In this document: positions 1-64,000 of the stretch, in pieces | How positions within the stretch are numbered: the first letter of the stretch is position 1 | Layout of the letters: each line of letters begins with the position of its first letter | Source: Candidatus Spongiisociaceae bacterium | GTDB taxonomy: Bacteria > Actinomycetota > Acidimicrobiia > Spongiisociales > Spongiisociaceae | Direction: 5' to 3' | DNA: 64,000 bases | Assembly: GCA_965262915.1 (NCBI GenBank) | Contig: OZ253564.1 | Location: 1,408,001-1,472,000 of the forward strand | The notes under the pieces: model-generated | What the model was told of the DNA's origin: nothing | Seen by the model: only the letters and a program-made list of their open reading frames with translations | Databases searched by the model: none | Made by a program: the position numbers and the translations under genes

Positions 1-435
1 GAAGTGGCCGCCGTCGATGAGGTGATGGCCAACTGGGTGGCGATCAAGGCGGCCGGAAAGCCGCTCGGTTCCCTCATGGACGGGGTTCCCGGGTCGCTGC
101 CCGGACTCGAACGGGCGATCGAGCTGCAGCGGCGGGCTGCCCGGGTGGGCTTCGACTGGCCGGACGCCCGTTCGGTGGTGGCCGATGTGGAGGAGGAACT
201 GGAGGAACTGGTCGAGGTCCTCGACAGGCCGGAAGCCGTCCACGAACTTGGAGACCTCCTGTTCGCGGTGGCCAACCTGGCCCGCCATCTGGACATCGAG
301 CCCGAGATGGCGCTGCGCAGGGCGGTCGGGCGCTTCGAGAGCCGCTTCCGCCGCATGGAGGAACTCGACGATCTCGCATCTGTCGACCTCGACCGGCTGG
401 ACACCCTATGGGAGCAGGCCAAGAGCGAGGAGTGA
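1..435 (+). CDS. mazG: MazG nucleoside triphosphate pyrophosphohydrolase, C-terminal part (5' end probably outside window)
   Basis: LQRRAARVGFDW, EEELEEL, ELGDLLFAVANLARH, KF/RFxxRF-type motifs; usual position upstream of eno in Actinobacteria. Confidence 0.9.
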   Translation, partial: EVAAVDEVMANWVAIKAAGKPLGSLMDGVPGSLPGLERAIELQRRAARVGFDWPDARSVVADVEEELEELVEVLDRPEAVHELGDLLFAVANLARHLDIEPEMALRRAVGRFESRFRRMEELDDLASVDLDRLDTLWEQAKSEE

Positions 436-892
436 CCCTTCCGGTGGGCCAGGTAGCGGCCCGACCAGGATGCATGCAGAGAAGGCCACCTCCTCCGTCC
501 CCATCTCCTTCACGTCGCCCCGAGCGATCCACCGGTGCCCTATCGGGCTCCCTCCCCCGCCTCCACCGGTCCGGAGTCAGGTTGCGGATAGGCGCGCAGG
601 CCGGTCCGTGCCCCAAGGATTCGGTCGTCAGCTCGTACTCATTCCGGTTGGCATCAGGCAGGAATGCGGATGGCGTGCCGGGATGAGATTGGTTGGTTAT
701 GGCCGCGGTCCGGACCATTGGCTATGTTTGTGTCATGTGGCGTCTGGTTCAATATGCACTGATTCAGGCGTGGGTTCAACCCCCATCGTGCGGTAGGGCC
801 GGGCGAACCGGTCCATCGAACTTGCTCAACGCCGGGTATGCATCCATCGGGTGAAAGGGAGGTTGCCCGGAATCGGAGGCTTCCCGTGATAG

Positions 893-2193
<1,301 letters not shown>

Positions 2194-2194
<1 letters not shown>

Positions 2195-2589
2195 TGGCCA
2201 AGACCCGCAAGCGGCGGGGTCTCCTCATCCCGCTTCTCCTGGTGGTCGGGTTGGTGGTGGCGGCCGTGGATGTCTTCCCGGTTCGTCAGCTGATCGCCCT
2301 CAACGGCGAGGCGGAGGTGGTGAGAGCCCGGTTGACGGAGATCGAAGGGGAGAACGCCCGGCTGGAACGGGAGATCCAGGCTCTGTACTCCACGTCCGAG
2401 ATCGAGCGTATCGCCAGGGCCGATTTCGGCTACGTTCGCCCCGGCGAGACCAGCTACGTGGTCATCGTGGAGGAAGCGGAGTCCCTGGAGGAGGAGGCCG
2501 AGCCGGTACCGGAACCGCTTCCCGAGTCGGGCGGATTCTGGGAAGCTCTCTGGGACTACCTGACCGGCCGCGACATCATCGATGGATGA
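2194..2589 (+). CDS. ftsB: Septum formation initiator, FtsB/DivIC family
   Basis: N-terminal TM, coiled coil, IERIARADFGYVRPGE motif; coupled to eno. Confidence 0.88.
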
Positions 2590-3103
2590 CCGCGAGATCG
2601 TCGGAGTACAGATCGGACGCCCTTCACGAGCGGCGATCGAGACGCGGTCCCGCTGCCATCTCTCGCTCCCGGTCGTGGTCCAGGTGCCCCCGGTACTCGA
2701 GGACGGTACTCCCTTCCCCACCCTCTACTGGCTCACCTGCCCCCTGGCGGTCCGGCGCGTCAGCCGGCTCGAGAGCGGGGGCGGCGTCAAGTCGATGGAC
2801 CGACGGGCGGCCCGAGTTCCCGAGTTCAGGGCTGGGTTGGAGGCTGCCCACGCCCGCTACGCCGCCCAGCGAGAGAAGCTGCTGCCGCCGGACGCCGAAC
2901 TCCGCCCCCATGGCGGTGTGGCCGGGGCCGCCGCCGGAGTCAAGTGCCTCCACGCCCACTACGCTGACACCCGGGCCGGCAACCCCAACCCGGTCGGAGA
3001 ACTGGTAGCTCCCTGGGTGGAACCCCTTGACTGCGCGGCTCCGTGCGTGATCGATCGGGACGGCGGAGCCGTCAAGAACCCACAATGGACCGAGCCTCGC
3101 TAG
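2582..3103 (+). CDS. DUF501 family protein
   Basis: GTPFPTLYWLTCP and VKCLHAHYA motifs; conserved eno-ftsB-DUF501 order. Confidence 0.9.
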   Translation: MDDREIVGVQIGRPSRAAIETRSRCHLSLPVVVQVPPVLEDGTPFPTLYWLTCPLAVRRVSRLESGGGVKSMDRRAARVPEFRAGLEAAHARYAAQREKLLPPDAELRPHGGVAGAAAGVKCLHAHYADTRAGNPNPVGELVAPWVEPLDCAAPCVIDRDGGAVKNPQWTEPR

Positions 3104-3159
3104 CGCCGACCCCCGATTCATTGGCCCCCGGGCCGACCCGATGCGAGAATACGACCACT

Positions 3160-3244
3160 GCCCGGGTGACGGAATTGGTAGTCGTGGCGGACTTAAACTC
3201 CGCTGCCCCTAAGGGGCGTGTGGGTTCGAATCCCACCCCGGGTA
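3160..3244 (+). tRNA. tRNA-Leu (anticodon TAA, bldA-type)
   Basis: Cloverleaf: GCCCGGG/CCCGGGT acceptor, GCGGA-CTTAAAC-TCCGC anticodon arm, long variable arm, GTGGG-TTCGAAT-CCCAC T arm; no encoded CCA. Confidence 0.95.
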
Positions 3245-3408
3245 CTGGGTTCCCAGCGTTTCTGTTGGTTCTTACCTGTTTCAGAACTACTTAAAGGGCC
3301 TGGTCACAGCTATGTTCTGCAAGCTTCCGATCCGCCCGGTGACGGCTGGTCGTGCTGTGTCAAGTGTTCCTTGACTTTCCGCTCCGTTCCGGGTAGTTTC
3401 ATCGTACT

Positions 3409-3428
3409 GTGGGATATATAGTGGGATA
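3409..3428 (+). promoter_or_regulatory. Putative integrase arm-type binding repeats
   Basis: GTGGGATA direct repeat at 3409 and 3421 just upstream of the P4-type integrase. Confidence 0.5.
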
Positions 3429-3442
3429 CCAGGGAGAGGGAA

Positions 3443-4594
3443 TTGCCGAAGTTGACAGCCGCGTTCGTACGATCAGTCACCAAGGCGGGCAAGTACGGCG
3501 ACCAGCACGGCCTGATCCTCCGCGTCCAGCCGTCGGGTTCCAAGCAGTGGATATGGCGAGGAACGGTGGGAGGGAAGCGACGGGATTTGGGGTTGGGTGG
3601 CTACCCGTACGTGAGTTTGGCCGAAGCACGGGCTAAAGCGTTCGAGTACCGCAAGACGGCCCGGGGGGGCAACGACCCCGCCAGGCTACGCTCAGACGGA
3701 GTGCCGACTTTCTCGACCGCGGCCGAAGCTGTGATCGCCCTGTATGCGGGCAAGTGGAAGCCGGGCGGAAAATCCGAAGGGCAGTGGCGTTCCAGCTTGG
3801 CCACCTACGTTGTGCCGGTGATCGGCTCCAAGGGGGTGGATGAGATCACGACTGCGGATGTTATGGCCTGTTTGGCGCCGATCTGGACCACCAAAGCGGA
3901 GACAGCGAAACGGGTGCGTCAGCGGATCAGCGCGATCATGAAGTGGGCGATTGCTGAGGGTCACCGTTCCGACAACCCGGCAGGCGATGCGGTGGTAGCG
4001 GCGTTGCCGAAACAGAACGGCGGCGGGAAGAAGCATCATCGTGCGTTGCCGCACCGCCAGGTTGGCCACGCGTTGGTGAAGGTGCGGGAGTCTTCTGGGG
4101 TTTGTGCGACGGTTCGGTTGGCGTTCGAGTTTTTGGTGTTAACGGCGGCCCGGTCGGCGGAGGTGAGGGGTACGGTCTGGTCGGAGATAGATCTTGATAC
4201 CGGGACTTGGGTGATTCCTGGTGGGCGGATGAAGGCATCCCGCGAGCACAGGGTTCCTTTGTCGGGGAGGGCGGTTGGGGTGCTGGCCGATGCCCGCCGC
4301 TATTCGGATGGCAGCAGTTGGGTGTTCCCGGCGAAATCGGGTGGGGAGATCCCGTCGTGGGTTCTTACCAAACTGCCTATACGGCTTGGTCTGGGGGGCA
4401 CTTTGCATGGGATGAGAAGCTCGTTTCGGGATTGGTGTGGTGAGACAGGTGTTGCCCGTGAGGTGGCGGAGGCGTGTTTGGCGCATCGGGTGGGCTCAGC
4501 CGCGGAGCAGGCGTACGCTCGGAGTGATTTGTTGGAACGGCGCCGCCGACTCATGGAAGCCTGGGCCCAGTACGTCACCGGCGCCCGAACCTGA
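3443..4594 (+). CDS. P4-like tyrosine integrase with arm-DNA-binding domain
   Basis: GLILRVQPSGSKQW and LGLGGYPYVSLAEAR N-terminus; catalytic TAARSAE, MKA, HGMRSSF, LAH, AY. Confidence 0.95.
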   Translation: MPKLTAAFVRSVTKAGKYGDQHGLILRVQPSGSKQWIWRGTVGGKRRDLGLGGYPYVSLAEARAKAFEYRKTARGGNDPARLRSDGVPTFSTAAEAVIALYAGKWKPGGKSEGQWRSSLATYVVPVIGSKGVDEITTADVMACLAPIWTTKAETAKRVRQRISAIMKWAIAEGHRSDNPAGDAVVAALPKQNGGGKKHHRALPHRQVGHALVKVRESSGVCATVRLAFEFLVLTAARSAEVRGTVWSEIDLDTGTWVIPGGRMKASREHRVPLSGRAVGVLADARRYSDGSSWVFPAKSGGEIPSWVLTKLPIRLGLGGTLHGMRSSFRDWCGETGVAREVAEACLAHRVGSAAEQAYARSDLLERRRRLMEAWAQYVTGART

Positions 4595-5277
4595 CCGGAG
4601 TCTTCGACACCGCCGCTACTGGTGGGTGGCCGCGACTCTGTTGACCCACTTTCCCATGGGTGTGGGAGGTCTGGGAGGACGCTGGCCGGGCCGCATAACT
4701 CAACCCGCTCCAAGGGGATCATCAACGAACGGGGGAGACCATGTCGGGTTGGTGGTCGCAAAGGTATGTCCGCGAACCCTTCCAGCTTCGACCCCGGCCG
4801 GAACCTCCCCGGACACAAGACGTAGGCGGCCTCACTGCGTCGCTGGTATCGGACCTGGCCGGGCATAGCAGGGTCGAGACCACCCAGCTATGCAGCCTGC
4901 CAACCGCCGCTGACGAGGCCCGCGTGGTCATAGTCGTCCTCGATTGGCTGTGAGAACACCGGCAGGAAGCATCGGCCCGTTAGCGCACCGCAACGGACTC
5001 ACCCGGTGAGCGTCGCGCACCCGGTCGGTGGTCTCGCTGCCGGCCGCCCCCGCCGCCGTGGTGGTGGAGGAAGATGGAGCGTTGTCGGTTGTGGTCCCTC
5101 CGGCGACGTTGTAGCCGCTGTGTTGGTGGAGGGGGTGGTCGCCGGGGTGATGCGCAGTTCGCCCTGGGGCGTGTCGACAACGATGGACTCCGGCCTTTCG
5201 GGTGCCGGGTCGCCCGCCCCGCAGGTTGTGAGGGTACACGGCTAGGGCGAGGACGCTCAGCGGCCTCGGCCGGGTGG

Positions 5278-5526
5278 TTAGCTCTCGCAGGCCTCCGTCG
5301 GCGTGGCTGTGTGTGCGGCCCGTCCGGCGTGGAGGTGTTGGCGGACAGTGCGGGGTGTCACTCCCATGACTCGTGCCATGTGCTTGATGGGTATGCCGGC
5401 CTCGTCGGCCCGCACGACGGAGCGGCGGAACTCGGAGGTGGCTGCTTCCACGGCGTGGAGGCAGTCAGCCCGCTTCGACCAGAGTTGCAGCAGTTCTGTC
5501 AGAGCAAGGTTTCTCACTGGATCCAC
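5278..5526 (-). CDS. Small HTH DNA-binding protein
   Basis: EAGIPIKHMARVMGVTPRTVRQHL HTH; resembles 37059-37328. Confidence 0.6.
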   Translation of the reverse strand: MDPVRNLALTELLQLWSKRADCLHAVEAATSEFRRSVVRADEAGIPIKHMARVMGVTPRTVRQHLHAGRAAHTATPTEACES

Positions 5527-5633
5527 GGCAGTCTCCCCGATCCCCCGAGTACGTCCTGGTGGCGCACCACTATAGGACAGGGCCTCGCCGGGCCGTCAGC
5601 TACTACCTCGGGTGGGGGAACAGCGACGCCCTG

Positions 5634-6296
5634 TTATAGGGACAGCGCGAGGGCGGGGGCCTGGGGGTGGTGGTGGTCGGGGTCGAGCAGCGAAGCGGCT
5701 CCGAGCACCCGCTCTAGCGGCAGCCCGGTGAGGGACGCGGCTGCGGCGGCCAACTCCATCCGGGCGGCCGGGTCTGGTTCGGCGGAGATTATCTGGTGGG
5801 CGGCGGTGAGTTTGCGGCGGCGGGCCTCGAAGCTGCCCGACCCCCGGTAGCCTGCCAGCGTCGACACCAGGCGTGCCTCGGACAGCGGCATCGCTGATCG
5901 GGCGGCGGCCACAGCGGCCTCCCGAGTGAGGCTGGAGGTGTCGACCGCAGGGGTCTGAGCGACGTACAGATCGAGGTGGTGGTCACCGGGGTTGCTGTCG
6001 AGGAGTTGGCGGGTTGCCCCGTCGTCGGGGGTGAGAACCACAGCCCGGTCGCAGTACCTCGACAGGGTGGTCACCTGGTCGGCTGTCATGTGCGGGCCGC
6101 ACGGAGCTACCGTGTTAGCCAGCCCGACCCGGTGGTAGGCGACCACCGTCGGATACCCCGACACCACCACAGCGGTGGCTTGGCGGGCGATCAGCGAGCG
6201 GGCCTGGCCGAACCCGAACAACGCCCGGCCCCCGTGGCGGGGGTGCTCCACAAGATCGGTGGCGTCGCGGACCAGCGCCGCCGCCTCAGAACCCAT
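5634..6296 (-). CDS. Degenerate DnaG-like protein (Toprim-like plus C-terminal helical domain)
   Basis: LFGFGQAR, AVVVSGYPTV, NTVAPCG resemble DnaG Toprim; purine-rich RBS before ATG 6296. Confidence 0.6.
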   Translation of the reverse strand: MGSEAAALVRDATDLVEHPRHGGRALFGFGQARSLIARQATAVVVSGYPTVVAYHRVGLANTVAPCGPHMTADQVTTLSRYCDRAVVLTPDDGATRQLLDSNPGDHHLDLYVAQTPAVDTSSLTREAAVAAARSAMPLSEARLVSTLAGYRGSGSFEARRRKLTAAHQIISAEPDPAARMELAAAAASLTGLPLERVLGAASLLDPDHHHPQAPALALSL

Positions 6297-6364
6297 GCTG
6301 TCTTCCCTTCCGGTGCATGTGATGGCGATCATTGAAATTCCCCACCCTCTGGGGGTTGCTGAGT

Positions 6365-7147
6365 CTAGTGGTGGTCTCCTTTCGGTCGGTGTTTTCGGGC
6401 TTGTGCCTGGTAGGAGCGGAGCCGGTAGCTGTCTCCGGTGATGGTGAACACGACGCTTCTGTGTAGTAGCCGGTCGAGCATGGCTGCGGCGATGGTGCTG
6501 TCTGTGAAGATGTCTCCCCAGGCGGCGACGTTGCGGTTGGTGGTGAGGATGACCGATCCTTTCTGGTATCGCCGTGAGATGACTTGGAACAGGGCGGCGG
6601 CGTCTTGGGATGGCATGGGCAGGTAGCCGAGTTCGTCGATGATGAGCACGGCTGGGCCGGAGAAGAACCTCATGGTGGGGGCCCAGCGGCCTTCGAGGGC
6701 TGCTTTGCGGCATCGGGCTGCGAGGTCAGCTGCGGTGGTGTAGTAGACCCTGTGGCCGCTGTCGACCGCCGCGCGGCCCAGGATGACCGCCAGCATGGTT
6801 TTGCCGACCCCGGGAGGCCCGATGAACAGCACGTTGGTCGCGTCGGCGAGGTAGGCGCCTGCGACGAGTTCCCGCACGAGTTTGGGGTCGATGCTGGGCT
6901 GAGCGGTGAAGTCGAAGTCTTCGAGTTGCCAGGGGGTGGGGAAGTTAGCGAACCGCATCCGGCTGTTCCAGCGGCGGGCCTCGGTGGCTTCGACCTCGAC
7001 CCGCAGCAGTCCCTCGAGGAACTCGGTGTGACCGAGCTGTCTCTGGCGGGCTGCTTCGAGGTGAGCGGGTAGCGCCTCGGCTGTGGCTGCCAGTTTCAGG
7101 TAAGCGAGATGACCGCGGACCTGTTGGTAGATCGAGTCTTTGCTCAT
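6365..7147 (-). CDS. istB: IS21 helper ATPase IstB
   Basis: GPPGVGKT Walker A, LIIDELGY, ILTTN, AMLDRLLH, GDSYR. Confidence 0.97.
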   Translation of the reverse strand: MSKDSIYQQVRGHLAYLKLAATAEALPAHLEAARQRQLGHTEFLEGLLRVEVEATEARRWNSRMRFANFPTPWQLEDFDFTAQPSIDPKLVRELVAGAYLADATNVLFIGPPGVGKTMLAVILGRAAVDSGHRVYYTTAADLAARCRKAALEGRWAPTMRFFSGPAVLIIDELGYLPMPSQDAAALFQVISRRYQKGSVILTTNRNVAAWGDIFTDSTIAAAMLDRLLHRSVVFTITGDSYRLRSYQAQARKHRPKGDHH

Positions 7148-8455
7148 CGGCGCCTCCGGCCCTGGTTCTGGCGGTCGATATGACGCTGGTAGACCCCGAG
7201 ATCGATCACCGGCTCGCTGTGCACTGGAGTTCCTGCAATGTCGGCAGCGATCGCCCGAGCTGCTGGGGTGGGAGGCCGGTTCGGTTTGGGTTTGGGGGGA
7301 CGATCGGTCGTGAAGGAGGCCAACACGACCTTTTCGAGGGCTTCGGTGTGCTGTGGGAGTCGAACCACCCTGCCTTGGCCTCGGGGAACCTTCCGATGCG
7401 CAGCGACCAGCCGCCCCGAGGCGGAGACCACATCGAAGGTGGGGTCACCAAGACGCCAACGAACGCTAACTTGGGTTCCTATCACCCCCGGTGGCACCGA
7501 ATAACGGTTGCCCCACACCGACACCAGCCCGTTCGCCGCCACTTTTCGGATCAGGGTTCCCTCCGCTGGATACGGCACTGCGGGAAGTGGAAGCAACAGT
7601 TCAGTGTCTGCCAACTCCCCAACGGTGGCCTCAGCCCGCCGGCGGGCGTCGCCCACCGTTGCGCAGAAAACGTCGAGGCTGTCCTGCGCCTGGGCCACGC
7701 TATTGACGTCGGCGGTGCGCCACCAACGCTGGGACAAGTAATGGATAGCTTTCTCGACTACGCCTTTGCGGTTCGGACGCCTCGGTGGGCAGGCGTCGAT
7801 ACCCACCCCGTAGTGTTTCGCTACCCCCACAAACGAAGGCTGTATCCGATCTGTGCCCACAACCAGCACAGTGGCCATCCGATCGACCCGCCACCGCCGC
7901 GCAGTGCCCCCCAAGCGTCGAAGCACCGCGTCGATTCCCTCCACCAGGTGCGGCTGGTCCTGGCTAGCGCTGAGCCACGCCCGGAACCGACCCGAATGGG
8001 ACAGCACACCCACCAGCACAAACACTGTTGATCCCCACGGGGTGTCCCGCAGTTCCAACCAGCACCGACTGGCACTCCTCACCCGCCGGGTGGTCGATGA
8101 TCGCGACCGCCCGGCCCCGAGTTCCCGCACACGCCCCACACGATGGCCGCAACCGGCGGTCACGGATCTTGCGGACGAACGTCACATAGCTCTGCTCATA
8201 GCCCAGGGCAGTCGCTTCGTCGAAAAGCACGGTCGCCCAAAGGTGGGGGTCGTCGGCCAGACGCTGACGAACATAGACCTCGATTACCCCGAACGGGTCC
8301 GGCTCCGCTGCCGCCCGCTGCCCGGGAATCCGTTCTCCCGACAGGTGAGCCCGCACTGTTTTTCGGTCTCTTCCCAGGTGGCGGGCAATAGCCGAGATCG
8401 ACCATCCCCGTCGCCTCAACGCGTGTACTTCCACGAATTCCTCCTGTGCCAACAT
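7144..8455 (-). pseudogene. istA: IS21 transposase IstA, frameshifted
   Basis: HTH N-terminus (GWSISAIARHLGRDRKTVR) in one frame; DDE core (DRM, KGVVE) and C-terminus in another; shift near 8070. Confidence 0.88.
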
Positions 8456-8634
8456 CAGGGGCGGGACTCCTCTCCTCGCTGCCGGATCTCTCAATCAGCA
8501 GCTTGGAGAGGACCCCACTCAACGTCTGGTATTTGCCATCACAGGGTGGGGAATTTCATTGATCGAAACTGGGGAGTTTCAACGATCGTCAACACATGTG
8601 GGGGGGGGGTTTGTACTCCACCGGGGTGGACGTG

Positions 8635-9048
8635 ACAGCGCGACCACACAGCGCGGGTAGCCCCTAACAGCGCGACTAACAGCGCGACTGACAGCGCGTC
8701 TGTCTGTGACCTGGGGTTTCGGCGGGGGCTGCTTCCAGGGGGGTAAGCAGCCCCAAGCCCCGCCGGCGGTGGCCCTCGGGGTCCTGGTGCGGCCCGGTCC
8801 GGCTTCCTTACCCCAGAACCGCACGACCGCCCTGCTGGCGTGCCCCTCGACGGGCGTCTGTCACGCTTCGAGCGCGGAGCGGCCTGGTTGGGTTCTAGCG
8901 GGGTGCGGTCGGCTAAACAGCGCCGTGTCGGGGCGGCAGCGGGCGGTACCCCGCGGGTTGTCGGGGGGAGTCGTGTACCGCAGACAGCGCGTTTACCCGC
9001 CCAAAGGGCGCGACTGACAGCGCGTCTGTCTGTGACCTGGGGTTTCGG
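8635..9048 (+). repeat. Iteron-like ACAGCGCG repeats and 41-bp direct repeat
   Basis: ACAGCGCG at 8635, 8648, 8667, 8679, 8691, 8984, 9017; GCGCGACTGACAGCGCGTCTGTCTGTGACCTGGGGTTTCGG at 8682 and 9008. Confidence 0.8.
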
Positions 9049-9653
9049 TGGCGCAGCGGTGGGAACCGGCGGGGGTCGGCCTTGGGGTCCCGGCAGCCGC
9101 CCACCTTGGTGGGGTACTCGTGTACCTCCAGGGTCGTGCGTCTTCGGACACCACCCGCCGACCCCCGGCGTCCCCTCGGGTGGAGGGGCCGCGGGTGGGT
9201 CGGTGCGGCGTGGTCGGAGGGTGAGGTGCCCGTGTTCGGGAGCGGCGAGGCCGGGCGGTGCGGGGTTTCTCTGCTTGGGGGGCGGGGTGCTTTCGGTGTG
9301 GCTGCGTGACGGGTCTGGTATTGGTGGGCTGACCTGGGGGTTTGAACCGCACCGGGTTTTCCGGAGACTCGATTAGTTGGGAGATAATGGAGTCATGGGA
9401 AGACTGATGATGTATTCGCCGGAGGTGCGGGAGCGTGCTGTCCGGTTGGTGTTGGAGCATCGGGGGGAGCACCGCTCGGAGTGGGCGGCTATCTGTTCGA
9501 TAGCGGAGAAGTTCGGCTGTTCGTCTGAGACGCTACGCAAGTGGGTGCGGCGTGCTGAGACGGATCAGGGTCTGCGGCCTGGGTTGACGAGTCCAGAGCG
9601 GAGCGGCTCAGAGCCTTGGAGCGGGAGGTGCGGGAGCTGCGGCGGGCGAATGA

Positions 9654-11788
<2,135 letters not shown>

Positions 11789-12125
11789 CAATATTTGTCC
11801 ATTCGTTACACGAACCGGCTGGCGGAAGCCGGCATCGAGCCATCGGTCGGCTCGGTTGGGGATTCGTACGATAACGCCCTCGCGGAGTCCGTCATTGGTC
11901 TGTACAAGACAGAACTCATCCACAAACGCGCTCCGTGGAAGGACCTCGACCAGGTCGAGTACGCCACCCTCGAATACGTGGACTGGTTCAACCACCGGCG
12001 GCTTCTCGAACCCATCGGAGACATCCCACCAGCAGAGAAGGAGGCCAACTACCATCAACAACAGGAACGAGTCCAGCTAGCTGGACTCAAGTAAAACACT
12101 CTCCGGCAAACCCGGTACGGTTCAG

Positions 12126-12403
12126 GTAGAGCAGCGTTCCGGGCCTGGGAACCTCGGGCTGTTTCTCCCCACGTAACGGCCCCGCCCATCTGCTGGCGTA
12201 CTCTCGACCTCTGAAAGGGACTCGGGGGGCTCGACCGGCCGCCGACAGCGGTTACCCGCCCGATGGTCTCACCAGCGTTGGCGGTCCCGTTTGAGGGGGG
12301 AGTGGAGGCCGCAGTGGTCGGTCGGGTTGTAGATGGATAGGCGCGCCGTGCAGCTGTCGGTGGCGCAGTGGCGGCCGGGGGGATATGTGGGTGGTGGGCG
12401 GCC
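12126..12403 (+). repeat. ~280-bp non-coding repeat, copy 1 (inverted copy at 20160-20445)
   Basis: Collinear blocks such as GGTAGAGCAGCGTT, GGAACCTCGGGC, GGAGTGGAGGCCGCAGTGGTCGGTCGGGTTGTA, GGATATGTGGGTGGTGGGCG. Confidence 0.85.
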
Positions 12404-12451
12404 TTGTTGGGGGCGGGCACTGGTCATAGGGGGTTTCACGGTACGCGTTTG

Positions 12452-12697
12452 CTATCGCACCGGTTTTGGTGTTCGGTGGCGTCGTGATCTCTCGGCTACT
12501 GCCGTCACCGAGATGGCTACCAGCAGAGTCCCAAGGGTGAGCGGCGCAGTCATGGTGGCGGTCAGTGCCCAGGCCTCGGGTTGCACACCGGCGACTTCTA
12601 CGTTCAGGATCCGGGTAACGGCGACAAACAGGACTAGCAGTGCTAGGAAACCGCCGCCAATAACAGTTACCCGTCTAGTCCAACGGTAACTCGCCAT
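12452..12697 (-). CDS. Small two-TM membrane protein
   Basis: GAGGAGG RBS, two hydrophobic helices, 81 aa. Confidence 0.65.
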   Translation of the reverse strand: MASYRWTRRVTVIGGGFLALLVLFVAVTRILNVEVAGVQPEAWALTATMTAPLTLGTLLVAISVTAVAERSRRHRTPKPVR

Positions 12698-12826
12698 GAT
12701 ACCTCCTCAACAATCCCACAGTGGGATAGATAACCTAAGCGTACCGGGTATGGGCGCTTACCCGAGGGGAACCCAGACAATCGGACCGAGGGCTGCAAAC
12801 TTAGAACGGCCAAGCTGTATGGGTCG

Positions 12827-13054
12827 TGGCCGGGTTCTCCCAACCCCCAAATCGGCTTCCGGGCTTTTGGGTCGCGTTGGTTAACGGTTCGGGGGTCGGG
12901 TTCGGGGGTGTTTCCGCCCGAAACTGGCGGCTCGAAAATCATCAGAGGCTGAGGCCGGGTCTGGCCTGGCCCTTCCCCGCTGTCAGCAACGGAGGACCCT
13001 TCCGTGGGAGGGGCTTAGGGGGCAGTTAGGCAGGCTGGGCGTTTCAGGACAGCC
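12827..13054 (+). repeat. Hairpin repeat family unit (one of nine dispersed copies)
   Basis: GCAACGGAGGACCCTTCCGTGGGAGGGGCT at 12986; related copies at 14097, 14605, 18844, 52276 (+) and 20613, 21025, 21761, 60478 (-). Confidence 0.8.
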
Positions 13055-13175
13055 AGCGCGCGGGTAGGGAGGCTGTGGGGTGTGTGCCCGGGTGGGGAAA
13101 TCCACCAGTTGAGGAGGTTCCTCGGGTTTGATACCGAGTGCAAAAAACTCACCCCAACTGGTGGAGACATCATTA

Positions 13176-13324
13176 TGCGCGCGCTCGAACCCGAAGTAGT
13201 AAACGTGGTCTGGACAGCGGTCGAGGCTTTGATACCGTCCCGTGAGGACAACCATCCACTCCGATGCCATAACCCACGCATCCCGGACCGTCTCTGTTTG
13301 TGGGGATCCTGGTGCGGCTGGTGA
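13176..13324 (+). pseudogene. IS5-family transposase N-terminal remnant
   Basis: VWTAVEALIP...HPLRCHNPRIPDRLC resembles actinobacterial IS5 N-termini; truncated. Confidence 0.65.
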
Positions 13325-13603
13325 CCCGTCGGGCCTCCGTACCCCACCAACAAGAGAACCCGACCGACCCCACACACCCTCACCAGCCCCAACACGGCTC
13401 CCCCTCCTAAACCCCCACCACCTACACCCCCTCCGCCGCAAGCTCAGGAGGACGCCCAAGAAAAGAAGGGCGCAAACCAGGACGGCCAAGCCTCCCCGGC
13501 TCATGGCAGGGTTCTCCCAGCCCGCAAAACGGCTCCCAGCCCTTTGCCCTTTCCCCGCACCGGACGGTCCATCCGCCGCTTCGACCAGACGTTCCGGGCT
13601 CGG

Positions 13604-14011
13604 TTACGGCTTCTGCTGGCCCCTTAGTTTCGGGGTGGTGAAGGGATGCAGCAACAGATGCTCGTTGAGAGTCCCCATCTCGGCTGCTGTCGCCATGGCC
13701 TGGGCAAGGAGATCGAAGTCCTCGGCTTTGAACCCTCGGGCAACCAACTTGTCGAACTGGGTCAGCGCCTCCATGACCTCAGCGTCATCGGAGAACGCCA
13801 CGACCACCTCGTTCAGGGCAACCCAGAACTCTTCTGTATCAGGCGCTCCTTTAACAAGCGTGTGGCGAGCGCCGACTAGCTTGCGGAGCACATCCCGGCG
13901 CATACGCCGCCGCTCGGACTCGTCAGCCAACTTCTGCGTGCGCTGTATAGCCCAGCGGGTCACAGCGAACCCGGATACAGCCAACAAGAGCGCCGCCCCT
14001 AACTCCCACAT
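13604..14011 (-). CDS. Membrane-anchored hypothetical protein (DUF6680-like)
   Basis: N-terminal [20 protein letters not shown] pattern. Confidence 0.55.
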
Positions 14012-14208
14012 CGCTCCACACCTTAGAACCGCGTGCGCCAACCTGTGTTGTGGTCCCCTCTCGGGCAAGCCCTCCCGCTCTTCGAATGAAAGACCAGCAA
14101 CGGACCACCCTTCCGCTGCGGGGCTCAGGCACGGTGGCTGTGGCACCGGTGGCAACTGGCGGGTTCCCTTTCGGTTCGGCCCGGTGTCGTCGGGTTGTTG
14201 GTGGCACG

Positions 14209-14571
14209 ATGAGAGAAGCCCCGATTTCGAAAGGGAGAAATATCTTGTCGAGGCAGACCGAACTGCATAAGATCTTACAAGCCAAGAAGGACCTTGACCC
14301 TGTTGAGCAGGCCCAGTTCGAGTCGGCGTATTCTCGTCAACGCAAAGACCCGACGGTAGCTCTGCTCCTGAGCCTCTTCTTAGGAGGGCTGGGAGTGGAC
14401 CGCTTCTACATTGGCCATATCGGACGCGGCATCGCGAAGTTGCTCACGCTCGGCGGTCTCCTTATCTGGCAGATCGTCGACTGGTTCCTGATCCGCCGCC
14501 GAACCGCCGCCAAGAACGCTAAAACGATCCGTGAGGTCAGGGCGGCAATCCTCGCAGCTAGAGCGTCCTAA
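14209..14571 (+). CDS. TM2-domain protein (start may be TTG 14245)
   Basis: [25 protein letters not shown]...WQIVD TM2 signature. Confidence 0.88.
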
Positions 14572-14944
14572 CCCCCGTCCTAGCGGGCTGTTCGCCGCTG
14601 GGCGGCAGCGGACACCCCTTCCGTTGGGGGGCTCAGGGGGTGGTGGGGTGCGTTTCGTCCGTGTCGAGACCCTCGGCTGGACGGTACCCGGACGAAAGTC
14701 CTCCCCTCTTACCACCGTGCGGCACGGTCCTTGGTCATCGGACGGGTTCGGCGAGTCGCCCCTCGGGGTCGTGTCGCCGATGTGCTGGAAGCGGGATGAT
14801 CCTGTGGGTTGCATGCCGAACATTGTCTTACCGCAGGTTGGCGCCAACAACCGGTGACATACCCGTACCTGCCCTTAGACACTGAGGGATAGACCAGGGT
14901 GATGCCCTATAGACAATCCGTTCGAGGTGTCGGATAGTTAGGTC

Positions 14945-16468
14945 ATGAGTAACCGAACTGCATCACTTCACCGTCCTGACGAGGGCCGCTGGCTGGCGGG
15001 GGTAGCGGCCGGTGTGGGTCGGCGTTTCGGAGTTCCGGTATGGATCCTCCGGGTCGCTTTCGCTCTGCTCTGCTTCGCAGGCGGGCTGGGGGCCCTGCTG
15101 TACGTGGCGGGCTGGCTGCTGATTCCCGGTGAGGGCGAGACCGACGCGATCGTGGCGGGCTGGTTGGGTACCGGCCAGATCCGGCGGTGGGTAGGCGTGA
15201 TCCTTGTCGGTCTCGCCGTCATAATCCTGGTCAACCAGACAGGTCTCATCAGGGGTGACCTGGCGTTCGCGGTGGTACTGATCGGTATCGGCGTGATGCT
15301 TTACCGCGGGGACCTGAGCCGTGGAGACCACCAGCAGGACTCCACCCCGTCGCGTGCCCAACCTGGTGCGTCGTCGTCCCCTCAGGCTATGCCTTCTGGT
15401 ACGGCCGCCGACCCGCCGGTCGGAGCCCCGTCCCCGCCGCCGGTGCGGACGCCACCTCCACCGCCGCGGGAGACTTCGTTTCTTGGCAGGGTGTCGGTGG
15501 GGTTCGCTGTGTTGGCGTTGGGAGTGCTCGGCCTATTCGACAGTACCGTTCCCGGTTTCGATCCCCAGCTCCGCCACTACGTGGCGTTGTTGGTAGCGGT
15601 CACAGGCGTCGGTCTGGTGGTCGGCGCCTGGTTCGGTCGTACGAGAGGTCTGACCGTGCTCGGCGTTGTGCTACTCCCGATCCTGGTCCTGTCACCGTTA
15701 CCGGAGCAGGTCGACCAGAGATCGTCTATCGATTTCGACTTCGCATCGGTTGGACAAGCACAACATCGACCGGGGACGGTAGAGGAGATACTCGCTGAGT
15801 ACGAGATGGGTCTTGGTTCGCTGCTCATCGACCTCCGGGATGTCGACTTCGCCGGTCATACCGTGGCTACGCGAGCCGACGTGGGAATCGGCGAAATCCT
15901 CGTGCGGGTACCGGAGGGCGTGTCCGCCCACGTGAGCGGTCGGGTGGGTATGGGAACGTTGCAGGTCGGCGACCAGGGACAGGGGGGAATCGGCGTCGAG
16001 GGTGATCTCCGCTTGGAGGGAACGGGGGGCAAGCTGGTACTAGATGCAGACATCGGAATCGGCCAGATAGTGGTGTACTCGTGGCCGGAGGACGATCACT
16101 CCCCCTACCCGGGTTCGCAGGAGCCAGCAGGTCGAGACATGTACCGGATCAGAAACGAGGCAGATCTCCGAGAGGCGTACACGCTGGAGAACGGGTCGCT
16201 GCGGTTAGATCTCGGGGAACTGGTCCTCGAGGATGACAAGAGCGTACGCGTCGACGTGGGTCGGGGCGAAGTGTGGGTGACCGTACCGCGGGAACTGGCC
16301 CTGCGGATCACCAGCCGGGTGGACCGTGGGAGCCTCACCCTGTTCGACGAAAGACAGAACGGATCCAATCTGTATGCGGAACGTTCCCTCCATCGAATAG
16401 GAGCCCCCCTGCTCACACTGGACATCAGCCTCGGCGAAGGGACCATGATCGTGGCGCAACAGCAATGA
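14945..16468 (+). CDS. PspC-domain membrane protein with LiaF/DUF2154-like C-terminal domains
   Basis: LHRPDEGRWLAGVAAGVG...LYVAGWLLIP PspC; multiple TMs; two G-x-L-x-[IL]DL beta-rich repeats. Confidence 0.88.
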   Translation: MSNRTASLHRPDEGRWLAGVAAGVGRRFGVPVWILRVAFALLCFAGGLGALLYVAGWLLIPGEGETDAIVAGWLGTGQIRRWVGVILVGLAVIILVNQTGLIRGDLAFAVVLIGIGVMLYRGDLSRGDHQQDSTPSRAQPGASSSPQAMPSGTAADPPVGAPSPPPVRTPPPPPRETSFLGRVSVGFAVLALGVLGLFDSTVPGFDPQLRHYVALLVAVTGVGLVVGAWFGRTRGLTVLGVVLLPILVLSPLPEQVDQRSSIDFDFASVGQAQHRPGTVEEILAEYEMGLGSLLIDLRDVDFAGHTVATRADVGIGEILVRVPEGVSAHVSGRVGMGTLQVGDQGQGGIGVEGDLRLEGTGGKLVLDADIGIGQIVVYSWPEDDHSPYPGSQEPAGRDMYRIRNEADLREAYTLENGSLRLDLGELVLEDDKSVRVDVGRGEVWVTVPRELALRITSRVDRGSLTLFDERQNGSNLYAERSLHRIGAPLLTLDISLGEGTMIVAQQQ

Positions 16469-16719
16469 AACGCCATACGTTCAATGCTTTCTCGCTGGTG
16501 TTCGGAGCAATACTGATCCTGGCGGCCGCGTGGAGCGCATTTTCGGGCCAAGGATGGTTGTTCGACATCCCCCACTGGTTGGTGCCCACGGCGGCGATCC
16601 TCGTCGGTGCCGCTCTGATAAGCCCCTTGTTCGCCTCCAAACAGAGCAACAGGGAACACCCCGAAGAGAACGGTGCGGTCGCCCAGTCCCAGGAGACGAA
16701 CAACCCTGCTCCCGGCTAG
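16465..16719 (+). CDS. Small membrane protein coupled to the PspC gene
   Basis: MKRHTFNAFSLVFG start overlapping upstream stop (ATGA); two TMs. Confidence 0.75.
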   Translation: MKRHTFNAFSLVFGAILILAAAWSAFSGQGWLFDIPHWLVPTAAILVGAALISPLFASKQSNREHPEENGAVAQSQETNNPAPG

Positions 16720-17343
16720 GGGTTGCCTGATCATGTGTGCCAAATCGGCGGGTTGTACTTCGTCTAATGGGTTGGGGCGGGTTTGGGTTGCCGGAATATC
16801 TGAACGAGATGTGGTGCGGTTCCAAGATGTGTACCGGCCTTGTTGACGATCATTGAAGCTACCCGGCCTTCCCTGTTAGACGAGGTACCTTCATCCCTAT
16901 TGGCTGGAGACAGTTGGCTGCAACTTCAGTTGATACTGCAAGGCCTTTAGTACCCTGTTGCGGTACTTCTCTTCGGTTGCGGCGAACGGCTCCAAGCTGC
17001 CACCGAACAGTCCAGCTTGGAGCCGCCCCAGTCGGCGCCCGCTTGTTCTGCTTCTGTCTTTATCCGCTCCCAGAGAGGCGGCCCGATGTCGAATACCAGT
17101 TCGTGGTGACATCGCCGATGGGCGGGCACGCCATCGCCGCCTACCAAAACGAAGGCCACACCGTCGAAGACCAGCACCTGGCCCACATACGCCCCGCCCG
17201 ATTCGAGCACATCAACCCCTACAGCACCTACAACCTCAACGTCGAAGCCGTACTCCAACGAATCCAACACCGACCCCTCAAACCTGCCCAACCCATTAGA
17301 CGAAGTACAACCCGCCGATTTGGCACAAATGATCAGCCACCCC
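16719..17343 (+). mobile_element. Tn3-family mini-element (IR family A) with TnpA C-terminal remnant
   Basis: IRs GGGGTTGCCTGATCATGTGTGCCAAATCGGCGGGTTGTACTTCGTCTAATGGG and inverted copy; LAHIRPARFEHINPYSTY TnpA tail. Confidence 0.85.
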
Positions 17344-17536
17344 CCACACCCAACACTCGGTCGGACCTCAAAGCCCACAACCGCACACCCCGGCAGTCAC
17401 CTGAGCTGTCATTGTGTCTAGGCTGTCGAGTCTCGGCGCGGCATCGAAATCGGAACGGCAGACGGTGCGGATGCTTGAGCGATCGGCGGTTTGCTCAAGT
17501 TGATACTCGCAAGCGGTGCTTCCTAGCCTCCCCCAC

Positions 17537-18493
17537 ATGACCGATGATCAGCCCGATCGAAGCCAAATCTGGAATCTGCTGAACTACAAGACCCTGCATG
17601 CGACTGCATCGCTCATGTATCTGCTCCAGGGCATGGAACTGGTCCGAGGGCGGATTCTGCCCACATACAACAGAGTTCCGCCGAACAGCCGCCACGGGGC
17701 AGTCTTTCCGCCGGAACTCTCCTATGTGGATATCCCGCTGGTGGACAACGGTCCGGGCTTCGACCTCAACGAGGTCTTGGGGCGCGAGGGCGAAGCCGAG
17801 CAACTCGCATTCAAAGCCTGGATCGAGGAAACGTACAACATCGTCTGGGAAAGCGATCTACGCAACGTCATGAAAGCGAGCATTGCTGCCAATGACGCGA
17901 TTCGCCCACGAGCCAACCCCTGGGGCGATCTGAGGCACATCAGAAACGATCTCGTGCACCACGCTGGCATCGCGAGCGCCCAAGAGACCGGCAAGTGCAC
18001 TGTCCTCAGATGGTTCGAGCCAGGCGATCCGATGATTCTCACGATGGGTCACGTGCTTGACTTCCTCAACCACATGAACCTCATGAACCTGATGGGCGGG
18101 TTCATATCCGGAGCTGCAGCCAGGTGGTTCGTGTACCCCCAGATGCGCAGCGCACTGGAGGAACGGGAAACCCCCGAAATCGTCTCGCTGCGCATCGTGT
18201 TCATCGGAGCGGACGACGACGGCACCAGCGCCCACGGCATCTGTGTTGCCTTCGACAACGGAGTCTGGGCGAAGACTCCATTCAGGCATCCTGCCAACGG
18301 TACGCCGATACCGGACCGCATGGCATTCATGGAACAAACCCTCGTTGACGACGACGGCAATGTGAGGCTCGCCAACGGAACCACCCTCGACCGACGCGAC
18401 CTGTACCTGTCCGGCATCGCCGTCATGTTCGGCGACGTACCACAAGACGACAAGCCGCCCCTGCCCGGTCCGTGGTTCCAATTCAGAGAATGA
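17537..18493 (+). CDS. Hypothetical protein with HEPN-like RxxxxH motif
   Basis: WGDLRHIRNDLVHH in a helical N-terminal half; long GC3-biased ORF. Confidence 0.6.
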   Translation: MTDDQPDRSQIWNLLNYKTLHATASLMYLLQGMELVRGRILPTYNRVPPNSRHGAVFPPELSYVDIPLVDNGPGFDLNEVLGREGEAEQLAFKAWIEETYNIVWESDLRNVMKASIAANDAIRPRANPWGDLRHIRNDLVHHAGIASAQETGKCTVLRWFEPGDPMILTMGHVLDFLNHMNLMNLMGGFISGAAARWFVYPQMRSALEERETPEIVSLRIVFIGADDDGTSAHGICVAFDNGVWAKTPFRHPANGTPIPDRMAFMEQTLVDDDGNVRLANGTTLDRRDLYLSGIAVMFGDVPQDDKPPLPGPWFQFRE

Positions 18494-18746
18494 ACCCGAT
18501 CACAAGGCTCAAATGTGCCGTCCGTGACATCATGCGGCGACGTGACGCCGGACCGACTCCGGCAGGTCGCCAGGTGCGGCCGAATGCCCGGAAACGCCGG
18601 GAGTTCGTCTACTGGCCCGGTCTCCGCTGACCATCGTTGACTAGCGCTGTGTGGTGTATATCCAAACGTGGCCGGGCGGGTTTATGCACGGCCCGGCTGC
18701 TGGTTTCCGGAAACCGGCTTCTACCTGGGGAGACGCTGCGGGCCCA

Positions 18747-18774
18747 GCTTGTCATGATGTCTTTTATCGGACAT
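18747..18774 (-). other. XerCD dif-like site (degenerate D arm)
   Basis: Minus strand ATGTCCGATAA-AAGACA-TCATGACAAGC (11-6-11). Confidence 0.65.
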
Positions 18775-19018
18775 CACGTTCCCCCGCCGGTGTCCGCCCC
18801 GTTGGTCTTGGTAGCCGGCTACCGGGCTGCACGCTGCGCTGCATCAACGGACTACCCCTCCGCTGGAGGGGCTCAAGAGAGTGTTAGGCAGGCCGGGCGA
18901 CCTATGACAGCCGGCCACAGTTCCCCGTCCAGATCCTCGCCCAGTGTGGGTGATGTCCCGGATTCGGCGTGTGGCTGCCCGGCGGCGGTGAGGAAGCGTT
19001 TGCCCCAATCAGGCGTGT

Positions 19019-19687
19019 TTAGAGCCAGACCTCCACACCGCCCGAGAACGCTGAATCATGTAGTGTCAGTACCGCTCCAGTTCCATCTCGCGGGAAGCTT
19101 TCGGGAACATCGAAGGGCACTATCGCCTCAAAGCTCAGTCCCGGATTTAGGTCCTCTAAGGCGGTGCCGCTCCAGGTAAAAGAGGCAGCATCATATGTAG
19201 CTGCGCCTAATGTGAGTTTTTGATTACCTGCGAAGAAGGACTGCGCTTCGTCGCTGACATTCGTTACCTTTATCCGAGCAATAAGCCACGTACCGAGTGC
19301 CTCATCCTCTAGCCCTCCAGACCCGAGGATCTTGCCTGGCTGTTCTACATCGATAACAACAAACTCAAACTTGCCGTCCCGTACCGGGTCGCCGATGCTC
19401 GCTCGCTTAGGGGGAGGCTTAGTAGTCGTTGTAGTTGTTGTGGCGATGCGCGTCGTCGTAGTAGTCGTTGCCTCGGAACGAGGTTGAGCACTAGTTGGGG
19501 ACTGATTGCTCCCGGTGTCGCTACCGACGATGCTACCAACGATGAGAACACCAAAGGAAGCGGCCACAATCAACAGAGCACGCGACCGCGGGATCCGCAG
19601 CGCCTTGATCGGGTAGATGACGTTGACAAGGCCGAGAAGGAACGATAACAACCCCAGTAGGACGAGAAGAGTGCCTAAAGTGTCCAA
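19019..19687 (-). CDS. DUF4352-like membrane-anchored protein
   Basis: TMs, Thr-rich linker, IGDPVRDGKFEFVV...LNPGLS...FDVP...LHDSAFSGG. Confidence 0.85.
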   Translation of the reverse strand: MDTLGTLLVLLGLLSFLLGLVNVIYPIKALRIPRSRALLIVAASFGVLIVGSIVGSDTGSNQSPTSAQPRSEATTTTTTRIATTTTTTTKPPPKRASIGDPVRDGKFEFVVIDVEQPGKILGSGGLEDEALGTWLIARIKVTNVSDEAQSFFAGNQKLTLGAATYDAASFTWSGTALEDLNPGLSFEAIVPFDVPESFPRDGTGAVLTLHDSAFSGGVEVWL

Positions 19688-19949
19688 CTTAATCTCCCAT
19701 CCTTCAAGAACCTAACTCCTTTAGGGGTGCCAGCCTGCTCGGAGTCGCTTCAGGTCCCTTTAAGGGTTGAACCCTAGCTCCGGAGCCGTCCCGACCTCGC
19801 TGGGGTCTGTGTCAGGAAGCTGTCCTCAACGCGGGGCGCTACCCAAGTTAACAAAGTCGGGTCTTCCCCGGACAGGAGGGGTGCCATAGGTCCCCGTCCC
19901 AGGTCCCTCCCCCCGACGCCTTCTCCGGAGGCTGATGCCGGGTAGGCCG

Positions 19950-19977
19950 TTGTCCGATAATAGATATTATGTAAACC
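19950..19977 (+). other. XerCD dif-like site
   Basis: TTGTCCGATAA-TAGATA-TTATGTAAACC fits the 11-6-11 dif pattern (CGATAA C arm, TTATGT D arm). Confidence 0.85.
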
Positions 19978-20159
19978 TGCGCCCGTGGTGTTTCCCCAGG
20001 TAGATGGCGGTTTCCGGCAGTAGGCGGCCGGTGACGTGCATAACACGGTCGAATATGCGGCGGTTAATACCGGTCGACGATGGTCAGCAGAGACCGGGCT
20101 GGTAGAGGAGCTCCCGGCGGGTACGGTTAACCCCCTATGAGCAGAGTCCGGCCCCCAGG

Positions 20160-20445
20160 GCGCCCACCACCCACATATCCTCCCGGCCGCCACTGCGCCA
20201 GCGACAGCTGCGCGGCGCGTCTGTCCATTTACAACCCGACCGACCACTGCGGCCTCCACTCCCTCCGACACCCACTCAAACGGAGCCGCCGAGGCTGGTG
20301 AGAGCATCGGGCGGGTAGCCGCTGTCGGCGGCGGGTCGAGCCTCCCGAGCCCTTTCAGAGGTTGGGAGTACCCCAGTAGGTAGGAGGGGCCGTTACGTGA
20401 GAGGAGACGGGCCCGAGGTTCCCGGGCCCAGAACGCTGCTCTACC
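20160..20445 (-). repeat. ~280-bp non-coding repeat, copy 2
   Basis: Reverse-complement homolog of 12126-12403. Confidence 0.85.
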
Positions 20446-20518
20446 CGCGGGCTCGCCGGATGCGGGACATCATCGACCACCACTCCCGATCCGCCGCCAG
20501 CGTGTCTTTATCTACCAG

Positions 20519-20593
20519 CACCCCAGCCGAGGCCCTCACCGAACACCTAGACTCCCTCCAACAAGGCACTGTTGCAACGACCCCTTGAACCTG
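20519..20593 (+). mobile_element. IS30 end remnant
   Basis: TPAEALTEHLDSLQQGTVATTP and TGTTGCAACGACCCCTTGAACCTGG match the IS30 end at 10335-10410. Confidence 0.8.
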
Positions 20594-21312
20594 GTGAGAC
20601 CACACCAACCGACCCCAGCCCCCAGCGGAAGGGTGCTCCGCTGCCGCCACCCGGCGACAGCCATGGAACCGGGTTCCCCAGCCCGTCGTGGCGGCTGTGG
20701 CCCAGCATGTCGCCGTCTGCGTTCTCGAGGGGGTTTCGGGCGGAAACACCCCAAAACCCGCCGTCAGAACGCTAACCACCATAACCCAAAGGCCTAGAAG
20801 CCGTTTTGGGGGCCGGGAGAACCCCGCCACGACCTAGGAGGCCTGACCGCTCCGGTTTCCACGTGTCAGCTGGTGCAGCCTGCGAGCGAGCTACGAGCCT
20901 AGGGGGTCCGTCCCCAACCGCCGACGGACAGCTGCGCCGCCGAATCCGGGGGCAACCCACCCGCCGCCGGCGACGACCCCGACGGGGGGCTATGACGCTG
21001 GCTGTCCTGAGAACGCCCGGCCTGCCTGACTCCCCTCCAGCGGAAGGGAAGTCCCCTGCCGCCGCCCAGCGAATTGCCAGGTAACCGGTTCCCCTACGTC
21101 GTGGCAGTTGGGGGGACGGGGGGTTTCAGGTTGCTACTACGGAATTCCTGGTTACGAAATGCCGGCGCCTTACCGAAGGTTGTGGGTCGCCTCGGTGCGG
21201 AACAGATGCACGAGGGTTACGGCAATCTGGACCGCTGCTTCGGCCCAGGCTGCTTTACAAGGGCCAGTTGGGGCAGCGCTGCGAGTCGGCAGCGATTCTC
21301 TTGCAGGATCAA

Positions 21313-21594
21313 TCAAAGGCGTTGTCTCTTGCGCGCTTCAAGGATTGCGTTGTTGTAATTATCGACCCAACCCTTGACGAGAAACAGATTAACCACAAAC
21401 CATATTCCCGTCACAATTAGAGGAATAATCAGCCACCCCAATAAAACGACGATAGCCCAATAGATCACTCCCAAAGTCACTTTTCTCAGGAAAAAGAAAT
21501 GGATAGGAAATATGATGGCCAGCGCCATCATAGCTCCGAAGCCCCTAAGAGGCTTCGCGGCTAGTTGCTCGTCAGGTAGCCACTGATCAGTCAT
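21313..21594 (-). CDS. Small TM2-like membrane protein, low GC
   Basis: AAAGGAGG RBS; IHFFFLRK...GVIY...WFVVNLFLV. Confidence 0.7.
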   Translation of the reverse strand: MTDQWLPDEQLAAKPLRGFGAMMALAIIFPIHFFFLRKVTLGVIYWAIVVLLGWLIIPLIVTGIWFVVNLFLVKGWVDNYNNAILEARKRQRL

Positions 21595-21824
21595 ATTAGT
21601 GGTTCCTCCTTTGTTGGGTTGGATGAACCGGTATATCGAGAGGAGACTTACCTCGCTACTTGCCCACAAGTAGTCGCCATTGTTCCCAGCCCGGCTATAC
21701 CCTGCGAGGTTAGCCGGGTCCTTCACCACCATGAGGGGTCAACGCCTCGGAACCCCGAACCCCCAGCCCTCACAGCGGAAGGGTAGTCCGCTGCCCATAG
21801 CGGTGAACAGCCAGCTAACCGATT

Positions 21825-22267
21825 GGCCCTGCGCGGAAATGTGGGTTGGGTGGGTTGAAATCCTTGGATTGGGGGTGAGGCCTCGCTGGAATCGGTGAAT
21901 AGCGAAGTCGCCGAATCCAGGAGAGGCCTCGATGTCTGATCTTATGTCTGTTCGTCTGCACCTGTCGGGTGTTCGCGTGAGGGGAGTGCCGGTGGACACG
22001 GTTGACCGCCTCGAGGTCGAAGTCGCATCGGCTCGGGAGTGGTCGCGGTGCCGCCATTGTGGGTTCCGCTGCTTTCGGGTGTGGGACCGGAGGACGAAGC
22101 GGGTTCGTGACCTGGGGGTGAGCGGCCGTCGCGCCACCCTGGTTTGGCGTCGTCGCCGGTTCTGCTGTGGGAACTGCGGGGAACGCCACCTCGAGGACCA
22201 CGACCAGTTCGGGCGGTGGCCCGCCATCCATGGGGTTGGCTGGCATCGGATCATGCGCCTGGTGAGA
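21825..22267 (+). pseudogene. ISL3-family left end and transposase zinc-finger remnant
   Basis: GGCCCT end; CRHCG...RVRDL...RRRRFCCGNC; truncated at a Tn3 IR. Confidence 0.8.
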
Positions 22268-22313
22268 GGGGGGTGGCTGATCATTTGTGCCAAATCGGCG
22301 GGTTGTACTTCGG

Positions 22314-22665
22314 CTAATGGGTTGGGGCAGGTTTGAGGGGTCGGTGTTGGATTCGTTGGAGTACGGCTTCGACGTTGAGGTTGTAGGTGCTGTAGGGGTT
22401 GATGTGGTCGAATCGGGCGGGGCTTATGTGGGCCAGGGACCGTATGGGGGGCCTCCACCGGGTGGGGAACGAACCCGGGGTAGGGCAGGCCGGTCAACCT
22501 CAACCGCCTTGGGCTAGGCGGGTTACCGGATTGCGATGCGACCGCAGCCAACGGATGTCCTCGAGATCGAGATAGAAATAGGCAGCCAGGTCGCTGTGTG
22601 CAACATCATCGGGCCCGCAAGTCGAGGGCTCGCTGTTCCGGTTCGGGGATGACCGAGGTCGGCAT
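22314..22665 (-). pseudogene. tnpA: Tn3 TnpA, N-terminus fused to C-terminus by a large deletion
   Basis: DLAAYFYLDLEDIRWLRSHRNPVTRLA (DUF4158-like) next to HISPARFDHINPYSTY tail. Confidence 0.75.
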
Positions 22666-22687
22666 AGGCGATTCTGATCCCAGCGCC

Positions 22688-23563
22688 TTACTGGTCGATC
22701 AGTATCGATTCGACAGCATCGGCTCGGTCGGTGTCCGACGGGAGGCTGTAGCGTCGGGTCGTGTCCAGGCGGCGATGCCCGGCGAGTTCTGCAATAAGCA
22801 CGACATCGGCTCCCGAGCGAACCAGGTTCGTGACGAACGTGTGACGAAGCACATGCCCGGACAACCCCTCAAGAGCCGTGTCAGCCGCGATCCGTTCGAT
22901 GATGTGGCCGACAGCCCGAACCGACAGACGGGTACCTAGACGCGAGAGCCACAACGCATCCGCAACGAGCCCCTTGAGATCGCAGAGACCCGCCCGCGCA
23001 TCCAACCAGTTCTCAAGCATTGGCCGACATGCCGAGTTGAGCGGCACCTTCCGGTACCGGTCTCCTTTACCCGACCGCACCGTGACCATCCCTTTGCGGG
23101 CGGTGATCGCCACATCCGTTACCACCAGAGCCGCCAACTCCGACAGGCGAAGACCCGTATACAGCATGAGGGTGACGATGGCCCGGTCCCTCACCGAAGG
23201 GAGACGCTCCACTGCACGTATCAGCTTCCGCTGGTCCGTGTGGTCCAACGCCCGGGGCGCTACCTGAGGGATCTGTTCGCGGGCCACGTCGGGGCGGCCC
23301 ATCTGTCGGGAACGGTAGAAGTTGTCGATAGCAGCCAAGGCTTGGTTGACCGTCGCCGCAGACCAGCGCTTCTGCACCTTCATCTGTCGCTTGTAGTCCC
23401 GCACCGCCCAGTCACGCCGATCGTGCTGCGTCAAAGCAGCCTCAGGATCCCCAGTATCGGCGAGCCATCTCAGATACGAGCCCACCTGCGCCCTGTACGC
23501 TTGGCGGGAACGGGAGGCCAACGGCTGGCGGTCAAGCCACACCGTGTAGGTCTCAAAGGCCAT
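22688..23563 (-). CDS. TnpI/XerC-like tyrosine recombinase
   Basis: RDRAIVTLMLYTGLRLSEL, GKG, HVLRHTF, LAGH, TTRRY. Confidence 0.92.
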   Translation of the reverse strand: MAFETYTVWLDRQPLASRSRQAYRAQVGSYLRWLADTGDPEAALTQHDRRDWAVRDYKRQMKVQKRWSAATVNQALAAIDNFYRSRQMGRPDVAREQIPQVAPRALDHTDQRKLIRAVERLPSVRDRAIVTLMLYTGLRLSELAALVVTDVAITARKGMVTVRSGKGDRYRKVPLNSACRPMLENWLDARAGLCDLKGLVADALWLSRLGTRLSVRAVGHIIERIAADTALEGLSGHVLRHTFVTNLVRSGADVVLIAELAGHRRLDTTRRYSLPSDTDRADAVESILIDQ

Positions 23564-23603
23564 CCCGGCCAGCGTTCCGGCCTCCACACCCGCCCCTTCC
23601 CTG

Positions 23604-23701
23604 TTAGACGAAGTACGTTCGGGGTGTTTCCAGCACTTCCCGAACGGGTTAGACGAAGTAGCGGCGTATTGTACTGCGTCTAACAAGTATTAGACGAAGA
23701 A
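23604..23701. other. Internal resolution site (core inverted repeat plus two direct repeats)
   Basis: TTAGACGAAGTA at 23604 and 23649; core TACTGCGTCTAA-CAAGTA-TTAGACGAAGAA at 23672-23701. Confidence 0.85.
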
Positions 23702-23732
23702 GAACGCCGCCGGAAGGTGGCAGCACCGAGGG

Positions 23733-24224
23733 TCACCGCGCCCGGGGTTTGGCTCTAGCCTGTCCGGTGTACCTGGCCGGTTCTGCGTGGAGGAGATCGC
23801 CAACAGCGACCTCCATTTCCTCGTCGTCGAAGATCGCAGTGATCCGCAGCTTCCCGCCGGTAGCTTCGATGAAACGGACCAAAGTAGCGAGATGAAGGTT
23901 GCCTCGCCTTTCGATGCGTGACACCTCACCCTGACTGATACGGAGCTGATCCGACATCTGCTGTTGGGTGAGACCGCGTGCCTTGCGGATCGCCTGGAGG
24001 GTTCGGACCCGGTTCGCAATCTCCGCGAACGTCTGGGCTTCGACAGCGGCTGCTCGTGGATTAGCGCGGATCTGCTCCCCGATAGCCTCCATCCGCTCGG
24101 CTGTTGTCGCCCACTCTTGGTCAGTGAACTCACTAGGTCCGAGTTCTGGGTTGTCAACAATGGCCCGCACCCTCTCCCGGTTTCGATCCCCGACTAAGTT
24201 GTCTGTCCCCTGATTCTCAGCCAT
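23733..24224 (-). CDS. XRE-family HTH antitoxin (HigA-like)
   Basis: LQAIRKARGLTQQQMSDQLRISQGEVSRIERR...LVRFIEATGGKL; AAGGAGG RBS. Confidence 0.85.
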   Translation of the reverse strand: MAENQGTDNLVGDRNRERVRAIVDNPELGPSEFTDQEWATTAERMEAIGEQIRANPRAAAVEAQTFAEIANRVRTLQAIRKARGLTQQQMSDQLRISQGEVSRIERRGNLHLATLVRFIEATGGKLRITAIFDDEEMEVAVGDLLHAEPARYTGQARAKPRAR

Positions 24225-24273
24225 AGCCGACCTCCTTGACCCACCAAGAACCCGCCGTCTTGTTGTGCTGCAG

Positions 24274-24745
24274 TTATCGGATCCTTCTTACCTGCGCGCG
24301 GTGGCTCGGCTGGTGTCGGTGCCACTCTCCGATCATGAGGCTCTCGATCTGGCTGACGACACTCCGATACCACCCGTTGCCCAACTGCGTCTTGTCCCCG
24401 ACCAACATCACCACCGCCACCTCACCGCCGTCCCCAACATCGAACCAGACATAAGGGATCCTCAGCACTGGCGGACTGTCGGCGTACGGTGTGTAGACGG
24501 TCGGCGGGGTTCGACGCAGCGCGAACAACTCGAACCGCCGAGGTCACAATCGGATGGCTGGCATCCCCAGGCTGATAGCCCTCAATAAGGTGGCCATGCT
24601 CTTCGAGCGCACGAACCAGGGCCACAACATCGCCCAGCAACTCCATGTACCGGTCTTCAGCAACGGCTACAACATTGAGTTCCCGAAGCTGCCGAACGAA
24701 TGTCGGGTGGTACATAACAGCCGCCACAAACACCCAGTATGCCAT
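24274..24745 (-). pseudogene. RelE/Gp49-like toxin, frameshifted
   Basis: Two overlapping frames; C-terminal VVMLVGDK...WY motif upstream of XRE antitoxin. Confidence 0.55.
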
Positions 24746-24907
24746 ACAACCTATATGCTGTCAACCCCATAACCCCTAAGTCGCGGTGACACCCCCAGCC
24801 GCATTAGACGAAAACGCAAAATCGGACTTAGCGCCGATGCTCACCCAACCCAACCCATTAGACGAAGTACAACCCGCCGATTTGGCACACATGATCAGGC
24901 AACCCCG

Positions 24908-25035
24908 TGTTGACGATCATCGAAATTCACTCATAGTGGATGGTGCCCCGTTTCTTAGGGGGTCACTGCGATGATGCGGGTGGCCCGTTGGACCGGGGGG
25001 CAGGTCTGACCCAACTGAAATAGTGATCGCCATCA
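24908..25035. mobile_element. IS21-derived MITE
   Basis: TGTTGACGATCATCGAAAT left end and TGATCGCCATCA right end match the IS21 ends at 8594 and 6320. Confidence 0.6.
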
Positions 25036-25211
25036 CCGAGGATCCCGATACCCTCACAGCAACTGACCACTCCGACGAACGCCGGCGCTGAACTACTCCG
25101 TTCCACTGGTTCCTCAAAGCGCCCTGCCGCTAACAAGGCCCGCTGGACACAACCCCAAAACCGGAACACCTACCGGACAGCCGCCGAGCGGGCCATCCCC
25201 TGAGTCACCCG

Positions 25212-25517
25212 CTACAGAGCCAGAAGTCCCTGGGGCTGTGCAGCTGGGGTCGGCTCTAGTCCGAAGATGGCTACCAGGTTGGCTAAGGCGTTGGCTGTGT
25301 CCTCGAAGTAGTTGGAATGGGTGACTTTGATGGCATCTATCGATTCGGCGCCCAGCAGGACCACCTCCACTCGGGTGTAATCCCGGTACTGCTCTTCGCG
25401 CTCGCTGTACGCCTTGAGCGCTTGAGCAGTGTCGCGGAACTCTTCGAGGCTGATCTGCTTCCTTGCGTCATGGTCGAACGTGATGAGGAAGTCAATGGTC
25501 TTGCGCTTTGCCATCAT
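25212..25517 (-). CDS. Putative CapRel antitoxin/sensor domain protein
   Basis: ALKAYSEREE...EVVLLGAESIDAIKVTHSNYF resembles the CapRel C-terminal domain; directly downstream of an SAS gene. Confidence 0.7.
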   Translation of the reverse strand: MMAKRKTIDFLITFDHDARKQISLEEFRDTAQALKAYSEREEQYRDYTRVEVVLLGAESIDAIKVTHSNYFEDTANALANLVAIFGLEPTPAAQPQGLLAL

Positions 25518-25529
25518 GCCCTTCCCGGA

Positions 25530-26270
25530 TCAATGGTGATCAGACCTTATAGCAAGGCCGCCTACTGCAATCGTAGCCAGCCTGGTGAGAATATTCATGA
25601 GGTCCTCTGCGTACGGCTGGTCGGGCTCTCGCTTCGAGAGGCTCGTCGCCAGTTCCCTGAGCAGTTCGTGGACCTCGACTGGCCCTTCGTCGTTTTTGAA
25701 GTCGATGCCGGTCGTGTTGGTCAAATGCTCCACGAGTTTGGCCCAACTGTCTTGGTCTCGGGTGCGGAGCTGCATCTCGATTCGCCGGTTGTGGTACCTC
25801 GTGTAGATATGGACGGCCCGATAACCCGAGTCTTTAGGCGAGACCACATAGTCTTTGATGGTGTCGGACTTCTGGTTGCGCCTGAGGCTGTTCGCACAGA
25901 ATCGCTCTACAACCCGCTGGACCTGTTCTTGGGTGTCGAGAACAGCCCGACAGCCTCCGATATCCTGCATGCTCGACAGATCCAACCTGGGGAGCCGCCG
26001 AAGTTTGTCCTCAATGGTCGGCAGCCTCTTGAGCCGCCGTGAGACGTCAAGGCCGAAGCCCTCAGTGCGAAGGCATGACCGCAACCCCATGTATGCGGCG
26101 TTCAACGGCACAGCGTGAGCAGACCGGTAGGCCTCGACAACTCCCCGAGCCTTGCGGACTTCCTCAAGAGAAGATGCTTGCCCCGGCGTGGCCCGTGCTC
26201 GGCGCAGTGTCTTACCAGCACGTTTTACGTTGCCCAACGATCCGAACGAGGCTAGGGGTGGACCGGCCAT
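25530..26270 (-). CDS. Small alarmone synthetase, RelA/SpoT domain (CapRel-like toxSAS)
   Basis: RLKRLPTIEDKL, MQDIGGCR, DSGYRAVH, EMQLRT...WA. Confidence 0.9.
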   Translation of the reverse strand: MAGPPLASFGSLGNVKRAGKTLRRARATPGQASSLEEVRKARGVVEAYRSAHAVPLNAAYMGLRSCLRTEGFGLDVSRRLKRLPTIEDKLRRLPRLDLSSMQDIGGCRAVLDTQEQVQRVVERFCANSLRRNQKSDTIKDYVVSPKDSGYRAVHIYTRYHNRRIEMQLRTRDQDSWAKLVEHLTNTTGIDFKNDEGPVEVHELLRELATSLSKREPDQPYAEDLMNILTRLATIAVGGLAIRSDHH

Positions 26271-26359
26271 CTAGTAATCAGCAGTTGCCCGGGAAGGTAA
26301 GTCCATCGGGACGCGGTCCTTCGGATGGGTTTGAAGCAGGCATCTGGTCGAGGTCGGGA

Positions 26360-26917
26360 TCAAGTAAGACCTACCAGGCCGAGCAACTTCCACGCAAGCA
26401 CTACCAGGACCACCGGCATCGCAGCGGAGACCCCAACAGCGACGGTAGCGGTAGCTGACCGGCATAGGCGCCAGGAGCAGGGCATGAGCGCCACCAGGAA
26501 CGACGCCAAAAGGGCGGAAGCCCCCCAACTCACCGCGACAAAACCCAACCGGGCAACCTCGAGGACGCTACGGACCGACACGTGATCGACAACGGTCACT
26601 AACAAGGACAGGGCAACAAGCCCCGCCGAGACAAGCAGCCCCGCCACGGCTGCGATCGAAACAGAGGGTCCATCCATGACTCCAACGGCCCGGTCGACGA
26701 CACCGAAGCGGAACCAGGCCGCCAGCAACGCGACCGGCCACAGCCACAACACGGGAGCAAGGTCTAACGCGAGAGCAAAAAGGCCCGAGCGGGTAACGAA
26801 GAAGGCAGCCCACAGCCCGCCGGTCACCACCAGAGCGGCGATGTAAACAACGATGGCAGCCAGATTCCGGTCGCTATTACGCACCCGGTACGCCCACTCC
26901 CTAAACCTGATGCTCAC
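26360..26917 (-). CDS. Multi-TM hypothetical membrane protein
   Basis: About five hydrophobic helices; GTG start overlaps recombinase stop. Confidence 0.6.
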   Translation of the reverse strand: MSIRFREWAYRVRNSDRNLAAIVVYIAALVVTGGLWAAFFVTRSGLFALALDLAPVLWLWPVALLAAWFRFGVVDRAVGVMDGPSVSIAAVAGLLVSAGLVALSLLVTVVDHVSVRSVLEVARLGFVAVSWGASALLASFLVALMPCSWRLCRSATATVAVGVSAAMPVVLVVLAWKLLGLVGLT

Positions 26918-27858
26918 CCCTGGCCGCCTGGACTGTCGAACTGGTTGGCTGTCATCCGGGCTACCGCTTCGACACCCGGTCGGGTATAGACAGACAGGGT
27001 TCGCAGGTCCCGGTGCCGGCTCTTGGCCTGCAGCATGACAGCCGACGCTCCTGCCTCTGCCAGATGCGTGAGGGAGGAGTGGCGGAGCTGGTGCAGCGTC
27101 CACCCACCGGAATGTTTGTGGAACTCCGCCGCGGCGGTTCGGTAGGAGAGCCGGGCTTGGCCGGTCGCCGCGTGCAGGTCACGCTGCGGTGGGGCGGTGC
27201 GGGACCTCCATCGGGTCAGGAACAGCGGCCCGCCGCTGCGGTCTGCGAGGTAGCGGCCGAGGAGACGGGCGGTCGGCGCCGCCCACAGGATCATGTCGAC
27301 GCTGCCGCCTTTGCTGCGGATCCGGGCCCGACGCCGGGCTCGGTCCAGGTCCTCCACATCCAAAGCCAGGACCTCTGACGCTCTGGCGGCTGTTTCGTAC
27401 AGCATCCGCCACAGCGTCTTCTCCCGAAGCGGCACGGTCCGCCGGCGCCACAGGTCCTCGAGATCCTCATAGGGGACCGCCCGGGTGTTGTCCGCCGGCC
27501 GCCGGCGGGCCGGCACCCCGGCCAGCAGCTCCTCCGCTAGGGGCCAGCGTTCACCGCACCAGGAAGCGAACGCCTGCACCGCGACCCGCCGGGCGTTCCA
27601 CGTTGCCGGCGCGCAACCATCCCACCGCTCCGCAAACACGGCCACCACAAGCTGCGGGTCGAGGTCAGTCACCGTACGGTCGTCGTCCACCGCTTCGACG
27701 AGGGGGTCGAGGGCTTTGCGGTAGGTGCGGCGGGTCTCCGCCGCGAGGTCACGGTGCGCGAAGAAGGCCTCCACCACCCCGGCCACCGACGGGACATGGC
27801 GCACCGGATGATCCGGCTCCGGACCTGCAGGTGGGGGGAAGTGGACAACAGAACCCAT
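26914..27858 (-). CDS. Tyrosine recombinase (family D, copy 1)
   Basis: LYETAARASE, SKGG, LHQLRHS, KSRH, LSVY; paralog of 56810-57730. Confidence 0.92.
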   Translation of the reverse strand: MGSVVHFPPPAGPEPDHPVRHVPSVAGVVEAFFAHRDLAAETRRTYRKALDPLVEAVDDDRTVTDLDPQLVVAVFAERWDGCAPATWNARRVAVQAFASWCGERWPLAEELLAGVPARRRPADNTRAVPYEDLEDLWRRRTVPLREKTLWRMLYETAARASEVLALDVEDLDRARRRARIRSKGGSVDMILWAAPTARLLGRYLADRSGGPLFLTRWRSRTAPPQRDLHAATGQARLSYRTAAAEFHKHSGGWTLHQLRHSSLTHLAEAGASAVMLQAKSRHRDLRTLSVYTRPGVEAVARMTANQFDSPGGQG

Positions 27859-27994
27859 ACCCCCGAGTATGCCCACCGGTGGTGACATTGCCGGGTAAAT
27901 AGGCCGGTTCGGGTGGTATTGCACATATTCCGCAGGGTTCACGCGTCGCGGCGGTTCGTGTTGTGCCTGGTCAGGAGGTTTCGGGCAGGTCGGG

Positions 27995-28025
27995 TATTGC
28001 AGGTATCCGCCTAATACCTGTAGAA
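27995..28025. other. Recombinase core site D1
   Basis: TATTGCAGGTAT-CCGCCTA-ATACCTGTAGAA; extra half-site TATTGCACATAT at 27917. Confidence 0.75.
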
Positions 28026-28708
28026 GCGGAGCGGGGGTGGTGTTGTTCACTCCGGGAATCCCGCTGCGGTCACCAAGCCTATACCTCACCCACCTGAATC
28101 AGCCAGGCGCCGGTTGCTGGCGGGACGCAGCGTGTGGAGGTTCTGTGTGTACAGGGAAGTGAGCTACGAGATCTTGGTCTCATTTCTTGTCCGGGGATGG
28201 TGGGTGTTCCCTCGGCTTGGTGGGTTCCTTCTGGCGGTTGGTCTTGGCGAGCAGCCACCAGATCAGGTAATCGGCCGCCACCTCTGGGGAGAGGGCGGAA
28301 TCCGCGGGACCGTTCTCGGGGTCGGAAGCCGTTGGTACTTTTCTTGTGGTGTACGGGGGGTGAAGATCCTTCGAGTTAGGTGACCGCCGGCGTCAGCCTC
28401 ACGGAGGTATTCGCACTGACCCTGAGGAGGAACGCTGTGGTCGGCAAGAGAACGGACGAGTTGGTGTGGTGACGCAACCATCTCGAGGCGGATGGCAATG
28501 ATCTGTTGCGGGAGATGGTTCGTAGCTTCGCCGCAGGGCCTGATGTCCGCGGAGGCAGATGTGGAAGATCTCGAGGGACTCGGAGATAGCGTTGGCCAAC
28601 TCGATACGGTTCCCGTGCCGTCGCAGGTCTGGTAGCTCGAACCGCAATACGAGCCCAGAAACAAGGTGATTCAGCCCTGCCAGTATGAGCGTTTTGTGTG
28701 AGGCTTGC

Positions 28709-30718
28709 TCAGCCGGTTTTGAATCCTGCGAGAGCCCAGCCCCAGCAGGTTATGCCGCCGTCGGTACGCAACCCACACGAATGAACCGAGCCGGCTTCGA
28801 TAGCCGTGAACTGCCCGCTTGGTGGGTTCAGTAGGCCGGGGATGTCGTACTCTTCGTTGCCTTCCCATTCGCCGTTGTCGCCCCAGCACGCGATGGTGCC
28901 ATCGGTACGCAACCCACACGAATGGTCGCCGCCGGCTGACACAGCGGCGAACTGCCCACCGGGGGGGTCTGCCTGGCCGATGTAGCTGCCGTCGATGTCG
29001 TCGTTGTTGCCCCAGCACGCGATGGTGCTATCGGTACGCAACCCACACGAATGGTCGCCGCCGGCTGACACGGCAGCGAACTGCCCACCGGGGGGGTCTG
29101 TTTGACCATGGTGGTTGAAACCCCAGCACACAATGGTGCTGTCGGTACGCAACCCACAGGAATAGAACGCGCCGGCTGACACGGCAGCGAATTGCCCACC
29201 GGGGGGGTCTGTTTGACCGATGTAGCTGCCGTCGTACTCGTGGTTGCTGCCCCAGCACACAATGGTGCTGTCGGTACGCAACCCACACGAATGGTCGAAA
29301 CCGGCTGACACGGCAGCGAACTGCCCGCCGGAAGCGTCTGTTTGACCATCGTGGTTGTCGCCCCAGCACGCAACGGTGCCATCGGTACGCAACCCACACG
29401 AATGATCCCTTCCGGTTGACACAGCGGCGAACTGCCCGCCGGGTGGGTCTAACTCGCCATGGAGGTTGGAATCACCCCAGCAGGTGATGGTGCTGTCGGT
29501 ACGTAACCCACAGACATAAAACAAGCCGGCTGACACGGCGGTGAACTGCCCGCCGGGGATCTCCAACTGACCGTCGAAATTGTTGCCCCAGCAATGTATG
29601 GTGCCGTCGGTGCGTAACCCACACGAATGAACCCTGCCGGCTGCGACGGCGGTGAACTCCCCATCCGGCGCCCCCGACGGTCCGTAGTAGGTGGAGCCCC
29701 AGCAAGACACGGTTCCGTCAGTACGCAACGCACACAAATGATCCTCACCGGCTGACACGGCGGTGAACTCCCCATCCGGCGCCCCCGACGGTCCGTAGTA
29801 GGTGGAGCCCCAGCAAGACACGGTGCCATCGGTACGCAACGCACACGAGAATCCGTAGCCGGCAGCAACAGCGGTGAACTCCCCATCCGGCGCGTCCAAC
29901 TGGCCGTCTTCGTCGGAGCCCCAGCAAGACACGGTTCCGTCAGTACGCAACGCACACGAGAATCCGTAGCCGGCAGCAACAGCGGTGAACTCCCCATCCG
30001 GCGCGTCCAACTGACCAAGATCATTCAAACCCCAGCACGCAACGGTGCCATCGGCACGCACCGCACACGAATGATCCTCACCGGCTGAGACACTGGTGAA
30101 CTGCCCACTGGGCACCCCAAAGCGCAAGTCTTCAGTGCCCGAAAAGAACCCCGAAAAGAACTCAGGGTTCCAGCATGCGATAGTACCGTCGCTGCGCAGC
30201 CCACAGGAATGCCACCTACCGGCCGAGACAGCGGTGAACTCCCCATCCGGCGCGTCCGATTGACCAACATTGTTCAAACCCCAGCACGCAACGGTGCCAT
30301 CGGCACGCACCGCACACGAATGATGCCCACCGGCTGCGACAGCAGTGAATCGGCTCTCGGTAACCAGAACTCCCCGGGTTGGTGAGCCATCCACTCCTCC
30401 CGTCCTGGCTGCTGCAGTCGTATCGGTAACCACCAGAGCTGGGATAGTTGTAGTGAGGGGCTGGGTAGCGGCAGCCGCCGCAACGAGGGGACCCTCCTCG
30501 GGTGTGCCCACCACAGTGGAGCCTTCCACCGGCGCATCGCTCACGGCGGCAGTCAGCACCGTCGTGGATGCCGTCATAGTCGAAGAGGACAAGACCGCCG
30601 TCCCGGTTGCAGCCGATCGCGAATCAGATGAACTGTCCCCACCGCTCAACAACAACACCACCACCCCAGTCGCTACAAGAACCCCCACAACACCGACCAG
30701 AGCAGCCCTAACCCTCAC
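28709..30718 (-). CDS. Membrane-anchored RCC1/BLIP-II-like repeat protein, 14 repeats
   Basis: N-terminal TM, Ser/Thr linker, 14 x FxAVSAGxxHSCGLRTDGTxxCWG; AGGAGG before GTG 30718. Confidence 0.9.
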   Translation of the reverse strand: MRVRAALVGVVGVLVATGVVVLLLSGGDSSSDSRSAATGTAVLSSSTMTASTTVLTAAVSDAPVEGSTVVGTPEEGPLVAAAAATQPLTTTIPALVVTDTTAAARTGGVDGSPTRGVLVTESRFTAVAAGGHHSCAVRADGTVACWGLNNVGQSDAPDGEFTAVSAGRWHSCGLRSDGTIACWNPEFFSGFFSGTEDLRFGVPSGQFTSVSAGEDHSCAVRADGTVACWGLNDLGQLDAPDGEFTAVAAGYGFSCALRTDGTVSCWGSDEDGQLDAPDGEFTAVAAGYGFSCALRTDGTVSCWGSTYYGPSGAPDGEFTAVSAGEDHLCALRTDGTVSCWGSTYYGPSGAPDGEFTAVAAGRVHSCGLRTDGTIHCWGNNFDGQLEIPGGQFTAVSAGLFYVCGLRTDSTITCWGDSNLHGELDPPGGQFAAVSTGRDHSCGLRTDGTVACWGDNHDGQTDASGGQFAAVSAGFDHSCGLRTDSTIVCWGSNHEYDGSYIGQTDPPGGQFAAVSAGAFYSCGLRTDSTIVCWGFNHHGQTDPPGGQFAAVSAGGDHSCGLRTDSTIACWGNNDDIDGSYIGQADPPGGQFAAVSAGGDHSCGLRTDGTIACWGDNGEWEGNEEYDIPGLLNPPSGQFTAIEAGSVHSCGLRTDGGITCWGWALAGFKTG

Positions 30719-31089
30719 TACCCACCTCCTAACAAACCACAAGCACCCCATCATCACAATAACTAAAGTGCGTGCAACAACCGTAGAGCACATGCACCCC
30801 GGGCTGCATACTGATCGGCGCCGACACTGCACTGGTAATCACACCTGCGAGCGACCCCTCAACAGAATACCTGTGGGCAACCGGAAACGCGAGACACCCG
30901 AGTGACAGCACAGAAGATCGCCATCACAGGCACCGACACACCGGAACCCGGCCGTCATACACCGTAGAACTACGGCACCGAATACCAGACCCGACGCAGC
31001 AGTGACGATCACCGAAACCAGCCATGTCTGCTGATATGAGCGTACCGCAGCGCCGTCGTGCCCGGTCACAGTGTTTCGGTGGGGTCGGG

Positions 31090-31120
31090 TATCGCACATA
31101 TCCGCCCAATACCTGCAATA
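31090..31120. other. Recombinase core site D2 (no adjacent recombinase)
   Basis: TATCGCACATAT-CCGCCCA-ATACCTGCAATA, same orientation and flank as D1. Confidence 0.78.
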
Positions 31121-32061
31121 GTATCTCACCGAACAGAGGGACCAGGTCCGGCCAGGGTATGGCTGCGATTGAGCCGCAAGGAGTGGTCTTGGGTCAGCGG
31201 ATCGACCGGCTCGCGTCCCGAAGTCTAAAAGCGGTCATGCGGGCTGGGAGGGAAGTTTCTTTAACGCCGTGGAGGACCGTTGGTGTTGACCAAGGACCAT
31301 GTCGGCTGGGGTTGTACCAAACGGGTCCGTCTGCTTCGGGTTTACTCGATCACGTCGTGAGTTCTCAGTCCGGGGGGTGCCCATCGCTCTGTTGCCGGGG
31401 CTGTGCTGCGTGTGGTGGGGTATTGGAGAGGTTTTGGTGTTGATGTGAGGGACCATGTTCGGTACGACTGGCAGCGTTGGTGGTTGCCGGTGGGCACAAC
31501 TTTTGTGGAGGCTGCGCGATTTCGTGGGGTCCGGGTTCTGTTGTCGGTGTGAGAGTCACGTTATGAGGATTCCACGGGCTGCAAAACTGTTGGTGTTGGT
31601 GAACCCATTAGCGACTCGGCGTAGGATCTTGAGCAATGGATGGCGCGAGGTCTGGACTGCATGTCCATCGTCAGAGTGTCCGCGCGGTGGTGGACCGCCC
31701 AGGGCGACCCCCGAGGAACTCTATGCAGCTATGAGAGCGGCCTATGACTTCGGCGCGACCTGTCGCACGATTGGTGGCCGGATCGGTATCTCACAGTCAA
31801 CAGCCCGACGTTGGATCACTGGCACCTAGCAACACTGAAGGCAGAGCCACCGGCGGTCTCAGGTGGAGGGTGGGTCCGCCAGCGTCCTCGTCGCTGGAAC
31901 CCAACCACGAGAACCCCCAAAGCCGAATCCGGAACCCCTGCGAAGCGAGAGGCATCTCATTGCCGGGCGCGGAGAGCCGCTGTGCTTTACTGCCCACTCA
32001 ACGACGGATACATCAACACAGGGCTGGCACGCTGGGACAGCCGTTCTGGCACCTCGCCGAG

Positions 32062-33807
32062 CTAGTCCGGGTTATCCGTGCTGTCGGAAGCGAGTGTGTG
32101 GCGTAGCTTCTCTAGGATATGGCTTCGGCGCTTCTCGTAGAAGTCCGGGAACCCCTTGATTTCGGTCGGAACGTCGCCCAGATCGTGCAGATGGCAGTGT
32201 TGTAGCCTTTCCTTCTCGGAGTACTGTTCGCGTAGCCATTCGGAAGGTGGCTTCTTACCCTTGCTGAGGTTTGCCGATCCCTCGAGGAGTTGGAGATTGG
32301 CTAGACGGTTCACTCGCTCGCGATACTTGGGGATCTCGTCGTCGCTGACGCAGGCCTTTCTTAGCTGCGCCGGGGTCATTAGCGCGCGCGGGAAGACATG
32401 ATCGATGTGGAAGCGGTTCGTGGCTACGTCGACAAAATCGTACAGGAGGAACAGGAGGCTGTAGGCTCTTCCATCGTACGCGGCGTCGGCCAAGTCCTGG
32501 AGTTCCTCGTCGTCGAAGGTCAGGCTCTTGCCGGGCGCCATCGCTTTCTCGATCATGCGAGCCGGGAAGCCGTCGTGGCAAGAACTCTCCCGGATCGCTT
32601 TGCGGATCGCCATTAGCAGAGCATCCACTCCACTGCTCCAAATGCCGCGTTTCAGCAGCGAGCGAATCAACCAGTCGCGAATCGCCTCGCGGTCCTTGGT
32701 TCCTAATGATGGCTGACGGTGGTGGAGAAAATAGGCGATCGGCAGCAGGGCGTTTGCCGATGTCAGGCTCTGTCCGGAGTAGCCGAACGAGGATGCAAGT
32801 TCCACCGTCTCTGTGATCGTGCTTCTGATAAGACCCCATTGATCCTGCAGGGCGCCGATCTTCGATTTCTTGAAGTTCTCGACCTTGAAACGGATGCTGT
32901 TGCTGTCGCCGAGCATCAGGCAGGCCTTGAGAACGAAGTCGTGATTGAACGAGAAGCCCCTACCGATGTTCTTGATCTCGTCAACCAGAGAGTGGATCTC
33001 CTGCCGCGCGTCGACCTTATCCCATTGGGCCACCGCCATGCTCAGGAGCATGTCCGAGTAGGAGAGCACCGTGCCGCCGCTGTTGGTGCGAACGAAAATG
33101 TTCAGCACCCGTTCCGGGTCCTGGTCCGCCTCTTCGTAGGCCGAGACTATGCCGTCGCTGTGAACGACGCGGTGAAACCGGTTGAGCACCTTCTGAGGAC
33201 TGCGTGTTTCCGCGAGACCGAGGTCATAGACGACGTCGATCAGGTCCGCGGCATCCTCCACGTCGAGGATGTCCCTCACGCGGTACCAGTGTTCGTGATC
33301 GTTCCTGGTGTTCCGGTTCTTCGCTTCCTTCTCCGGGAGAAGTCTGAACTTGTACAGGAGGTCCTCTTCGTCCTCCATCCGGGGCGCGAGGAGATTGAGG
33401 TAGAGCCGTCGTTCCGGAAAGGCGCGCGGGTTGTTCCACCACAGACGGGGGAGTTTCCATCTACCGCTGCCGTGGAGCCCGACATTCAGCGCAGTGAGGC
33501 GCTGTTGCCCGTCGAGCACCGCCTTCAGGCCGGGCACGGTGGAAGGCGCCCCATGGACGGGATTGTGGGGCTTCCGTTGATCGTAGTTCGTGATGAACTG
33601 GTAGAAGCTGTAGTTCTTGGCAGTTTCGGGATCAACTCGCCAGAACAAAAACGATCCGATCGGATAGCCCCGCATCAGGCTGTCGAAGAGCCGCTCGATC
33701 TGATGCGGTGACCACACGAACTCCCTTTGAATGGCCGGGAGCAGGTAACGGTTGTTGTGAATGTGGTCGATTGCCGCCTTGATCGTGACCGGCGTCTGAA
33801 ATGCCAT
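32062..33807 (-). CDS. GmrSD-family (DUF262 + HNH) type IV restriction-like protein
   Basis: LPAIQREFVW, DSLMRGYPIG, LDGQQRLT, FVRTNSGG; C-terminal IDHVFP...NLQLL...N. Confidence 0.9.
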   Translation of the reverse strand: MAFQTPVTIKAAIDHIHNNRYLLPAIQREFVWSPHQIERLFDSLMRGYPIGSFLFWRVDPETAKNYSFYQFITNYDQRKPHNPVHGAPSTVPGLKAVLDGQQRLTALNVGLHGSGRWKLPRLWWNNPRAFPERRLYLNLLAPRMEDEEDLLYKFRLLPEKEAKNRNTRNDHEHWYRVRDILDVEDAADLIDVVYDLGLAETRSPQKVLNRFHRVVHSDGIVSAYEEADQDPERVLNIFVRTNSGGTVLSYSDMLLSMAVAQWDKVDARQEIHSLVDEIKNIGRGFSFNHDFVLKACLMLGDSNSIRFKVENFKKSKIGALQDQWGLIRSTITETVELASSFGYSGQSLTSANALLPIAYFLHHRQPSLGTKDREAIRDWLIRSLLKRGIWSSGVDALLMAIRKAIRESSCHDGFPARMIEKAMAPGKSLTFDDEELQDLADAAYDGRAYSLLFLLYDFVDVATNRFHIDHVFPRALMTPAQLRKACVSDDEIPKYRERVNRLANLQLLEGSANLSKGKKPPSEWLREQYSEKERLQHCHLHDLGDVPTEIKGFPDFYEKRRSHILEKLRHTLASDSTDNPD

Positions 33808-34738
33808 GCTTTCGACCTCCTAAGGGTACAGGGGCAAGACGGGAATCAAACTTGTCGGCATCGGACCACTCAATGCCGTAAGGGAGGTCACATGCAAGAT
33901 GAGCGAACCCGTACCCTTCCGGCACGCTATACGTTAGCTCAGAAGGATCATCGTGCGCCGCCTCACCGCCCATCCCGACCTTCGCCACGTAGTCCAATCA
34001 CCTGGGACTGACCGTGTCACGAAGGTTGGGAGTGATCCGGTGTCGGGTGGCTAGGCGGGCGAGTTGGGTGGCTAGCGGTGTGGGTAGGCAGGCTAGGGCT
34101 GCTTCGAGTTGTGCCTGGTCGATGACCCGTGGCTCTGGGACGGTGACCGGAATCGTCTGTCTGGGTTCGGTAGCGGGGTTCGGGGCTGGTGTCGGTCCGG
34201 TCGGTGAGCTGTGGTCGCTGTGTGGGGTTCGGTCCTTGAGTTGTTCGTCGAGTCGACGGCCGCGGTGCTGGTTGAGGCGGGTATCGCCGCAGGCGCCTTG
34301 GTGGCGTTGGTGGCATAGGTGTGGTCGGGCGAAGCAGCGGGCGAAATGGGTGGCGAGGCTTCGGCGGTTTCTTACCGGCCGTCCCAGTCGTACTACCCGG
34401 TCAACCTCGAGGGCAGCCTGCTCCGCGACATGCCAACCCCACCGTCGGGCCAGATCCGACCCCACCCAAGCCACGTCGGGTCCCGCCCAGGACCCCGAAG
34501 TAGCCCTGGTTTCGTAGTTGCGTCTCTCCGGAGTCCACCTCCGCCGCCTTCGGACAGGTGGGCCACGTCCCACCACCCCCCGTTTTGTGGTGATTCTTCT
34601 CCTCGGGGCGTCGCCCGAAGGGCGCGCACCTGAAGATTCCTTACGCGCGGAGGTTGTATAGGAAGGCTTGTAGCCGATGAGACCACCCCATAGCCGACCA
34701 GCATCCGGCGGCTCGTTGACAGACGATGGGGCGGTGTC

Positions 34739-34832
34739 GGGGTGACCGTAGTAAATGGACAAAATGTTACGGTTTCAGGGGGGTCCGTAGGGGTCAGAGT
34801 TGGCCGTGGGGTGGTGGTGTGGGGTTGGTGAA
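34739..34832 (-). mobile_element. Solo Tn3-family end (IR family B) with TnpA tail remnant
   Basis: GGGGTGACCGTAGTAAATGGACAAAA similar to 58475; minus-strand GRYDFTNPTPPP. Confidence 0.7.
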
Positions 34833-35920
34833 GTCGTATCGGCCCGAGGGCGTCTCTCCTACGAACGAGCATGCACAGCCTGGAGAGCTTCCTGGGGGAG
34901 TTGGCTGACAAGCTGGGTGAGATCGGGTTGGACGACTGGCGGGACAGGTTGTCGGCGCACATCCGCCGCCTAGAAGAACGGACAGGATGAACCCGCGCGC
35001 AGGCTCTGCCCCCCGTCAAGAGATAGCTGACGGTCTCCTTGGCACCAGTTCTTCATCTGCTAGGTAGCTGTAGCACGCCAGAATGTCGTCTTTGGTCAAC
35101 TCGGGCCACTCTTCCAATATCTCGGCCTCGGTCATGCCAGCCAGCTGGTGAGCTCGTTCGATGGGATAGCTGGCGCCGCCAGCCGCCGGGACCAGAAGCG
35201 CCTAGAGCGTCTGCGGTCCTCCTGATGGTCGAGTTCGAAGACTGGATCATCCACCCACCCACAGCATGGTGGGGCATCCGCTGCAAGTCATGCGGTGCGA
35301 GCTACGAGGGCGACAGGCCGACCCAGTGGAGACTCGCCCACGCGTTGGAGGCTCACGGGTCCGACCGGACGTTCGCCGTCGACATCGAGGGGCCTGCATG
35401 ATCTGCACACTCGTGTTGCTGGCGAGGGAGGGTCTGACGGGCCTGCGGTACGGCGCGGCGTGTCCCCTCAACCCGATCCACTGAAAGTGTCAGCCCGATG
35501 AAGGTCATCTACCACCACGGACTGAGCGCCAGCAAGGCACCAGACTCACCCATTTACGCTATCCAACGCCTCGACGGTCGCGGCCCGACCTTGGCAACCG
35601 CCCGACGCATACCGGCAGGCAAGAGGCGCCATACATGGAACCTGGTACGCCGAGGCGAACTCATGGGATCGTTCGACACCCTACGCGCCGCCATGAGATA
35701 CCTAACGCACTCCATCACCGGTCGCGCGTCTGGGGACTGTAGATTTTGCGAGGCTGGCTCGTGAGCTTCTCGCGAAAGCCGGTGCTGGGCTGGTTGACGG
35801 GTGTCGGCGACCTGAACCAACGGTGCGGCGTGTCGGCCGGGTAAGCCCCGGGTGCTTACCCTAGGCCGAGGGCGTCGTCGAAAGTACGCGGCTCCAGGCT
35901 GGACAAGACCGGTCGGTTGT

Positions 35921-36155
35921 CTAGCCCGTGAGCACAGATGCCAGGGTGGTCGCGGCTCCGTCGATGGCTCGGGCGAGGCAGGTTAGGAACCACTCCATCC
36001 ACTCCGAGATGTCCGGTGTTCCCTTCTGGGTTCGTTCGAGGATGTGGTAGTAGCCGCGGCGTTCCACCCGGATCTGCGATGACATGCTGTGGAAACGCTG
36101 TGAGCTGTTCTCCGAGCGGGCTAGGGCCATGTCAGTGATCGCCCGGGCGATGCGA
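35921..36155 (-). pseudogene. Fic-family protein internal fragment
   Basis: RIARAITDMALAR...MSSQI...YYHILERTQKG..DISEWMEWFL. Confidence 0.75.
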
Positions 36156-36205
36156 TGGCACGGTCAAGAACGTCGGCGGCACCGCGGCGGAGGGGTTCTC
36201 AGGGA

Positions 36206-36793
36206 TCAGTTGAAGCTGTCCCTGGTTTTCCTAGCCATAAGGAGAGCGCCTTCGGCGGCTTGTTTGCGTTCTTCGGGGAGAACCACGACAACCATCGTGG
36301 TCGCCGCTACGTAGAAACCCATCGCGGCGGCTAGGTCGTCGTCTACAGCCACAGCGATGGGAAGGTTGTCGTTCAGGACATCCATGAAGTTGGTGCCAAT
36401 GTTGCGCTGCGCTGTTTCGATAAGGGCCATGCCTATAGCGAACATGGTCTGCTCGGCGGTGGGTATGTCGTTTGTTTCTGTGTCCGGCCGGAGTTTCTCC
36501 AAGGCCGTAGCGCACCATCTATCCCGGCGGTGGGTATCCAAAAACCGGTAGTAATGATCGACCATCAACATGCTGACCAGTCCCATACGGAAAAGATTTT
36601 CGGGAGATACTTCCCACCATTCAATGTCCGGGTACGTGTTCATGTCCTTGCCCGGTGCGGAACGGGCCATGTGTTGCCATCTGTCCCGGATTCCCTCGAC
36701 CACGTCGTCGCAGCTGACTAAAGATTCGAGGATGTCGCAGGCAAAACTGAACCGTTCCCTGGCCACGTTCGCTGTTTCGGCGTCCATCGCCAC
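36206..36793 (-). CDS. Hypothetical protein
   Basis: 195-aa ORF with globular composition; no motif recognised. Confidence 0.55.
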   Translation of the reverse strand: MAMDAETANVARERFSFACDILESLVSCDDVVEGIRDRWQHMARSAPGKDMNTYPDIEWWEVSPENLFRMGLVSMLMVDHYYRFLDTHRRDRWCATALEKLRPDTETNDIPTAEQTMFAIGMALIETAQRNIGTNFMDVLNDNLPIAVAVDDDLAAAMGFYVAATTMVVVVLPEERKQAAEGALLMARKTRDSFN

Positions 36794-37058
36794 CAGAAAC
36801 GCAGGGAACTATCTGGTCGCCGACGCGGAGACGCGGACTGTCGCTGCGTTGTCAGGCATTGTCCCCCATTGTAGGTGACAGTGCCACAATAGCCGGGAAG
36901 TGTGACAGGCCGGGGTGATCTGGGCACTCCGTATATAAGCCCCCTTGCACCCATACCTGGGGTGCCGTCTGACTCAGCGTTCATAGGTCTGGCCTAGAAC
37001 GTGTCTGGGCCTGCGGCCGTGACCGTCGCATGACCGCCAGTTGTCCTATAATGACCCC

Positions 37059-37328
37059 ATGACGAACAGCCCGAACGACGTCCGAGTCGAAGACCACGAA
37101 GCCCAGCTCATCCGCAGCTGGAGAACGCACCGCCTGACACACGCGCACGCCACGGAAACGGTCCGCCGCGCGTCACGTGCTGCCACGGACGCAATCGTCG
37201 AAGCTCATCAGGCAGGCATGAGCGTGGAACGCATCTCCGAGGTTCTGCGAGTAGGTATCGGCGCTGTACAGCACCGACTCCGCGACGCGGAGCTCGCCGC
37301 GCAACCAGATCAGCAGAAGGGCGGGTGA
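37059..37328 (+). CDS. Small HTH protein, likely leaderless
   Basis: AHQAGMSVERISEVLRVG HTH; TATAAT a few bases before ATG. Confidence 0.6.
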   Translation: MTNSPNDVRVEDHEAQLIRSWRTHRLTHAHATETVRRASRAATDAIVEAHQAGMSVERISEVLRVGIGAVQHRLRDAELAAQPDQQKGG

Positions 37329-37335
37329 AAGTCCG

Positions 37336-37599
37336 ATGTTCGATTGGGGTACGGTTCCTGTTCTCGAATCCACACCAGGGATAGCGAGCGGCGCGTGGGT
37401 GTTCAAGGGCACACGTGTTCCCGTCCGGGCGCTGATAGCCGCACTCCAGCGCTCAACGGTCGAGGAGTTCTACCAGGACTTCCCGACGGTCAGCCAAGGT
37501 CAAGCTGAGACGGTCCTGCTCTACCTGTCCGAAAGCCTCATCGAGGACATAGCCCTCTTTGAGGACTTTGAGGATATAGCCGAAACACCGACGTCGTAA
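37336..37599 (+). CDS. DUF433 antitoxin
   Basis: TPGIASGAWVFKGTRVPV...EEFYQDFPTV. Confidence 0.9.
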   Translation: MFDWGTVPVLESTPGIASGAWVFKGTRVPVRALIAALQRSTVEEFYQDFPTVSQGQAETVLLYLSESLIEDIALFEDFEDIAETPTS

Positions 37600-37925
37600 T
37601 GGACGTGTACCTGGATGAGAGCGTCAAGCACGGCCTGCGGGTGCATCGGCTGATGGGGGGTCACACCGTCAGCACAGCTGTGTACATGAAGTGGGCTGGT
37701 CTTCCGAACGGCGAGTGGATGAAGCTAGCCCACGAAGCAGGGTTTCAGGTTGTAGTCACAACCGATCAAAGTATCCCCCCGCAGCAGAACTTGACGCGCT
37801 ACAGATTCGGAATCGTCGTTCTGTCGAAAACAAACTTCGAGGTAACAGATGACAACGTGACGAAGATCGTCGATGCCATAGACTCGGTACCCCCTCACGA
37901 CTGGAAGCTCGTGGAGCTAGATTAG
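37599..37925 (+). CDS. DUF5615 PIN-like toxin
   Basis: YLDESV, WAGLPNGE, VVTTD, QQNL; coupled to DUF433. Confidence 0.85.
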   Translation: MDVYLDESVKHGLRVHRLMGGHTVSTAVYMKWAGLPNGEWMKLAHEAGFQVVVTTDQSIPPQQNLTRYRFGIVVLSKTNFEVTDDNVTKIVDAIDSVPPHDWKLVELD

Positions 37926-38007
37926 AGGGGGGAGGGCAAGTGTTCACAATACGACCAGATACAGACGCGTTCCCCATCGGGGCCACCGCGGTGGCTGGAC
38001 CAGACCG

Positions 38008-38298
38008 ATGAACGGATGGCCGGACCCGGACCCGGTGGAACAGGTCAAAGAGCACAAACGGAACGGCCGATACACCGAAGCGCTGGACATTCTCGAACAG
38101 TGCATGCGCTCTTGGGAATCCAGCGGTGGAACGGTCGCGCCGTGGTACTACGAACAGGCAGCGATCATCCACCGGAAGCTCAAGGACCGTGAAGCTGAGG
38201 TAGCAGTGCTGCGACGTTTCGCCGCTCAGCCGCATGGGCCGGGGGTGAAACCCGCTCGGTTGCTGGAGCGGCTCGCCAAACTCGAAGCTGATCGCTGA
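38008..38298 (+). CDS. Small TPR-like hypothetical protein
   Basis: VAPWYYEQAAIIHRKLKD...EVAVL helical pattern. Confidence 0.55.
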   Translation: MNGWPDPDPVEQVKEHKRNGRYTEALDILEQCMRSWESSGGTVAPWYYEQAAIIHRKLKDREAEVAVLRRFAAQPHGPGVKPARLLERLAKLEADR

Positions 38299-38667
38299 TC
38301 GGGCCGTGGTAGAGCGCCGCCAAGCCGCCGACGTTCGCGCAGGGGACGTGTTCTGGGGTCATGGCACATCCCGTGCCAGGACGGTGATAGCGGCCGCCGA
38401 CGCGGAGCCTGTATCCGACGGGCGGGTCCGAGTCCCTTTAGTCATCGACGAGTTCAACACTGACCCAGACATCTACTTCCCAGCGGAGTACTACGTGCGG
38501 ATGCGGGTGCCCTTTCGCCCCGACTCGGCGTAGCGGGTGTTGACGTCGCCTAGGTGAGTACGCCTGCGAACCGACCAGGGGCGAAGCAGGGGACCGTCGA
38601 CTGGCGGTAGCTACTGGCGCTTCCGACGATGAGGGCAACACACTATTGTGTTACATAGCCTGTTGTA

Positions 38668-38695
38668 GCTTTACATAACCTGTATTATGGGACAT
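38668..38695 (-). other. XerCD dif-like site
   Basis: Minus strand ATGTCCCATAA-TACAGG-TTATGTAAAGC; partial duplicate TTACATAGCCTGT at 38651. Confidence 0.8.
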
Positions 38696-38819
38696 CCCCG
38701 AGGCCGGGTACGGCCAGGGTTCGGGCGAGGTCGTCCAAGTTCACGTTAGTTGGCGAATTCTCATAGTCGTGGCGAAAGACGCGTGGCGGAGTTGCTGCGG
38801 TCATGTCCAGCGACTCCCA

Positions 38820-38970
38820 GCCAGCGTTGGTGGCTACCGTGGTCGCCACCGGCGTCACCGCAGACGGCAATCGGGAGATCCTGGGATGTGATGTCGGCAA
38901 CAGCGGGAGCAAAGGGGTTCTGGCAGCAGTTCCTCGTTAGCCTGCGCCACCGTAGCGCGGCCGTAGGCCT
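38820..38970 (+). pseudogene. IS256-family transposase fragment
   Basis: VVATGVTADGNREILGCDVG...FWQQFLVSL. Confidence 0.7.
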
Positions 38971-38985
38971 GGGTACACTGGTCAG

Positions 38986-40263
38986 ATGACGGGCAGCAGC
39001 GAGGCGTCAGCGGCGGAGCTTGCCGAGTTCGTTGCGCTCTTCGATGAGGCCTGCAGTTCGGCCTTGAGAAGTGTGAGTCCTGCGGACGCTCCCTCGTACG
39101 TTCTGAACGGCCAGGCCAGGGCCGAGATTCGTAGGCTTGTCCCACTCGGTGAACGGCGCCGTCTTGGTGCTTTCTTCACTCCCCGCGAACTTGCCGACGA
39201 TGTGGCCTCTTCGCTCCGCTCGGTTCAAGGCCAGGTGACGGTTATCGACCCGTGTAGCGGCGCCGGGGACCTGCTACTCGCTGCCGCTCGTGCCCTAGAG
39301 GAACCCGTGCGAAGTGGCACTGCCCGCGCGAACTTCGTGGGTGTGGACCTCGTCGATGAGTTCTCCCAAGTGGCCCGAATGCGGTTCGAGTTGCTCTCCG
39401 GCCTTTGCGGCCTCGATATGTCTTTCCGCTTCATCACCGGCGATGGGCTGTCCACACCGGATGTCAGTGCCGACACGACTACGCATGTGCTTCTCAACCC
39501 ACCCTTCGCCGTAGTTCCAAGCCACAAGGGCTGCGAGTGGGCACGGGGCAAGGTCAGCGGCGCGGCCGACTTCTTTGCTCGCGTCATTGTACGGTTCCAG
39601 CCTGGAGTCGAGATTTCGGCGATACTGCCTGACGTGCTCCGTAGCGGCTCTCGCTACCGGAGGTGGCGGGACTTCGTCGCGAAACGTCTGGATCTCGATA
39701 CTCCGGAACCGAAGGGTCGCTTCGACTCGTGGACGGATGTCGACGTATTCGTCCTTCGAGGCCGAACACGGCAAACGGAGACAGACCCTCCGGAGATCGA
39801 ATGGGTACCCAGTAACGCTGGGCCGACAGTGGCCGAGCGCTTCGATGTGTCGGTTGGTCCGTTGGTTGACTATCGGTCGTTACTCGATGGCCCAGTCGTG
39901 CCGTACCTGGTGGCCAAGGACTTCCCTACCTGGGGCACTATCTCAAGGGTACAGCGGACTCGTCGGTTTAGCGGACGCCTGCACGAGAGCCCGTTCGTGG
40001 TGATACCAAGGACTTCGCGTCCCGGCGAACCATATCGGGCCCGTGCCGCGGTGGTGACCGATCCCCGTGGAATCGCCGTCGAGAACCATCTGCTAGTTCT
40101 CAGTCCACGGCGGGGGGGCGTCGATGAGTGCAGGCGGCTGATGTGTCGGCTGCAGTCGGAAGAAGTCAACGACTGGCTGGACCGGGTCATTAGGTGCCGC
40201 CATCTGACGGTCGGCGCTGTGGGATCCATCCCGTGGACGCATGGTGAAGGTTTCATCGTCTGA
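38986..40263 (+). CDS. N6-adenine DNA methyltransferase
   Basis: GAFFTP, DPCSGAGDLL (motif I), LLNPPF (motif IV), C-terminal TRD-like region. Confidence 0.88.
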   Translation: MTGSSEASAAELAEFVALFDEACSSALRSVSPADAPSYVLNGQARAEIRRLVPLGERRRLGAFFTPRELADDVASSLRSVQGQVTVIDPCSGAGDLLLAAARALEEPVRSGTARANFVGVDLVDEFSQVARMRFELLSGLCGLDMSFRFITGDGLSTPDVSADTTTHVLLNPPFAVVPSHKGCEWARGKVSGAADFFARVIVRFQPGVEISAILPDVLRSGSRYRRWRDFVAKRLDLDTPEPKGRFDSWTDVDVFVLRGRTRQTETDPPEIEWVPSNAGPTVAERFDVSVGPLVDYRSLLDGPVVPYLVAKDFPTWGTISRVQRTRRFSGRLHESPFVVIPRTSRPGEPYRARAAVVTDPRGIAVENHLLVLSPRRGGVDECRRLMCRLQSEEVNDWLDRVIRCRHLTVGAVGSIPWTHGEGFIV

Positions 40264-42320
40264 TGGCCACGTTCCGGTTCGCGCCCGACATCCTGCGCCG
40301 CCTCGGCGAGGAGCTTAACCCATCGCTGGAGCACAGCGTCATGGAGTTGGTGAAGAACTCCCTCGATGCCGACGCTCAGAACTGCGAAGTCCGACTGAGC
40401 GAAGTGACGTCCCCCGGAGGCGCAATTTTCGTGAGCGATGACGGCGACGGAATGACCGCCGAAGAAATCGTCGACAGCTTTCTACTCCTCGGCCGCTCCC
40501 CTAAGGTCGGTAGCGGCCGGACACGGCGCGGGCGGGTACCGGCAGGCAGCAAGGGCCTCGGCCGGCTCGCGGCCTTGCGAGCGGGCGAGCGTGCGGTGAT
40601 ATCGACAAGACCTAGGACTGATCCCGACCGGGAATATCGTATCGTCCTCGAGTGGTCGGACTTCGACAATGTCGAAGCGATCGAAGATGTCCCGATCGAT
40701 ATCGAGACACGCTGTCGAGGGCCGGCCACTACGACCGGGACCGACATCAGCATCCTCGGCCTCACCGGACGTCTGGGTCGCCGGGAGGTCAAGCGCCTGG
40801 CCAGGGCGCTGGTTCTGCTCGCGGACCCCTTCGGTGACGATCCGTTGGACTTCCGCACGAAGCTTGCGACTCAGGAATTCGAGGACCTCGAAGCACTCGT
40901 GCGCAAGAAGTACTTCGACGCTGCCGAATACAGGCTGGTAGCGCATGTCGGAGGTGACGGGCGGGCGGCGGCGACTGTCAAGGACTGGCGGGGAGAGACG
41001 TTGTACGAGGCTGATCATTGCCAGCTGCGTAAGAGTGAACAGCCCTACCGGTGCCCTCCCGCCCGCTTTGAACTCTGGGTGTTCATCCTCGACGGAAAAA
41101 CGTTCCAGACAAGGAACGCCACGCTCACAGAGGTGAGGGAGTGGCTCACAGAGTTCGGTGGTGTGATGCTCTATGTGAACGGTATCCGTATCCCACCTTA
41201 CGGCGATTCCGGCAATGACTGGCTGGACCTGAATCTGCGGCGCGTCCGAAGCCCCGAGGAACGTCCCAGCACGAACACCTCGATCGGCCGGGTTCGTGTC
41301 GACGACGATGGCGGTGCTTTCACCGAGAAGACCGACAGGTCGGGAGTCATCGAGAACGCGGCCTTCGCTGATCTGCGCCGGATGGCCATTGATGCGCTCG
41401 AATGGATGGCACGGGAGCGCCTCAGGTCGAGGGAAGCGCAGCGCCAGCAAAAGCGTAGCGGATCCGAACCTAAGGAGAAGGTGCTCCGTAACAAGGTCGA
41501 AAGGCAACTCAGCCAGCTGGCGCAGGAGACGCCATCTGGCGCGGAGGCGAGGGATCTATTCGACCGCTACACGAAGGCTCAGGAGCGAGCTCACCGAGCT
41601 ATACGAGAAGAGGTGCAACTCTACAGAACCCTCAGCACAGCGGGGATCGCAGCTGCGACCTTCGCGCACGAGTACGCTGCGGGGCCTCTCAAAGTCATCA
41701 GACGGTCGGTCGCCACTCTCCGTCGGCGTCTCAAAGGCATACTCTTACTCATTCCTGACGATATCGCCGACCCGATCGGGCTGGTCGAGTCGAGTACAAA
41801 CACCCTCGGGACGTTCACCGATGGGACGTTGAGCCTCGTCGACCGCGATAAACGACGGGTGGGACGTATCGAGGTGCACAAGGCGGTCAGCAGGGTGGCC
41901 GAAACATACTTACCCTTTATCGAGGACCGACAGGCCACGCTCGAAATCGAACTCTGCGACGCAAACCCCTACCTACGGAGTTCCGCGGCTGCCATCGAGT
42001 CGATCGTTGTCAACCTGCTAACCAATGCGCTCAACGCCGTGTCGGAGTCGGGCAATTCAAATCGCACGATCCGACTGGCAACGGAATCCTCCGATCATCG
42101 GCTGGTCCTGACCGTCTCGGACAACGGGCCGGGTATCCAGCACTTCGGGATCGACGAGATTTGGCTCCCAGGTGTGACATCAAGGCCGGGAGGCTCGGGC
42201 CTCGGCCTCACAATCGTCAAGGACACAGTGATCGATCTCGGCGGAACTGTGAACGCTATAGCGAGCGGCCCACTCGGCGGAGCGGTATTTGAGGTCACGC
42301 TCCCGATACTCGGGCGATAG
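40263..42320 (+). CDS. MORC-like GHKL ATPase fused to histidine kinase
   Basis: N-terminal ELVKNSLDA, DDGDGM, GSKGLGR; coiled coil; C-terminal FAHE, NLLTNA, DNGPG, GSGLGL; no TM. Confidence 0.9.
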   Translation: MATFRFAPDILRRLGEELNPSLEHSVMELVKNSLDADAQNCEVRLSEVTSPGGAIFVSDDGDGMTAEEIVDSFLLLGRSPKVGSGRTRRGRVPAGSKGLGRLAALRAGERAVISTRPRTDPDREYRIVLEWSDFDNVEAIEDVPIDIETRCRGPATTTGTDISILGLTGRLGRREVKRLARALVLLADPFGDDPLDFRTKLATQEFEDLEALVRKKYFDAAEYRLVAHVGGDGRAAATVKDWRGETLYEADHCQLRKSEQPYRCPPARFELWVFILDGKTFQTRNATLTEVREWLTEFGGVMLYVNGIRIPPYGDSGNDWLDLNLRRVRSPEERPSTNTSIGRVRVDDDGGAFTEKTDRSGVIENAAFADLRRMAIDALEWMARERLRSREAQRQQKRSGSEPKEKVLRNKVERQLSQLAQETPSGAEARDLFDRYTKAQERAHRAIREEVQLYRTLSTAGIAAATFAHEYAAGPLKVIRRSVATLRRRLKGILLLIPDDIADPIGLVESSTNTLGTFTDGTLSLVDRDKRRVGRIEVHKAVSRVAETYLPFIEDRQATLEIELCDANPYLRSSAAAIESIVVNLLTNALNAVSESGNSNRTIRLATESSDHRLVLTVSDNGPGIQHFGIDEIWLPGVTSRPGGSGLGLTIVKDTVIDLGGTVNAIASGPLGGAVFEVTLPILGR

Positions 42321-42324
42321 GCCG

Positions 42325-42990
42325 ATGCTCGAACTCGGCGGACGCCGGATCGAAACGGTCGCAATAGTAGACGACGACCCAAAAAGCCGAGACAGCCTCG
42401 CTATGTGCGTCGATGACTCCCCGATCAAGCCATTCCCGCTCGGCGGCCCGCTGGGCAGCATCGAAGCTGTCTACCGGTTGATCCAATCCGAAGCGCAGGG
42501 ATGTATATGCGATCACCAGCTGCAAACAAGAGGACCCTACGCTCGCTTCTCCGGTGCAGAATTGGCGGCTTGGAACAATCGGCATGGTCTGCCGTCCGTC
42601 CTCTGCACGCGATTCATCGAGAGTGACACTCAGATGCCGCTCATCCGAGGATATCTGAAGGACCTACCTGTGCTCCGCAGGCCGGAGCAATTGGAGGAGC
42701 CCGAGCACATCCTCGAGGCCCTTGAGGTATGCGTAGCGGAGTTGAGCGGTTCACTCACTCCCGAGCGGCGCTCCTGGAGGACGCAGGTAGTTGTCGAACA
42801 ACTCGACGCCATGGACCGGACCCTCTCGGTCTCGCTCCCAGCCTGGCAGGTCGATGATCCGGTTCGCGTACGAATAGATGATGTCCCCGCTGGTCTGCGC
42901 GACAGGCTAAAGATCGGATTCTGGACGTTCGTCCGCGCCAACGTCGGTGAATCACAACCGGAATTACTCTACATCGACTGGCCCGACTGA
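42325..42990 (+). CDS. Receiver-domain protein with unknown C-terminal domain
   Basis: AIVDDD, ICDHQL phosphoacceptor, SGAELA, VLCT. Confidence 0.8.
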   Translation: MLELGGRRIETVAIVDDDPKSRDSLAMCVDDSPIKPFPLGGPLGSIEAVYRLIQSEAQGCICDHQLQTRGPYARFSGAELAAWNNRHGLPSVLCTRFIESDTQMPLIRGYLKDLPVLRRPEQLEEPEHILEALEVCVAELSGSLTPERRSWRTQVVVEQLDAMDRTLSVSLPAWQVDDPVRVRIDDVPAGLRDRLKIGFWTFVRANVGESQPELLYIDWPD

Positions 42991-44007
42991 ATGACGAAGG
43001 TCGTCATCTTGGATGTTGGGCACGGTAACTGTGCTGTAGTACAGGACGGCAAGAGATGCCTCGTGGTTGACGCAGGCCCGGGTACTGCGCTACTGGAGTT
43101 CATCCGAGAGGCTGAGATCGACGTCGTGGAGGAGATGCTGATCTCACATGCTGACACCGATCACCTCAAGGGAGTTCAGACTCTACTTGACCAAGATGTG
43201 ATATCTGTCAGAAGTGTGCGTGTCAACAGCGACGCTGCCAAGAACACCGTGCAGTGGGATGGCATGCTGCGTTCGCTAGACGATCGTAACCGTCGGGGGA
43301 CGATTCGTTTCGCAGTACAACTCATGGAAGGTGATCAGATTACATTCTGCGATACCGTCGTGGAAGTACTGGCTCCTAGTGGATACTTAGCGGGCAAGGG
43401 ACCTGGTAGTCGCGATCCAACCGGTCGACGCATCACGACGAACACTGTCAGCGCGGTCGTTCGGGTACGCATGCCTGACCAATCGGTGCTATTCACTGGC
43501 GACCTTGACGAGGTTGGCTTGAAGCTACTCACAGAAACTGATCAAGACTTACATGCTGACGTGCTGGTATTCCCTCATCATGGAGGACACGTCAGTAACT
43601 CTGCTACTCCAGCTCGCAATCGCCGCTTTGCCGAACGGCTGCTATCAGCAGTAAGCCCCAAGATCGTGGTGTTCTCACTCTCACGTGTCAAGTACTCGAA
43701 TCCTCGTCATGAGATCATCGAAGCAGTGAGGACAAATCCGCTTCGAAAGGTGATGTGTACACAAATGTCACAGAACTGTCTCGACGAGGCCCCGAACGAC
43801 GACGAACACCTAGCGAATGTATTCGCCGATGGTAGGCGGTCGGGCCACTGTTGTGCGGGTACCATCGTCATCGCAGGTTCAACTCTTTATCCGTCAGTCT
43901 CCTCCCACACAGACTTCGTGCGTGGAAGGGCCCCTAACGCGCTCTGCAGGCCACTCACCTTAGGGTCAGAGGAGCTAAGAAAGGATGCACTGCTCCCGGA
44001 GCAGTAA
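42991..44007 (+). CDS. ComEC/Rec2-like MBL-fold metallohydrolase (putative nuclease)
   Basis: LDVGHGN, VVDAG, ISHADTDHLKG, LFTGD, PHHGG; no TM. Confidence 0.88.
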   Translation: MTKVVILDVGHGNCAVVQDGKRCLVVDAGPGTALLEFIREAEIDVVEEMLISHADTDHLKGVQTLLDQDVISVRSVRVNSDAAKNTVQWDGMLRSLDDRNRRGTIRFAVQLMEGDQITFCDTVVEVLAPSGYLAGKGPGSRDPTGRRITTNTVSAVVRVRMPDQSVLFTGDLDEVGLKLLTETDQDLHADVLVFPHHGGHVSNSATPARNRRFAERLLSAVSPKIVVFSLSRVKYSNPRHEIIEAVRTNPLRKVMCTQMSQNCLDEAPNDDEHLANVFADGRRSGHCCAGTIVIAGSTLYPSVSSHTDFVRGRAPNALCRPLTLGSEELRKDALLPEQ

Positions 44008-44270
44008 CGTACGGACAGTGGAGTCCCCCGGGGCTGGCCGTCGGCCGCGATGAGCCACGAAAGTTTGCGAGGCGCCGCAGGGCAAGCGCATGATCCATTT
44101 CGGGACACCCAACATAGGAGCGAGCTCCAAGAGAACGGTTCGCAGTATCCTGTGCGCAACTGCGTGGGATCGGGCAGGGCCCGTTTGTTCTCATGGCCGA
44201 TCGAAAGGGGCTTCCTCGAGCCCAGCCCTGCTTCATGACCCTCTCCAACGTCGTGATCTGTTGGGAGCAA

Positions 44271-45245
44271 TCACATTTGTTCGACGTAGCTGGCAGCGAT
44301 GTGTTCGGGTGGGTTGGTGTAGCGGGCTATGTACTGTTGGGATCGGTGGCCGAGGCGTCGTTCGAGTTCGTAGGGGTCGGCGTTGGTGGCTTGGGCGAGC
44401 CCGAACGCGAACGTGTGGCGCAGGTCGTGGGGTCGGAGCGGACTGATGTGGCGTTGGGGTTCGGTATGTTCTGCGTCGTGGATTCGGCCGATACGTTCGA
44501 GGATGGTGTTGATGCTGCGGCCGGAGAGGCGCCCGTCCGGGCGGCGGCTGTTCACCGAAGCGGCGGACAGGAACAACGCGGTGGACTCGTCGGTGGCGTC
44601 GGCCGGTCGTTCCTTCTCCAGGTAGTCGGCTAGTGCGTGGCGGGCGTCGACGGAGAGGAAGACTGTGCGCTGAGTTTTTCCTTTGCCCCGAACACCTACG
44701 ATCCGGGCGCGGCGGGCGGCACGCAGCAGTGCTGGTCGGGACGGTTGAACCTGGTCGAGGTCAAGCAGCACAAGTTCGAGGCGTCGGAGTCCGGTGGACA
44801 ACAGCACGAACACGATTGCACGATCTCGGACGGGTCGGCTGTGGCCATGCAGCCGAGGCGGATCCCCTCTCCCCCGCCGCCGGCCCTTACGTTGGCTGTA
44901 TCTTTCCAGCCGATCGCATAGGTTCTTGAGTGATCTCACCTGTCCCGGGGCGAGGCTGCGCGGTTCCAACGGTGGTAGCGGCAACGCAGAGACACCGGTG
45001 GACGGGTTTCCGGTCGCGAACAGCCCGGGCTCTTGTGCGCTCACCCAGGTGGTGAATCCCGACAGCGACGCTAGATGATTGTTGACAGTGGCCGGAGCCA
45101 ACGTGTCGGCGAGTCTACGCTGCCAGTCGATCACGTCGCGGCGGCCTACGGGGGGGATCCCTTCGTGCCTTTCGTGAAGGGAATCCGGGGAGTTACGACC
45201 TCTATTTCGGGCCTGGGGTGCTGCCAGGGTACTGGTTGCCTTCAC
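44271..45245 (-). CDS. Tyrosine recombinase (family E; 5' end uncertain)
   Basis: APATVNNHLASL, LLSTGLRRLEL, GKGK, PHDLRHTF, LGH, IARY. Confidence 0.85.
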   Translation of the reverse strand: MKATSTLAAPQARNRGRNSPDSLHERHEGIPPVGRRDVIDWQRRLADTLAPATVNNHLASLSGFTTWVSAQEPGLFATGNPSTGVSALPLPPLEPRSLAPGQVRSLKNLCDRLERYSQRKGRRRGRGDPPRLHGHSRPVRDRAIVFVLLSTGLRRLELVLLDLDQVQPSRPALLRAARRARIVGVRGKGKTQRTVFLSVDARHALADYLEKERPADATDESTALFLSAASVNSRRPDGRLSGRSINTILERIGRIHDAEHTEPQRHISPLRPHDLRHTFAFGLAQATNADPYELERRLGHRSQQYIARYTNPPEHIAASYVEQM

Positions 45246-45481
45246 AGAAGGGGCATTCCCTGAACCAAACCTATACCACCCCCGAAACCGCCCCCGACCC
45301 GTGAGGTGTTACGTCGCATAGTGGTGAGGCTCACGGCCTGGCGGAACCTCCTCGCAGGGAGACCCGCCCGGTTCTGGTCATCGAGATAGCCCTTGCCCTG
45401 CATGGCCATCGACCGTGACCGACGAGGTAAGGGCTACCCCTTACCTACGGCAGAGGACACCGATTCGACGTCCCCCCGGGT

Positions 45482-45790
45482 CTAGGAGCCCGCGGCTGCG
45501 GCTGCGGGTTGGTAGGGCTCGACGTTGGTCCGGTCTTCGTTGAGGCGTGCTTGGGCGAGGTCGTAGTACGTTTGGAGTCGCATCCAGAACTCGGCGTTGG
45601 ACCATCCGATCTTCTCGAGGCGGATTGCCATTTCTGGTGAGATTCCGCCGCGGCCGTTGAGGACGCGGGAGAGTGTGGGGCGGGTTACGCCGAGGATGCG
45701 GGCTGCTTCGGTGACGGTGAGACCTTCGGCCTCGATGCAGTCCTCTTTGATGGTGCCGCCAGGATGTGGGGGGGTTTTCATCATGGGCAT
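45482..45790 (-). CDS. higA: HigA-family antitoxin
   Basis: PPHPGG...[23 protein letters not shown]...ISPEMAIRL...FWMRLQ. Confidence 0.92.
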
Positions 45791-45802
45791 TGGTGTTCGC
45801 TC

Positions 45803-45860
45803 CTAGTTGTGGTAGTCGATTAGGTCCACGTCGTAGACGTGGTCTCCGTCCATCCGGACT
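45803..45860 (-). pseudogene. higB: HigB toxin C-terminal remnant
   Basis: DGDHVYDVDLIDYH then stop, just upstream of higA. Confidence 0.65.
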
Positions 45861-45896
45861 CCAGGAGGCGCTGATGTCACCTTTTGGTGATATCAT

Positions 45897-46112
45897 ATGG
45901 TCATGATGAGGCAGACTACCGTGCGGCTCCCCGATGATCTGATGGACGACGCGCAGACGGTCGCCCGCGTCCAGGGCACCAGTATGAACCAGCTCGTGAT
46001 CGACTCGTTGCGTGCAGAGATCAACCGCGTCAGAGGAGACGACGACTTCACATCGCGTGCCCGTCGGCTGTTGAAGAGAGACCGAGAACTCCTTGACCGT
46101 TTGGCCAGGTGA
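45897..46112 (+). CDS. Ribbon-helix-helix antitoxin
   Basis: TTVRLPDDL...ARVQGTSMNQLV; overlaps Doc-like gene. Confidence 0.8.
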   Translation: MVMMRQTTVRLPDDLMDDAQTVARVQGTSMNQLVIDSLRAEINRVRGDDDFTSRARRLLKRDRELLDRLAR

Positions 46113-46510
46113 CAAGATATCTTGATCTAGCCGAGTACCTTTGGCTAGCCGAGCAGGTCACAGGCGTTCCCGCAGAGACGCTAACGCTGCCAGGGCGGAT
46201 CGAACTCGCCGATTCCGCTTTACACGCTCCGATGGCGGCCTTCGGAGGCGAGGAGTTTTACCCGGATCTCGTCGCGAAGGCAGCTGTGCTCTGCTACCGC
46301 CTCGTTCGTAACCATCCGCTGCCGGACGGGAACAAGCGTGCTGGATGGGCCGCGTTGGTCGTCTTTGTGGACCTCAACGCCGGACGGTGGGATCCTGACC
46401 CTCCTGATATCGACGACGCCGAACAGGCGATGCTTGCGGTAGCGGGCGGGTACATGGACGAACATGCCTTCACCCGATGGGTACAGGAGAGGGTGACCTT
46501 CGGGCGTTGA
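46109..46510 (+). CDS. Fic/Doc-family toxin
   Basis: FYPDLVAKAAVL...NHPLPDGNKRAG. Confidence 0.9.
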   Translation: MTRYLDLAEYLWLAEQVTGVPAETLTLPGRIELADSALHAPMAAFGGEEFYPDLVAKAAVLCYRLVRNHPLPDGNKRAGWAALVVFVDLNAGRWDPDPPDIDDAEQAMLAVAGGYMDEHAFTRWVQERVTFGR

Positions 46511-46573
46511 TTCCCGCCCAGACCCCCCGTACACCACAAGAACGGACGCCACCAACCCTCCGATGTGGGGCGG

Positions 46574-46604
46574 TAGTGCACATATGGGACGGATATGTGC
46601 AATA
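46574..46604. other. Recombinase core site D3 (no adjacent family-D recombinase)
   Basis: TAGTGCACATAT-GGGACGG-ATATGTGCAATA; flank homologous to D2 in opposite orientation. Confidence 0.78.
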
Positions 46605-46694
46605 CCCGCACCACCCGAAACGCTGTGACCAGGCGGTTCGTGTCCGACCTCACGATAGTTGGCGAATTTTCACGGACGTGGCGAACTTTTTCAT

Positions 46695-46862
46695 CTAGGG
46701 CCTGTTCACGCTATTCGGATGGATATCCCCTAGTATTGGTTTAAGGTAGATTTCGTTACAGCCTTGGGATGTCACGGCCAAACCCTTTGACTATATCCGC
46801 TCTTATAGATTGCTACCCAACGAACATTCCGTGGGCTGGGGACTTGTGTGAACAGGCCCTAG
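46695..46862. mobile_element. MITE with IS5-like ends
   Basis: CTAGGGCCTGTTCAC ... GTGAACAGGCCCTAG around an AT-rich core. Confidence 0.75.
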
Positions 46863-47068
46863 TTGGCGAATGAGCCTTCGGTGTTCACCGCGACACGCCG
46901 GTCTTTTACTATTCGCTGGAATTCTCCCGTGATATGGGAACGGTGCCGTGTCCTGGGGTTCTGAGGTCAATCCTCTCTCCCGCTACCTACCCGACGGGTG
47001 TTAGCGGTTTCGTCTCCGATACCGTGGCAACCTCCACCGCAGACCTGCGTGACGGATGCGGCGGTGAC

Positions 47069-47497
47069 TCACATGTGTTCGATGTAGCTGGCGGCGATGT
47101 GTTCGGGTGGGTTGGTGTAGCGGGCTATGTAGCGTTGTGATCGGTGGCCGAGGCGGCGTTCGGGTTCGTAGGGGTCTGCGTTGGTTGCTTGGGCGAGCCC
47201 GAACGCGAATGTGTGGCGGAGGTCGTGGGGTCGGAGTGGGCTTATGCGGCGTTGGGGTTCGGTGTGTTCTGCGTCGTGGAGCCGGCCGATGCGTTCGAGG
47301 ATGGTGTTGATGCTTCGTCCGGCGAGGCGCCCGTCGGGGCGGCGGCTGCTCACCGATGCGGCGGATAGGAACAATGCGGTGGACTCGGGGGTGGCGTCGA
47401 CCGGTCGTTCCTCCTCGAGGTAGTCGGCGAGGGCGTGGCGGGCGTCGACGGAGAGGAACACGGTTCGCTGGGTTTTTCCTTTGCCCCGAACACCCAC
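47069..47497 (-). pseudogene. Tyrosine recombinase family E, C-terminal fragment
   Basis: Close paralog of the 3' half of 44271-45245. Confidence 0.85.
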
Positions 47498-47499
47498 AA

Positions 47500-47730
47500 C
47501 CCGGGCGCGGCCGGCGCCCTACTCGCCGAACAACACGACGAAGGGGCCATCACCCGACGTTACATGAGCGCCCACTGCCTCAACCAGGCCCGCATCCGGC
47601 TCATCGAACCCGAACCCCAACAACTCACCGAGGAGGTCGCACTCCGAACCCAAATCAGCTGAGGCTGCGCGTCGGGACCTGCGCCGGGCGAACGAGATCT
47701 TGAAGTCGGCGTCGGCTTTCTTCTTGCCCA
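47500..47730 (+). pseudogene. IS256 C-terminal and IS3 orfA remnants
   Basis: GALLAEQHDE...RRYMS; [17 protein letters not shown]. Confidence 0.65.
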
Positions 47731-47744
47731 CCAACAAGGCGGGC

Positions 47745-48176
47745 GACGCCGGGTGGGTTCCCACGTTCACCATCTGATCGATCGACAAGGGAGGCAGCCG
47801 GCTCTACCCCCACAGCATCGCCGCACCTACGCAGCAGACTTTCGATACGGCCGCAGGACCGAAGTGATGAATCCGGCCTCGGAGTCACCCCCAAAATGGG
47901 GGTGTGCGCTGCAAACCGGCCCTATCCACCAGATTTGAGCCGGCGAGCAACTTACGGGGCTTCAGCCGCTGGTTCAATCGCGTTCTATCTTCGTGTCTCG
48001 CTTGCCGGACCCACACCATCTGATGGTGCTGATTTGCCCCGTCGTTGTGAGGGCTGCTCCCACCCTCCCCTGCGCTCCCAGGATCAGGCTGCCCTCAGCT
48101 TCAACCCGCCCGCTGCGACGAGCCAGCAGCGGAGCCCTTCCATCTCCGCACGATCGGGAAGCGCCGAGTGGCGGAC
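47745..48176 (-). mobile_element. Group II intron 5' (domain I) remnant without RT
   Basis: Minus strand starts GTCCGCCAC (cf. GTGCG), with GGGTGGGAGCAGCCCT, TCCGGCAAGCGA, GAACCAG and GAACGTGGGAACC elements typical of bacterial group II introns. Confidence 0.6.
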
Positions 48177-48591
48177 TATCACACGAGAGTGAATTGCCCC
48201 GTTGAGGCGGCCGAGAGCGTTGGGGATCACCGCACTGACCTCAATGGCCGCCATGAACGGGCCGAACGCCTGCGACGACTGGCGACATCGCCCGGCAGTA
48301 ACTTGCGGATGCTTGGCTGGATCGACGACCGCGCTGGAAGTACGCCGAGTCGATAACCGACGGGCCCGGTGTGCTGGCCGCCTACTACGCCTTGTGCGAG
48401 GCCCAAGGGCTGCCCCGCCCCAGCGTGGTCACCTAACTCCGCAGCGGCCAGCGGCCAGCGGCGGGCGGCGCCGACCGGAGGACTGGACTATCGGCTCGTT
48501 GCTAGTGGCTCCGTCTCGGCCTACACTGCACGAGTTGCAGCTCCGGGTTCGCCCTCCGAGGTCGGTTACCGTCTGTAAGGAGGCTTCCGCT

Positions 48592-50241
48592 ATGGATTCT
48601 GTTGCGTGTCGTGTCCGCTGGGCGGGGATCTTGGCGATCCTGGCTCTGACTGCTGCGGTGGCCGCTTGCAGTGGGGACTCGGCGCCTGAGCCGTCCGCGC
48701 CGGACACGTCGTCACCTTCGCCGTCGGTCACCGAGGCGTCCGCGCCGGACACGTCGTCACCTTCGCCGTCGGTCACCGAGGCGTCCGCGGTCACCGACAC
48801 CACGACGCCCCAGCCCACGGCGCCTGAGCCGTCCGTAGCGGCCAGCGAACTCGCCGTCTACATAGACGAGGACACGATCCTACGAGAAGTCTTCGATGCC
48901 TTCGCCGGCTCGGAGCAAGCATGCATCCGCGGCGCCGTCGACGACGAGTTGTTGGAGTCTGTGCTGGACATGCTTGTGCTGTCCGATGACCTTACCGATG
49001 AGTTGGCGGCGTCGATAGTGTCATGTCTCGCTCCGGAGACCGCCCGCGAGTTCCTCCTCTCGGCGTTCATTGCAAGTTTGGAGACGGAGGGGTTGACCGC
49101 CGAGGTAGGGACGAACGCAGAAGCGTGCATGCGAGAGTTCTTGGCTGACATCGACGTGGCCGCAATGGCGAGCGCCATGACTTCTGAGTCTGGCGATCCT
49201 GTCTTTGGCGACGGCTTGTTGGGCTGCATTCACGCCGACGCTCTCAGGGAGGCGACGCCGGTGACGGTCGGCGAGCCTGCGCCCGGCCAGATCAACCACG
49301 ACGACGACGTCGACTTCTTCGTGTTCGAGAGTGAGGAGGGCGAGTTCTACCAGATCGACGTGACGCTGGGAACGCTGCCCGATTCCGTCGCGACTCTCTA
49401 CGACTCCGACGGGTTTGAGCTGGGCTACAGCGACGGTTACGGCGACACCGCCGCATCGCGCATCTATTGGGAAGCGCAAAGCTCAGGGGACCACTACGTC
49501 GCTGTGGAGAGCTGGTCCGGCGTCGGCTCGTACACCCTGACGATCGCGGTCGTCAACATCGCCGACGACCACGCCGGCGCTCTCAGGGAGGCGACGCCGG
49601 TGACGGTCGGCGAGCCTGCGCCCGGCGAGATCAACCCCGACGCCGCCGGCGACGTCGACTTTTTCGTGTTCGAGAGTGAGGAGGGCGAGTTCTACCAGAT
49701 CGACGTGACGCTGGGAACGCTGTCGGATTCCGTCGCGACTCTCTACGACTCCGACGGGTTTGAGCTGGGCTACAGCGACGGTTACGGCGACACCGCCGCA
49801 TCGCGCATCTATTGGGAAGCGCAAAGCTCAGGGGACCACTACGTCGCTGTGGAGAGCTGGTCCGGCGTCGGCTCGTACACCCTGACGATCGCGGTCGCTG
49901 ACATCGCCGACGACCACGCCGGCGCTCTCAGGGAGGCGACGCCGGTGACGGTCGGCGAGCCTGCGCCCGGCGAGATCAACTACGACGTCGACGTCGACTT
50001 TTTCGTGTTCGAGGGTGAGGAGGGCGAGTTCTACCAGATCGACGTGACGCTGGGAACGTTGTCCGATTCCGTCGCGGCTCTCTACGACTCCGACGGGTTT
50101 GAGCTGGGCTACAGCGACGGTTACGGCGACACCGCCGCATCGCGCATCTATTGGGAAGCGCAAAGCTCAGGGGACTACTACGTCGCTGTGGAGAGCTGGT
50201 CCGGCGTCGGCTCGTACACCCTGACGATCGCCACTCGATAG
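48592..50241 (+). CDS. Lipoprotein with three tandem PPC-like domains
   Basis: AAGGAGG RBS; VAAC lipobox; 45-bp tandem linker repeat; three ~113-aa DVDFFVF...GSYTLTI repeats. Confidence 0.88.
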   Translation: MDSVACRVRWAGILAILALTAAVAACSGDSAPEPSAPDTSSPSPSVTEASAPDTSSPSPSVTEASAVTDTTTPQPTAPEPSVAASELAVYIDEDTILREVFDAFAGSEQACIRGAVDDELLESVLDMLVLSDDLTDELAASIVSCLAPETAREFLLSAFIASLETEGLTAEVGTNAEACMREFLADIDVAAMASAMTSESGDPVFGDGLLGCIHADALREATPVTVGEPAPGQINHDDDVDFFVFESEEGEFYQIDVTLGTLPDSVATLYDSDGFELGYSDGYGDTAASRIYWEAQSSGDHYVAVESWSGVGSYTLTIAVVNIADDHAGALREATPVTVGEPAPGEINPDAAGDVDFFVFESEEGEFYQIDVTLGTLSDSVATLYDSDGFELGYSDGYGDTAASRIYWEAQSSGDHYVAVESWSGVGSYTLTIAVADIADDHAGALREATPVTVGEPAPGEINYDVDVDFFVFEGEEGEFYQIDVTLGTLSDSVAALYDSDGFELGYSDGYGDTAASRIYWEAQSSGDYYVAVESWSGVGSYTLTIATR

Positions 50242-50657
50242 AGCCGCGGCTAGGCGACCGTTCCTCTCGGTCCGCTTCGGGCGTGCCTGGGGGTTGGGCT
50301 GCTCAAGGGCTGGCGGGGCATGCTCGTCAAGGCGACTGCCGGAGCCGGGAAGCCGCTGCCGCCGGGAGACTCCTGCTACAGGCCGAATGTGCCGTCGAGG
50401 CGGGTCTTCCAGTTGCCGGAGGCCACCGTGCCTCCGTCGACGAGGATGGACTCCCCGTTGACAACATAGGCCCTGGAACATTGCTCGTCGTTGTTGTGCT
50501 TGCCGCGGTCGGTGCGGGAATCGGATACGCCATCTCTAGGCGTCGCGCCGCTTGATGGGGCTAATCCTGTAGCTCGACCCCCGCGCAATCGCTCACATGG
50601 CGAGGCGAGCGCCGCCAACGACCTAGGCCAGAATCCTCACAGCCAGCGTCAAGGACC

Positions 50658-51236
50658 TGAGCCTCACCGGGTTTCACGCAGGCTGTTTGTTGTGAGTCTC
50701 AGCCTGGTTGGGGGCGCAGCTCCCCGTCCCGGCGGCTGCGGGCCGATCGGCGTTCGGGTTCCCGTTCCCGCCGTTTGTGCTCGCAAGGAGACAGACGGGG
50801 CGATCGGCAACTCAGCACAAATCGGCTCGACCCCATAGGCCTTTCGGTGATCGTCGATGAAGGTGGTCATCTCCGGGGTCGGCGGTCGAACACCTCTGCC
50901 TGGGCGAAATACGCAGACGCCTAACCCAAGATCTCATTCGCCCGCCGCAGCTCCCGGCGCAAGGCTCTGAGCCGCTCCCGCTCTGGACAGCTCAACCCAG
51001 GCCGCAGACCCTGATCCGTCTCAGCACGCCGAACCCATTTGCGTAGCGTCTCCGACGAACACCCGAACTTCTCCGCTCCCGAACAGATAGCCGCCCACCC
51101 AGAACGGTGCTCCCCCCGATGCTCTGACACCATCCGGACAGCACGCTCCCGCACCTCCGGCGAATACATCATCAGTCTTCCCATGACTCCATTATCTCCC
51201 AACTAATCGAGTCTCCGGAAAACCCGGTACGGTTCA
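50658..51236 (-). mobile_element. Internally deleted IS3-family element
   Basis: Left end and orfA nearly the same as 9343-9850; other end TGAGCCTCACCGGGTTTC. Confidence 0.85.
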
Positions 51237-51298
51237 ATAAGCCAAGTGTCCAGCACATGGGGGGAACTCCAGTCGGCTTCGAGCCGCTGTGGCGTTGG

Positions 51299-51901
51299 CT
51301 AGCTGCTGGCTGCGATTTGGAGTACGTAGGGGTTGTTGAGGGTGGCGTTTGCGGGTGGTGCGTCAACCTCGACAGTGTGGACACCGCCCGGTTCGATGGT
51401 GACCGCCTCGAAGATGTGTTCCCCGCCTTGTTCGTCCCCGCTTTGTTCGTCCCCGCTGGCTGCTTGCCATGACAGTTCGTATCCGTGCAGGTCGACCGGG
51501 TAGCTACCAAGGTTCGACACGGTAACCGTGCGGTTGTCTTGGTTGACTTCCACCACCAGGTTTTTTTGCAACACACCGATGCTGCCCGCGGCTAGGAAGT
51601 TCGCCACTTCCGCACGCGTCGCCCCATCGGGGTACAGCCGGTCCACGACCTTGGCGATCTGGGCGGCGGTGATCGTCTCGTCAGGTCTCAGCGTACCGTC
51701 ACCGTAACCCTTGAACCATCCCTCGTTCTCCGCGATGCGGATACCCACGTAAAGGCGGTGGTCCTTGGTGACATCTGTGAATTCGGTCAACGTTTCGTCA
51801 TCGAACGAGCTTTCCCCCGGAATCTCAGCGCAGTCGTCCCACGCTGCCGCCATAAGCAACAACGCAACAACCACTCCGACGATTCGTTTAGCTACGGTCA
51901 T
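51299..51901 (-). CDS. Secreted SLH-domain protein
   Basis: Signal peptide; FTDV...GWFKGYGDGTLRPDETITAAQ, ATRAEVA. Confidence 0.8.
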   Translation of the reverse strand: MTVAKRIVGVVVALLLMAAAWDDCAEIPGESSFDDETLTEFTDVTKDHRLYVGIRIAENEGWFKGYGDGTLRPDETITAAQIAKVVDRLYPDGATRAEVANFLAAGSIGVLQKNLVVEVNQDNRTVTVSNLGSYPVDLHGYELSWQAASGDEQSGDEQGGEHIFEAVTIEPGGVHTVEVDAPPANATLNNPYVLQIAASS

Positions 51902-52599
51902 CTTCAAGCCCCTCTCGGCCCTTTCATACTTGTGGTCTAGCGTAGGTGCCCGGCCAAGAGGGACCTGCAATCTGCAACGGTCAGGCTTGTCGTGGTGGGG
52001 TCCTCGCGGCCCTTAAAGCGGTTGTAATGGTGGTTAGCGTTCGGAAGCCCATTTTGGGATGTTTCCGCCCCGAAACCCTCCCTCGGGGGAGAGAGCCGCC
52101 ACGAACCACCGAACACGGCACCCATTTCGGCCTCCCCGGTGCGGGGTAGCCGCCGATCAGGTGACCGGCGGGCGGTGCCCTGGCGGATCATCCGGGAGCA
52201 CAGGCGCCGACATACCGGGCCGCAACTGTCACGACATCCTGGAGGGGAGCCGGCCATCCTGGCTGTTCGCTGCCCGCAGCGGAGGACCCCTCCGCTGGAG
52301 GGGGCTCGGGGGGGAGTTAGGGCTGGCCGGGGTGTTTGAGGACAGCCAGCGCCACAGGTCGTCTCCGTTCGGGTCCTCGCCGGCGTGGTGGATGCTCAGT
52401 GTCGGGGATTTGCGAAACGGTGGGGCCTTGGCTACGCACGAGGCTGCCTGGTGGATCAGTTGACGGCAGGGCGCAAGCAGGTACTCGAAGGGGACGGATG
52501 GGGCAGCGTTGCTGTAGGGGTTTGAGATAGCAGCAGCGTTACGCAGGGGTAGCGACTCGGTTTCGAACGTTGAGAGGTCCGCCAGTTTTGACGCGTGGC

Positions 52600-52960
52600 C
52601 CATGTGAAGCCGACCACCTCGCCGGCTGTGTTGAGGTCCACGTTCAGCCCACCGACTACCTCGCGTGTCTCCGTGCCCGCGGGTTGTAGCAGCGTCGGTC
52701 ACGTCATTGTGGCGTCGCCCGCTTCGGGACGGCTCACACACCCGGACGGTCGCAGCGGTTGACGCGTCGAGCACTATCTCGTCTTGGGCGGCGAGGCACT
52801 GGAAGAGAGCCTTATGTGGATCAACCCCGACAATCATGCTCTTGGTCCTTGGTCTCAGAAAGATGGGACATCCCGGGAGAGCCAACCCAGCCAGCGACCT
52901 ACCATACGCTACGACCCCACAGCCACAGCGACGAGCCTCCACATACAAGTCGGTGGTTCA
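52600..52960 (-). mobile_element. IS110-family remnant (5' non-coding end and RuvC start)
   Basis: MIVGVDPHK after ~120 nt leader, then collapse of the ORF. Confidence 0.55.
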
Positions 52961-52986
52961 AATTGCACATAGTTTGGGCTGTTCGG

Positions 52987-55900
52987 GTGTCGGGTTGTCA
53001 GAGGAGGCTTTTGGTGGGACTGGGTCGGGTTTTGGTGGTTTTGGTGGTGGTGGGCTCGGTTTTGGCTCCGGGGTCTGGGGTGGGGTTTGGTGATGTTGCC
53101 GCAGCGCAGACGGCCGGTGAGCCGTGTGATGCGGGTTCGGCTGTTCAGTTCCCCGATGTTGGGGTGGGGGATTACGCCGCGGAATATGTTCTGTGTATGC
53201 GGGTGTTGGGCTTGTCGGTGGGTGGACGTGACGGTGGGTACGGTCCCGACGCGGAGTTGACCCGGGGGCAGATGGCATCGTTTTTGGTGCGTCTGTGGCG
53301 CGACGTGTTGGGTCGGGGCTGTCCTGATGATGTTGTGCTGCCGTTTGTGGATGTGGCGGGTACCACCCATGAGACCAACATTGGCTGTTTGTACGGGTTG
53401 GGGATCACCATGGGTACTACTGCCACCACTTATGGGCCCGACGACAGGTTGAAGGCGTCGCAGATTTCGCGGTTCTTGTTGCGGGTTTATGAGAAGACTG
53501 GTGGCCGCTGCGACGCTGTGGGTGGGGAACTGGAACGTGGGTTGGAGTGCCTCGTTGGTTTACGGGTGATCCCGTCGGAGGCTGAAGGTGGGGACGACGG
53601 GTCGGTGACCCGGGCGCAGATGGCGGTGTATGTGGTCGGGTTGTGGCACAACGTTTCGGGCCGTGGTGTAGCCCCACCACCACCTGCGAAAGGGACAAGC
53701 CCCGCAGTCGGCGGCACACAGCCTGAACCAACCGAGAACGAACCCCCACCCGCCGGTTCGTTCACCGCGGTGTCCGCCGGCGACTTTCATTCGTGTGCGC
53801 TTCGCGCCGACGGTTCGGTTGTGTGCTGGGGCAGCACCGAGGATGGGCAGGCGACGCCGACGCCACCGTCGGGTTCGTTCACTGCGGTGTCCGCCGGCGA
53901 CTTTCATTCGTGTGGGGTTCGTACCAGTGGTTCGGTTGTGTGCTGGGGTGACAACGAGTACGGGCGGGCGACGCCACCGTCGGGTTCGTTCACTGCGGTG
54001 TCCGCCAGCTACTTTCATTCGTGTGGGATTCGTACCGGTGGTTCGGTTGTGTGCTGGGGCGGCACCGGGTCTGGGCGGGCGACGCCGCCGTCGGGTTCGT
54101 TCACCGCGGTGTCCACCGGCGTCTTTCATTCGTGTGCGCTTCGTACCAGCGGTTCGGTTGTGTGCTGGGGCGACAACACATATGGGCAGGCGACGCCGAC
54201 GCCACCCGCCGGTTCGTTCACCGCGGTGTCCGCCGGCGACTTGCATTCGTGTGCGCTTCGTACCAGCGGTTCGGTTGTGTGCTGGGGCAGCAACGAGTAC
54301 GGGCAGGCGACGCCACCCACCGGTTCGTTCACCGCGGTGTCCGCCAGCACCTCGCATTCGTGTGGGATTCGTACCGACGGTTCGGTTGTGTGCTGGGGTG
54401 ACAACTGGGCTGGGCGGGCGACGCCACCGTCGGGTTCGTTCACTGCGGTGTCCGCCGGCGAATGGCATTCGTGTGGGGTTCGTACCAGCGGTTCGGTTGT
54501 GTGCTGGGGTGACAACACGGATGGGCAGGCGACGCCACCCACCGGTTCGTTCACTGCGGTGTCCGCCGGCGACTTGCATTCGTGTGCGCTTCGCGCCGAC
54601 GGTTCGGTTGTGTGCTGGGGCAGCAACGAGTACGGGCAGGCGACGCCGACGCCGCCGTCGGGTTCGTTCACTGCGGTGTCCGCCGGCGACTTGCATTCGT
54701 GTGCGCTTCGTACCAGCGGTTCGGTTGTGTGCTGGGGCGACAACACATATGGGCAGGCGACGCCACCCACCGGTTCGTTCACCGCGGTGTCCGCCAGCAC
54801 CTCGCATTCGTGTGGGATTCGTACCAGCGGTTCGGTTGTGTGCTGGGGTGACAACTGGGCTGGGCGGGCGACGCCACCGTCGGGTTCGTTCACTGCGGTG
54901 TCCGCCGGTTTCTGGCATTCGTGTGGGGTTCGTACCAGTGGTTCGGTTGTGTGCTGGGGTGACAACACGGATGGGCAGGCGGCGCCACCCACCGGTTCGT
55001 TCACCGCGGTGTCCGCCGGCACCTTGCATTCGTGTGGGGTTCGTACCAGCGGTTCGGTTGTGTGCTGGGGCCACAACGAGTACGGGCGGGCGGCGCCACC
55101 CACCGGTTCGTTCACCGCGGTGTCCGCCGGCACCTTGCATTCGTGTGGGGTTCGTACCAGCGGTTCGGTTGTGTGCTGGGGCAACAACGAGTACGGGCAG
55201 GCGACGCCACCGTCGGGTTCGTTCACCGCGGTGTCCGCCGGCGACTTGCATTCGTGTGGGGTTCGTACCGACGGTTCGGTTGTGTGCTGGGGCCACAACG
55301 AGTACGGGCAAGCGACGCCACCCACCGGTTCGTTCACCGCGGTGTCCGCCGGCCACTTGCATTCGTGTGCGCTTGGTACCGACCGTTCGGTTGTGTGCTG
55401 GGGCAGCAACGGGTCTGGGCAGGCGACGCCACCCGCCGGTTCGTTCACTGCGGTGTCCGCCGGCAGCTCGCATTCGTGTGGGGTTGGTACCGACCGTTCG
55501 GTTGTGTGCTGGGGCAGCAACGGGTCTGGGCAGGCGACGCCACCCGCCGGTTCGTTCACTGCGGTGTCCGCCGGCAGCTCGCATTCGTGTGGGGTTGGTA
55601 CCGACGGTTCGGTTGTCTGCTGGGGCCACAACGAGTACAGGCAGGCGACGCCACCTGCGGGTTCGTTCACCGCGGTGTCCGCCGGCGGCCAGCATTCGTG
55701 TGGGGTTCGTACCAGTGGTTCGGTTGTGTGCTGGGGCCACAACGGGTCTGGGCAGGCGACGCCACCTGCGGGTTCGTTCACCGCGGTGTCCGCCGGCGGC
55801 CAGCATTCGTGTGGGGTTCGTACCAGTGGTTCGGTTGTGTGCTGGGGTGACAACGGGTCTGGGCAGGCGACGCCACCGTCGGGTTCGTTCACCGCGGTGT

Positions 55901-56109
55901 CCGCCGGCCACTCGCATTCGTGTGCGCTTCGTACCAGCGGTTCGGTTGTGTGCTGGGGCCACAACGGGTCTGGGCAGGTAACGCCACCCGCGGGTTCGTT
56001 CACTGCGGTGTCCGCCGGCAGCTTGCATTCGTGTGCGCTTGGTACCGACGGTTCGGTTGTGTGCTGGGGTGACAACAGGGCTGGGCAGGCGACGCCACCC
56101 GCCGGTTAG
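52987..56109 (+). CDS. S-layer homology (SLH) + RCC1-like repeat surface protein, 21 repeats (start approximate)
   Basis: Signal peptide; FPDV...TRGQMASFL and PFVDV...GITMGT SLH motifs; 21 x 37-39 aa FTAVSAGxxHSC...CWG. Confidence 0.92.
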   Translation: MSGCQRRLLVGLGRVLVVLVVVGSVLAPGSGVGFGDVAAAQTAGEPCDAGSAVQFPDVGVGDYAAEYVLCMRVLGLSVGGRDGGYGPDAELTRGQMASFLVRLWRDVLGRGCPDDVVLPFVDVAGTTHETNIGCLYGLGITMGTTATTYGPDDRLKASQISRFLLRVYEKTGGRCDAVGGELERGLECLVGLRVIPSEAEGGDDGSVTRAQMAVYVVGLWHNVSGRGVAPPPPAKGTSPAVGGTQPEPTENEPPPAGSFTAVSAGDFHSCALRADGSVVCWGSTEDGQATPTPPSGSFTAVSAGDFHSCGVRTSGSVVCWGDNEYGRATPPSGSFTAVSASYFHSCGIRTGGSVVCWGGTGSGRATPPSGSFTAVSTGVFHSCALRTSGSVVCWGDNTYGQATPTPPAGSFTAVSAGDLHSCALRTSGSVVCWGSNEYGQATPPTGSFTAVSASTSHSCGIRTDGSVVCWGDNWAGRATPPSGSFTAVSAGEWHSCGVRTSGSVVCWGDNTDGQATPPTGSFTAVSAGDLHSCALRADGSVVCWGSNEYGQATPTPPSGSFTAVSAGDLHSCALRTSGSVVCWGDNTYGQATPPTGSFTAVSASTSHSCGIRTSGSVVCWGDNWAGRATPPSGSFTAVSAGFWHSCGVRTSGSVVCWGDNTDGQAAPPTGSFTAVSAGTLHSCGVRTSGSVVCWGHNEYGRAAPPTGSFTAVSAGTLHSCGVRTSGSVVCWGNNEYGQATPPSGSFTAVSAGDLHSCGVRTDGSVVCWGHNEYGQATPPTGSFTAVSAGHLHSCALGTDRSVVCWGSNGSGQATPPAGSFTAVSAGSSHSCGVGTDRSVVCWGSNGSGQATPPAGSFTAVSAGSSHSCGVGTDGSVVCWGHNEYRQATPPAGSFTAVSAGGQHSCGVRTSGSVVCWGHNGSGQATPPAGSFTAVSAGGQHSCGVRTSGSVVCWGDNGSGQATPPSGSFTAVSAGHSHSCALRTSGSVVCWGHNGSGQVTPPAGSFTAVSAGSLHSCALGTDGSVVCWGDNRAGQATPPAG

Positions 56110-56628
56110 TGCCACTGCGGTGTCCGCCGGCTTCTGGCATTCGTGTGCGCTTCGTACCAGCGGTTCGGTTGTCTGCTGGGGCCGTAACCCCGGTGGAGTT
56201 GCCGGTATCCGCAGTGGTGATCCTGCGGTCACTGTAACCAAGGGCAACCCCGACCCGAGTAAGCCAAAGAACAAGAAGCCCAATACGCTGCCGGACACGC
56301 ACCACCTGCCGGAATCTCAAAACCGTACTCCGCGGCTCCGCCCCCCGGCAGCTACACAGTCGCATGCTCCCACGACGGCTGGAACAACACACCCGCAGCA
56401 ACCTGGTGGACGTTCACCGCCACCGTCGGTACCGAACGATCAGACACCATCGGCAGGCAGTGTTTCATCAACTTCGCTTCGCTCACCGGCAACGGTGCCT
56501 ATGTCACCGTAACCCGATCCGGAACCTCCGCCGTGACTTCCAACTATCTCAAATAGCCTCCGGGCCGTAGACGGCAGGCTTTCTCGTCGGTCGAAGCCCC
56601 CCCGTACGAGGCGCTGGCGGTGGGTGGG

Positions 56629-56659
56629 TATTGCAGGTATGGGGGCATTATCTGCCGTC
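56629..56659. other. Recombinase core site D4 (one degenerate arm)
   Basis: TATTGCAGGTAT-GGGGGCA-TTATCTGCCGTC upstream of recombinase. Confidence 0.55.
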
Positions 56660-56809
56660 GCAGTGCTACCGACACCGCCCTCACCTGGGGTTCTCCAACG
56701 GCTGGGGATGCACGAAGCGGTCGGATTATCTGCGGTCGGCCCTATGCGGGGTCGCTCGGGGTGTCTTTTGCCATGCCTGTGGGGTGCACCGTGGGATACT
56801 CCGGAGGGT

Positions 56810-57730
56810 ATGACCCTGGTCCACTTCCCCCAGGCGCCCGCCGCCCATCCCTCCGCACATGTTCCGCCGGTCGGGGCGGCGGTAGAGGCCTTTTTTGTTC
56901 ACCGGGATCTGGCCCCGAACAGCCGCCGCGTCTACCGGGCCGCGCTCGATCCGCTAGTTGCGGCTGTCGGCGCCGACCAGCCCCTAGCAGCGCTCACTCC
57001 CGCAGCCGTGGCCCAGGTGTTCACCGATCGGTGGGGTGGTGCTGCGCCGGCGACGTGGAACACTCGGCGCGCCGCGGTGCGGGCGTTCGTGTCCTGGTAC
57101 GAGGAAAGATGGCCGCTCGGCGCGGATCCGCTCGCTTCGGTCGGTCCCCGCCGCCAGCACACCGACCACACCCGTGCGGTCCCTTACCGGGATCTTGACG
57201 AGTTGTGGCGCCGGCGGTCGGTGCCGCTTCGGGAGAAGACCTTGTGGAGGATGTTGTATGAGACCGCGGCTCGGGCGTCGGAGGTGTTGGCTCTCGACGT
57301 GGGGGACCTGGACCGGCCGCAGCGCCGGGCGCGGGTCGTTTCCAAAGGCGGCAACACTGACATGGTCTATTGGGCGTCGCCCACGGCACGGTTGGTCGCC
57401 CGTTACCTCGCGGGCCGGGGCGGCGGGCCGCTGTTCCTCACCACCGACCGCTCCCGCAACCCCACCCCCCGGCGTGACGTCTATGCCCCGACCGGCCAAG
57501 CCCGGCTCGCCTACCGCACCGCCGCCGCCCTGTTCGGCCGTCACTCCGGAGGGTGGACTCTGCACCAGCTGCGCCACTCGTCGCTGACACATTTGGCGGA
57601 GGGTGGCGCGTCGGCGGTGATGCTCCAAGCCAAGAGCCGCCACCGGGACCTGCGCACTCTCGGGGTTTACACCCGGCCCGGCCCCGAAGCCGTCGCCCGG
57701 CTCACCGACAACCAGTTCGACAGGGCCTGA
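56810..57730 (+). CDS. Tyrosine recombinase (family D, copy 2)
   Basis: Same catalytic motifs as 26914-27858. Confidence 0.92.
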   Translation: MTLVHFPQAPAAHPSAHVPPVGAAVEAFFVHRDLAPNSRRVYRAALDPLVAAVGADQPLAALTPAAVAQVFTDRWGGAAPATWNTRRAAVRAFVSWYEERWPLGADPLASVGPRRQHTDHTRAVPYRDLDELWRRRSVPLREKTLWRMLYETAARASEVLALDVGDLDRPQRRARVVSKGGNTDMVYWASPTARLVARYLAGRGGGPLFLTTDRSRNPTPRRDVYAPTGQARLAYRTAAALFGRHSGGWTLHQLRHSSLTHLAEGGASAVMLQAKSRHRDLRTLGVYTRPGPEAVARLTDNQFDRA

Positions 57731-57989
57731 CAGCAGCCGCAGCTCCGGGTTGGTAGAGCGGCGGACACGCTGGGGTGTAGCCCCCCGACTGGTGCTACCT
57801 TCTCCGGCCCTCGACGGGCGGCAGCGTGGGGCGGGGTCTGGGACGGACGACACTTAGCGGTCGACGATCTCGGGTGTGGAGTTTCCTAGCCCCAGCGTTG
57901 GGCATCTCTAGCCTCCGGGTTCTTAACCCGTCCCCGATCGGGATCCCTCAACCCACACCGAAACCCACAACATCCCATACCTGCCTGGT

Positions 57990-58020
57990 TATTGCAGGTA
58001 TGGGACGGATATGTGCGATA
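57990..58020. other. Recombinase core site D5
   Basis: TATTGCAGGTAT-GGGACGG-ATATGTGCGATA; spacer identical to D3. Confidence 0.8.
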
Positions 58021-58186
58021 CCGCATGTTCGGGCGGGCGGTCACGGTCGCTGGGACAGGGCTGGGTGTCGGGCGGTTGGGTTTCTGGTATCCTTAGCATC
58101 CCAACCCCATGGGAGCCCCCGGACCTCTGCAAGGTCGGGGGTTCTCCCATTTCTTGGGGTTGTAGAAGCTGGGCATTTACCGTGCC

Positions 58187-58474
58187 GTGTTGTTCGTTTC
58201 CCCCCACCTGTGGGTCCGGGTCCGGTGTGTCATCTGCCGTCTGTGGCGGGGGCGGTGGAGGCGTTCTTCGCTGGCCGTGACCTGGCTTCGGGGACTTGTC
58301 GCACTTACCGTCAGGCTCTCGGCCCCCTCGTCGAGGCGGTGGGTAGTGATCGTGCGGTCACTAGCTTGGACGCCGATCAGGTGGCTGCTGTGTTCGAGGA
58401 ACTATGGGCCGATCGTGCGGCGGCGACGTGGAACACCCGGCGGGTGGCGGTGCAGGCGTTCGCTTCGTGGTGTG
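58187..58474 (+). pseudogene. Family D recombinase N-terminal fragment cut by a Tn3 end
   Basis: PSVAGAVEAFFAGRDLA...ATWNTRRVAVQAFASWCG. Confidence 0.85.
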
Positions 58475-58860
58475 GGGGTTACCGTAGAAAATGGACAAAA
58501 CACAACGGTTCGGGTGCGTATCTGTGCATGGACTCGGCCATAGGTGTGGTCTCAGCGACCGGAACTCCCTGTGTCGGGTCATGAACATCGCCTAGGCGCT
58601 GAACTTCTGCACGTCGTTCCCTGCCGCCGACTCGCCCGCCTATCACCGCCATCCACCAACACATCAACTTCTACGGCAAATACGACTTCACCACCCCAAG
58701 GACAACTCCGACCCCTCAGAACCCCTAACACTCCCCCACCTTCCCGCTAATCACCCCACCAACACCAGACAGCAATCACAACCCCGCCCCCAAACCACCA
58801 CCCGCCGCATCAGTCGCCCAACGAAACCGTTGTCCTTTGTCCATTTTCTACGGTAACCCC
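58475..58860 (+). mobile_element. Tn3-family mini-element (IR family B)
   Basis: GGGGTTACCGTAGAAAATGGACAAA inverted repeats; HQHINFYGKYDF TnpA tail. Confidence 0.85.
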
Positions 58861-59168
58861 CACAGCGGCGAGTGCGGGCCGGTCGCCCAACGCCTCCACA
58901 CCGCCCGCCGAGCCGACGACCTCGACTACCGCCGCCGAGTCATCGACGCCAAACGGCTGCAGCCGTCGGCCACACCCCGGCTACTCCCGGCCATGCCCGG
59001 CCCCGACCGGGCGGAACCCGACCCCCGCATCGTCATGCTCCGGCGGATGATCGGCGGGATCGAAGACGGCACCATGGGCCGAGACACCGTGCTCGACCTG
59101 GTCGAGGCAACCGGCCTCGAAGCCACGCTCCGGTCGGTAGGCACCGCCCCGCCTCGCCGTCCCCCGAT

Positions 59169-59771
59169 TTAGTTCAGGGCATCGAGGAGGGCGTATATCT
59201 CGGTCAGGTTCGGCTCGAAACCTATCGCTTCGAGGAATCTGTCGAAAGCGGACGGGCTGGAGGGGACCAAGGACAGGTAATGGTTGACGGCGGTCAAGTC
59301 GATCGGGCCCAGCTGGTCACGGAGTCGCTGGCGCATATCGAGGCTCAGCACGAAAGTGGCGAAGTCGAGGTCGTCGAGCGTTCCCTTTGTGAACTCCCTC
59401 ATGAGGTCCGCAGAGGCTTCGTCCCCGCTGTTAGTAGCGAGCGAAACGGCGAGGAACGCGGCTTGGTCGGCGTTGTCGAATGCCCGGTCCATAGCTTCGT
59501 AGCTGGTGGCGAGGTCGAGGAGAGCTGCCGCATCGGCGTTGTTAAGAGCACGGCGGAGGTTGGCCGTAGCTGTTTGGACGGGTGACGCCGTGGTGGTTGT
59601 CCTGATGGGTGCAGTGGTGGTGCTGGCCTGGGTGGTGGTGGTGCTGGCGTCGAGCTCTGCGCTTTGTCTACCCCACCCGAACCCGAGGAGGAGCGCGACC
59701 ACGGCGGTTATGACCGCGATCAGGGTCGGGGTCGCAACCTTACGTTCAGACGAGTTGTCGGAGGTAGACAT
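59169..59771 (-). CDS. Membrane-anchored hypothetical protein
   Basis: TM helix, Thr-rich linker, helical domain. Confidence 0.7.
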   Translation of the reverse strand: MSTSDNSSERKVATPTLIAVITAVVALLLGFGWGRQSAELDASTTTTQASTTTAPIRTTTTASPVQTATANLRRALNNADAAALLDLATSYEAMDRAFDNADQAAFLAVSLATNSGDEASADLMREFTKGTLDDLDFATFVLSLDMRQRLRDQLGPIDLTAVNHYLSLVPSSPSAFDRFLEAIGFEPNLTEIYALLDALN

Positions 59772-60039
59772 TGGTCAACTTTAGGTCGTTCTTCTCTCCC
59801 GGTTCGTTCCTCACCTCGCTGCGCTCGGTTCCCTGGCGGCAGCCGTCCGGAGTGGCTAGCGGATCGTGGTGGAGACCTCCGCAAGGGGCGCTCTACCCGC
59901 CGCGTGGCCGACCGTCCGACAGTCCCCCCTTTGGGGGGTACCTGACCCGCTGCGCCAAGTGCCGCTGCTGCCAGCAGCGGACAGCCAAGTAACCGGGCGC
60001 TCTCTTGCAAGGGACGTCTTACACTTCAAGAGGCTTCAG

Positions 60040-60411
60040 ATGGGAGGCACTGGATTGGTCCGTCGAAAGCGAACGGTCTCTCGTCTGGTCCGCCGTCTGT
60101 TCCGGCTGCGGCGTCGCGGCGGCATCCCTGGGCACAGTGCCCGACCACCGGCAGAGGAACCCAGTTCCCCAGTCCCCAACTATCAACTGAAGAAGCTGGA
60201 GAAGCTAGGGCACCGGATGGGGCCCTTCGAACAACAGCGCACCGCCAACGCTCCTGAGCAGGATAGAAACTATCTGTCCAAGTGTCAGGACTGTGAGTCG
60301 CCAGCCATTTACACGGTTTGGGCACCCACGAACTGGACCGTGGGAGATGCGTTAAACGAGGGCATCAAGGGTCGTGCTTCCGAGTCGCCCTGCTCGGATA
60401 CCACCAGGTAA
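60040..60411 (+). CDS. Hypothetical protein with CxxC (start uncertain)
   Basis: GHRMGPF...KCQDCE; weak evidence only. Confidence 0.35.
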   Translation: MGGTGLVRRKRTVSRLVRRLFRLRRRGGIPGHSARPPAEEPSSPVPNYQLKKLEKLGHRMGPFEQQRTANAPEQDRNYLSKCQDCESPAIYTVWAPTNWTVGDALNEGIKGRASESPCSDTTR

Positions 60412-60516
60412 CAGGCCGGGACTCCGGTATCGCTGCTTCATCCTGACGCCGGTCACGGGACGGACCCGGCCTCGAGCTCTGAACCTCCAGCGGAGGGGTC
60501 CTCCGCTGCCCACAGC

Positions 60517-61002
60517 GGGGTTAGCGGAATATTTGGACGAGATGGTGCGGTTTCAGGGGTTCTTAGGGGTCGTAGTTGGCCTGGGGGTGGTGGGGTTGGG
60601 TTGGTGAAGTCGTATTTGCCGTAGAGGTTGATGTGTTCGTGGATGGCAGGAGAGAGAGTGTGCAAGGTGGTGCCTGGCGATCTTGGTTCCTGTTTCGGTG
60701 AGGTGTTGGATGGCGGCTTCGGTGTAGATGGTGTTCCAGGTGATGATGGCGTCTGAGCATGGTGTCCCAGTGGTCTTTGAACCTCTGGGGGTTGATGAGG
60801 AGTCTCAGCAATCCTTCTCCAAGCCAAACTCCGATACCACGACCCTCGCACCCTCGCCAGATACGCCAAACCAGGCATCGAAGCCGGGGCCGCCCTCACC
60901 GCCTAACACGACCCGGGTAAGTGATATCCCCACTAGCCAGACCCGGACTCCATACGAGGATCCTGAAATCGCACCATCTCGTCCAAATATTCCGTTAACC
61001 CC
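60517..61002 (-). mobile_element. Tn3-family mini-element (IR family C)
   Basis: GGGGTTAGCGGAATATTTGGACGAGATGGTGCG inverted repeats; HWDTMLR, AIITWNTIY, HEHINLYGKYDF TnpA fragments. Confidence 0.85.
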
Positions 61003-61440
61003 ATGCGGCATGGTCGAGTACTCAGGACGGAACCAAAAGGTTCACCGTCGCATGCTACGGCCCCGACCGCCGGGTCTTCCGGAAGTGGCTGATCGTCAAC
61101 CGTCGTGCCGATTTCACAAAGTTGCGACAGACCGGGCAAGTAGGGCGGAGACTGCCGTCCTTCGTCGTCGAGACCTGCCAGACGTGCAGACCGGCAAACT
61201 CCGCCACCGGCTTCCGCCGCCATTCAAACAACGAGGAATCGGCTGCGGCTCTGACATGAATCCCGACAGGTAGTGCACCAGCGAACGCAGGGTCCAGGAC
61301 GGCGTCTCTGGCGAAGCGAGACATCTTCAGTTGCGACTCGCGTTCTGGCAAAGGATCCGAGCCGGGAGGATGCTGGTTCGTGGAAGAGACCGACTCGGAC
61401 ATCCTCGTCGCCGCCCCATCCGCTTGTGAGAAGACCCCGC

Positions 61441-62706
61441 TCATCCCCTGAACCTCAATCCCAGAGTCTCCGCGATTGTGGTTCGCTGCACCTCAGCCGA
61501 GCCACCCGGAATCCGCAGATTTCGGGCGATTTGGAACAGCTTGTTGATGTCCGAGTTCTTCATGACGCCGCCGCCACCGTGGATCTGCACCGCTCTGTCG
61601 GCGACGCGATAGAATGCCTCGTCGTTCACGAGCTTCATCGTGCACACGTCCCGGATCTCCCCCTTAGGGCGCGGCATCTTCCACCATGGCCCGGGATTGT
61701 CCATCACCGACGTCACAGCGAGCGAGACGGACCGCGCCTGATGCCAGTCTGCGTACATGTCGGCGATCATCCACTGGATCCCCTGGTTCGCGCCGAGCGG
61801 CCGACCTCCGATGATGCGTTCCCGAGCCCTCGCAAGCGCCTTGTCGATGAGGTATCCGCCCCAGCCGGCACACATCCCGCCGCGGCGCATCCGGGTCCAG
61901 TTGATGGACGACATGGCGATGTCGAAGCCCTGGCCGCGTTCGCCGAGTATCGCTGACTCAGGGAGGGCCAGATCCTCGAAGATCAACTCGCCGGTGAAGC
62001 CATCGTCGAACATCGTCTGATAGAGGTCGCCCCGAGTGAACCCCTTACCCTCGTAGTCGGCTCCACGGAATTGGAAGTATGAGAAAGAGTGCCGGCCGCG
62101 CCCTGGGTCGGTCACGGCGAACACCTGGATGATGTCGGCGTGCTTCCAATTTGTAATGAACGCCTTGTGACCGTTGAGAACCCAGTCGGGGCCGCGCTTC
62201 ACCGCGTTCGTCTTGAAGTCGAACATGTTCGAGCCGGCACCAGGTTCGGTAACTGCGTGGCAACTGGTCATCTCCCCTCTGACCAGTGGATCGATGAACT
62301 CCTCGCGATCGTCGTCGGAGGCCCAGATGAGCCGCGGAGTGGCTCCCTCCGACCAGGACAAGAGCGCCGGGTTGAGGCCAACGCCATAGCCATACACCTT
62401 CTCCTCGATGTACACCATGTCGTTGCGCGTCCAGCCCTGGCCACCGATGCGCTCCGGAAGGTACCCCGCATATAGACCGCGGCGTGCCGACGCTTTCATG
62501 ATCTCGCGACGGGCCTCCCAGATCTCGGGGTGGAGCGTGCCGTCCTCGGAGAGGTACCTATCCCGGTCCGCGAGCCGATGCCGCAGAGCATCTTCTCGCG
62601 GCTTTACCTCCTCGTCATACAGCGCCTCGATCTGCAACAGCACGTCATCTAGGTTCTCGGGAGCCCGGGTGATGGGACGCTCTGGGCCTTTCACGTGATC
62701 CTCCAT
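61441..62706 (-). CDS. Acyl-CoA dehydrogenase family protein
   Basis: AVTEPGAGS, LNGHKAFIT, QGIQWMIAD, AVQIHGG, GGSAEVQR. Confidence 0.95.
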   Translation of the reverse strand: MEDHVKGPERPITRAPENLDDVLLQIEALYDEEVKPREDALRHRLADRDRYLSEDGTLHPEIWEARREIMKASARRGLYAGYLPERIGGQGWTRNDMVYIEEKVYGYGVGLNPALLSWSEGATPRLIWASDDDREEFIDPLVRGEMTSCHAVTEPGAGSNMFDFKTNAVKRGPDWVLNGHKAFITNWKHADIIQVFAVTDPGRGRHSFSYFQFRGADYEGKGFTRGDLYQTMFDDGFTGELIFEDLALPESAILGERGQGFDIAMSSINWTRMRRGGMCAGWGGYLIDKALARARERIIGGRPLGANQGIQWMIADMYADWHQARSVSLAVTSVMDNPGPWWKMPRPKGEIRDVCTMKLVNDEAFYRVADRAVQIHGGGGVMKNSDINKLFQIARNLRIPGGSAEVQRTTIAETLGLRFRG

Positions 62707-62709
62707 TGG

Positions 62710-63654
62710 TCAGACGGATTCGATGTTGCGGGGCGACACCACGGCATCGTGGAGGCGCTTGAACTGGTCGATGGCCTGCGCCGGGTCTCCGCCGTAGAGG
62801 AAGATCAGGTGGCGGACACCACTACGCTCGTACTCCGAGACGCGGGCTGCTACCTCGGCGGGGCTTCCGGCAAGGCACAGCTTCGATATCAGTTCGTGGG
62901 TGAACTCTCGGTGGTAACGCTGAGTGAGATGGCCGGCGAGGTCCCGTCTCGCTTCATCCCCGTCGTCGGCTAACCGGGTGGGAATCATAAGGGCGGCAGC
63001 GACACCGTCCGCGTCGCGTTGGGCGTCGCGGGCGTGTGTACGAACTCTGGCGATGCTGGTCTCGAAGCGATCAGGCGACACCATGTAGCCCATCCAGCCG
63101 TCGCCGAGCCTGCCCGCACGCCGCAGCGCCGCATCAGCCCTTCCCCCGACCCAGATCGGCGGTCCGCCCAGGCGGACCGGCATCGGGTTAATCCCCACGT
63201 CGTCGAATCGGGTGAACCGCCCGTTGAAGCTGGCCTCAGGATCCGTCCATAGTGCCCGCATCACCTCGATACCTTCGTCCGTTCGGACACCCCGCTCACT
63301 TCGAGGAATGCCAACGAGCTCGAAGTCCTTGGCGCTCTCGCCACCCACTCCGACACCACACACGACCCGCCCTCCGGTCAAATAATCAAGGGACGCCATC
63401 TGCTTGGCTACCAGTCCGGGCGGCCGGAGTGGGAGCAGAAGTACCCCCGTGCCGATTGTGATAGACGTGGTGTACGAGGCGAAAGCCGATAGGGCAATGC
63501 TCCCCTCAAGGATGGGGTTCCCGAAGGACAGGTGGTCGCCGCACCAAAGCGAATCGTACCTGAGATCCTCGGCACAGGCCGCTATGTCACGAAAGATGCC
63601 GGGATCGGGCAAAGCCTCGGGCATCTGCCCGCTGGCCATGACGCCGAACTGCAC
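62710..63654 (-). CDS. LLM-class flavin-dependent oxidoreductase
   Basis: DSLWCGDH, AKQMASLD, GVGVG, PPIWVGG, RAGRLGDGW. Confidence 0.93.
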   Translation of the reverse strand: MQFGVMASGQMPEALPDPGIFRDIAACAEDLRYDSLWCGDHLSFGNPILEGSIALSAFASYTTSITIGTGVLLLPLRPPGLVAKQMASLDYLTGGRVVCGVGVGGESAKDFELVGIPRSERGVRTDEGIEVMRALWTDPEASFNGRFTRFDDVGINPMPVRLGGPPIWVGGRADAALRRAGRLGDGWMGYMVSPDRFETSIARVRTHARDAQRDADGVAAALMIPTRLADDGDEARRDLAGHLTQRYHREFTHELISKLCLAGSPAEVAARVSEYERSGVRHLIFLYGGDPAQAIDQFKRLHDAVVSPRNIESV

Positions 63655-63661
63655 CGCTCGC

Positions 63662-64000
63662 TCAACCGAGGTCAGTCGGAAGAATGGCGATGAGCTCTTC
63701 GAGGTTCGACGCTGTGCCCAGCCCTTCCACGACGTCAGCGATCTCATGCCGACGCCCTGCTGAGTAGACGTGAGTCGTAAGCTCGTCGAATTTCGACCGC
63801 AGTTCCCGAGGAGACAGCGGGTTGTTCGGATCTCCTTTCGGATCATCGATCGATTCCCGGAACGTCCGGCCGTCGGTCGTCTTCACTTCGGCCCAGCCCG
63901 ACCACTGCTGCGGATAGATGCGATCCAGTTCGGTGTCCACCACGCAATGAGTGGCGTCCATGATCCGAAGCACCTCGGGGTCGCTGAACAAGGAGCCGTC
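63662..64000 (-). CDS. MmgE/PrpD family protein, C-terminal part
   Basis: EVKTTDG...PKGDPNNPLS...KF. Confidence 0.88.
   Translation of the reverse strand, partial: DGSLFSDPEVLRIMDATHCVVDTELDRIYPQQWSGWAEVKTTDGRTFRESIDDPKGDPNNPLSPRELRSKFDELTTHVYSAGRRHEIADVVEGLGTASNLEELIAILPTDLG

Follow-up and report, generated by a model that had tools for sequence, protein, structure and literature searches.

Dif-like sites around a DUF4352 gene in an actinobacterial island: a locus that looks like a variant of Xer-site module systems

A single DUF4352 gene in the 64,000-nucleotide stretch of DNA that we analyzed (here, the window) lies between two inverted dif-like sites, and the locus looks like a variant of the Xer-site module systems so far described mainly in Acinetobacter plasmids. 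We lean, with some reserve, toward the interpretation that both are members of a family of Xer-type (dif-like) sites, confined to the genus and here called class 1, which bound small exchangeable modules in actinobacterial mobile islands and carry their variable cargo on the XerC side. Such a site would comprise a 28-bp core and, on the XerD side, a conserved arm some 170 bp long; a subset would also have a conserved XerC-side flank of 35 nt. The DUF4352 locus would be one such module of 1,175 bp, with its XerC arms inward and two outward-facing accessory arms. The family has the look of a gene-shuffling system because a class-1 site stands next to different genes at least 11 times; as the XerD side always presents the same accessory arm, only the XerC side acts as variable cargo.

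RESULTS

Two inverted dif-like sites flank one gene

The two sites are mutually inverted, of 11-6-11 form, and have their XerC-type arms inward. The left site (18747 to 18774, minus strand; PWM 44.9) has the core ATGTCCGATAA-AAGACA-TCATGACAAGC and the right site (19950 to 19977, plus strand; PWM 48.6) the core TTGTCCGATAA-TAGATA-TTATGTAAACC, both read from XerC to XerD. When up to 2 mismatches were allowed, a degenerate pattern of the site matched at 3 places in the window (0.00 expected) and nowhere in any of 100 shuffles. The spacers of the two sites differ at 2 of 6 positions, which counts against the exchangeable-module reading.

Between the sites lies an interior of 1,175 bp (18775 to 19949) that ends in XerC arms on both sides, a "C module" in Acinetobacter terms. 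It contains no recombinase gene, and its sole convincing gene (19019 to 19687, minus strand) encodes a 222-aa protein that matches Pfam DUF4352 (E 2.4e-11, 44.4 bits, cut-off 25.9) and phrog_806 (E 9.6e-15). The original prediction, a pair of inverted 11-6-11 sites with C arms inward around one DUF4352-like gene, therefore holds for the two 28-mers and for the cargo. The product is a surface protein, laid out as an N-terminal membrane helix, a Thr-rich linker, and the DUF4352 domain. With a GC content of 56.6% in the kilobase that holds the module, against 64.4% genome-wide, the cargo appears foreign-looking. Apart from a short internal repeat, the interior was not found in 25 relatives.

Two further elements lie within the interior. 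A repeat of about 140 to 170 bp, R140 (18815 to 18987, plus strand), has at least 12 copies in the genome, frequently close to class-1 units. Next to the right site is a conserved XerC-side flank of about 35 to 39 nt, "type A" (19911 to 19949, plus strand), which contains CTCCGGAG and is common to cassettes of otherwise unlike cargo in three genomes; window positions 19911 to 20116 align to genome positions 1386530 to 1386328.

Outward, the two sites continue into homologous sequence. A repeat search returned inverted arms of 81 nt (18693 to 18773 with 19951 to 20031; 77%) and 54 nt (18588 to 18641 with 20073 to 20126; 83%), and pairwise alignment of 18560 to 18800 with the reverse complement of 19925 to 20165 gave a mean column identity of 80%. 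An imperfect inverted repeat of about 95 bp had been predicted; the homology is real, and its outward reach at the two sites is longer, about 190 to 225 bp. The left XerD-side accessory arm is a "long" variant (18547 to 18746, minus strand; nhmmer profile match at genome 1426547 to 1426783, 229.9 bits), in which the invariant TCCCCAGGTAGA is followed in order by GGTTT, GTGCATAA, CACG, and ATAT. The right arm is a "short" variant (19978 to 20116, plus strand; nhmmer match at genome 1427942 to 1428164, 203 bits).

A 325-aa open reading frame (17516 to 18493, plus strand) with no match in Pfam, NCBIfam, or PHROG lies on the left site's XerD side. Beyond the right arm, a 54-aa open reading frame (20137 to 20301, plus strand) with a C-x4-C...C-x2-H pattern lies in a segment of about 230 to 410 bp that is repeated 12 times and often comes next after the accessory arm. 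It likewise has no match in Pfam, NCBIfam, or PHROG and has one homologue in a set of 5.8 billion proteins; by language-model similarity (0.94 to 0.95) it resembles small hypothetical proteins of phages and Actinomycetota. This frame is not obligatory, because it is absent from two relatives that have class-1 units (G005 and G006).

The unit is repeated with different cargo in the host genome and its relatives

The host genome (G000; 5.06 Mb, WhiB-bearing, actinobacterial) contains 11 class-1 cores with PWM values of 38.5 to 48.8, against 17.4 for the top unrelated match. They are scattered from 0.31 to 2.89 Mb, a spread of 2.6 Mb, in both orientations, and all sit in island-like DNA that also carries IS elements and integrases. 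The XerD-side arm of about 170 bp accompanies 10 of the 11, as expected from the predicted multi-copy unit with conserved accessory DNA, and occurs sometimes without a core, as relics, which also counts against the exchangeable-module reading. Its invariant 12-mer, TCCCCAGGTAGA, is found 15 times in the genome (0.65 expected), 12 of them within units, and an invariant arm motif (a 15-mer) keeps a fixed distance of 13 nt from the XerD arm.

On the other side, 9 different XerC-side contexts occur among the 11 sites. Homology between units breaks off at the outer boundary of the XerC arm (-2 to -39), with 70 to 100% identity retained on the XerD side. In one example, flanks that agree completely (100%) over their first 30 nt adjoin presumed XerD arms with an identity of 45 to 55%. 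An XerD arm more variable than the accessory arm is unusual and would count against XerD dependence.

Sequence-profile searches gave 14 matches in the host genome, 5 in G001, 2 each in G005 and G006, 1 in G002 (with a 7-nt spacer), and 1 partial match in G007, with none in G003 and G004. The 21 other genomes of the family yielded one partial match, so that 7 of 29 genomes have a match overall. The class-1 family thus numbers 0 to 5 copies in seven congeners and is almost absent beyond the genus.

Several of these sites bracket other genes, which the original prediction had proposed as a check and which we found both in the host genome and in relatives. Direct-repeat pairs enclose single-gene cassettes for a 266-aa Cys/His membrane protein in the host (514424/515812) and for a 346-aa protein in G001 (contig L016, 6222/7798), and a 3-kb host module has its XerD arms inward (1480823/1483852). 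In G005 and G006, class-1 sites adjoin a DUF169 cargo gene whose protein is 98% identical to that of a host gene, against 74% for the neighboring core gene. The orientation of cargo relative to the arm is mixed.

A structured RNA in the arm was rejected: RNAalifold on 16 units predicted 0 pairs and no consensus secondary structure, and Rfam gave no match at the gathering score, with a single chance-level match (E 0.48). No promoters or terminators were found in the arm. Wider pattern scans, which demanded exact motifs and would let divergent relatives escape, returned 3 stretches in genome contigs (one without a recognizable core), 4 metagenome contigs, every one a locus already known, and 0 matches in viral contigs and in 72,556 plasmid records.

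The chromosomal dif is a different site

The chromosomal dif of the host genome lies at 2,308,072. Its core type, ATGTCC[C/T]ATAA-N5G-TTATGTAAAG (class 2), is unlike class 1, and it has no arm. Each of 4 complete relatives (G002, G004, G005, and G006) has that core as its only full-pattern site of the type, and the 28-mer at 2,308,072 is identical to that of G002. The genes neighboring dif in the relatives map in the host to 2.285 to 2.297 Mb and 2.3546 to 2.357 Mb, surrounding the site. The class-2 core lies 125 to 553 kb from the antipode of dnaA. The right module site agrees with the host dif at 20 of 28 positions (9/11 in each arm) and the left at 19 of 28 (XerC arm, 10/11; XerD arm, 7/11), and the module locus, at 1.427 Mb, is 880 kb away from it (2.308 Mb). 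The original prediction called for a comparison of 19950 with the true dif, and neither module site turns out to be it: the dif has another core and sits at 2,308,072, in the gene neighborhood that it has in the relatives.

Skewed 8-mers were too weak to use for locating the terminus (best bias, 0.73). A first guess from skew, 2,894,293, was dropped in favor of the class-2 core on the evidence of the relatives' cores and the neighbor mapping. Integration of a 543-kb replicon at dif, spanning 2,308,072 to 2,850,963, was likewise rejected, because the neighbors on the XerC side of dif in the relatives map to host position 2.355 Mb and not past 2.851 Mb.

A second copy of the locus diverges from the right-site spacer onward

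Window positions 17343 to 20116, a 2.8-kb segment that includes the 325-aa frame, are duplicated at genome 1263492 to 1260717 with 98.7% identity. As far as the right site's XerC arm, the copies differ at 11/1217, 0/187, 0/28, and 8/1175 positions (the last being the interior); beyond it, they differ at 3/28 in the right site, from the spacer on, and at 14/139 in the right arm (Fisher p = 8e-13). The differences in the right site fall at 19963, 19965, and 19976, with none in its XerC arm, and copy divergence steps from 0.7% to 10% exactly at the right-site spacer. This step is the footprint of one past crossover in that spacer. The left-hand context of the two module copies is common for 1.4 kb and the right-hand context differs; because both copies share the left-hand context, the one-gene unit has not been observed moving by itself. 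The inverted arrangement would have been born of recombination or inversion between class-1 sites rather than of insertion of the DUF4352 gene alone.

Logan contigs from metagenome runs show the reference arrangement across the left site; an 18760/19963 joint was not among the matches listed, although such contigs cannot show that inversion, excision, or the joint is absent. Loose contig ends at 19944/19951 may derive from other genomic copies.

Candidate recombinases

Two full-length Xer recombinases are encoded in the host genome, by genes at 2402673 to 2403542 and 2013458 to 2014300. Both exceed the NF001399 cut-off (279 bits), the scores being 331 and 285 bits, and this XerC/XerD pair probably performs the recombination at class-1 sites. 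An accessory factor that controls the reaction may bind the invariant motif of the accessory arm, 13 nt away from the XerD arm.

Tyrosine recombinase genes are common in the islands with class-1 sites, which counts against the exchangeable-module reading. A candidate alternative catalyst is an island-encoded, Xer-like tyrosine recombinase of 332 aa (22688 to 23686, minus strand; Pfam Phage_integrase, 1.7e-33, plus SAM-like N-terminal domains), which scores 140 bits with TIGR02224, far below the cut-off, and whose gene stands 2.7 kb away from the right site. Just 1 of the 11 class-1 sites is near this enzyme, which also has a full paralogue and a fragment (one of each). Genes or fragments of IntA, with about 12 copies in all, lie 3 to 13 kb from most class-1 sites of the host, and fragments lie near class-1 sites in G001 and G006. 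G005 has IntA at 2.56 and 2.80 Mb and class-1 units at 0.35 and 0.76 Mb, and G006 has no IntA match at E 1e-20 despite its 2 class-1 units. We therefore rejected IntA as a dedicated recombinase, its linkage to the units being missing in G005 and G006.

DISCUSSION

Acinetobacter dif modules are bounded by pdif sites and are found on Rep_3/OrfX plasmids and, recently, on chromosomes too. The locus resembles them in that inverse 28-bp XerC-spacer-XerD sites surround small recombinase-free modules, many sites with varied spacers occur per replicon, cargo is diverse and often a single gene, and the class-1 cores resemble the host chromosomal dif (20/28 and 19/28). The definitions in one account include C modules, with XerC arms internal, and D modules, with XerD arms internal (PMC13141974), and both configurations are present here (18747/19950 and 1480823/1483852, respectively). 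Unlike the Acinetobacter modules, whose two sides are both variable, 10 of 11 class-1 sites have the same XerD-side arm, and conservation within the core is lower in the XerD arm. The host is also actinobacterial, its sites are in chromosomal islands over 2.6 Mb rather than on Rep_3/OrfX plasmids, and regular alternating C/D arrays are missing. The proposed dif-module gene capture with accessory DNA is partly supported: the distinctness from the chromosomal dif, the multi-copy family, the other cargo, and the spacer crossover speak in favor, and the variation of the XerC side only, the left-hand context shared by the two copies, and the differing spacers speak against.

Integrative mobile elements exploiting Xer (IMEX) include CTXphi, TLCphi, and the gonococcal island. 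Like them, the module is bounded by dif-like sites and has no integrase of its own, and the direct-repeat loci at 514424/515812 and on L016 resemble a mini-IMEX beside a resident site. Unlike in these elements, 880 kb separate the DUF4352 locus from the chromosomal dif, and its sites are inverted rather than direct; the locus has no phage genes and no viral-contig match. In TLCphi, an element-side factor acts on XerD (PMC6744903, PMC9226527); the small frame adjoining the class-1 arm matched no Pfam, NCBIfam, or PHROG family.

The pairing of an Xer core with about 150 to 200 bp of co-conserved accessory DNA is reminiscent of cer and psi. In those plasmid sites, which act only in direct repeat, the accessory DNA adjoins the XerC arm, whereas the class-1 arm is on the XerD side, and class-1 sites are multi-copy, chromosomal, and in both orientations. 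The accessory DNA of cer/psi binds PepA with ArgR or ArcA (bioRxiv 10.64898/2026.02.23.706985). As in integrons, promoter-poor single-gene cassettes lie beside a constant platform, and a short conserved cassette-side flank returns with different cargo; unlike integrons, class-1 loci lack an integron integrase, an attC-type folded site, a consensus secondary structure, and long cassette arrays.

Other explanations of the class-1 units have to be weighed against the module interpretation. A complex site in which flank, core, and arm make up about 230 bp resembles arm-bearing att sites, and with the Xer-like integrase so close to the right site and IntA near most host sites and near sites in G001 and G006, the units could be att sites of an island-encoded tyrosine recombinase (the 332-aa enzyme or IntA). 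The 170-bp arm and 35-nt flank would then serve as arm-type binding sites, and the likeness to dif would reflect the Xer-like ancestry of the enzyme. We regard this as unlikely: the 332-aa enzyme accompanies a single site, IntA is far from the units of G005 and unmatched in G006, and the arm is not followed by a conserved element body.

Alternatively, the units could be cer/psi-like multimer-resolution sites of conjugative plasmids or ICEs that entered the chromosome, the modules being by-products of integration and rearrangement and no capture system. The gene for a 1620-aa MobF relaxase-primase lies 1.3 kb away from site 514424, with an 88% copy adjoining site 1260856; the accessory arm is about as long as cer/psi accessory sequences; and every site is embedded in island-like DNA along with IS elements and integrases. 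This origin seems to us quite improbable, given that the arm is on the XerD side and not the XerC side, that none of the 72,556 plasmid records matched, and that 11 chromosomal sites, direct-repeat cassettes, and a spacer crossover exceed what a resolution site needs. Highly improbable, and disfavored, is an inert inverted duplication, in which IS activity and homologous recombination would have dispersed repeat DNA that resembles dif by chance. The genome is indeed rich in IS copies and repeats, and an ISL3 fragment borders the 2.8-kb duplication on its left; against this stand the core pattern in 0 of 100 shuffles, the divergence step inside the spacer, and the conservation of core and arm, with invariant blocks, across 5 species in unrelated flanks.

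A bolder form of the module interpretation, which we put forward only tentatively and think somewhat unlikely, is that the genus has a cassette-exchange system run on host dimer-resolution enzymes, with a constant platform of core and 170-bp arm, a factor recruited by the arm, and cassettes swapped chromosome-wide. The invariant 15-mer would recruit an accessory factor that replaces FtsK/XerD activation, and the platform would take, swap, and invert recombinase-free single-gene cassettes at many chromosomal places, origin-proximal ones included. If true, this would be a third gene-capture route beside integrons and Acinetobacter dif modules.

Xer-dependent gene shuffling is known in Gammaproteobacteria (Acinetobacter dif modules and Vibrio IMEX), and IMEX also in Neisseria. 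To our knowledge, the mode by which modules with inverted sites move is still unsettled in the field. Our literature searches found no report of an actinobacterial dif module or IMEX, in line with the original prediction, whose author knew of none described in this lineage. A second, unrelated lineage would make the hijacking of dimer resolution for cassette exchange more general, and the arm with its presumed binding factor would offer a handle on what licenses Xer recombination far from the terminus.

There is also a consequence for annotation: a naive dif search in this genus errs 11 times, by picking class-1 sites. The window itself holds a class-2 site of the chromosomal-dif type (38668 to 38695, minus strand; core ATGTCCCATAA-TACAGG-TTATGTAAAGC), which has no accessory arm and is inverted with respect to the right class-1 site.

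Two inverted Xer-type sites enclose a single gene within island DNA

The genome (G000) is a single contig of 5,055,038 bp with a GC content of 64.4%. It encodes four WhiB genes, which place the organism in Actinobacteriota, since among 14 control genomes the same model matches only Corynebacterium. The window is mostly island DNA, with integrases, GmrSD, a methylase with a GHKL ATPase, a RelA/SpoT-domain protein and IS fragments. A tRNA-Leu (3160-3245) with a P4-type integrase after it (Arm-DNA-bind_3, Phage_int_M and Phage_integrase; together 3160-4594) probably marks the left edge of the island holding the locus.

The original prediction described a one-gene dif module in which two 28-mers, inversely oriented with their XerC-type arms inward, flank a DUF4352-like gene. 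Both sites were located as claimed, at 18747-18774 (-) and 19950-19977 (+); a degenerate core pattern allowing up to two mismatches gives three matches in the window and none in any of 100 dinucleotide-preserving shuffles. The sites enclose one credible gene (19019-19687, -), also as proposed, and the GC content of the module interior is below that of the genome. Its product is membrane-anchored, with a Thr-rich linker as well as a DUF4352 domain (Pfam E 2.4e-11, above the cut-off), and it also matches phrog_806. The outward inverted homology exists but is longer than the ~95 bp first suggested: one stretch of 81 nt is 77% identical and another of 54 nt is 83% identical, and mean column identity is 80% across ~240 aligned columns.

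ISL3-family transposase fragments and short repeats (92-98% identity) are found around the locus at 16719-17345, 21825-22437 and 24843-24906. An 80-bp repeat at 20516-20601, present in more than 25 copies (87-97% identity), corresponds to the 3' end of transposase genes of the IS30 family elsewhere in the genome and is thus a solo IS end beside a small ORF. Two matches to the ALIL pseudoknot (Rfam RF01497), at 9672-9788 (+, 103 bits) and 50796-50915 (-, 84 bits), are IS3-type frameshift signals.

Class-1 sites share a conserved arm on the XerD side

Searching the entire genome with the two locus sites identified 12 related 28-mers. Genome-wide weight-matrix scores set the sites clearly apart from background: they were 38.5-48.8 for class-1 sites (n = 11; a core of XerC arm, spacer and XerD arm, usually with an accessory arm) and 22-33 for class-2 sites (n = 4; cores of the chromosomal dif type), and the best unrelated match, an IS-borne repeat, scored 17.4. 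All but one of the 11 class-1 sites have an arm of ~170 bp on the XerD-arm side, which together with the core we call a unit; the eleventh, at 514424, keeps only its first ~60 nt.

Alignment of 16 units from five genomes reveals several conserved blocks: the XerC-type arm TGTCCGATAA; a 15-mer, GTTTCCCCAGGTAGA, which starts 13 nt after the XerD-type arm and is invariant at 13 of its 15 positions; and, farther out in the arm, GGTTT, GTGCATAA, CACG and ATAT. The 12-mer core of GTTTCCCCAGGTAGA occurs 15 times in the genome versus 0.65 expected, with 12 occurrences inside units and three as isolated chance matches. Because the arm has no consensus RNA structure, Rfam match, sigma-70-like promoter or terminator, we read it as putative protein-binding DNA. 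Conservation is lower in the XerD-type arm than in the accessory arm beside it, which is at odds with a plain XerCD site; an arm-bound factor could compensate for weak XerD binding, or another protein could use that half.

Cargo varies on the XerC side of the core

In pairwise comparisons of units within 16-kb contexts, homology starts between -2 and -39 as counted from the XerC arm and covers 166-230 nt of the XerD side, in many cases continuing past the arm into a 230-410 bp segment with a 54-aa CCCH ORF. For many unit pairs, identity is at the random level (0.15-0.38) over the 40 nt preceding the core and 0.7-1.0 over the 30 nt that follow. The same site family does bracket other cargo, a check that the original prediction had called for: the 11 class-1 sites have nine different XerC-side contexts. 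Among the cargo found beside the XerC arm are DUF4352, DUF6338, DUF169, a PLD-like protein, a membrane protein of 266 aa with Cys/His repeats, and membrane proteins of 334 and 346 aa that lack a family. A 35-nt XerC-side flank is common to a subset of cassettes in three genomes, with different cargo.

Single-gene cassettes between direct repeats occur twice (G000, 514424/515812; congener G001, locus segment L016, 6222/7798), the pattern that a circular cassette integrating beside a resident site would give. In the 3-kb segment 1480823/1483852, the XerD arms point inward, as do both accessory arms. Copies of the small-ORF segment number 12 in G000, four in G001, two in G007 and one in G002; G005 and G006 have units without it, so it often accompanies units but is not an essential component. 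A repeat of ~140-170 bp with internal palindromes (e.g., CCCCTCCGCTGGAGGGG), at 18815-18987 and 20917-21088 and without a match in Rfam, recurs across the genome in 12 or more copies, close to class-1 units and to small-ORF segments; G001 and G007 have it too.

A second copy of the locus diverges from within the right site

The segment 17343-20116 has a second, inverted copy at genome positions 1,263,492-1,260,717 (98.7% identity), and the differences between the two are unevenly distributed: 11/1217 in the region of a 325-aa gene, 0/187 in the left arm, 0/28 in the left core, 8/1175 in the module interior, 3/28 in the right core (19963 and 19965 in the spacer, 19976 in the XerD arm, none in the XerC arm) and 14/139 in the right arm. 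This step from ~0.7% to 10% divergence (Fisher p = 8e-13) lies where a Xer-type exchange would fall. Past 20116 the copies are unrelated, with the small ORF in the window and another block plus a MobF relaxase gene at the other copy. The near-identical segment thus does end in the right-site spacer, with one module joined to two different arms. We regard this step as the strongest evidence that the cores act as recombination points; for the acting enzyme it leaves candidates only.

Two full-length Xer recombinases score above the NCBIfam subfamily cut-off. An alternative to the host Xer pair is catalysis by island integrases, and IntA, a multi-copy tyrosine recombinase family, is indeed found 3-13 kb from most G000 sites. 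However, IntA is far from units in G005 and goes undetected at E 1e-20 in G006, which has units, while a 332-aa Xer-like enzyme (22688-23686) is near only the site of this locus. The original prediction is upheld and enlarged as an observation, and its gene-capture reading is supported in part; we infer catalysis by XerCD at class-1 sites, a role for the accessory arm and mobility of the one-gene DUF4352 module.

The left end of the duplicated 2.8-kb segment (17343) touches an ISL3-family fragment. MobF relaxase-primase fusions of 1620 aa lie beside class-1 sites at 508227-513089 (locus segment L017, 227-5089) and ~1254069-1260206; the two loci are 88% identical, and the arrangement suggests integrated conjugative elements.

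The chromosomal dif lies elsewhere

In G000, dnaA is at 0.405 Mb; the cumulative GC skew levels off from 2.3 Mb and reaches its maximum at 2.85-2.88 Mb. An initial reading of the class-1 site at 2,894,293 as the chromosomal dif was dropped after comparison with relatives. With a pattern for both classes, whose reversed control gives zero matches, the complete or near-complete congeners G002, G004, G005 and G006 each have exactly one class-2 site, with no arm, unrelated flanks and a distance of 125, 168, 407 or 553 kb from the antipode of dnaA; class-1 sites are absent from G004 (2.8 Mb). In G000, the genes that border these class-2 sites on one side map to 2.285-2.297 Mb and those bordering the other side to 2.3546-2.357 Mb, a bracket that contains the class-2 site at 2,308,072-2,308,099, identical in its 28-mer to that of G002. 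This site is thus the ancestral chromosomal dif, ~880 kb from the locus. Neither locus site is the chromosomal dif, and the objection anticipated in the original prediction, that the right site is the sole dif at the terminus, does not apply.

Compared with the 2,308,072 core, the right site matches at 9/11 positions in each arm, the left site at 10/11 (XerC) and 7/11 (XerD), and both spacers at 2/6. Class-1 and class-2 sites both resemble the dif proposed for Frankia alni (PMC3025954).

G000 has four class-2 cores (window 38668-38695, -; genome 2308072, 2850963 and 4016099) where the four relatives have one each; 20-30 nt on the XerC side are common to them, and ~215 nt to two. The copy at 2,850,963, at a distance of 3 kb from the skew maximum, bears an accessory arm of the class-1 type. 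Cumulative skew is flat for ~0.55 Mb between the ancestral dif and the maximum (2.854 Mb), and ~46 kb of extra DNA separates this dif from its conserved XerC-side neighbours.

Comparison with known systems and distribution among relatives

In cer and psi, accessory sequences are located on the other (XerC) side of the core, so that the idea of accessory DNA is common to both but its placement is opposite. The direct-repeat cassettes look like mini-IMEX insertions, yet lie away from the chromosomal dif. The closest match in architecture is the Acinetobacter dif-module system; PMC13141974 describes C and D modules with pdif sites in inverse orientation at their ends, and rearrangement between sites whose spacers are the same or almost the same. 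The locus agrees with the definition of a C module but departs from Acinetobacter in having neither variable DNA on both sides of a site, nor cores free of accessory DNA, nor Rep_3 plasmid arrays. A literature search of limited scope returned Acinetobacter, Vibrio, Legionellales and general Xer work, and no dif modules or IMEX described for Actinobacteria.

A blastn search with one unit gave matches in 7 of 41 genomes, four of them among the seven congeners. A sequence-only profile built from 15 units matched in 7 of 29 genomes: G000 (14 matches: 10 full, one hybrid, three partial), G001 (five), G005 and G006 (two each), G002 (one, with a 7-nt spacer), G007 (one partial) and one genome of another genus (one partial), with zero in G003, G004 and 20 other family genomes. 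Exact-pattern scans of public collections yielded nothing beyond already known loci. Judged by sequence comparison, the class-1 sites are genuine recombination sites of the Xer type, restricted to the genus; they have a conserved arm on the XerD side and border apparently exchangeable cargo.

The class-1 sites of G005 and G006 are 125-350 kb from dnaA and far from the terminus. In three genomes, direct-orientation pairs lie either side of dnaA, 97-350 kb away (G000, 308105 and 514424/515812 around 404878; G005, 354524 and 760599 around 479575; G006, 3133298 and 3741449 around 3391929); either chance or a large integrated element may account for this. A DUF169 gene adjoins class-1 sites in G005 (two copies; locus segment L011, 707-1429) and G006 (L010). 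Its protein is 98% identical to the product of G000 gene 3671845-3672567, versus 74% for a neighbouring core gene, which indicates recent transfer between species.

Follow-up and report, generated by a model that had tools for sequence, protein, structure and literature searches.

The locus raises a simple question: do short sites next to tyrosine recombinase genes move surface-protein genes as cassettes, or were they left by elements of another kind? The window (the whole stretch of DNA analysed, 64 kb long) holds five such sites, W1 to W5. The first-pass annotation took them, with the RCC1-repeat and other surface-protein genes between them, for an integron-like cassette system, possibly derived from Tn3-type resolution sites. 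The features on which the answer depends are as follows.

26914..27858, minus strand: rec27, intact Xer-like tyrosine recombinase, 314 aa (PF00589 and PF02899)
27917..27928, plus strand: accessory (third) arm of W1, TATTGCACATAT, between the core and rec27, 96 bp from the core start
27995..28025, plus strand: W1 core, TATTGCAGGTAT-CCGCCTA-ATACCTGTAGAA, gene-distal arm degenerate
28709..30832, minus strand: RCC1-repeat protein with 14 repeats (Pfam RCC1_2, 14 stretches) and an N-terminal hydrophobic anchor, cargo between W1 and W2
31054..31120, plus strand: W2, orphan core with about 36 bp of gene-side flank; core at 31090-31120, TATCGCACATAT-CCGCCCA-ATACCTGCAATA
44271..45245, minus strand: rec44, member of a second, unrelated family of Xer-like tyrosine recombinases, 324 aa (PF00589)
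46109..46510, plus strand: Fic/Doc-domain ORF (PF02661), 3' end adjoining W3
46574..46698, minus strand: W3, orphan core with gene-side flank; core at 46574-46604, TAGTGCACATAT-GGGACGG-ATATGTGCAATA
47069..47497, minus strand: 3' fragment of a rec44-family gene (partial PF00589), reading toward W3
48202..50241, plus strand: PPC-domain protein (PF04151) with three tandem 339-bp repeats, cargo
51299..51970, minus strand: SLH-domain protein (PF00395), cargo
52759..56109, plus strand: protein with SLH and 21 RCC1 repeats (Pfam), cargo reading toward W4
56629..56736, plus strand: W4, resolution-type site; core at 56629-56659, TATTGCAGGTAT-GGGGGCA-TTATCTGCCGTC
56725-56736, plus strand: accessory arm of W4, TTATCTGCGGTC, offset +96
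56810..57730, plus strand: rec56, intact tyrosine recombinase, 306 aa (Pfam and family alignment), 70% identical to rec27
57990..58020, minus strand: W5 core, TATTGCAGGTAT-GGGACGG-ATATGTGCGATA (minus-strand spacer CCGTCCC)
58187..58543, plus strand: rec58, decayed N-terminal fragment of a family recombinase (tblastn; weak PF02899 match)

The five sites, first placed at 27995, 31090, 46574, 56629 and 57990, are all present, and direct reading of the sequence gave a 12-7-12 geometry and a length of 31 bp for each. They exceed chance by far: the half-site TATTGCASRTAT, with at most one mismatch, occurs nine times in the 64-kb window against a mean of 0.07 in shuffled sequence, and 0 of 100 shuffles reached nine. 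W1 and W2 are direct repeats, as are W3 and W5, just as had been claimed; W3, W4 and W5 are direct among themselves and inverted relative to W1/W2. Both arms of W3 are of the CACATAT type, the second arm of W1 (ATACCTGTAGAA) matches at just 8 of 12 positions, and that of W4 (TTATCTGCCGTC) is a distinct lineage-specific motif, not merely a weak one. A genome-wide scan, suggested together with the first-pass annotation, gave 17 matches to the inner-core pattern and none to a reversed control pattern, with a spacer of 7 bp at all 17 sites. The spacers of W1 and W2 differ at one of seven positions. Those of W3 and W5 are indeed identical, but this identity singles out no pair, because GGGACGG/CCGTCCC is the commonest spacer in the genome (9 of the 17 sites, W3 and W5 included).

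The sites are tyrosine recombinase cores, as had been proposed, and the recombinase carries PF00589 and PF02899 domains. The family alignment agrees with the gene starts proposed at 27858 and 56810; R159, K183, H256, R259, H282 and Y291 are invariant across six aligned members, and from general knowledge of the superfamily we take them to be the catalytic R-K-H-R-H/W-Y set. The nearest solved relative is XerD. Two modules are complete, W1 with rec27 and W4 with rec56, and one is decayed, W5 with rec58; W4-rec56-W5-rec58 is a tandem of site-plus-gene units. W2 and W3 are orphan cores. Neither an accessory arm nor a recombinase gene was found at W2, some 260 bp upstream of the RCC1 gene; W3 has no accessory region that we could find, and W5 showed no clear accessory arm. 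The claim that two sites lack a recombinase held for W2 and failed for W3, where there are rec44-family genes at 47069-47497 and 44271-45245. The former is 90% identical to 44271-44718, and rec44 has further copies elsewhere in the genome.

The genome carries at least ten copies of the recombinase, three of the clade being intact. For 8 of the 17 cores the gene side holds no recombinase gene of the family, and orphan cores lie at a distance from any such gene. In assembled contigs, the data examined, no excision, circle or inversion junction was seen, and contigs of three studies contained the W1 and W2 junctions unchanged. Older events have left traces. The gene-side flank of W3 is shared with site G2861 (89.6% identical to 2861916-2862040; 90-94% alike, on the gene side only), and the likeness halts at the core. 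The likeness of W4 to 314483-314595, at site G314, begins at the core (92% identical, 88-92% across comparisons), and a 795-bp segment of 97.2% identity terminates inside cores G4081 and G4448. At W1, likeness to every other copy of the recombinase locus, in this genome and in relatives, breaks off at the core, and the accessory-arm region is kept in the G473 and G1251 copies. The W5 segment has duplicates at 4921603-4921983 and 4924482-4925166. Because several segments of 88-97% identity diverge exactly at a core, the cores must at times have been crossover points.

The same unit, a gene with its upstream site in about 1.1 kb, is found well beyond this genome. Among 81 foreign copies of the recombinase, 80 had sufficient upstream DNA for the site test; an 11-7-11 inverted repeat lies within 420 bp upstream in 51 of these 80, and in 49 of those 51 (49/80 testable) a third arm follows between +85 and +115, usually at exactly +96, a layout that the spacing of W1 and W4 matches. 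Arm sequences vary from lineage to lineage. A Tn3-family tnpA was found in 40 of 79 foreign loci; for the 73 intact foreign copies it lies within 3 kb in 17 and within 500 bp in 8, colinear or divergent, and of nine loci scanned with Pfam three were confirmed to encode DDE_Tnp_Tn3. The eight closest foreign loci (L021-L028) had no tnpA within the DNA examined. With tnpA at so many loci, and with core plus accessory arm as a family trait, the suggested origin from Tn3-type resolution sites was upheld. Family relatives also occur on 109 plasmid records, all from Actinomycetota. The 5.9-kb Rhodococcus erythropolis plasmid pFAJ2600 (NC_003846.1), which has rep and parA genes, carries the same gene-plus-site unit: its recombinase is 41% identical over 85% of rec27, and an 11-7-11 core, ACCGCAGACAA-TGGCCTA-TTATCTGCGGT, lies about 120 bp upstream of the gene. 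De Mot et al. in 1997 reportedly named this recombinase PmrA, a putative multimer-resolution protein, and on so small a plasmid with rep and parA multimer resolution is the only plausible role.

Taken together, these results lead us to read the sites, with a probability of roughly 0.68, as res/IRS-like resolution-type sites of an Xer-like tyrosine recombinase family, and the array as accumulated, largely fossil modules. Across Actinomycetota and in some other phyla, the family as a whole is best explained as working for Tn3-family transposons and plasmids. A Tn3-family transposase is absent from the window and represented in the genome by one C-terminal fragment (4453004-4453645), and no transposase adjoins any recombinase copy in this genome. 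Since no intact Tn3 transposase is present, the array is best read as an accumulation of mostly dead modules; since none stands at the copies, transposition does not explain how at least ten recombinase copies and 17 cores accumulated.

A complete module consists of a core of two inverted 11-12-bp arms flanking a 7-bp spacer, a third, gene-side copy of the arm, mostly 96 bp from the core start, and a recombinase gene about 80-140 bp beyond that arm. By analogy with TnpI and the IRS of Tn4430, recombinase subunits on the two core arms would swap strands across the spacer; this chemistry of binding, cleavage and resolution, like any present-day activity, is inferred. A subunit on the third arm would aid the pairing of two directly repeated sites, by which fused replicons would be resolved, and the same binding probably represses the recombinase gene's own promoter. 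W2 and W3 would be leftovers of earlier crossovers and deletions, and cores would have recombined now and then, joining the same module to different neighbours.

Some observations count against this reading, the lack of a tnpA in the window and at the eight closest foreign loci among them. The eight gene-less cores are not predicted by plain res sites or operators without extra rearrangements, and local arrays of sites occur in this genome and in G001, against one site per 20 kb at most foreign loci.

The modules are located in a mobile and defence island of about 57 kb, and Pfam confirmed the 14-repeat RCC1, PPC, SLH and SLH-RCC1 genes that had been named within it. The interval from W3 to W5 does enclose the genes attributed to it, and also W4, an IS fragment and a rec44-family recombinase fragment. 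The proposed specialisation in surface proteins did not survive: beside the sites of this genome the cargo is mostly defence, Fic or MarR-type genes, with RCC1 and SLH genes also present, and in the sister genomes G001 and G007 none of 38 scanned ORFs around sites is SLH or RCC1. In this genome, 3 of 7 RCC1 genes (0.26 expected) and 6 of 32 SLH genes (1.2 expected) lie within 10 kb of a site, an enrichment that is weak and island-confounded. Such closeness, greater than the rotation null predicts, is a further point against our reading. The RCC1 and SLH genes are best read as passengers among many other gene kinds, and the sites do not have the look of machinery dedicated to moving surface-protein genes.

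Resolvase modules freed from their transposon might nevertheless work in trans at orphan cores, cutting out and reinserting site-bounded segments and so mixing the surface and defence genes of different islands; we consider this unlikely. Three arrays of directly repeated cores (W1-W2, W3-W4-W5 and G2861-G2865-G2866) hold recombinase-free cargo, yet no segment bounded by cores at both ends was found at two places in the genome, the 795-bp MarR segment having a core at one end only. The cores have already been used as crossover points, and many modules share a genome with no intact transposase; however, the cores with a CACATAT-type gene-side arm have decayed cognate genes only, and of the eight neighbouring pairs within about 15 kb three are inverted and five direct. 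Many sites have the spacer CCGTCCC in common (9/17), but W1 and W2 have unlike spacers. The weak RCC1/SLH enrichment is set against the SLH- and RCC1-free surroundings of the sister-genome sites, a cargo mixed in type and orientation, and the two site-adjoining Fic genes, at W3 and beside G2865, which are unrelated. According to the accessible part of PMC2847244, TnpI is relaxed on bare cores and acts also between molecules. It is doubtful on this evidence that the sponge-type Acidimicrobiia have turned a tyrosine resolvase of Tn3 origin, together with its core site, into an independent exchanger of defence, toxin and cell-surface genes.

Distinctly improbable, in our estimate, is a tandem of small integrative elements, in which the recombinase would be the integrase, the core attL/attR, and each newcomer would insert in its predecessor's site. 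Gene and site do stand side by side at an edge of the conserved unit, and copies cease to resemble one another at the core, but at the other edge the likeness simply ends with the stop codon and no second junction follows; moreover, the copies are just 70-80% identical, so loss of likeness outside the functional parts could be plain decay. The W4-rec56-W5-rec58 tandem would suit successive insertion, as would a gene-distal arm more variable than the proximal one (W1, G4448 and the G005 copy). Against this, most foreign loci have two perfectly palindromic arms and no second site within 10 kb, and presence in Tn3-type transposons and on a 5.9-kb plasmid is the behaviour of a resolvase. Very improbable is a role for the sites purely as operators, or as an inversion switch controlling surface-protein expression: they do lie in the promoter region of recombinase genes, W2 is close upstream of the RCC1 gene, and TnpI regulates its own promoter (PMC7157771, in the portion available), but orphan cores are distant from any family gene, the sites flanking RCC1/SLH genes are direct, so that recombination would delete and not flip, and no invertible promoter segment is evident.

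On the resolution reading, a recombinase family that is widespread in Actinomycetota and that databases label only 'site-specific integrase' acquires a function, and the anatomy of its site is defined exactly. Among Tn3-family transposons, tyrosine resolvases may be far commoner than is suggested by the accessible portion of PMC7157771, which counts TnpI in three of 190 elements. A conspicuous repeat family of this genome would be explained as the relics and crossover points of such modules, which would have helped to build a mosaic island of defence and surface-protein genes. Were the exchange reading true, integrons and pdif modules would be joined by a third way in which short recombinase sites organise exchangeable gene modules: a chromosomal counterpart of pdif modules and integron cassettes, made from a resolution site.

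The comparison with TnpI/IRS of Tn4430 and Tn5401 concerns layout and linkage, and the best curated matches of the protein here are Xer-type and far below cut-offs. In the accessible portions of PMC2847244 and PMC7157771, TnpI too is a tyrosine recombinase whose gene is directly preceded by its site; exchange takes place at an inverted-repeat core, further motif copies lie between core and gene, recombination is relaxed without these accessory motifs, TnpI controls its own promoter, and toxin-antitoxin passengers adjoin res. The family here shares the catalytic residues, the upstream core with accessory arm (W1 and W4), the link to Tn3-type transposases, colinear or divergent, and passengers that include toxin-type genes. 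As far as those portions describe TnpI/IRS, they differ in arms and spacer (11-12 bp and 7 bp here, 14-bp motifs with a 4-bp spacer and a 6-bp stagger there) and in the protein, which here is larger with a SAM-like N-terminal domain; no module inside a Tn3-family transposon next to tnpA was found in the window or genome. The single accessory arm at a fixed 96 bp, where IRS has two (DR1 and DR2), is also a point against our reading. pFAJ2600 has the same kind of core (11-7-11) upstream of a related recombinase gene. It bears a single site per replicon, where the chromosome here has 17 cores, many of which are orphans.

The pdif sites of Acinetobacter plasmids are 11-6-11, use the host XerC/XerD and bound modules between oppositely oriented sites. 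There, too, short core sites bracket gene modules (toxin-antitoxin, resistance) and movement is inferred mainly from mosaic structure, whereas here the sites are 12-7-12, have dedicated recombinase genes and are direct repeats in all three arrays. An XerCD/dif or pdif identity was rejected, with 62-69 bits from the XerC/XerD equivalog models against cut-offs of 330-335 and 7-bp spacers throughout. In integrons, attC sites are long, imperfectly palindromic and recombine as folded single strands; those here are, judged from sequence layout, simple 31-bp duplex palindromes. The order rec27-W1-RCC1-W2 does recall the integron order of recombinase gene, site, cargo and site, and of the integron-like reading the cores as crossover points stood. 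Integron identity itself was rejected: the integron-integrase model TIGR02249, with a cut-off of 265 bits, scored no more than 33.8 and 24.8, the sites are 12-7-12 and duplex-type with arms like those of the gene-proximal site, and cargo genes face both ways and carry their own upstream regions. Cre/loxP and FLP/FRT likewise have two inverted arms around an asymmetric 7-8-bp spacer, bound by one recombinase species, but lack an accessory arm, whereas the family described here adds the phased third arm that is typical of resolution systems.

Five 31-bp cores (W1 to W5) had been placed in the window by the first-pass annotation, and direct reading of the sequence bore out their positions, each being a 12-7-12 inverted repeat. 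The half-site TATTGCASRTAT (up to one mismatch) has 9 matches in the 64-kb window compared with a mean of 0.07 in dinucleotide-preserving shuffles (n=100), and 0/100 shuffles reached 9. The arms and spacers also confirm, as had been claimed, that W1 and W2 are direct repeats of each other, and so are W3 and W5; W3, W4 and W5 share one orientation, opposite to that of W1 and W2.

Core sites in the window (start; left arm, spacer, right arm)
W1, 27995; TATTGCAGGTAT, CCGCCTA, ATACCTGTAGAA
W2, 31090; TATCGCACATAT, CCGCCCA, ATACCTGCAATA
W3, 46574; TAGTGCACATAT, GGGACGG, ATATGTGCAATA
W4, 56629; TATTGCAGGTAT, GGGGGCA, TTATCTGCCGTC
W5, 57990; TATTGCAGGTAT, GGGACGG, ATATGTGCGATA

The genes named around these cores in the same annotation were all recovered by Pfam, which added a second tyrosine recombinase family (rec44) that the annotation does not mention:

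Genes beside the cores
26914-27858, minus strand: intact tyrosine recombinase (rec27), beside W1
56810-57730, plus strand: intact tyrosine recombinase (rec56), beside W4
58187: tyrosine recombinase fragment (rec58), beside W5
44271-45245: full copy of a second tyrosine recombinase family (rec44)
47069-47497: fragment of this second family, beside W3
Further genes: 14-repeat RCC1 protein; PPC-domain protein; SLH protein; SLH protein with 21 RCC1 repeats

Two modules are complete, W1 with rec27 and W4 with rec56: each combines a core, a third (accessory) arm and an intact gene with invariant catalytic residues. The third arms (27917-27928 at W1, 56725-56736 at W4) sit between core and gene, each at 96 bp from the start of the core. 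W4 represents a sister lineage with the gene-proximal arm GACGGCAGATAA, and the same hybrid core is found at 314484, 2866539 and 4460580. W5 has a core without a clear third arm and a gene fragment only. W2 and W3 retain the core and about 36 bp and 45 bp of gene-side flank, respectively, and the accessory region is absent from both. The description of W3 as free of any recombinase has to be amended, since the rec44-family fragment adjoins it.

The window corresponds to 1408001-1472000 on one 5.06-Mb contig (64% G+C). A mobile and defence island opens in it with a tRNA-Leu gene (3160) and a P4-type integrase (3443) and extends to about 60 kb. Besides IS elements and Fic, the island carries GmrSD, integrases of four kinds and a cluster of methylase, ATPase and metallo-beta-lactamase genes. 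At 3160-4594, tRNA-Leu(taa) is followed by the P4-type integrase with arm-binding, central and catalytic domains, and this pair is likely the left edge of a genomic island of about 57 kb; housekeeping genes return at about 60 kb, with an acyl-CoA dehydrogenase at 61441. Directly downstream of rec27 lies a small RelA/SpoT-domain protein (25530-26270). What lies between W2 and W3 (32062-44007) looks like defence-system cargo: GmrSD, an N6-methylase, a protein with two GHKL-ATPase domains and one with a metallo-beta-lactamase fold. Repeats are also present. One of about 220 bp (28341-28564), between W1 and the RCC1 stop codon, has four further genome copies at 79-84% identity (1271068, 1737090, 2884945, 3266280), occurs in another genome of the genus (G007) and may be a miniature mobile element. 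Another, of about 125 bp (31508-31633), lies within an HTH_23 ORF adjoining W2 and has at least 10 copies in the genome; five further genomes within the genus also carry it. The PPC-domain gene contains three 339-bp tandem repeats that are 95-97% identical (49231-50231), and a 530-bp fragment of an IS3-type orfA (HTH_Tnp_1) at 50709-51237 has at least 15 genome copies at 82-91% identity, one of them at 9342-9873.

We scanned the genome with the inner-core pattern GCASRTAT-N7-ATAYSTGC (up to one mismatch) and found 17 sites, compared with 0 for the reversed pattern used as a control. Among the other genomes of the genus, the pattern occurs at 6 sites in G001, 2 in G007 and 1 in G005 (where the control also gave 1), and at 0 sites in G002, G003, G004 and G006. 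When the 17 cores are oriented by spacer, the gene-side family gene is intact at 3, decayed at 5 or 6 and missing at 8 or 9; cores of the last group include W2, W3, G2861, G2865, G2866, G4448, G4460 and G69. The intact recombinases of the window's own clade number three (rec27, rec56 and a copy at 315784), a more distant intact family gene lies at 4931014, and about 10 further family copies are frameshifted or truncated. Two unpublished genomes (G028 and G039) were among those searched for recombinase copies, and no conclusion depends on either. The only Tn3 transposase in the genome is a single fragment (4453004-4453645), so that the modules here are orphaned. At 4921603-4925166, two inverted segments of about 0.7-1.0 kb, each made of a recombinase 3' end and a W5-type site, flank an IS4-like transposase gene; their cores (4921769 and 4924664) are mutually inverted, and the arrangement may reflect a palindromic rearrangement or one prone to inversion.

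We queried 185,579 species genomes with a six-member family alignment; 568 pattern matches gave 525 tblastn-confirmed ones, from which 79 loci were kept, with 81 recombinase copies, 80 of them testable (enough upstream DNA). In 51/80 of these foreign copies, an 11-7-11 inverted repeat with at most 2 mismatches lies within 420 bp upstream; none was found, at that threshold and distance, in the other 29. In 49 of the 51, the gene-proximal arm recurs as a third copy 85-115 bp from the start of the core, mostly at exactly 96 bp. Arm sequence varies by lineage and geometry is constant, and this three-part site co-varies with its protein.

Gene-proximal arms by lineage
CTACCGGATAA: Nocardia, Frankia, Pseudonocardia
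GTACGTGATAA: Nonomuraea
GTCGCGGGGAA: Solirubrobacterales

The family is found in transposons and on plasmids. Of the 79 foreign loci, 40 contain a Tn3-family transposase. Among 73 intact copies, 17 have the transposase within 3 kb and 8 within 500 bp, where it is either colinear and downstream of the recombinase or divergent with the site in between. Nine loci were scanned with Pfam, and DDE_Tnp_Tn3 with DUF4158 was confirmed in 3. Plasmid relatives (109 records) are exclusively from Actinomycetota. In the 5.9-kb Rhodococcus plasmid pFAJ2600, ACCGCAGACAA-TGGCCTA-TTATCTGCGGT lies about 120 bp upstream of the family gene, and rep and parA adjoin; we found no paper on pFAJ2600 resolution, nor on actinobacterial Tn3 tyrosine resolvases, in the open-access literature. 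A second junction site 3' of the recombinase stop codon was sought in 12 copies and not found. In a quick maximum-likelihood tree with an arbitrary root, rec27, rec56, the 315784 copy and one sponge-bin sequence form one clade (100% SH-aLRT), sister (96% support) to a 17-row group in which 5 copies have a transposase within 3 kb; the window clade therefore sits among transposon resolvases. No transposase was found near any window-clade member examined. Curated Xer models score far too low, at 62-77 bits against cut-offs of 220-335. The integron analogy that had been drawn for these sites is not upheld, with the integron-integrase model scoring 33.8 bits against a cut-off of 265. An origin from Tn3-type resolution sites, also proposed earlier, is supported by the transposase linkage and by a core and third-arm layout that extends across the family. 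The W modules probably belong with the tyrosine resolvase modules that serve plasmids and Tn3-family elements.

Most family copies are merely 70-80% identical, and the vanished likeness outside gene and site in such copies may reflect decay alone. Breakpoints at cores are seen in three younger pairs. A 795-bp segment with MarR and a core is duplicated at 4080405-4081199 and 4447567-4448358 (97.2% identity); its right end falls at base 28 of the 31-bp core, and no site lies at its left end. W3 and G2861 are 90-94% identical across core, flank and rec44-family gene and share nothing on the opposite side, where Fic lies at one and the groES upstream region at the other. W4 and the 314484 site are 88-92% identical beginning at the core's first base. 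These pairs show that the cores have served as breakpoints, linking a given module to differing neighbours, which supports the broad idea that the sites swap DNA. No segment with cores at both ends was found in two places. A search for relatives of the RCC1 segment in another context gave only 63-69% repeat-level matches in the 7 other genomes of the genus. A Fic cassette shared by W3 and G2865 was considered and discarded, the Fic proteins being unrelated (E = 0.007 over 44 residues).

The stretch is present in Logan assembled contigs of 6 runs from 3 studies, and we compared four of the runs, covering all three studies, over 26800-46700. Contigs bridge W1 in X1, X2 and X4, and W2 in X2, X4 and X6, both exactly as in the window. 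None of the 15 joints listed, out of 57, is a W1xW2 deletion joint; since rare forms are invisible in assembled contigs, this is not evidence against recombination. A joint between 27944 and 46634 on opposite strands appears in all four runs. Its reading as a W1xW3 inversion was rejected, as it is accounted for by a paralogous locus (G473) that resembles W1 in its accessory region and W3 in its flank and core.

Cargo between direct cores
RCC1 gene
PPC, SLH, SLH-RCC1 group with IS fragment and recombinase fragment
rec56 alone
recombinase pseudogene and membrane-protein gene
Fic gene

The W3-W5 interval does hold the PPC, SLH and SLH-RCC1 genes ascribed to it (Pfam), but it also contains W4 and the IS fragment; likewise, W3 and W5 do have the same spacer, but this spacer is the commonest genome-wide (9/17 sites). 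Three of 7 RCC1 genes lie within 10 kb of a site compared with 0.26 expected (P ~0.002, rotation test), as do 6/32 SLH genes compared with 1.2 expected (P ~0.01), in a test where the window's SLH-RCC1 gene was put on the SLH list by hand and the two window genes are non-independent. RCC1 genes, SLH genes and sites are all located in variable islands. Neighbours of other cores include ABC-3C-type defence genes, KAP NTPase, MarR, an SPFH protein and groES. A specialisation in surface proteins, as first suggested, does not hold: SLH or RCC1 occurs in 0/38 ORFs around the six sites examined in the sister genomes G001 and G007, where the neighbours include KwaB-like proteins, a Fic protein paired with an HTH partner, PIN proteins and an ATPase of AbiEii-like type. 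The general neighbour class of the sites is defence and toxin-type passengers.

By analogy with TnpI and tyrosine recombinases generally, each arm would be bound by one recombinase subunit, cleavage would fall at the edges of the 7-bp spacer and exchange would pass through a Holliday junction; the third-arm subunit would favour pairing of direct repeats on the same molecule, and the recombinase may repress its own gene. Recombination of W1 with W2 would excise the RCC1 gene. The W1 and W2 spacers differ by one base and W2 is without an accessory arm; W3 and W5 have matching spacers, but for their CACATAT-type arms there are decayed cognate genes only. For these reasons, much of the array is probably fossil. 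A bolder reading, in which resolvase and cores form an independent system exchanging site-bounded segments between islands, is unlikely in our estimate, and draws on the local expansion without a transposase.

It has been reported that TnpI, the resolvase of Tn4430, acts in the resolution of transposition cointegrates, and that in Tn5401 it also controls its own promoter (PMC2847244, PMC7157771). A 2020 survey reports TnpI in only three of 190 Tn3-family members (PMC7157771). The loci collected here (L021-L099) hold a large, mostly Actinomycetota clade of recombinases annotated merely as 'site-specific integrase', with Tn3 transposase linkage and a core plus 96-bp-phased third arm; set against the three TnpI-bearing elements of the survey, this clade suggests that tyrosine resolvases may be under-counted in the Tn3 family. 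In addition, the defence and toxin-type neighbours of the cores agree with the res-proximal passengers reported for Tn3 elements (PMC7157771).
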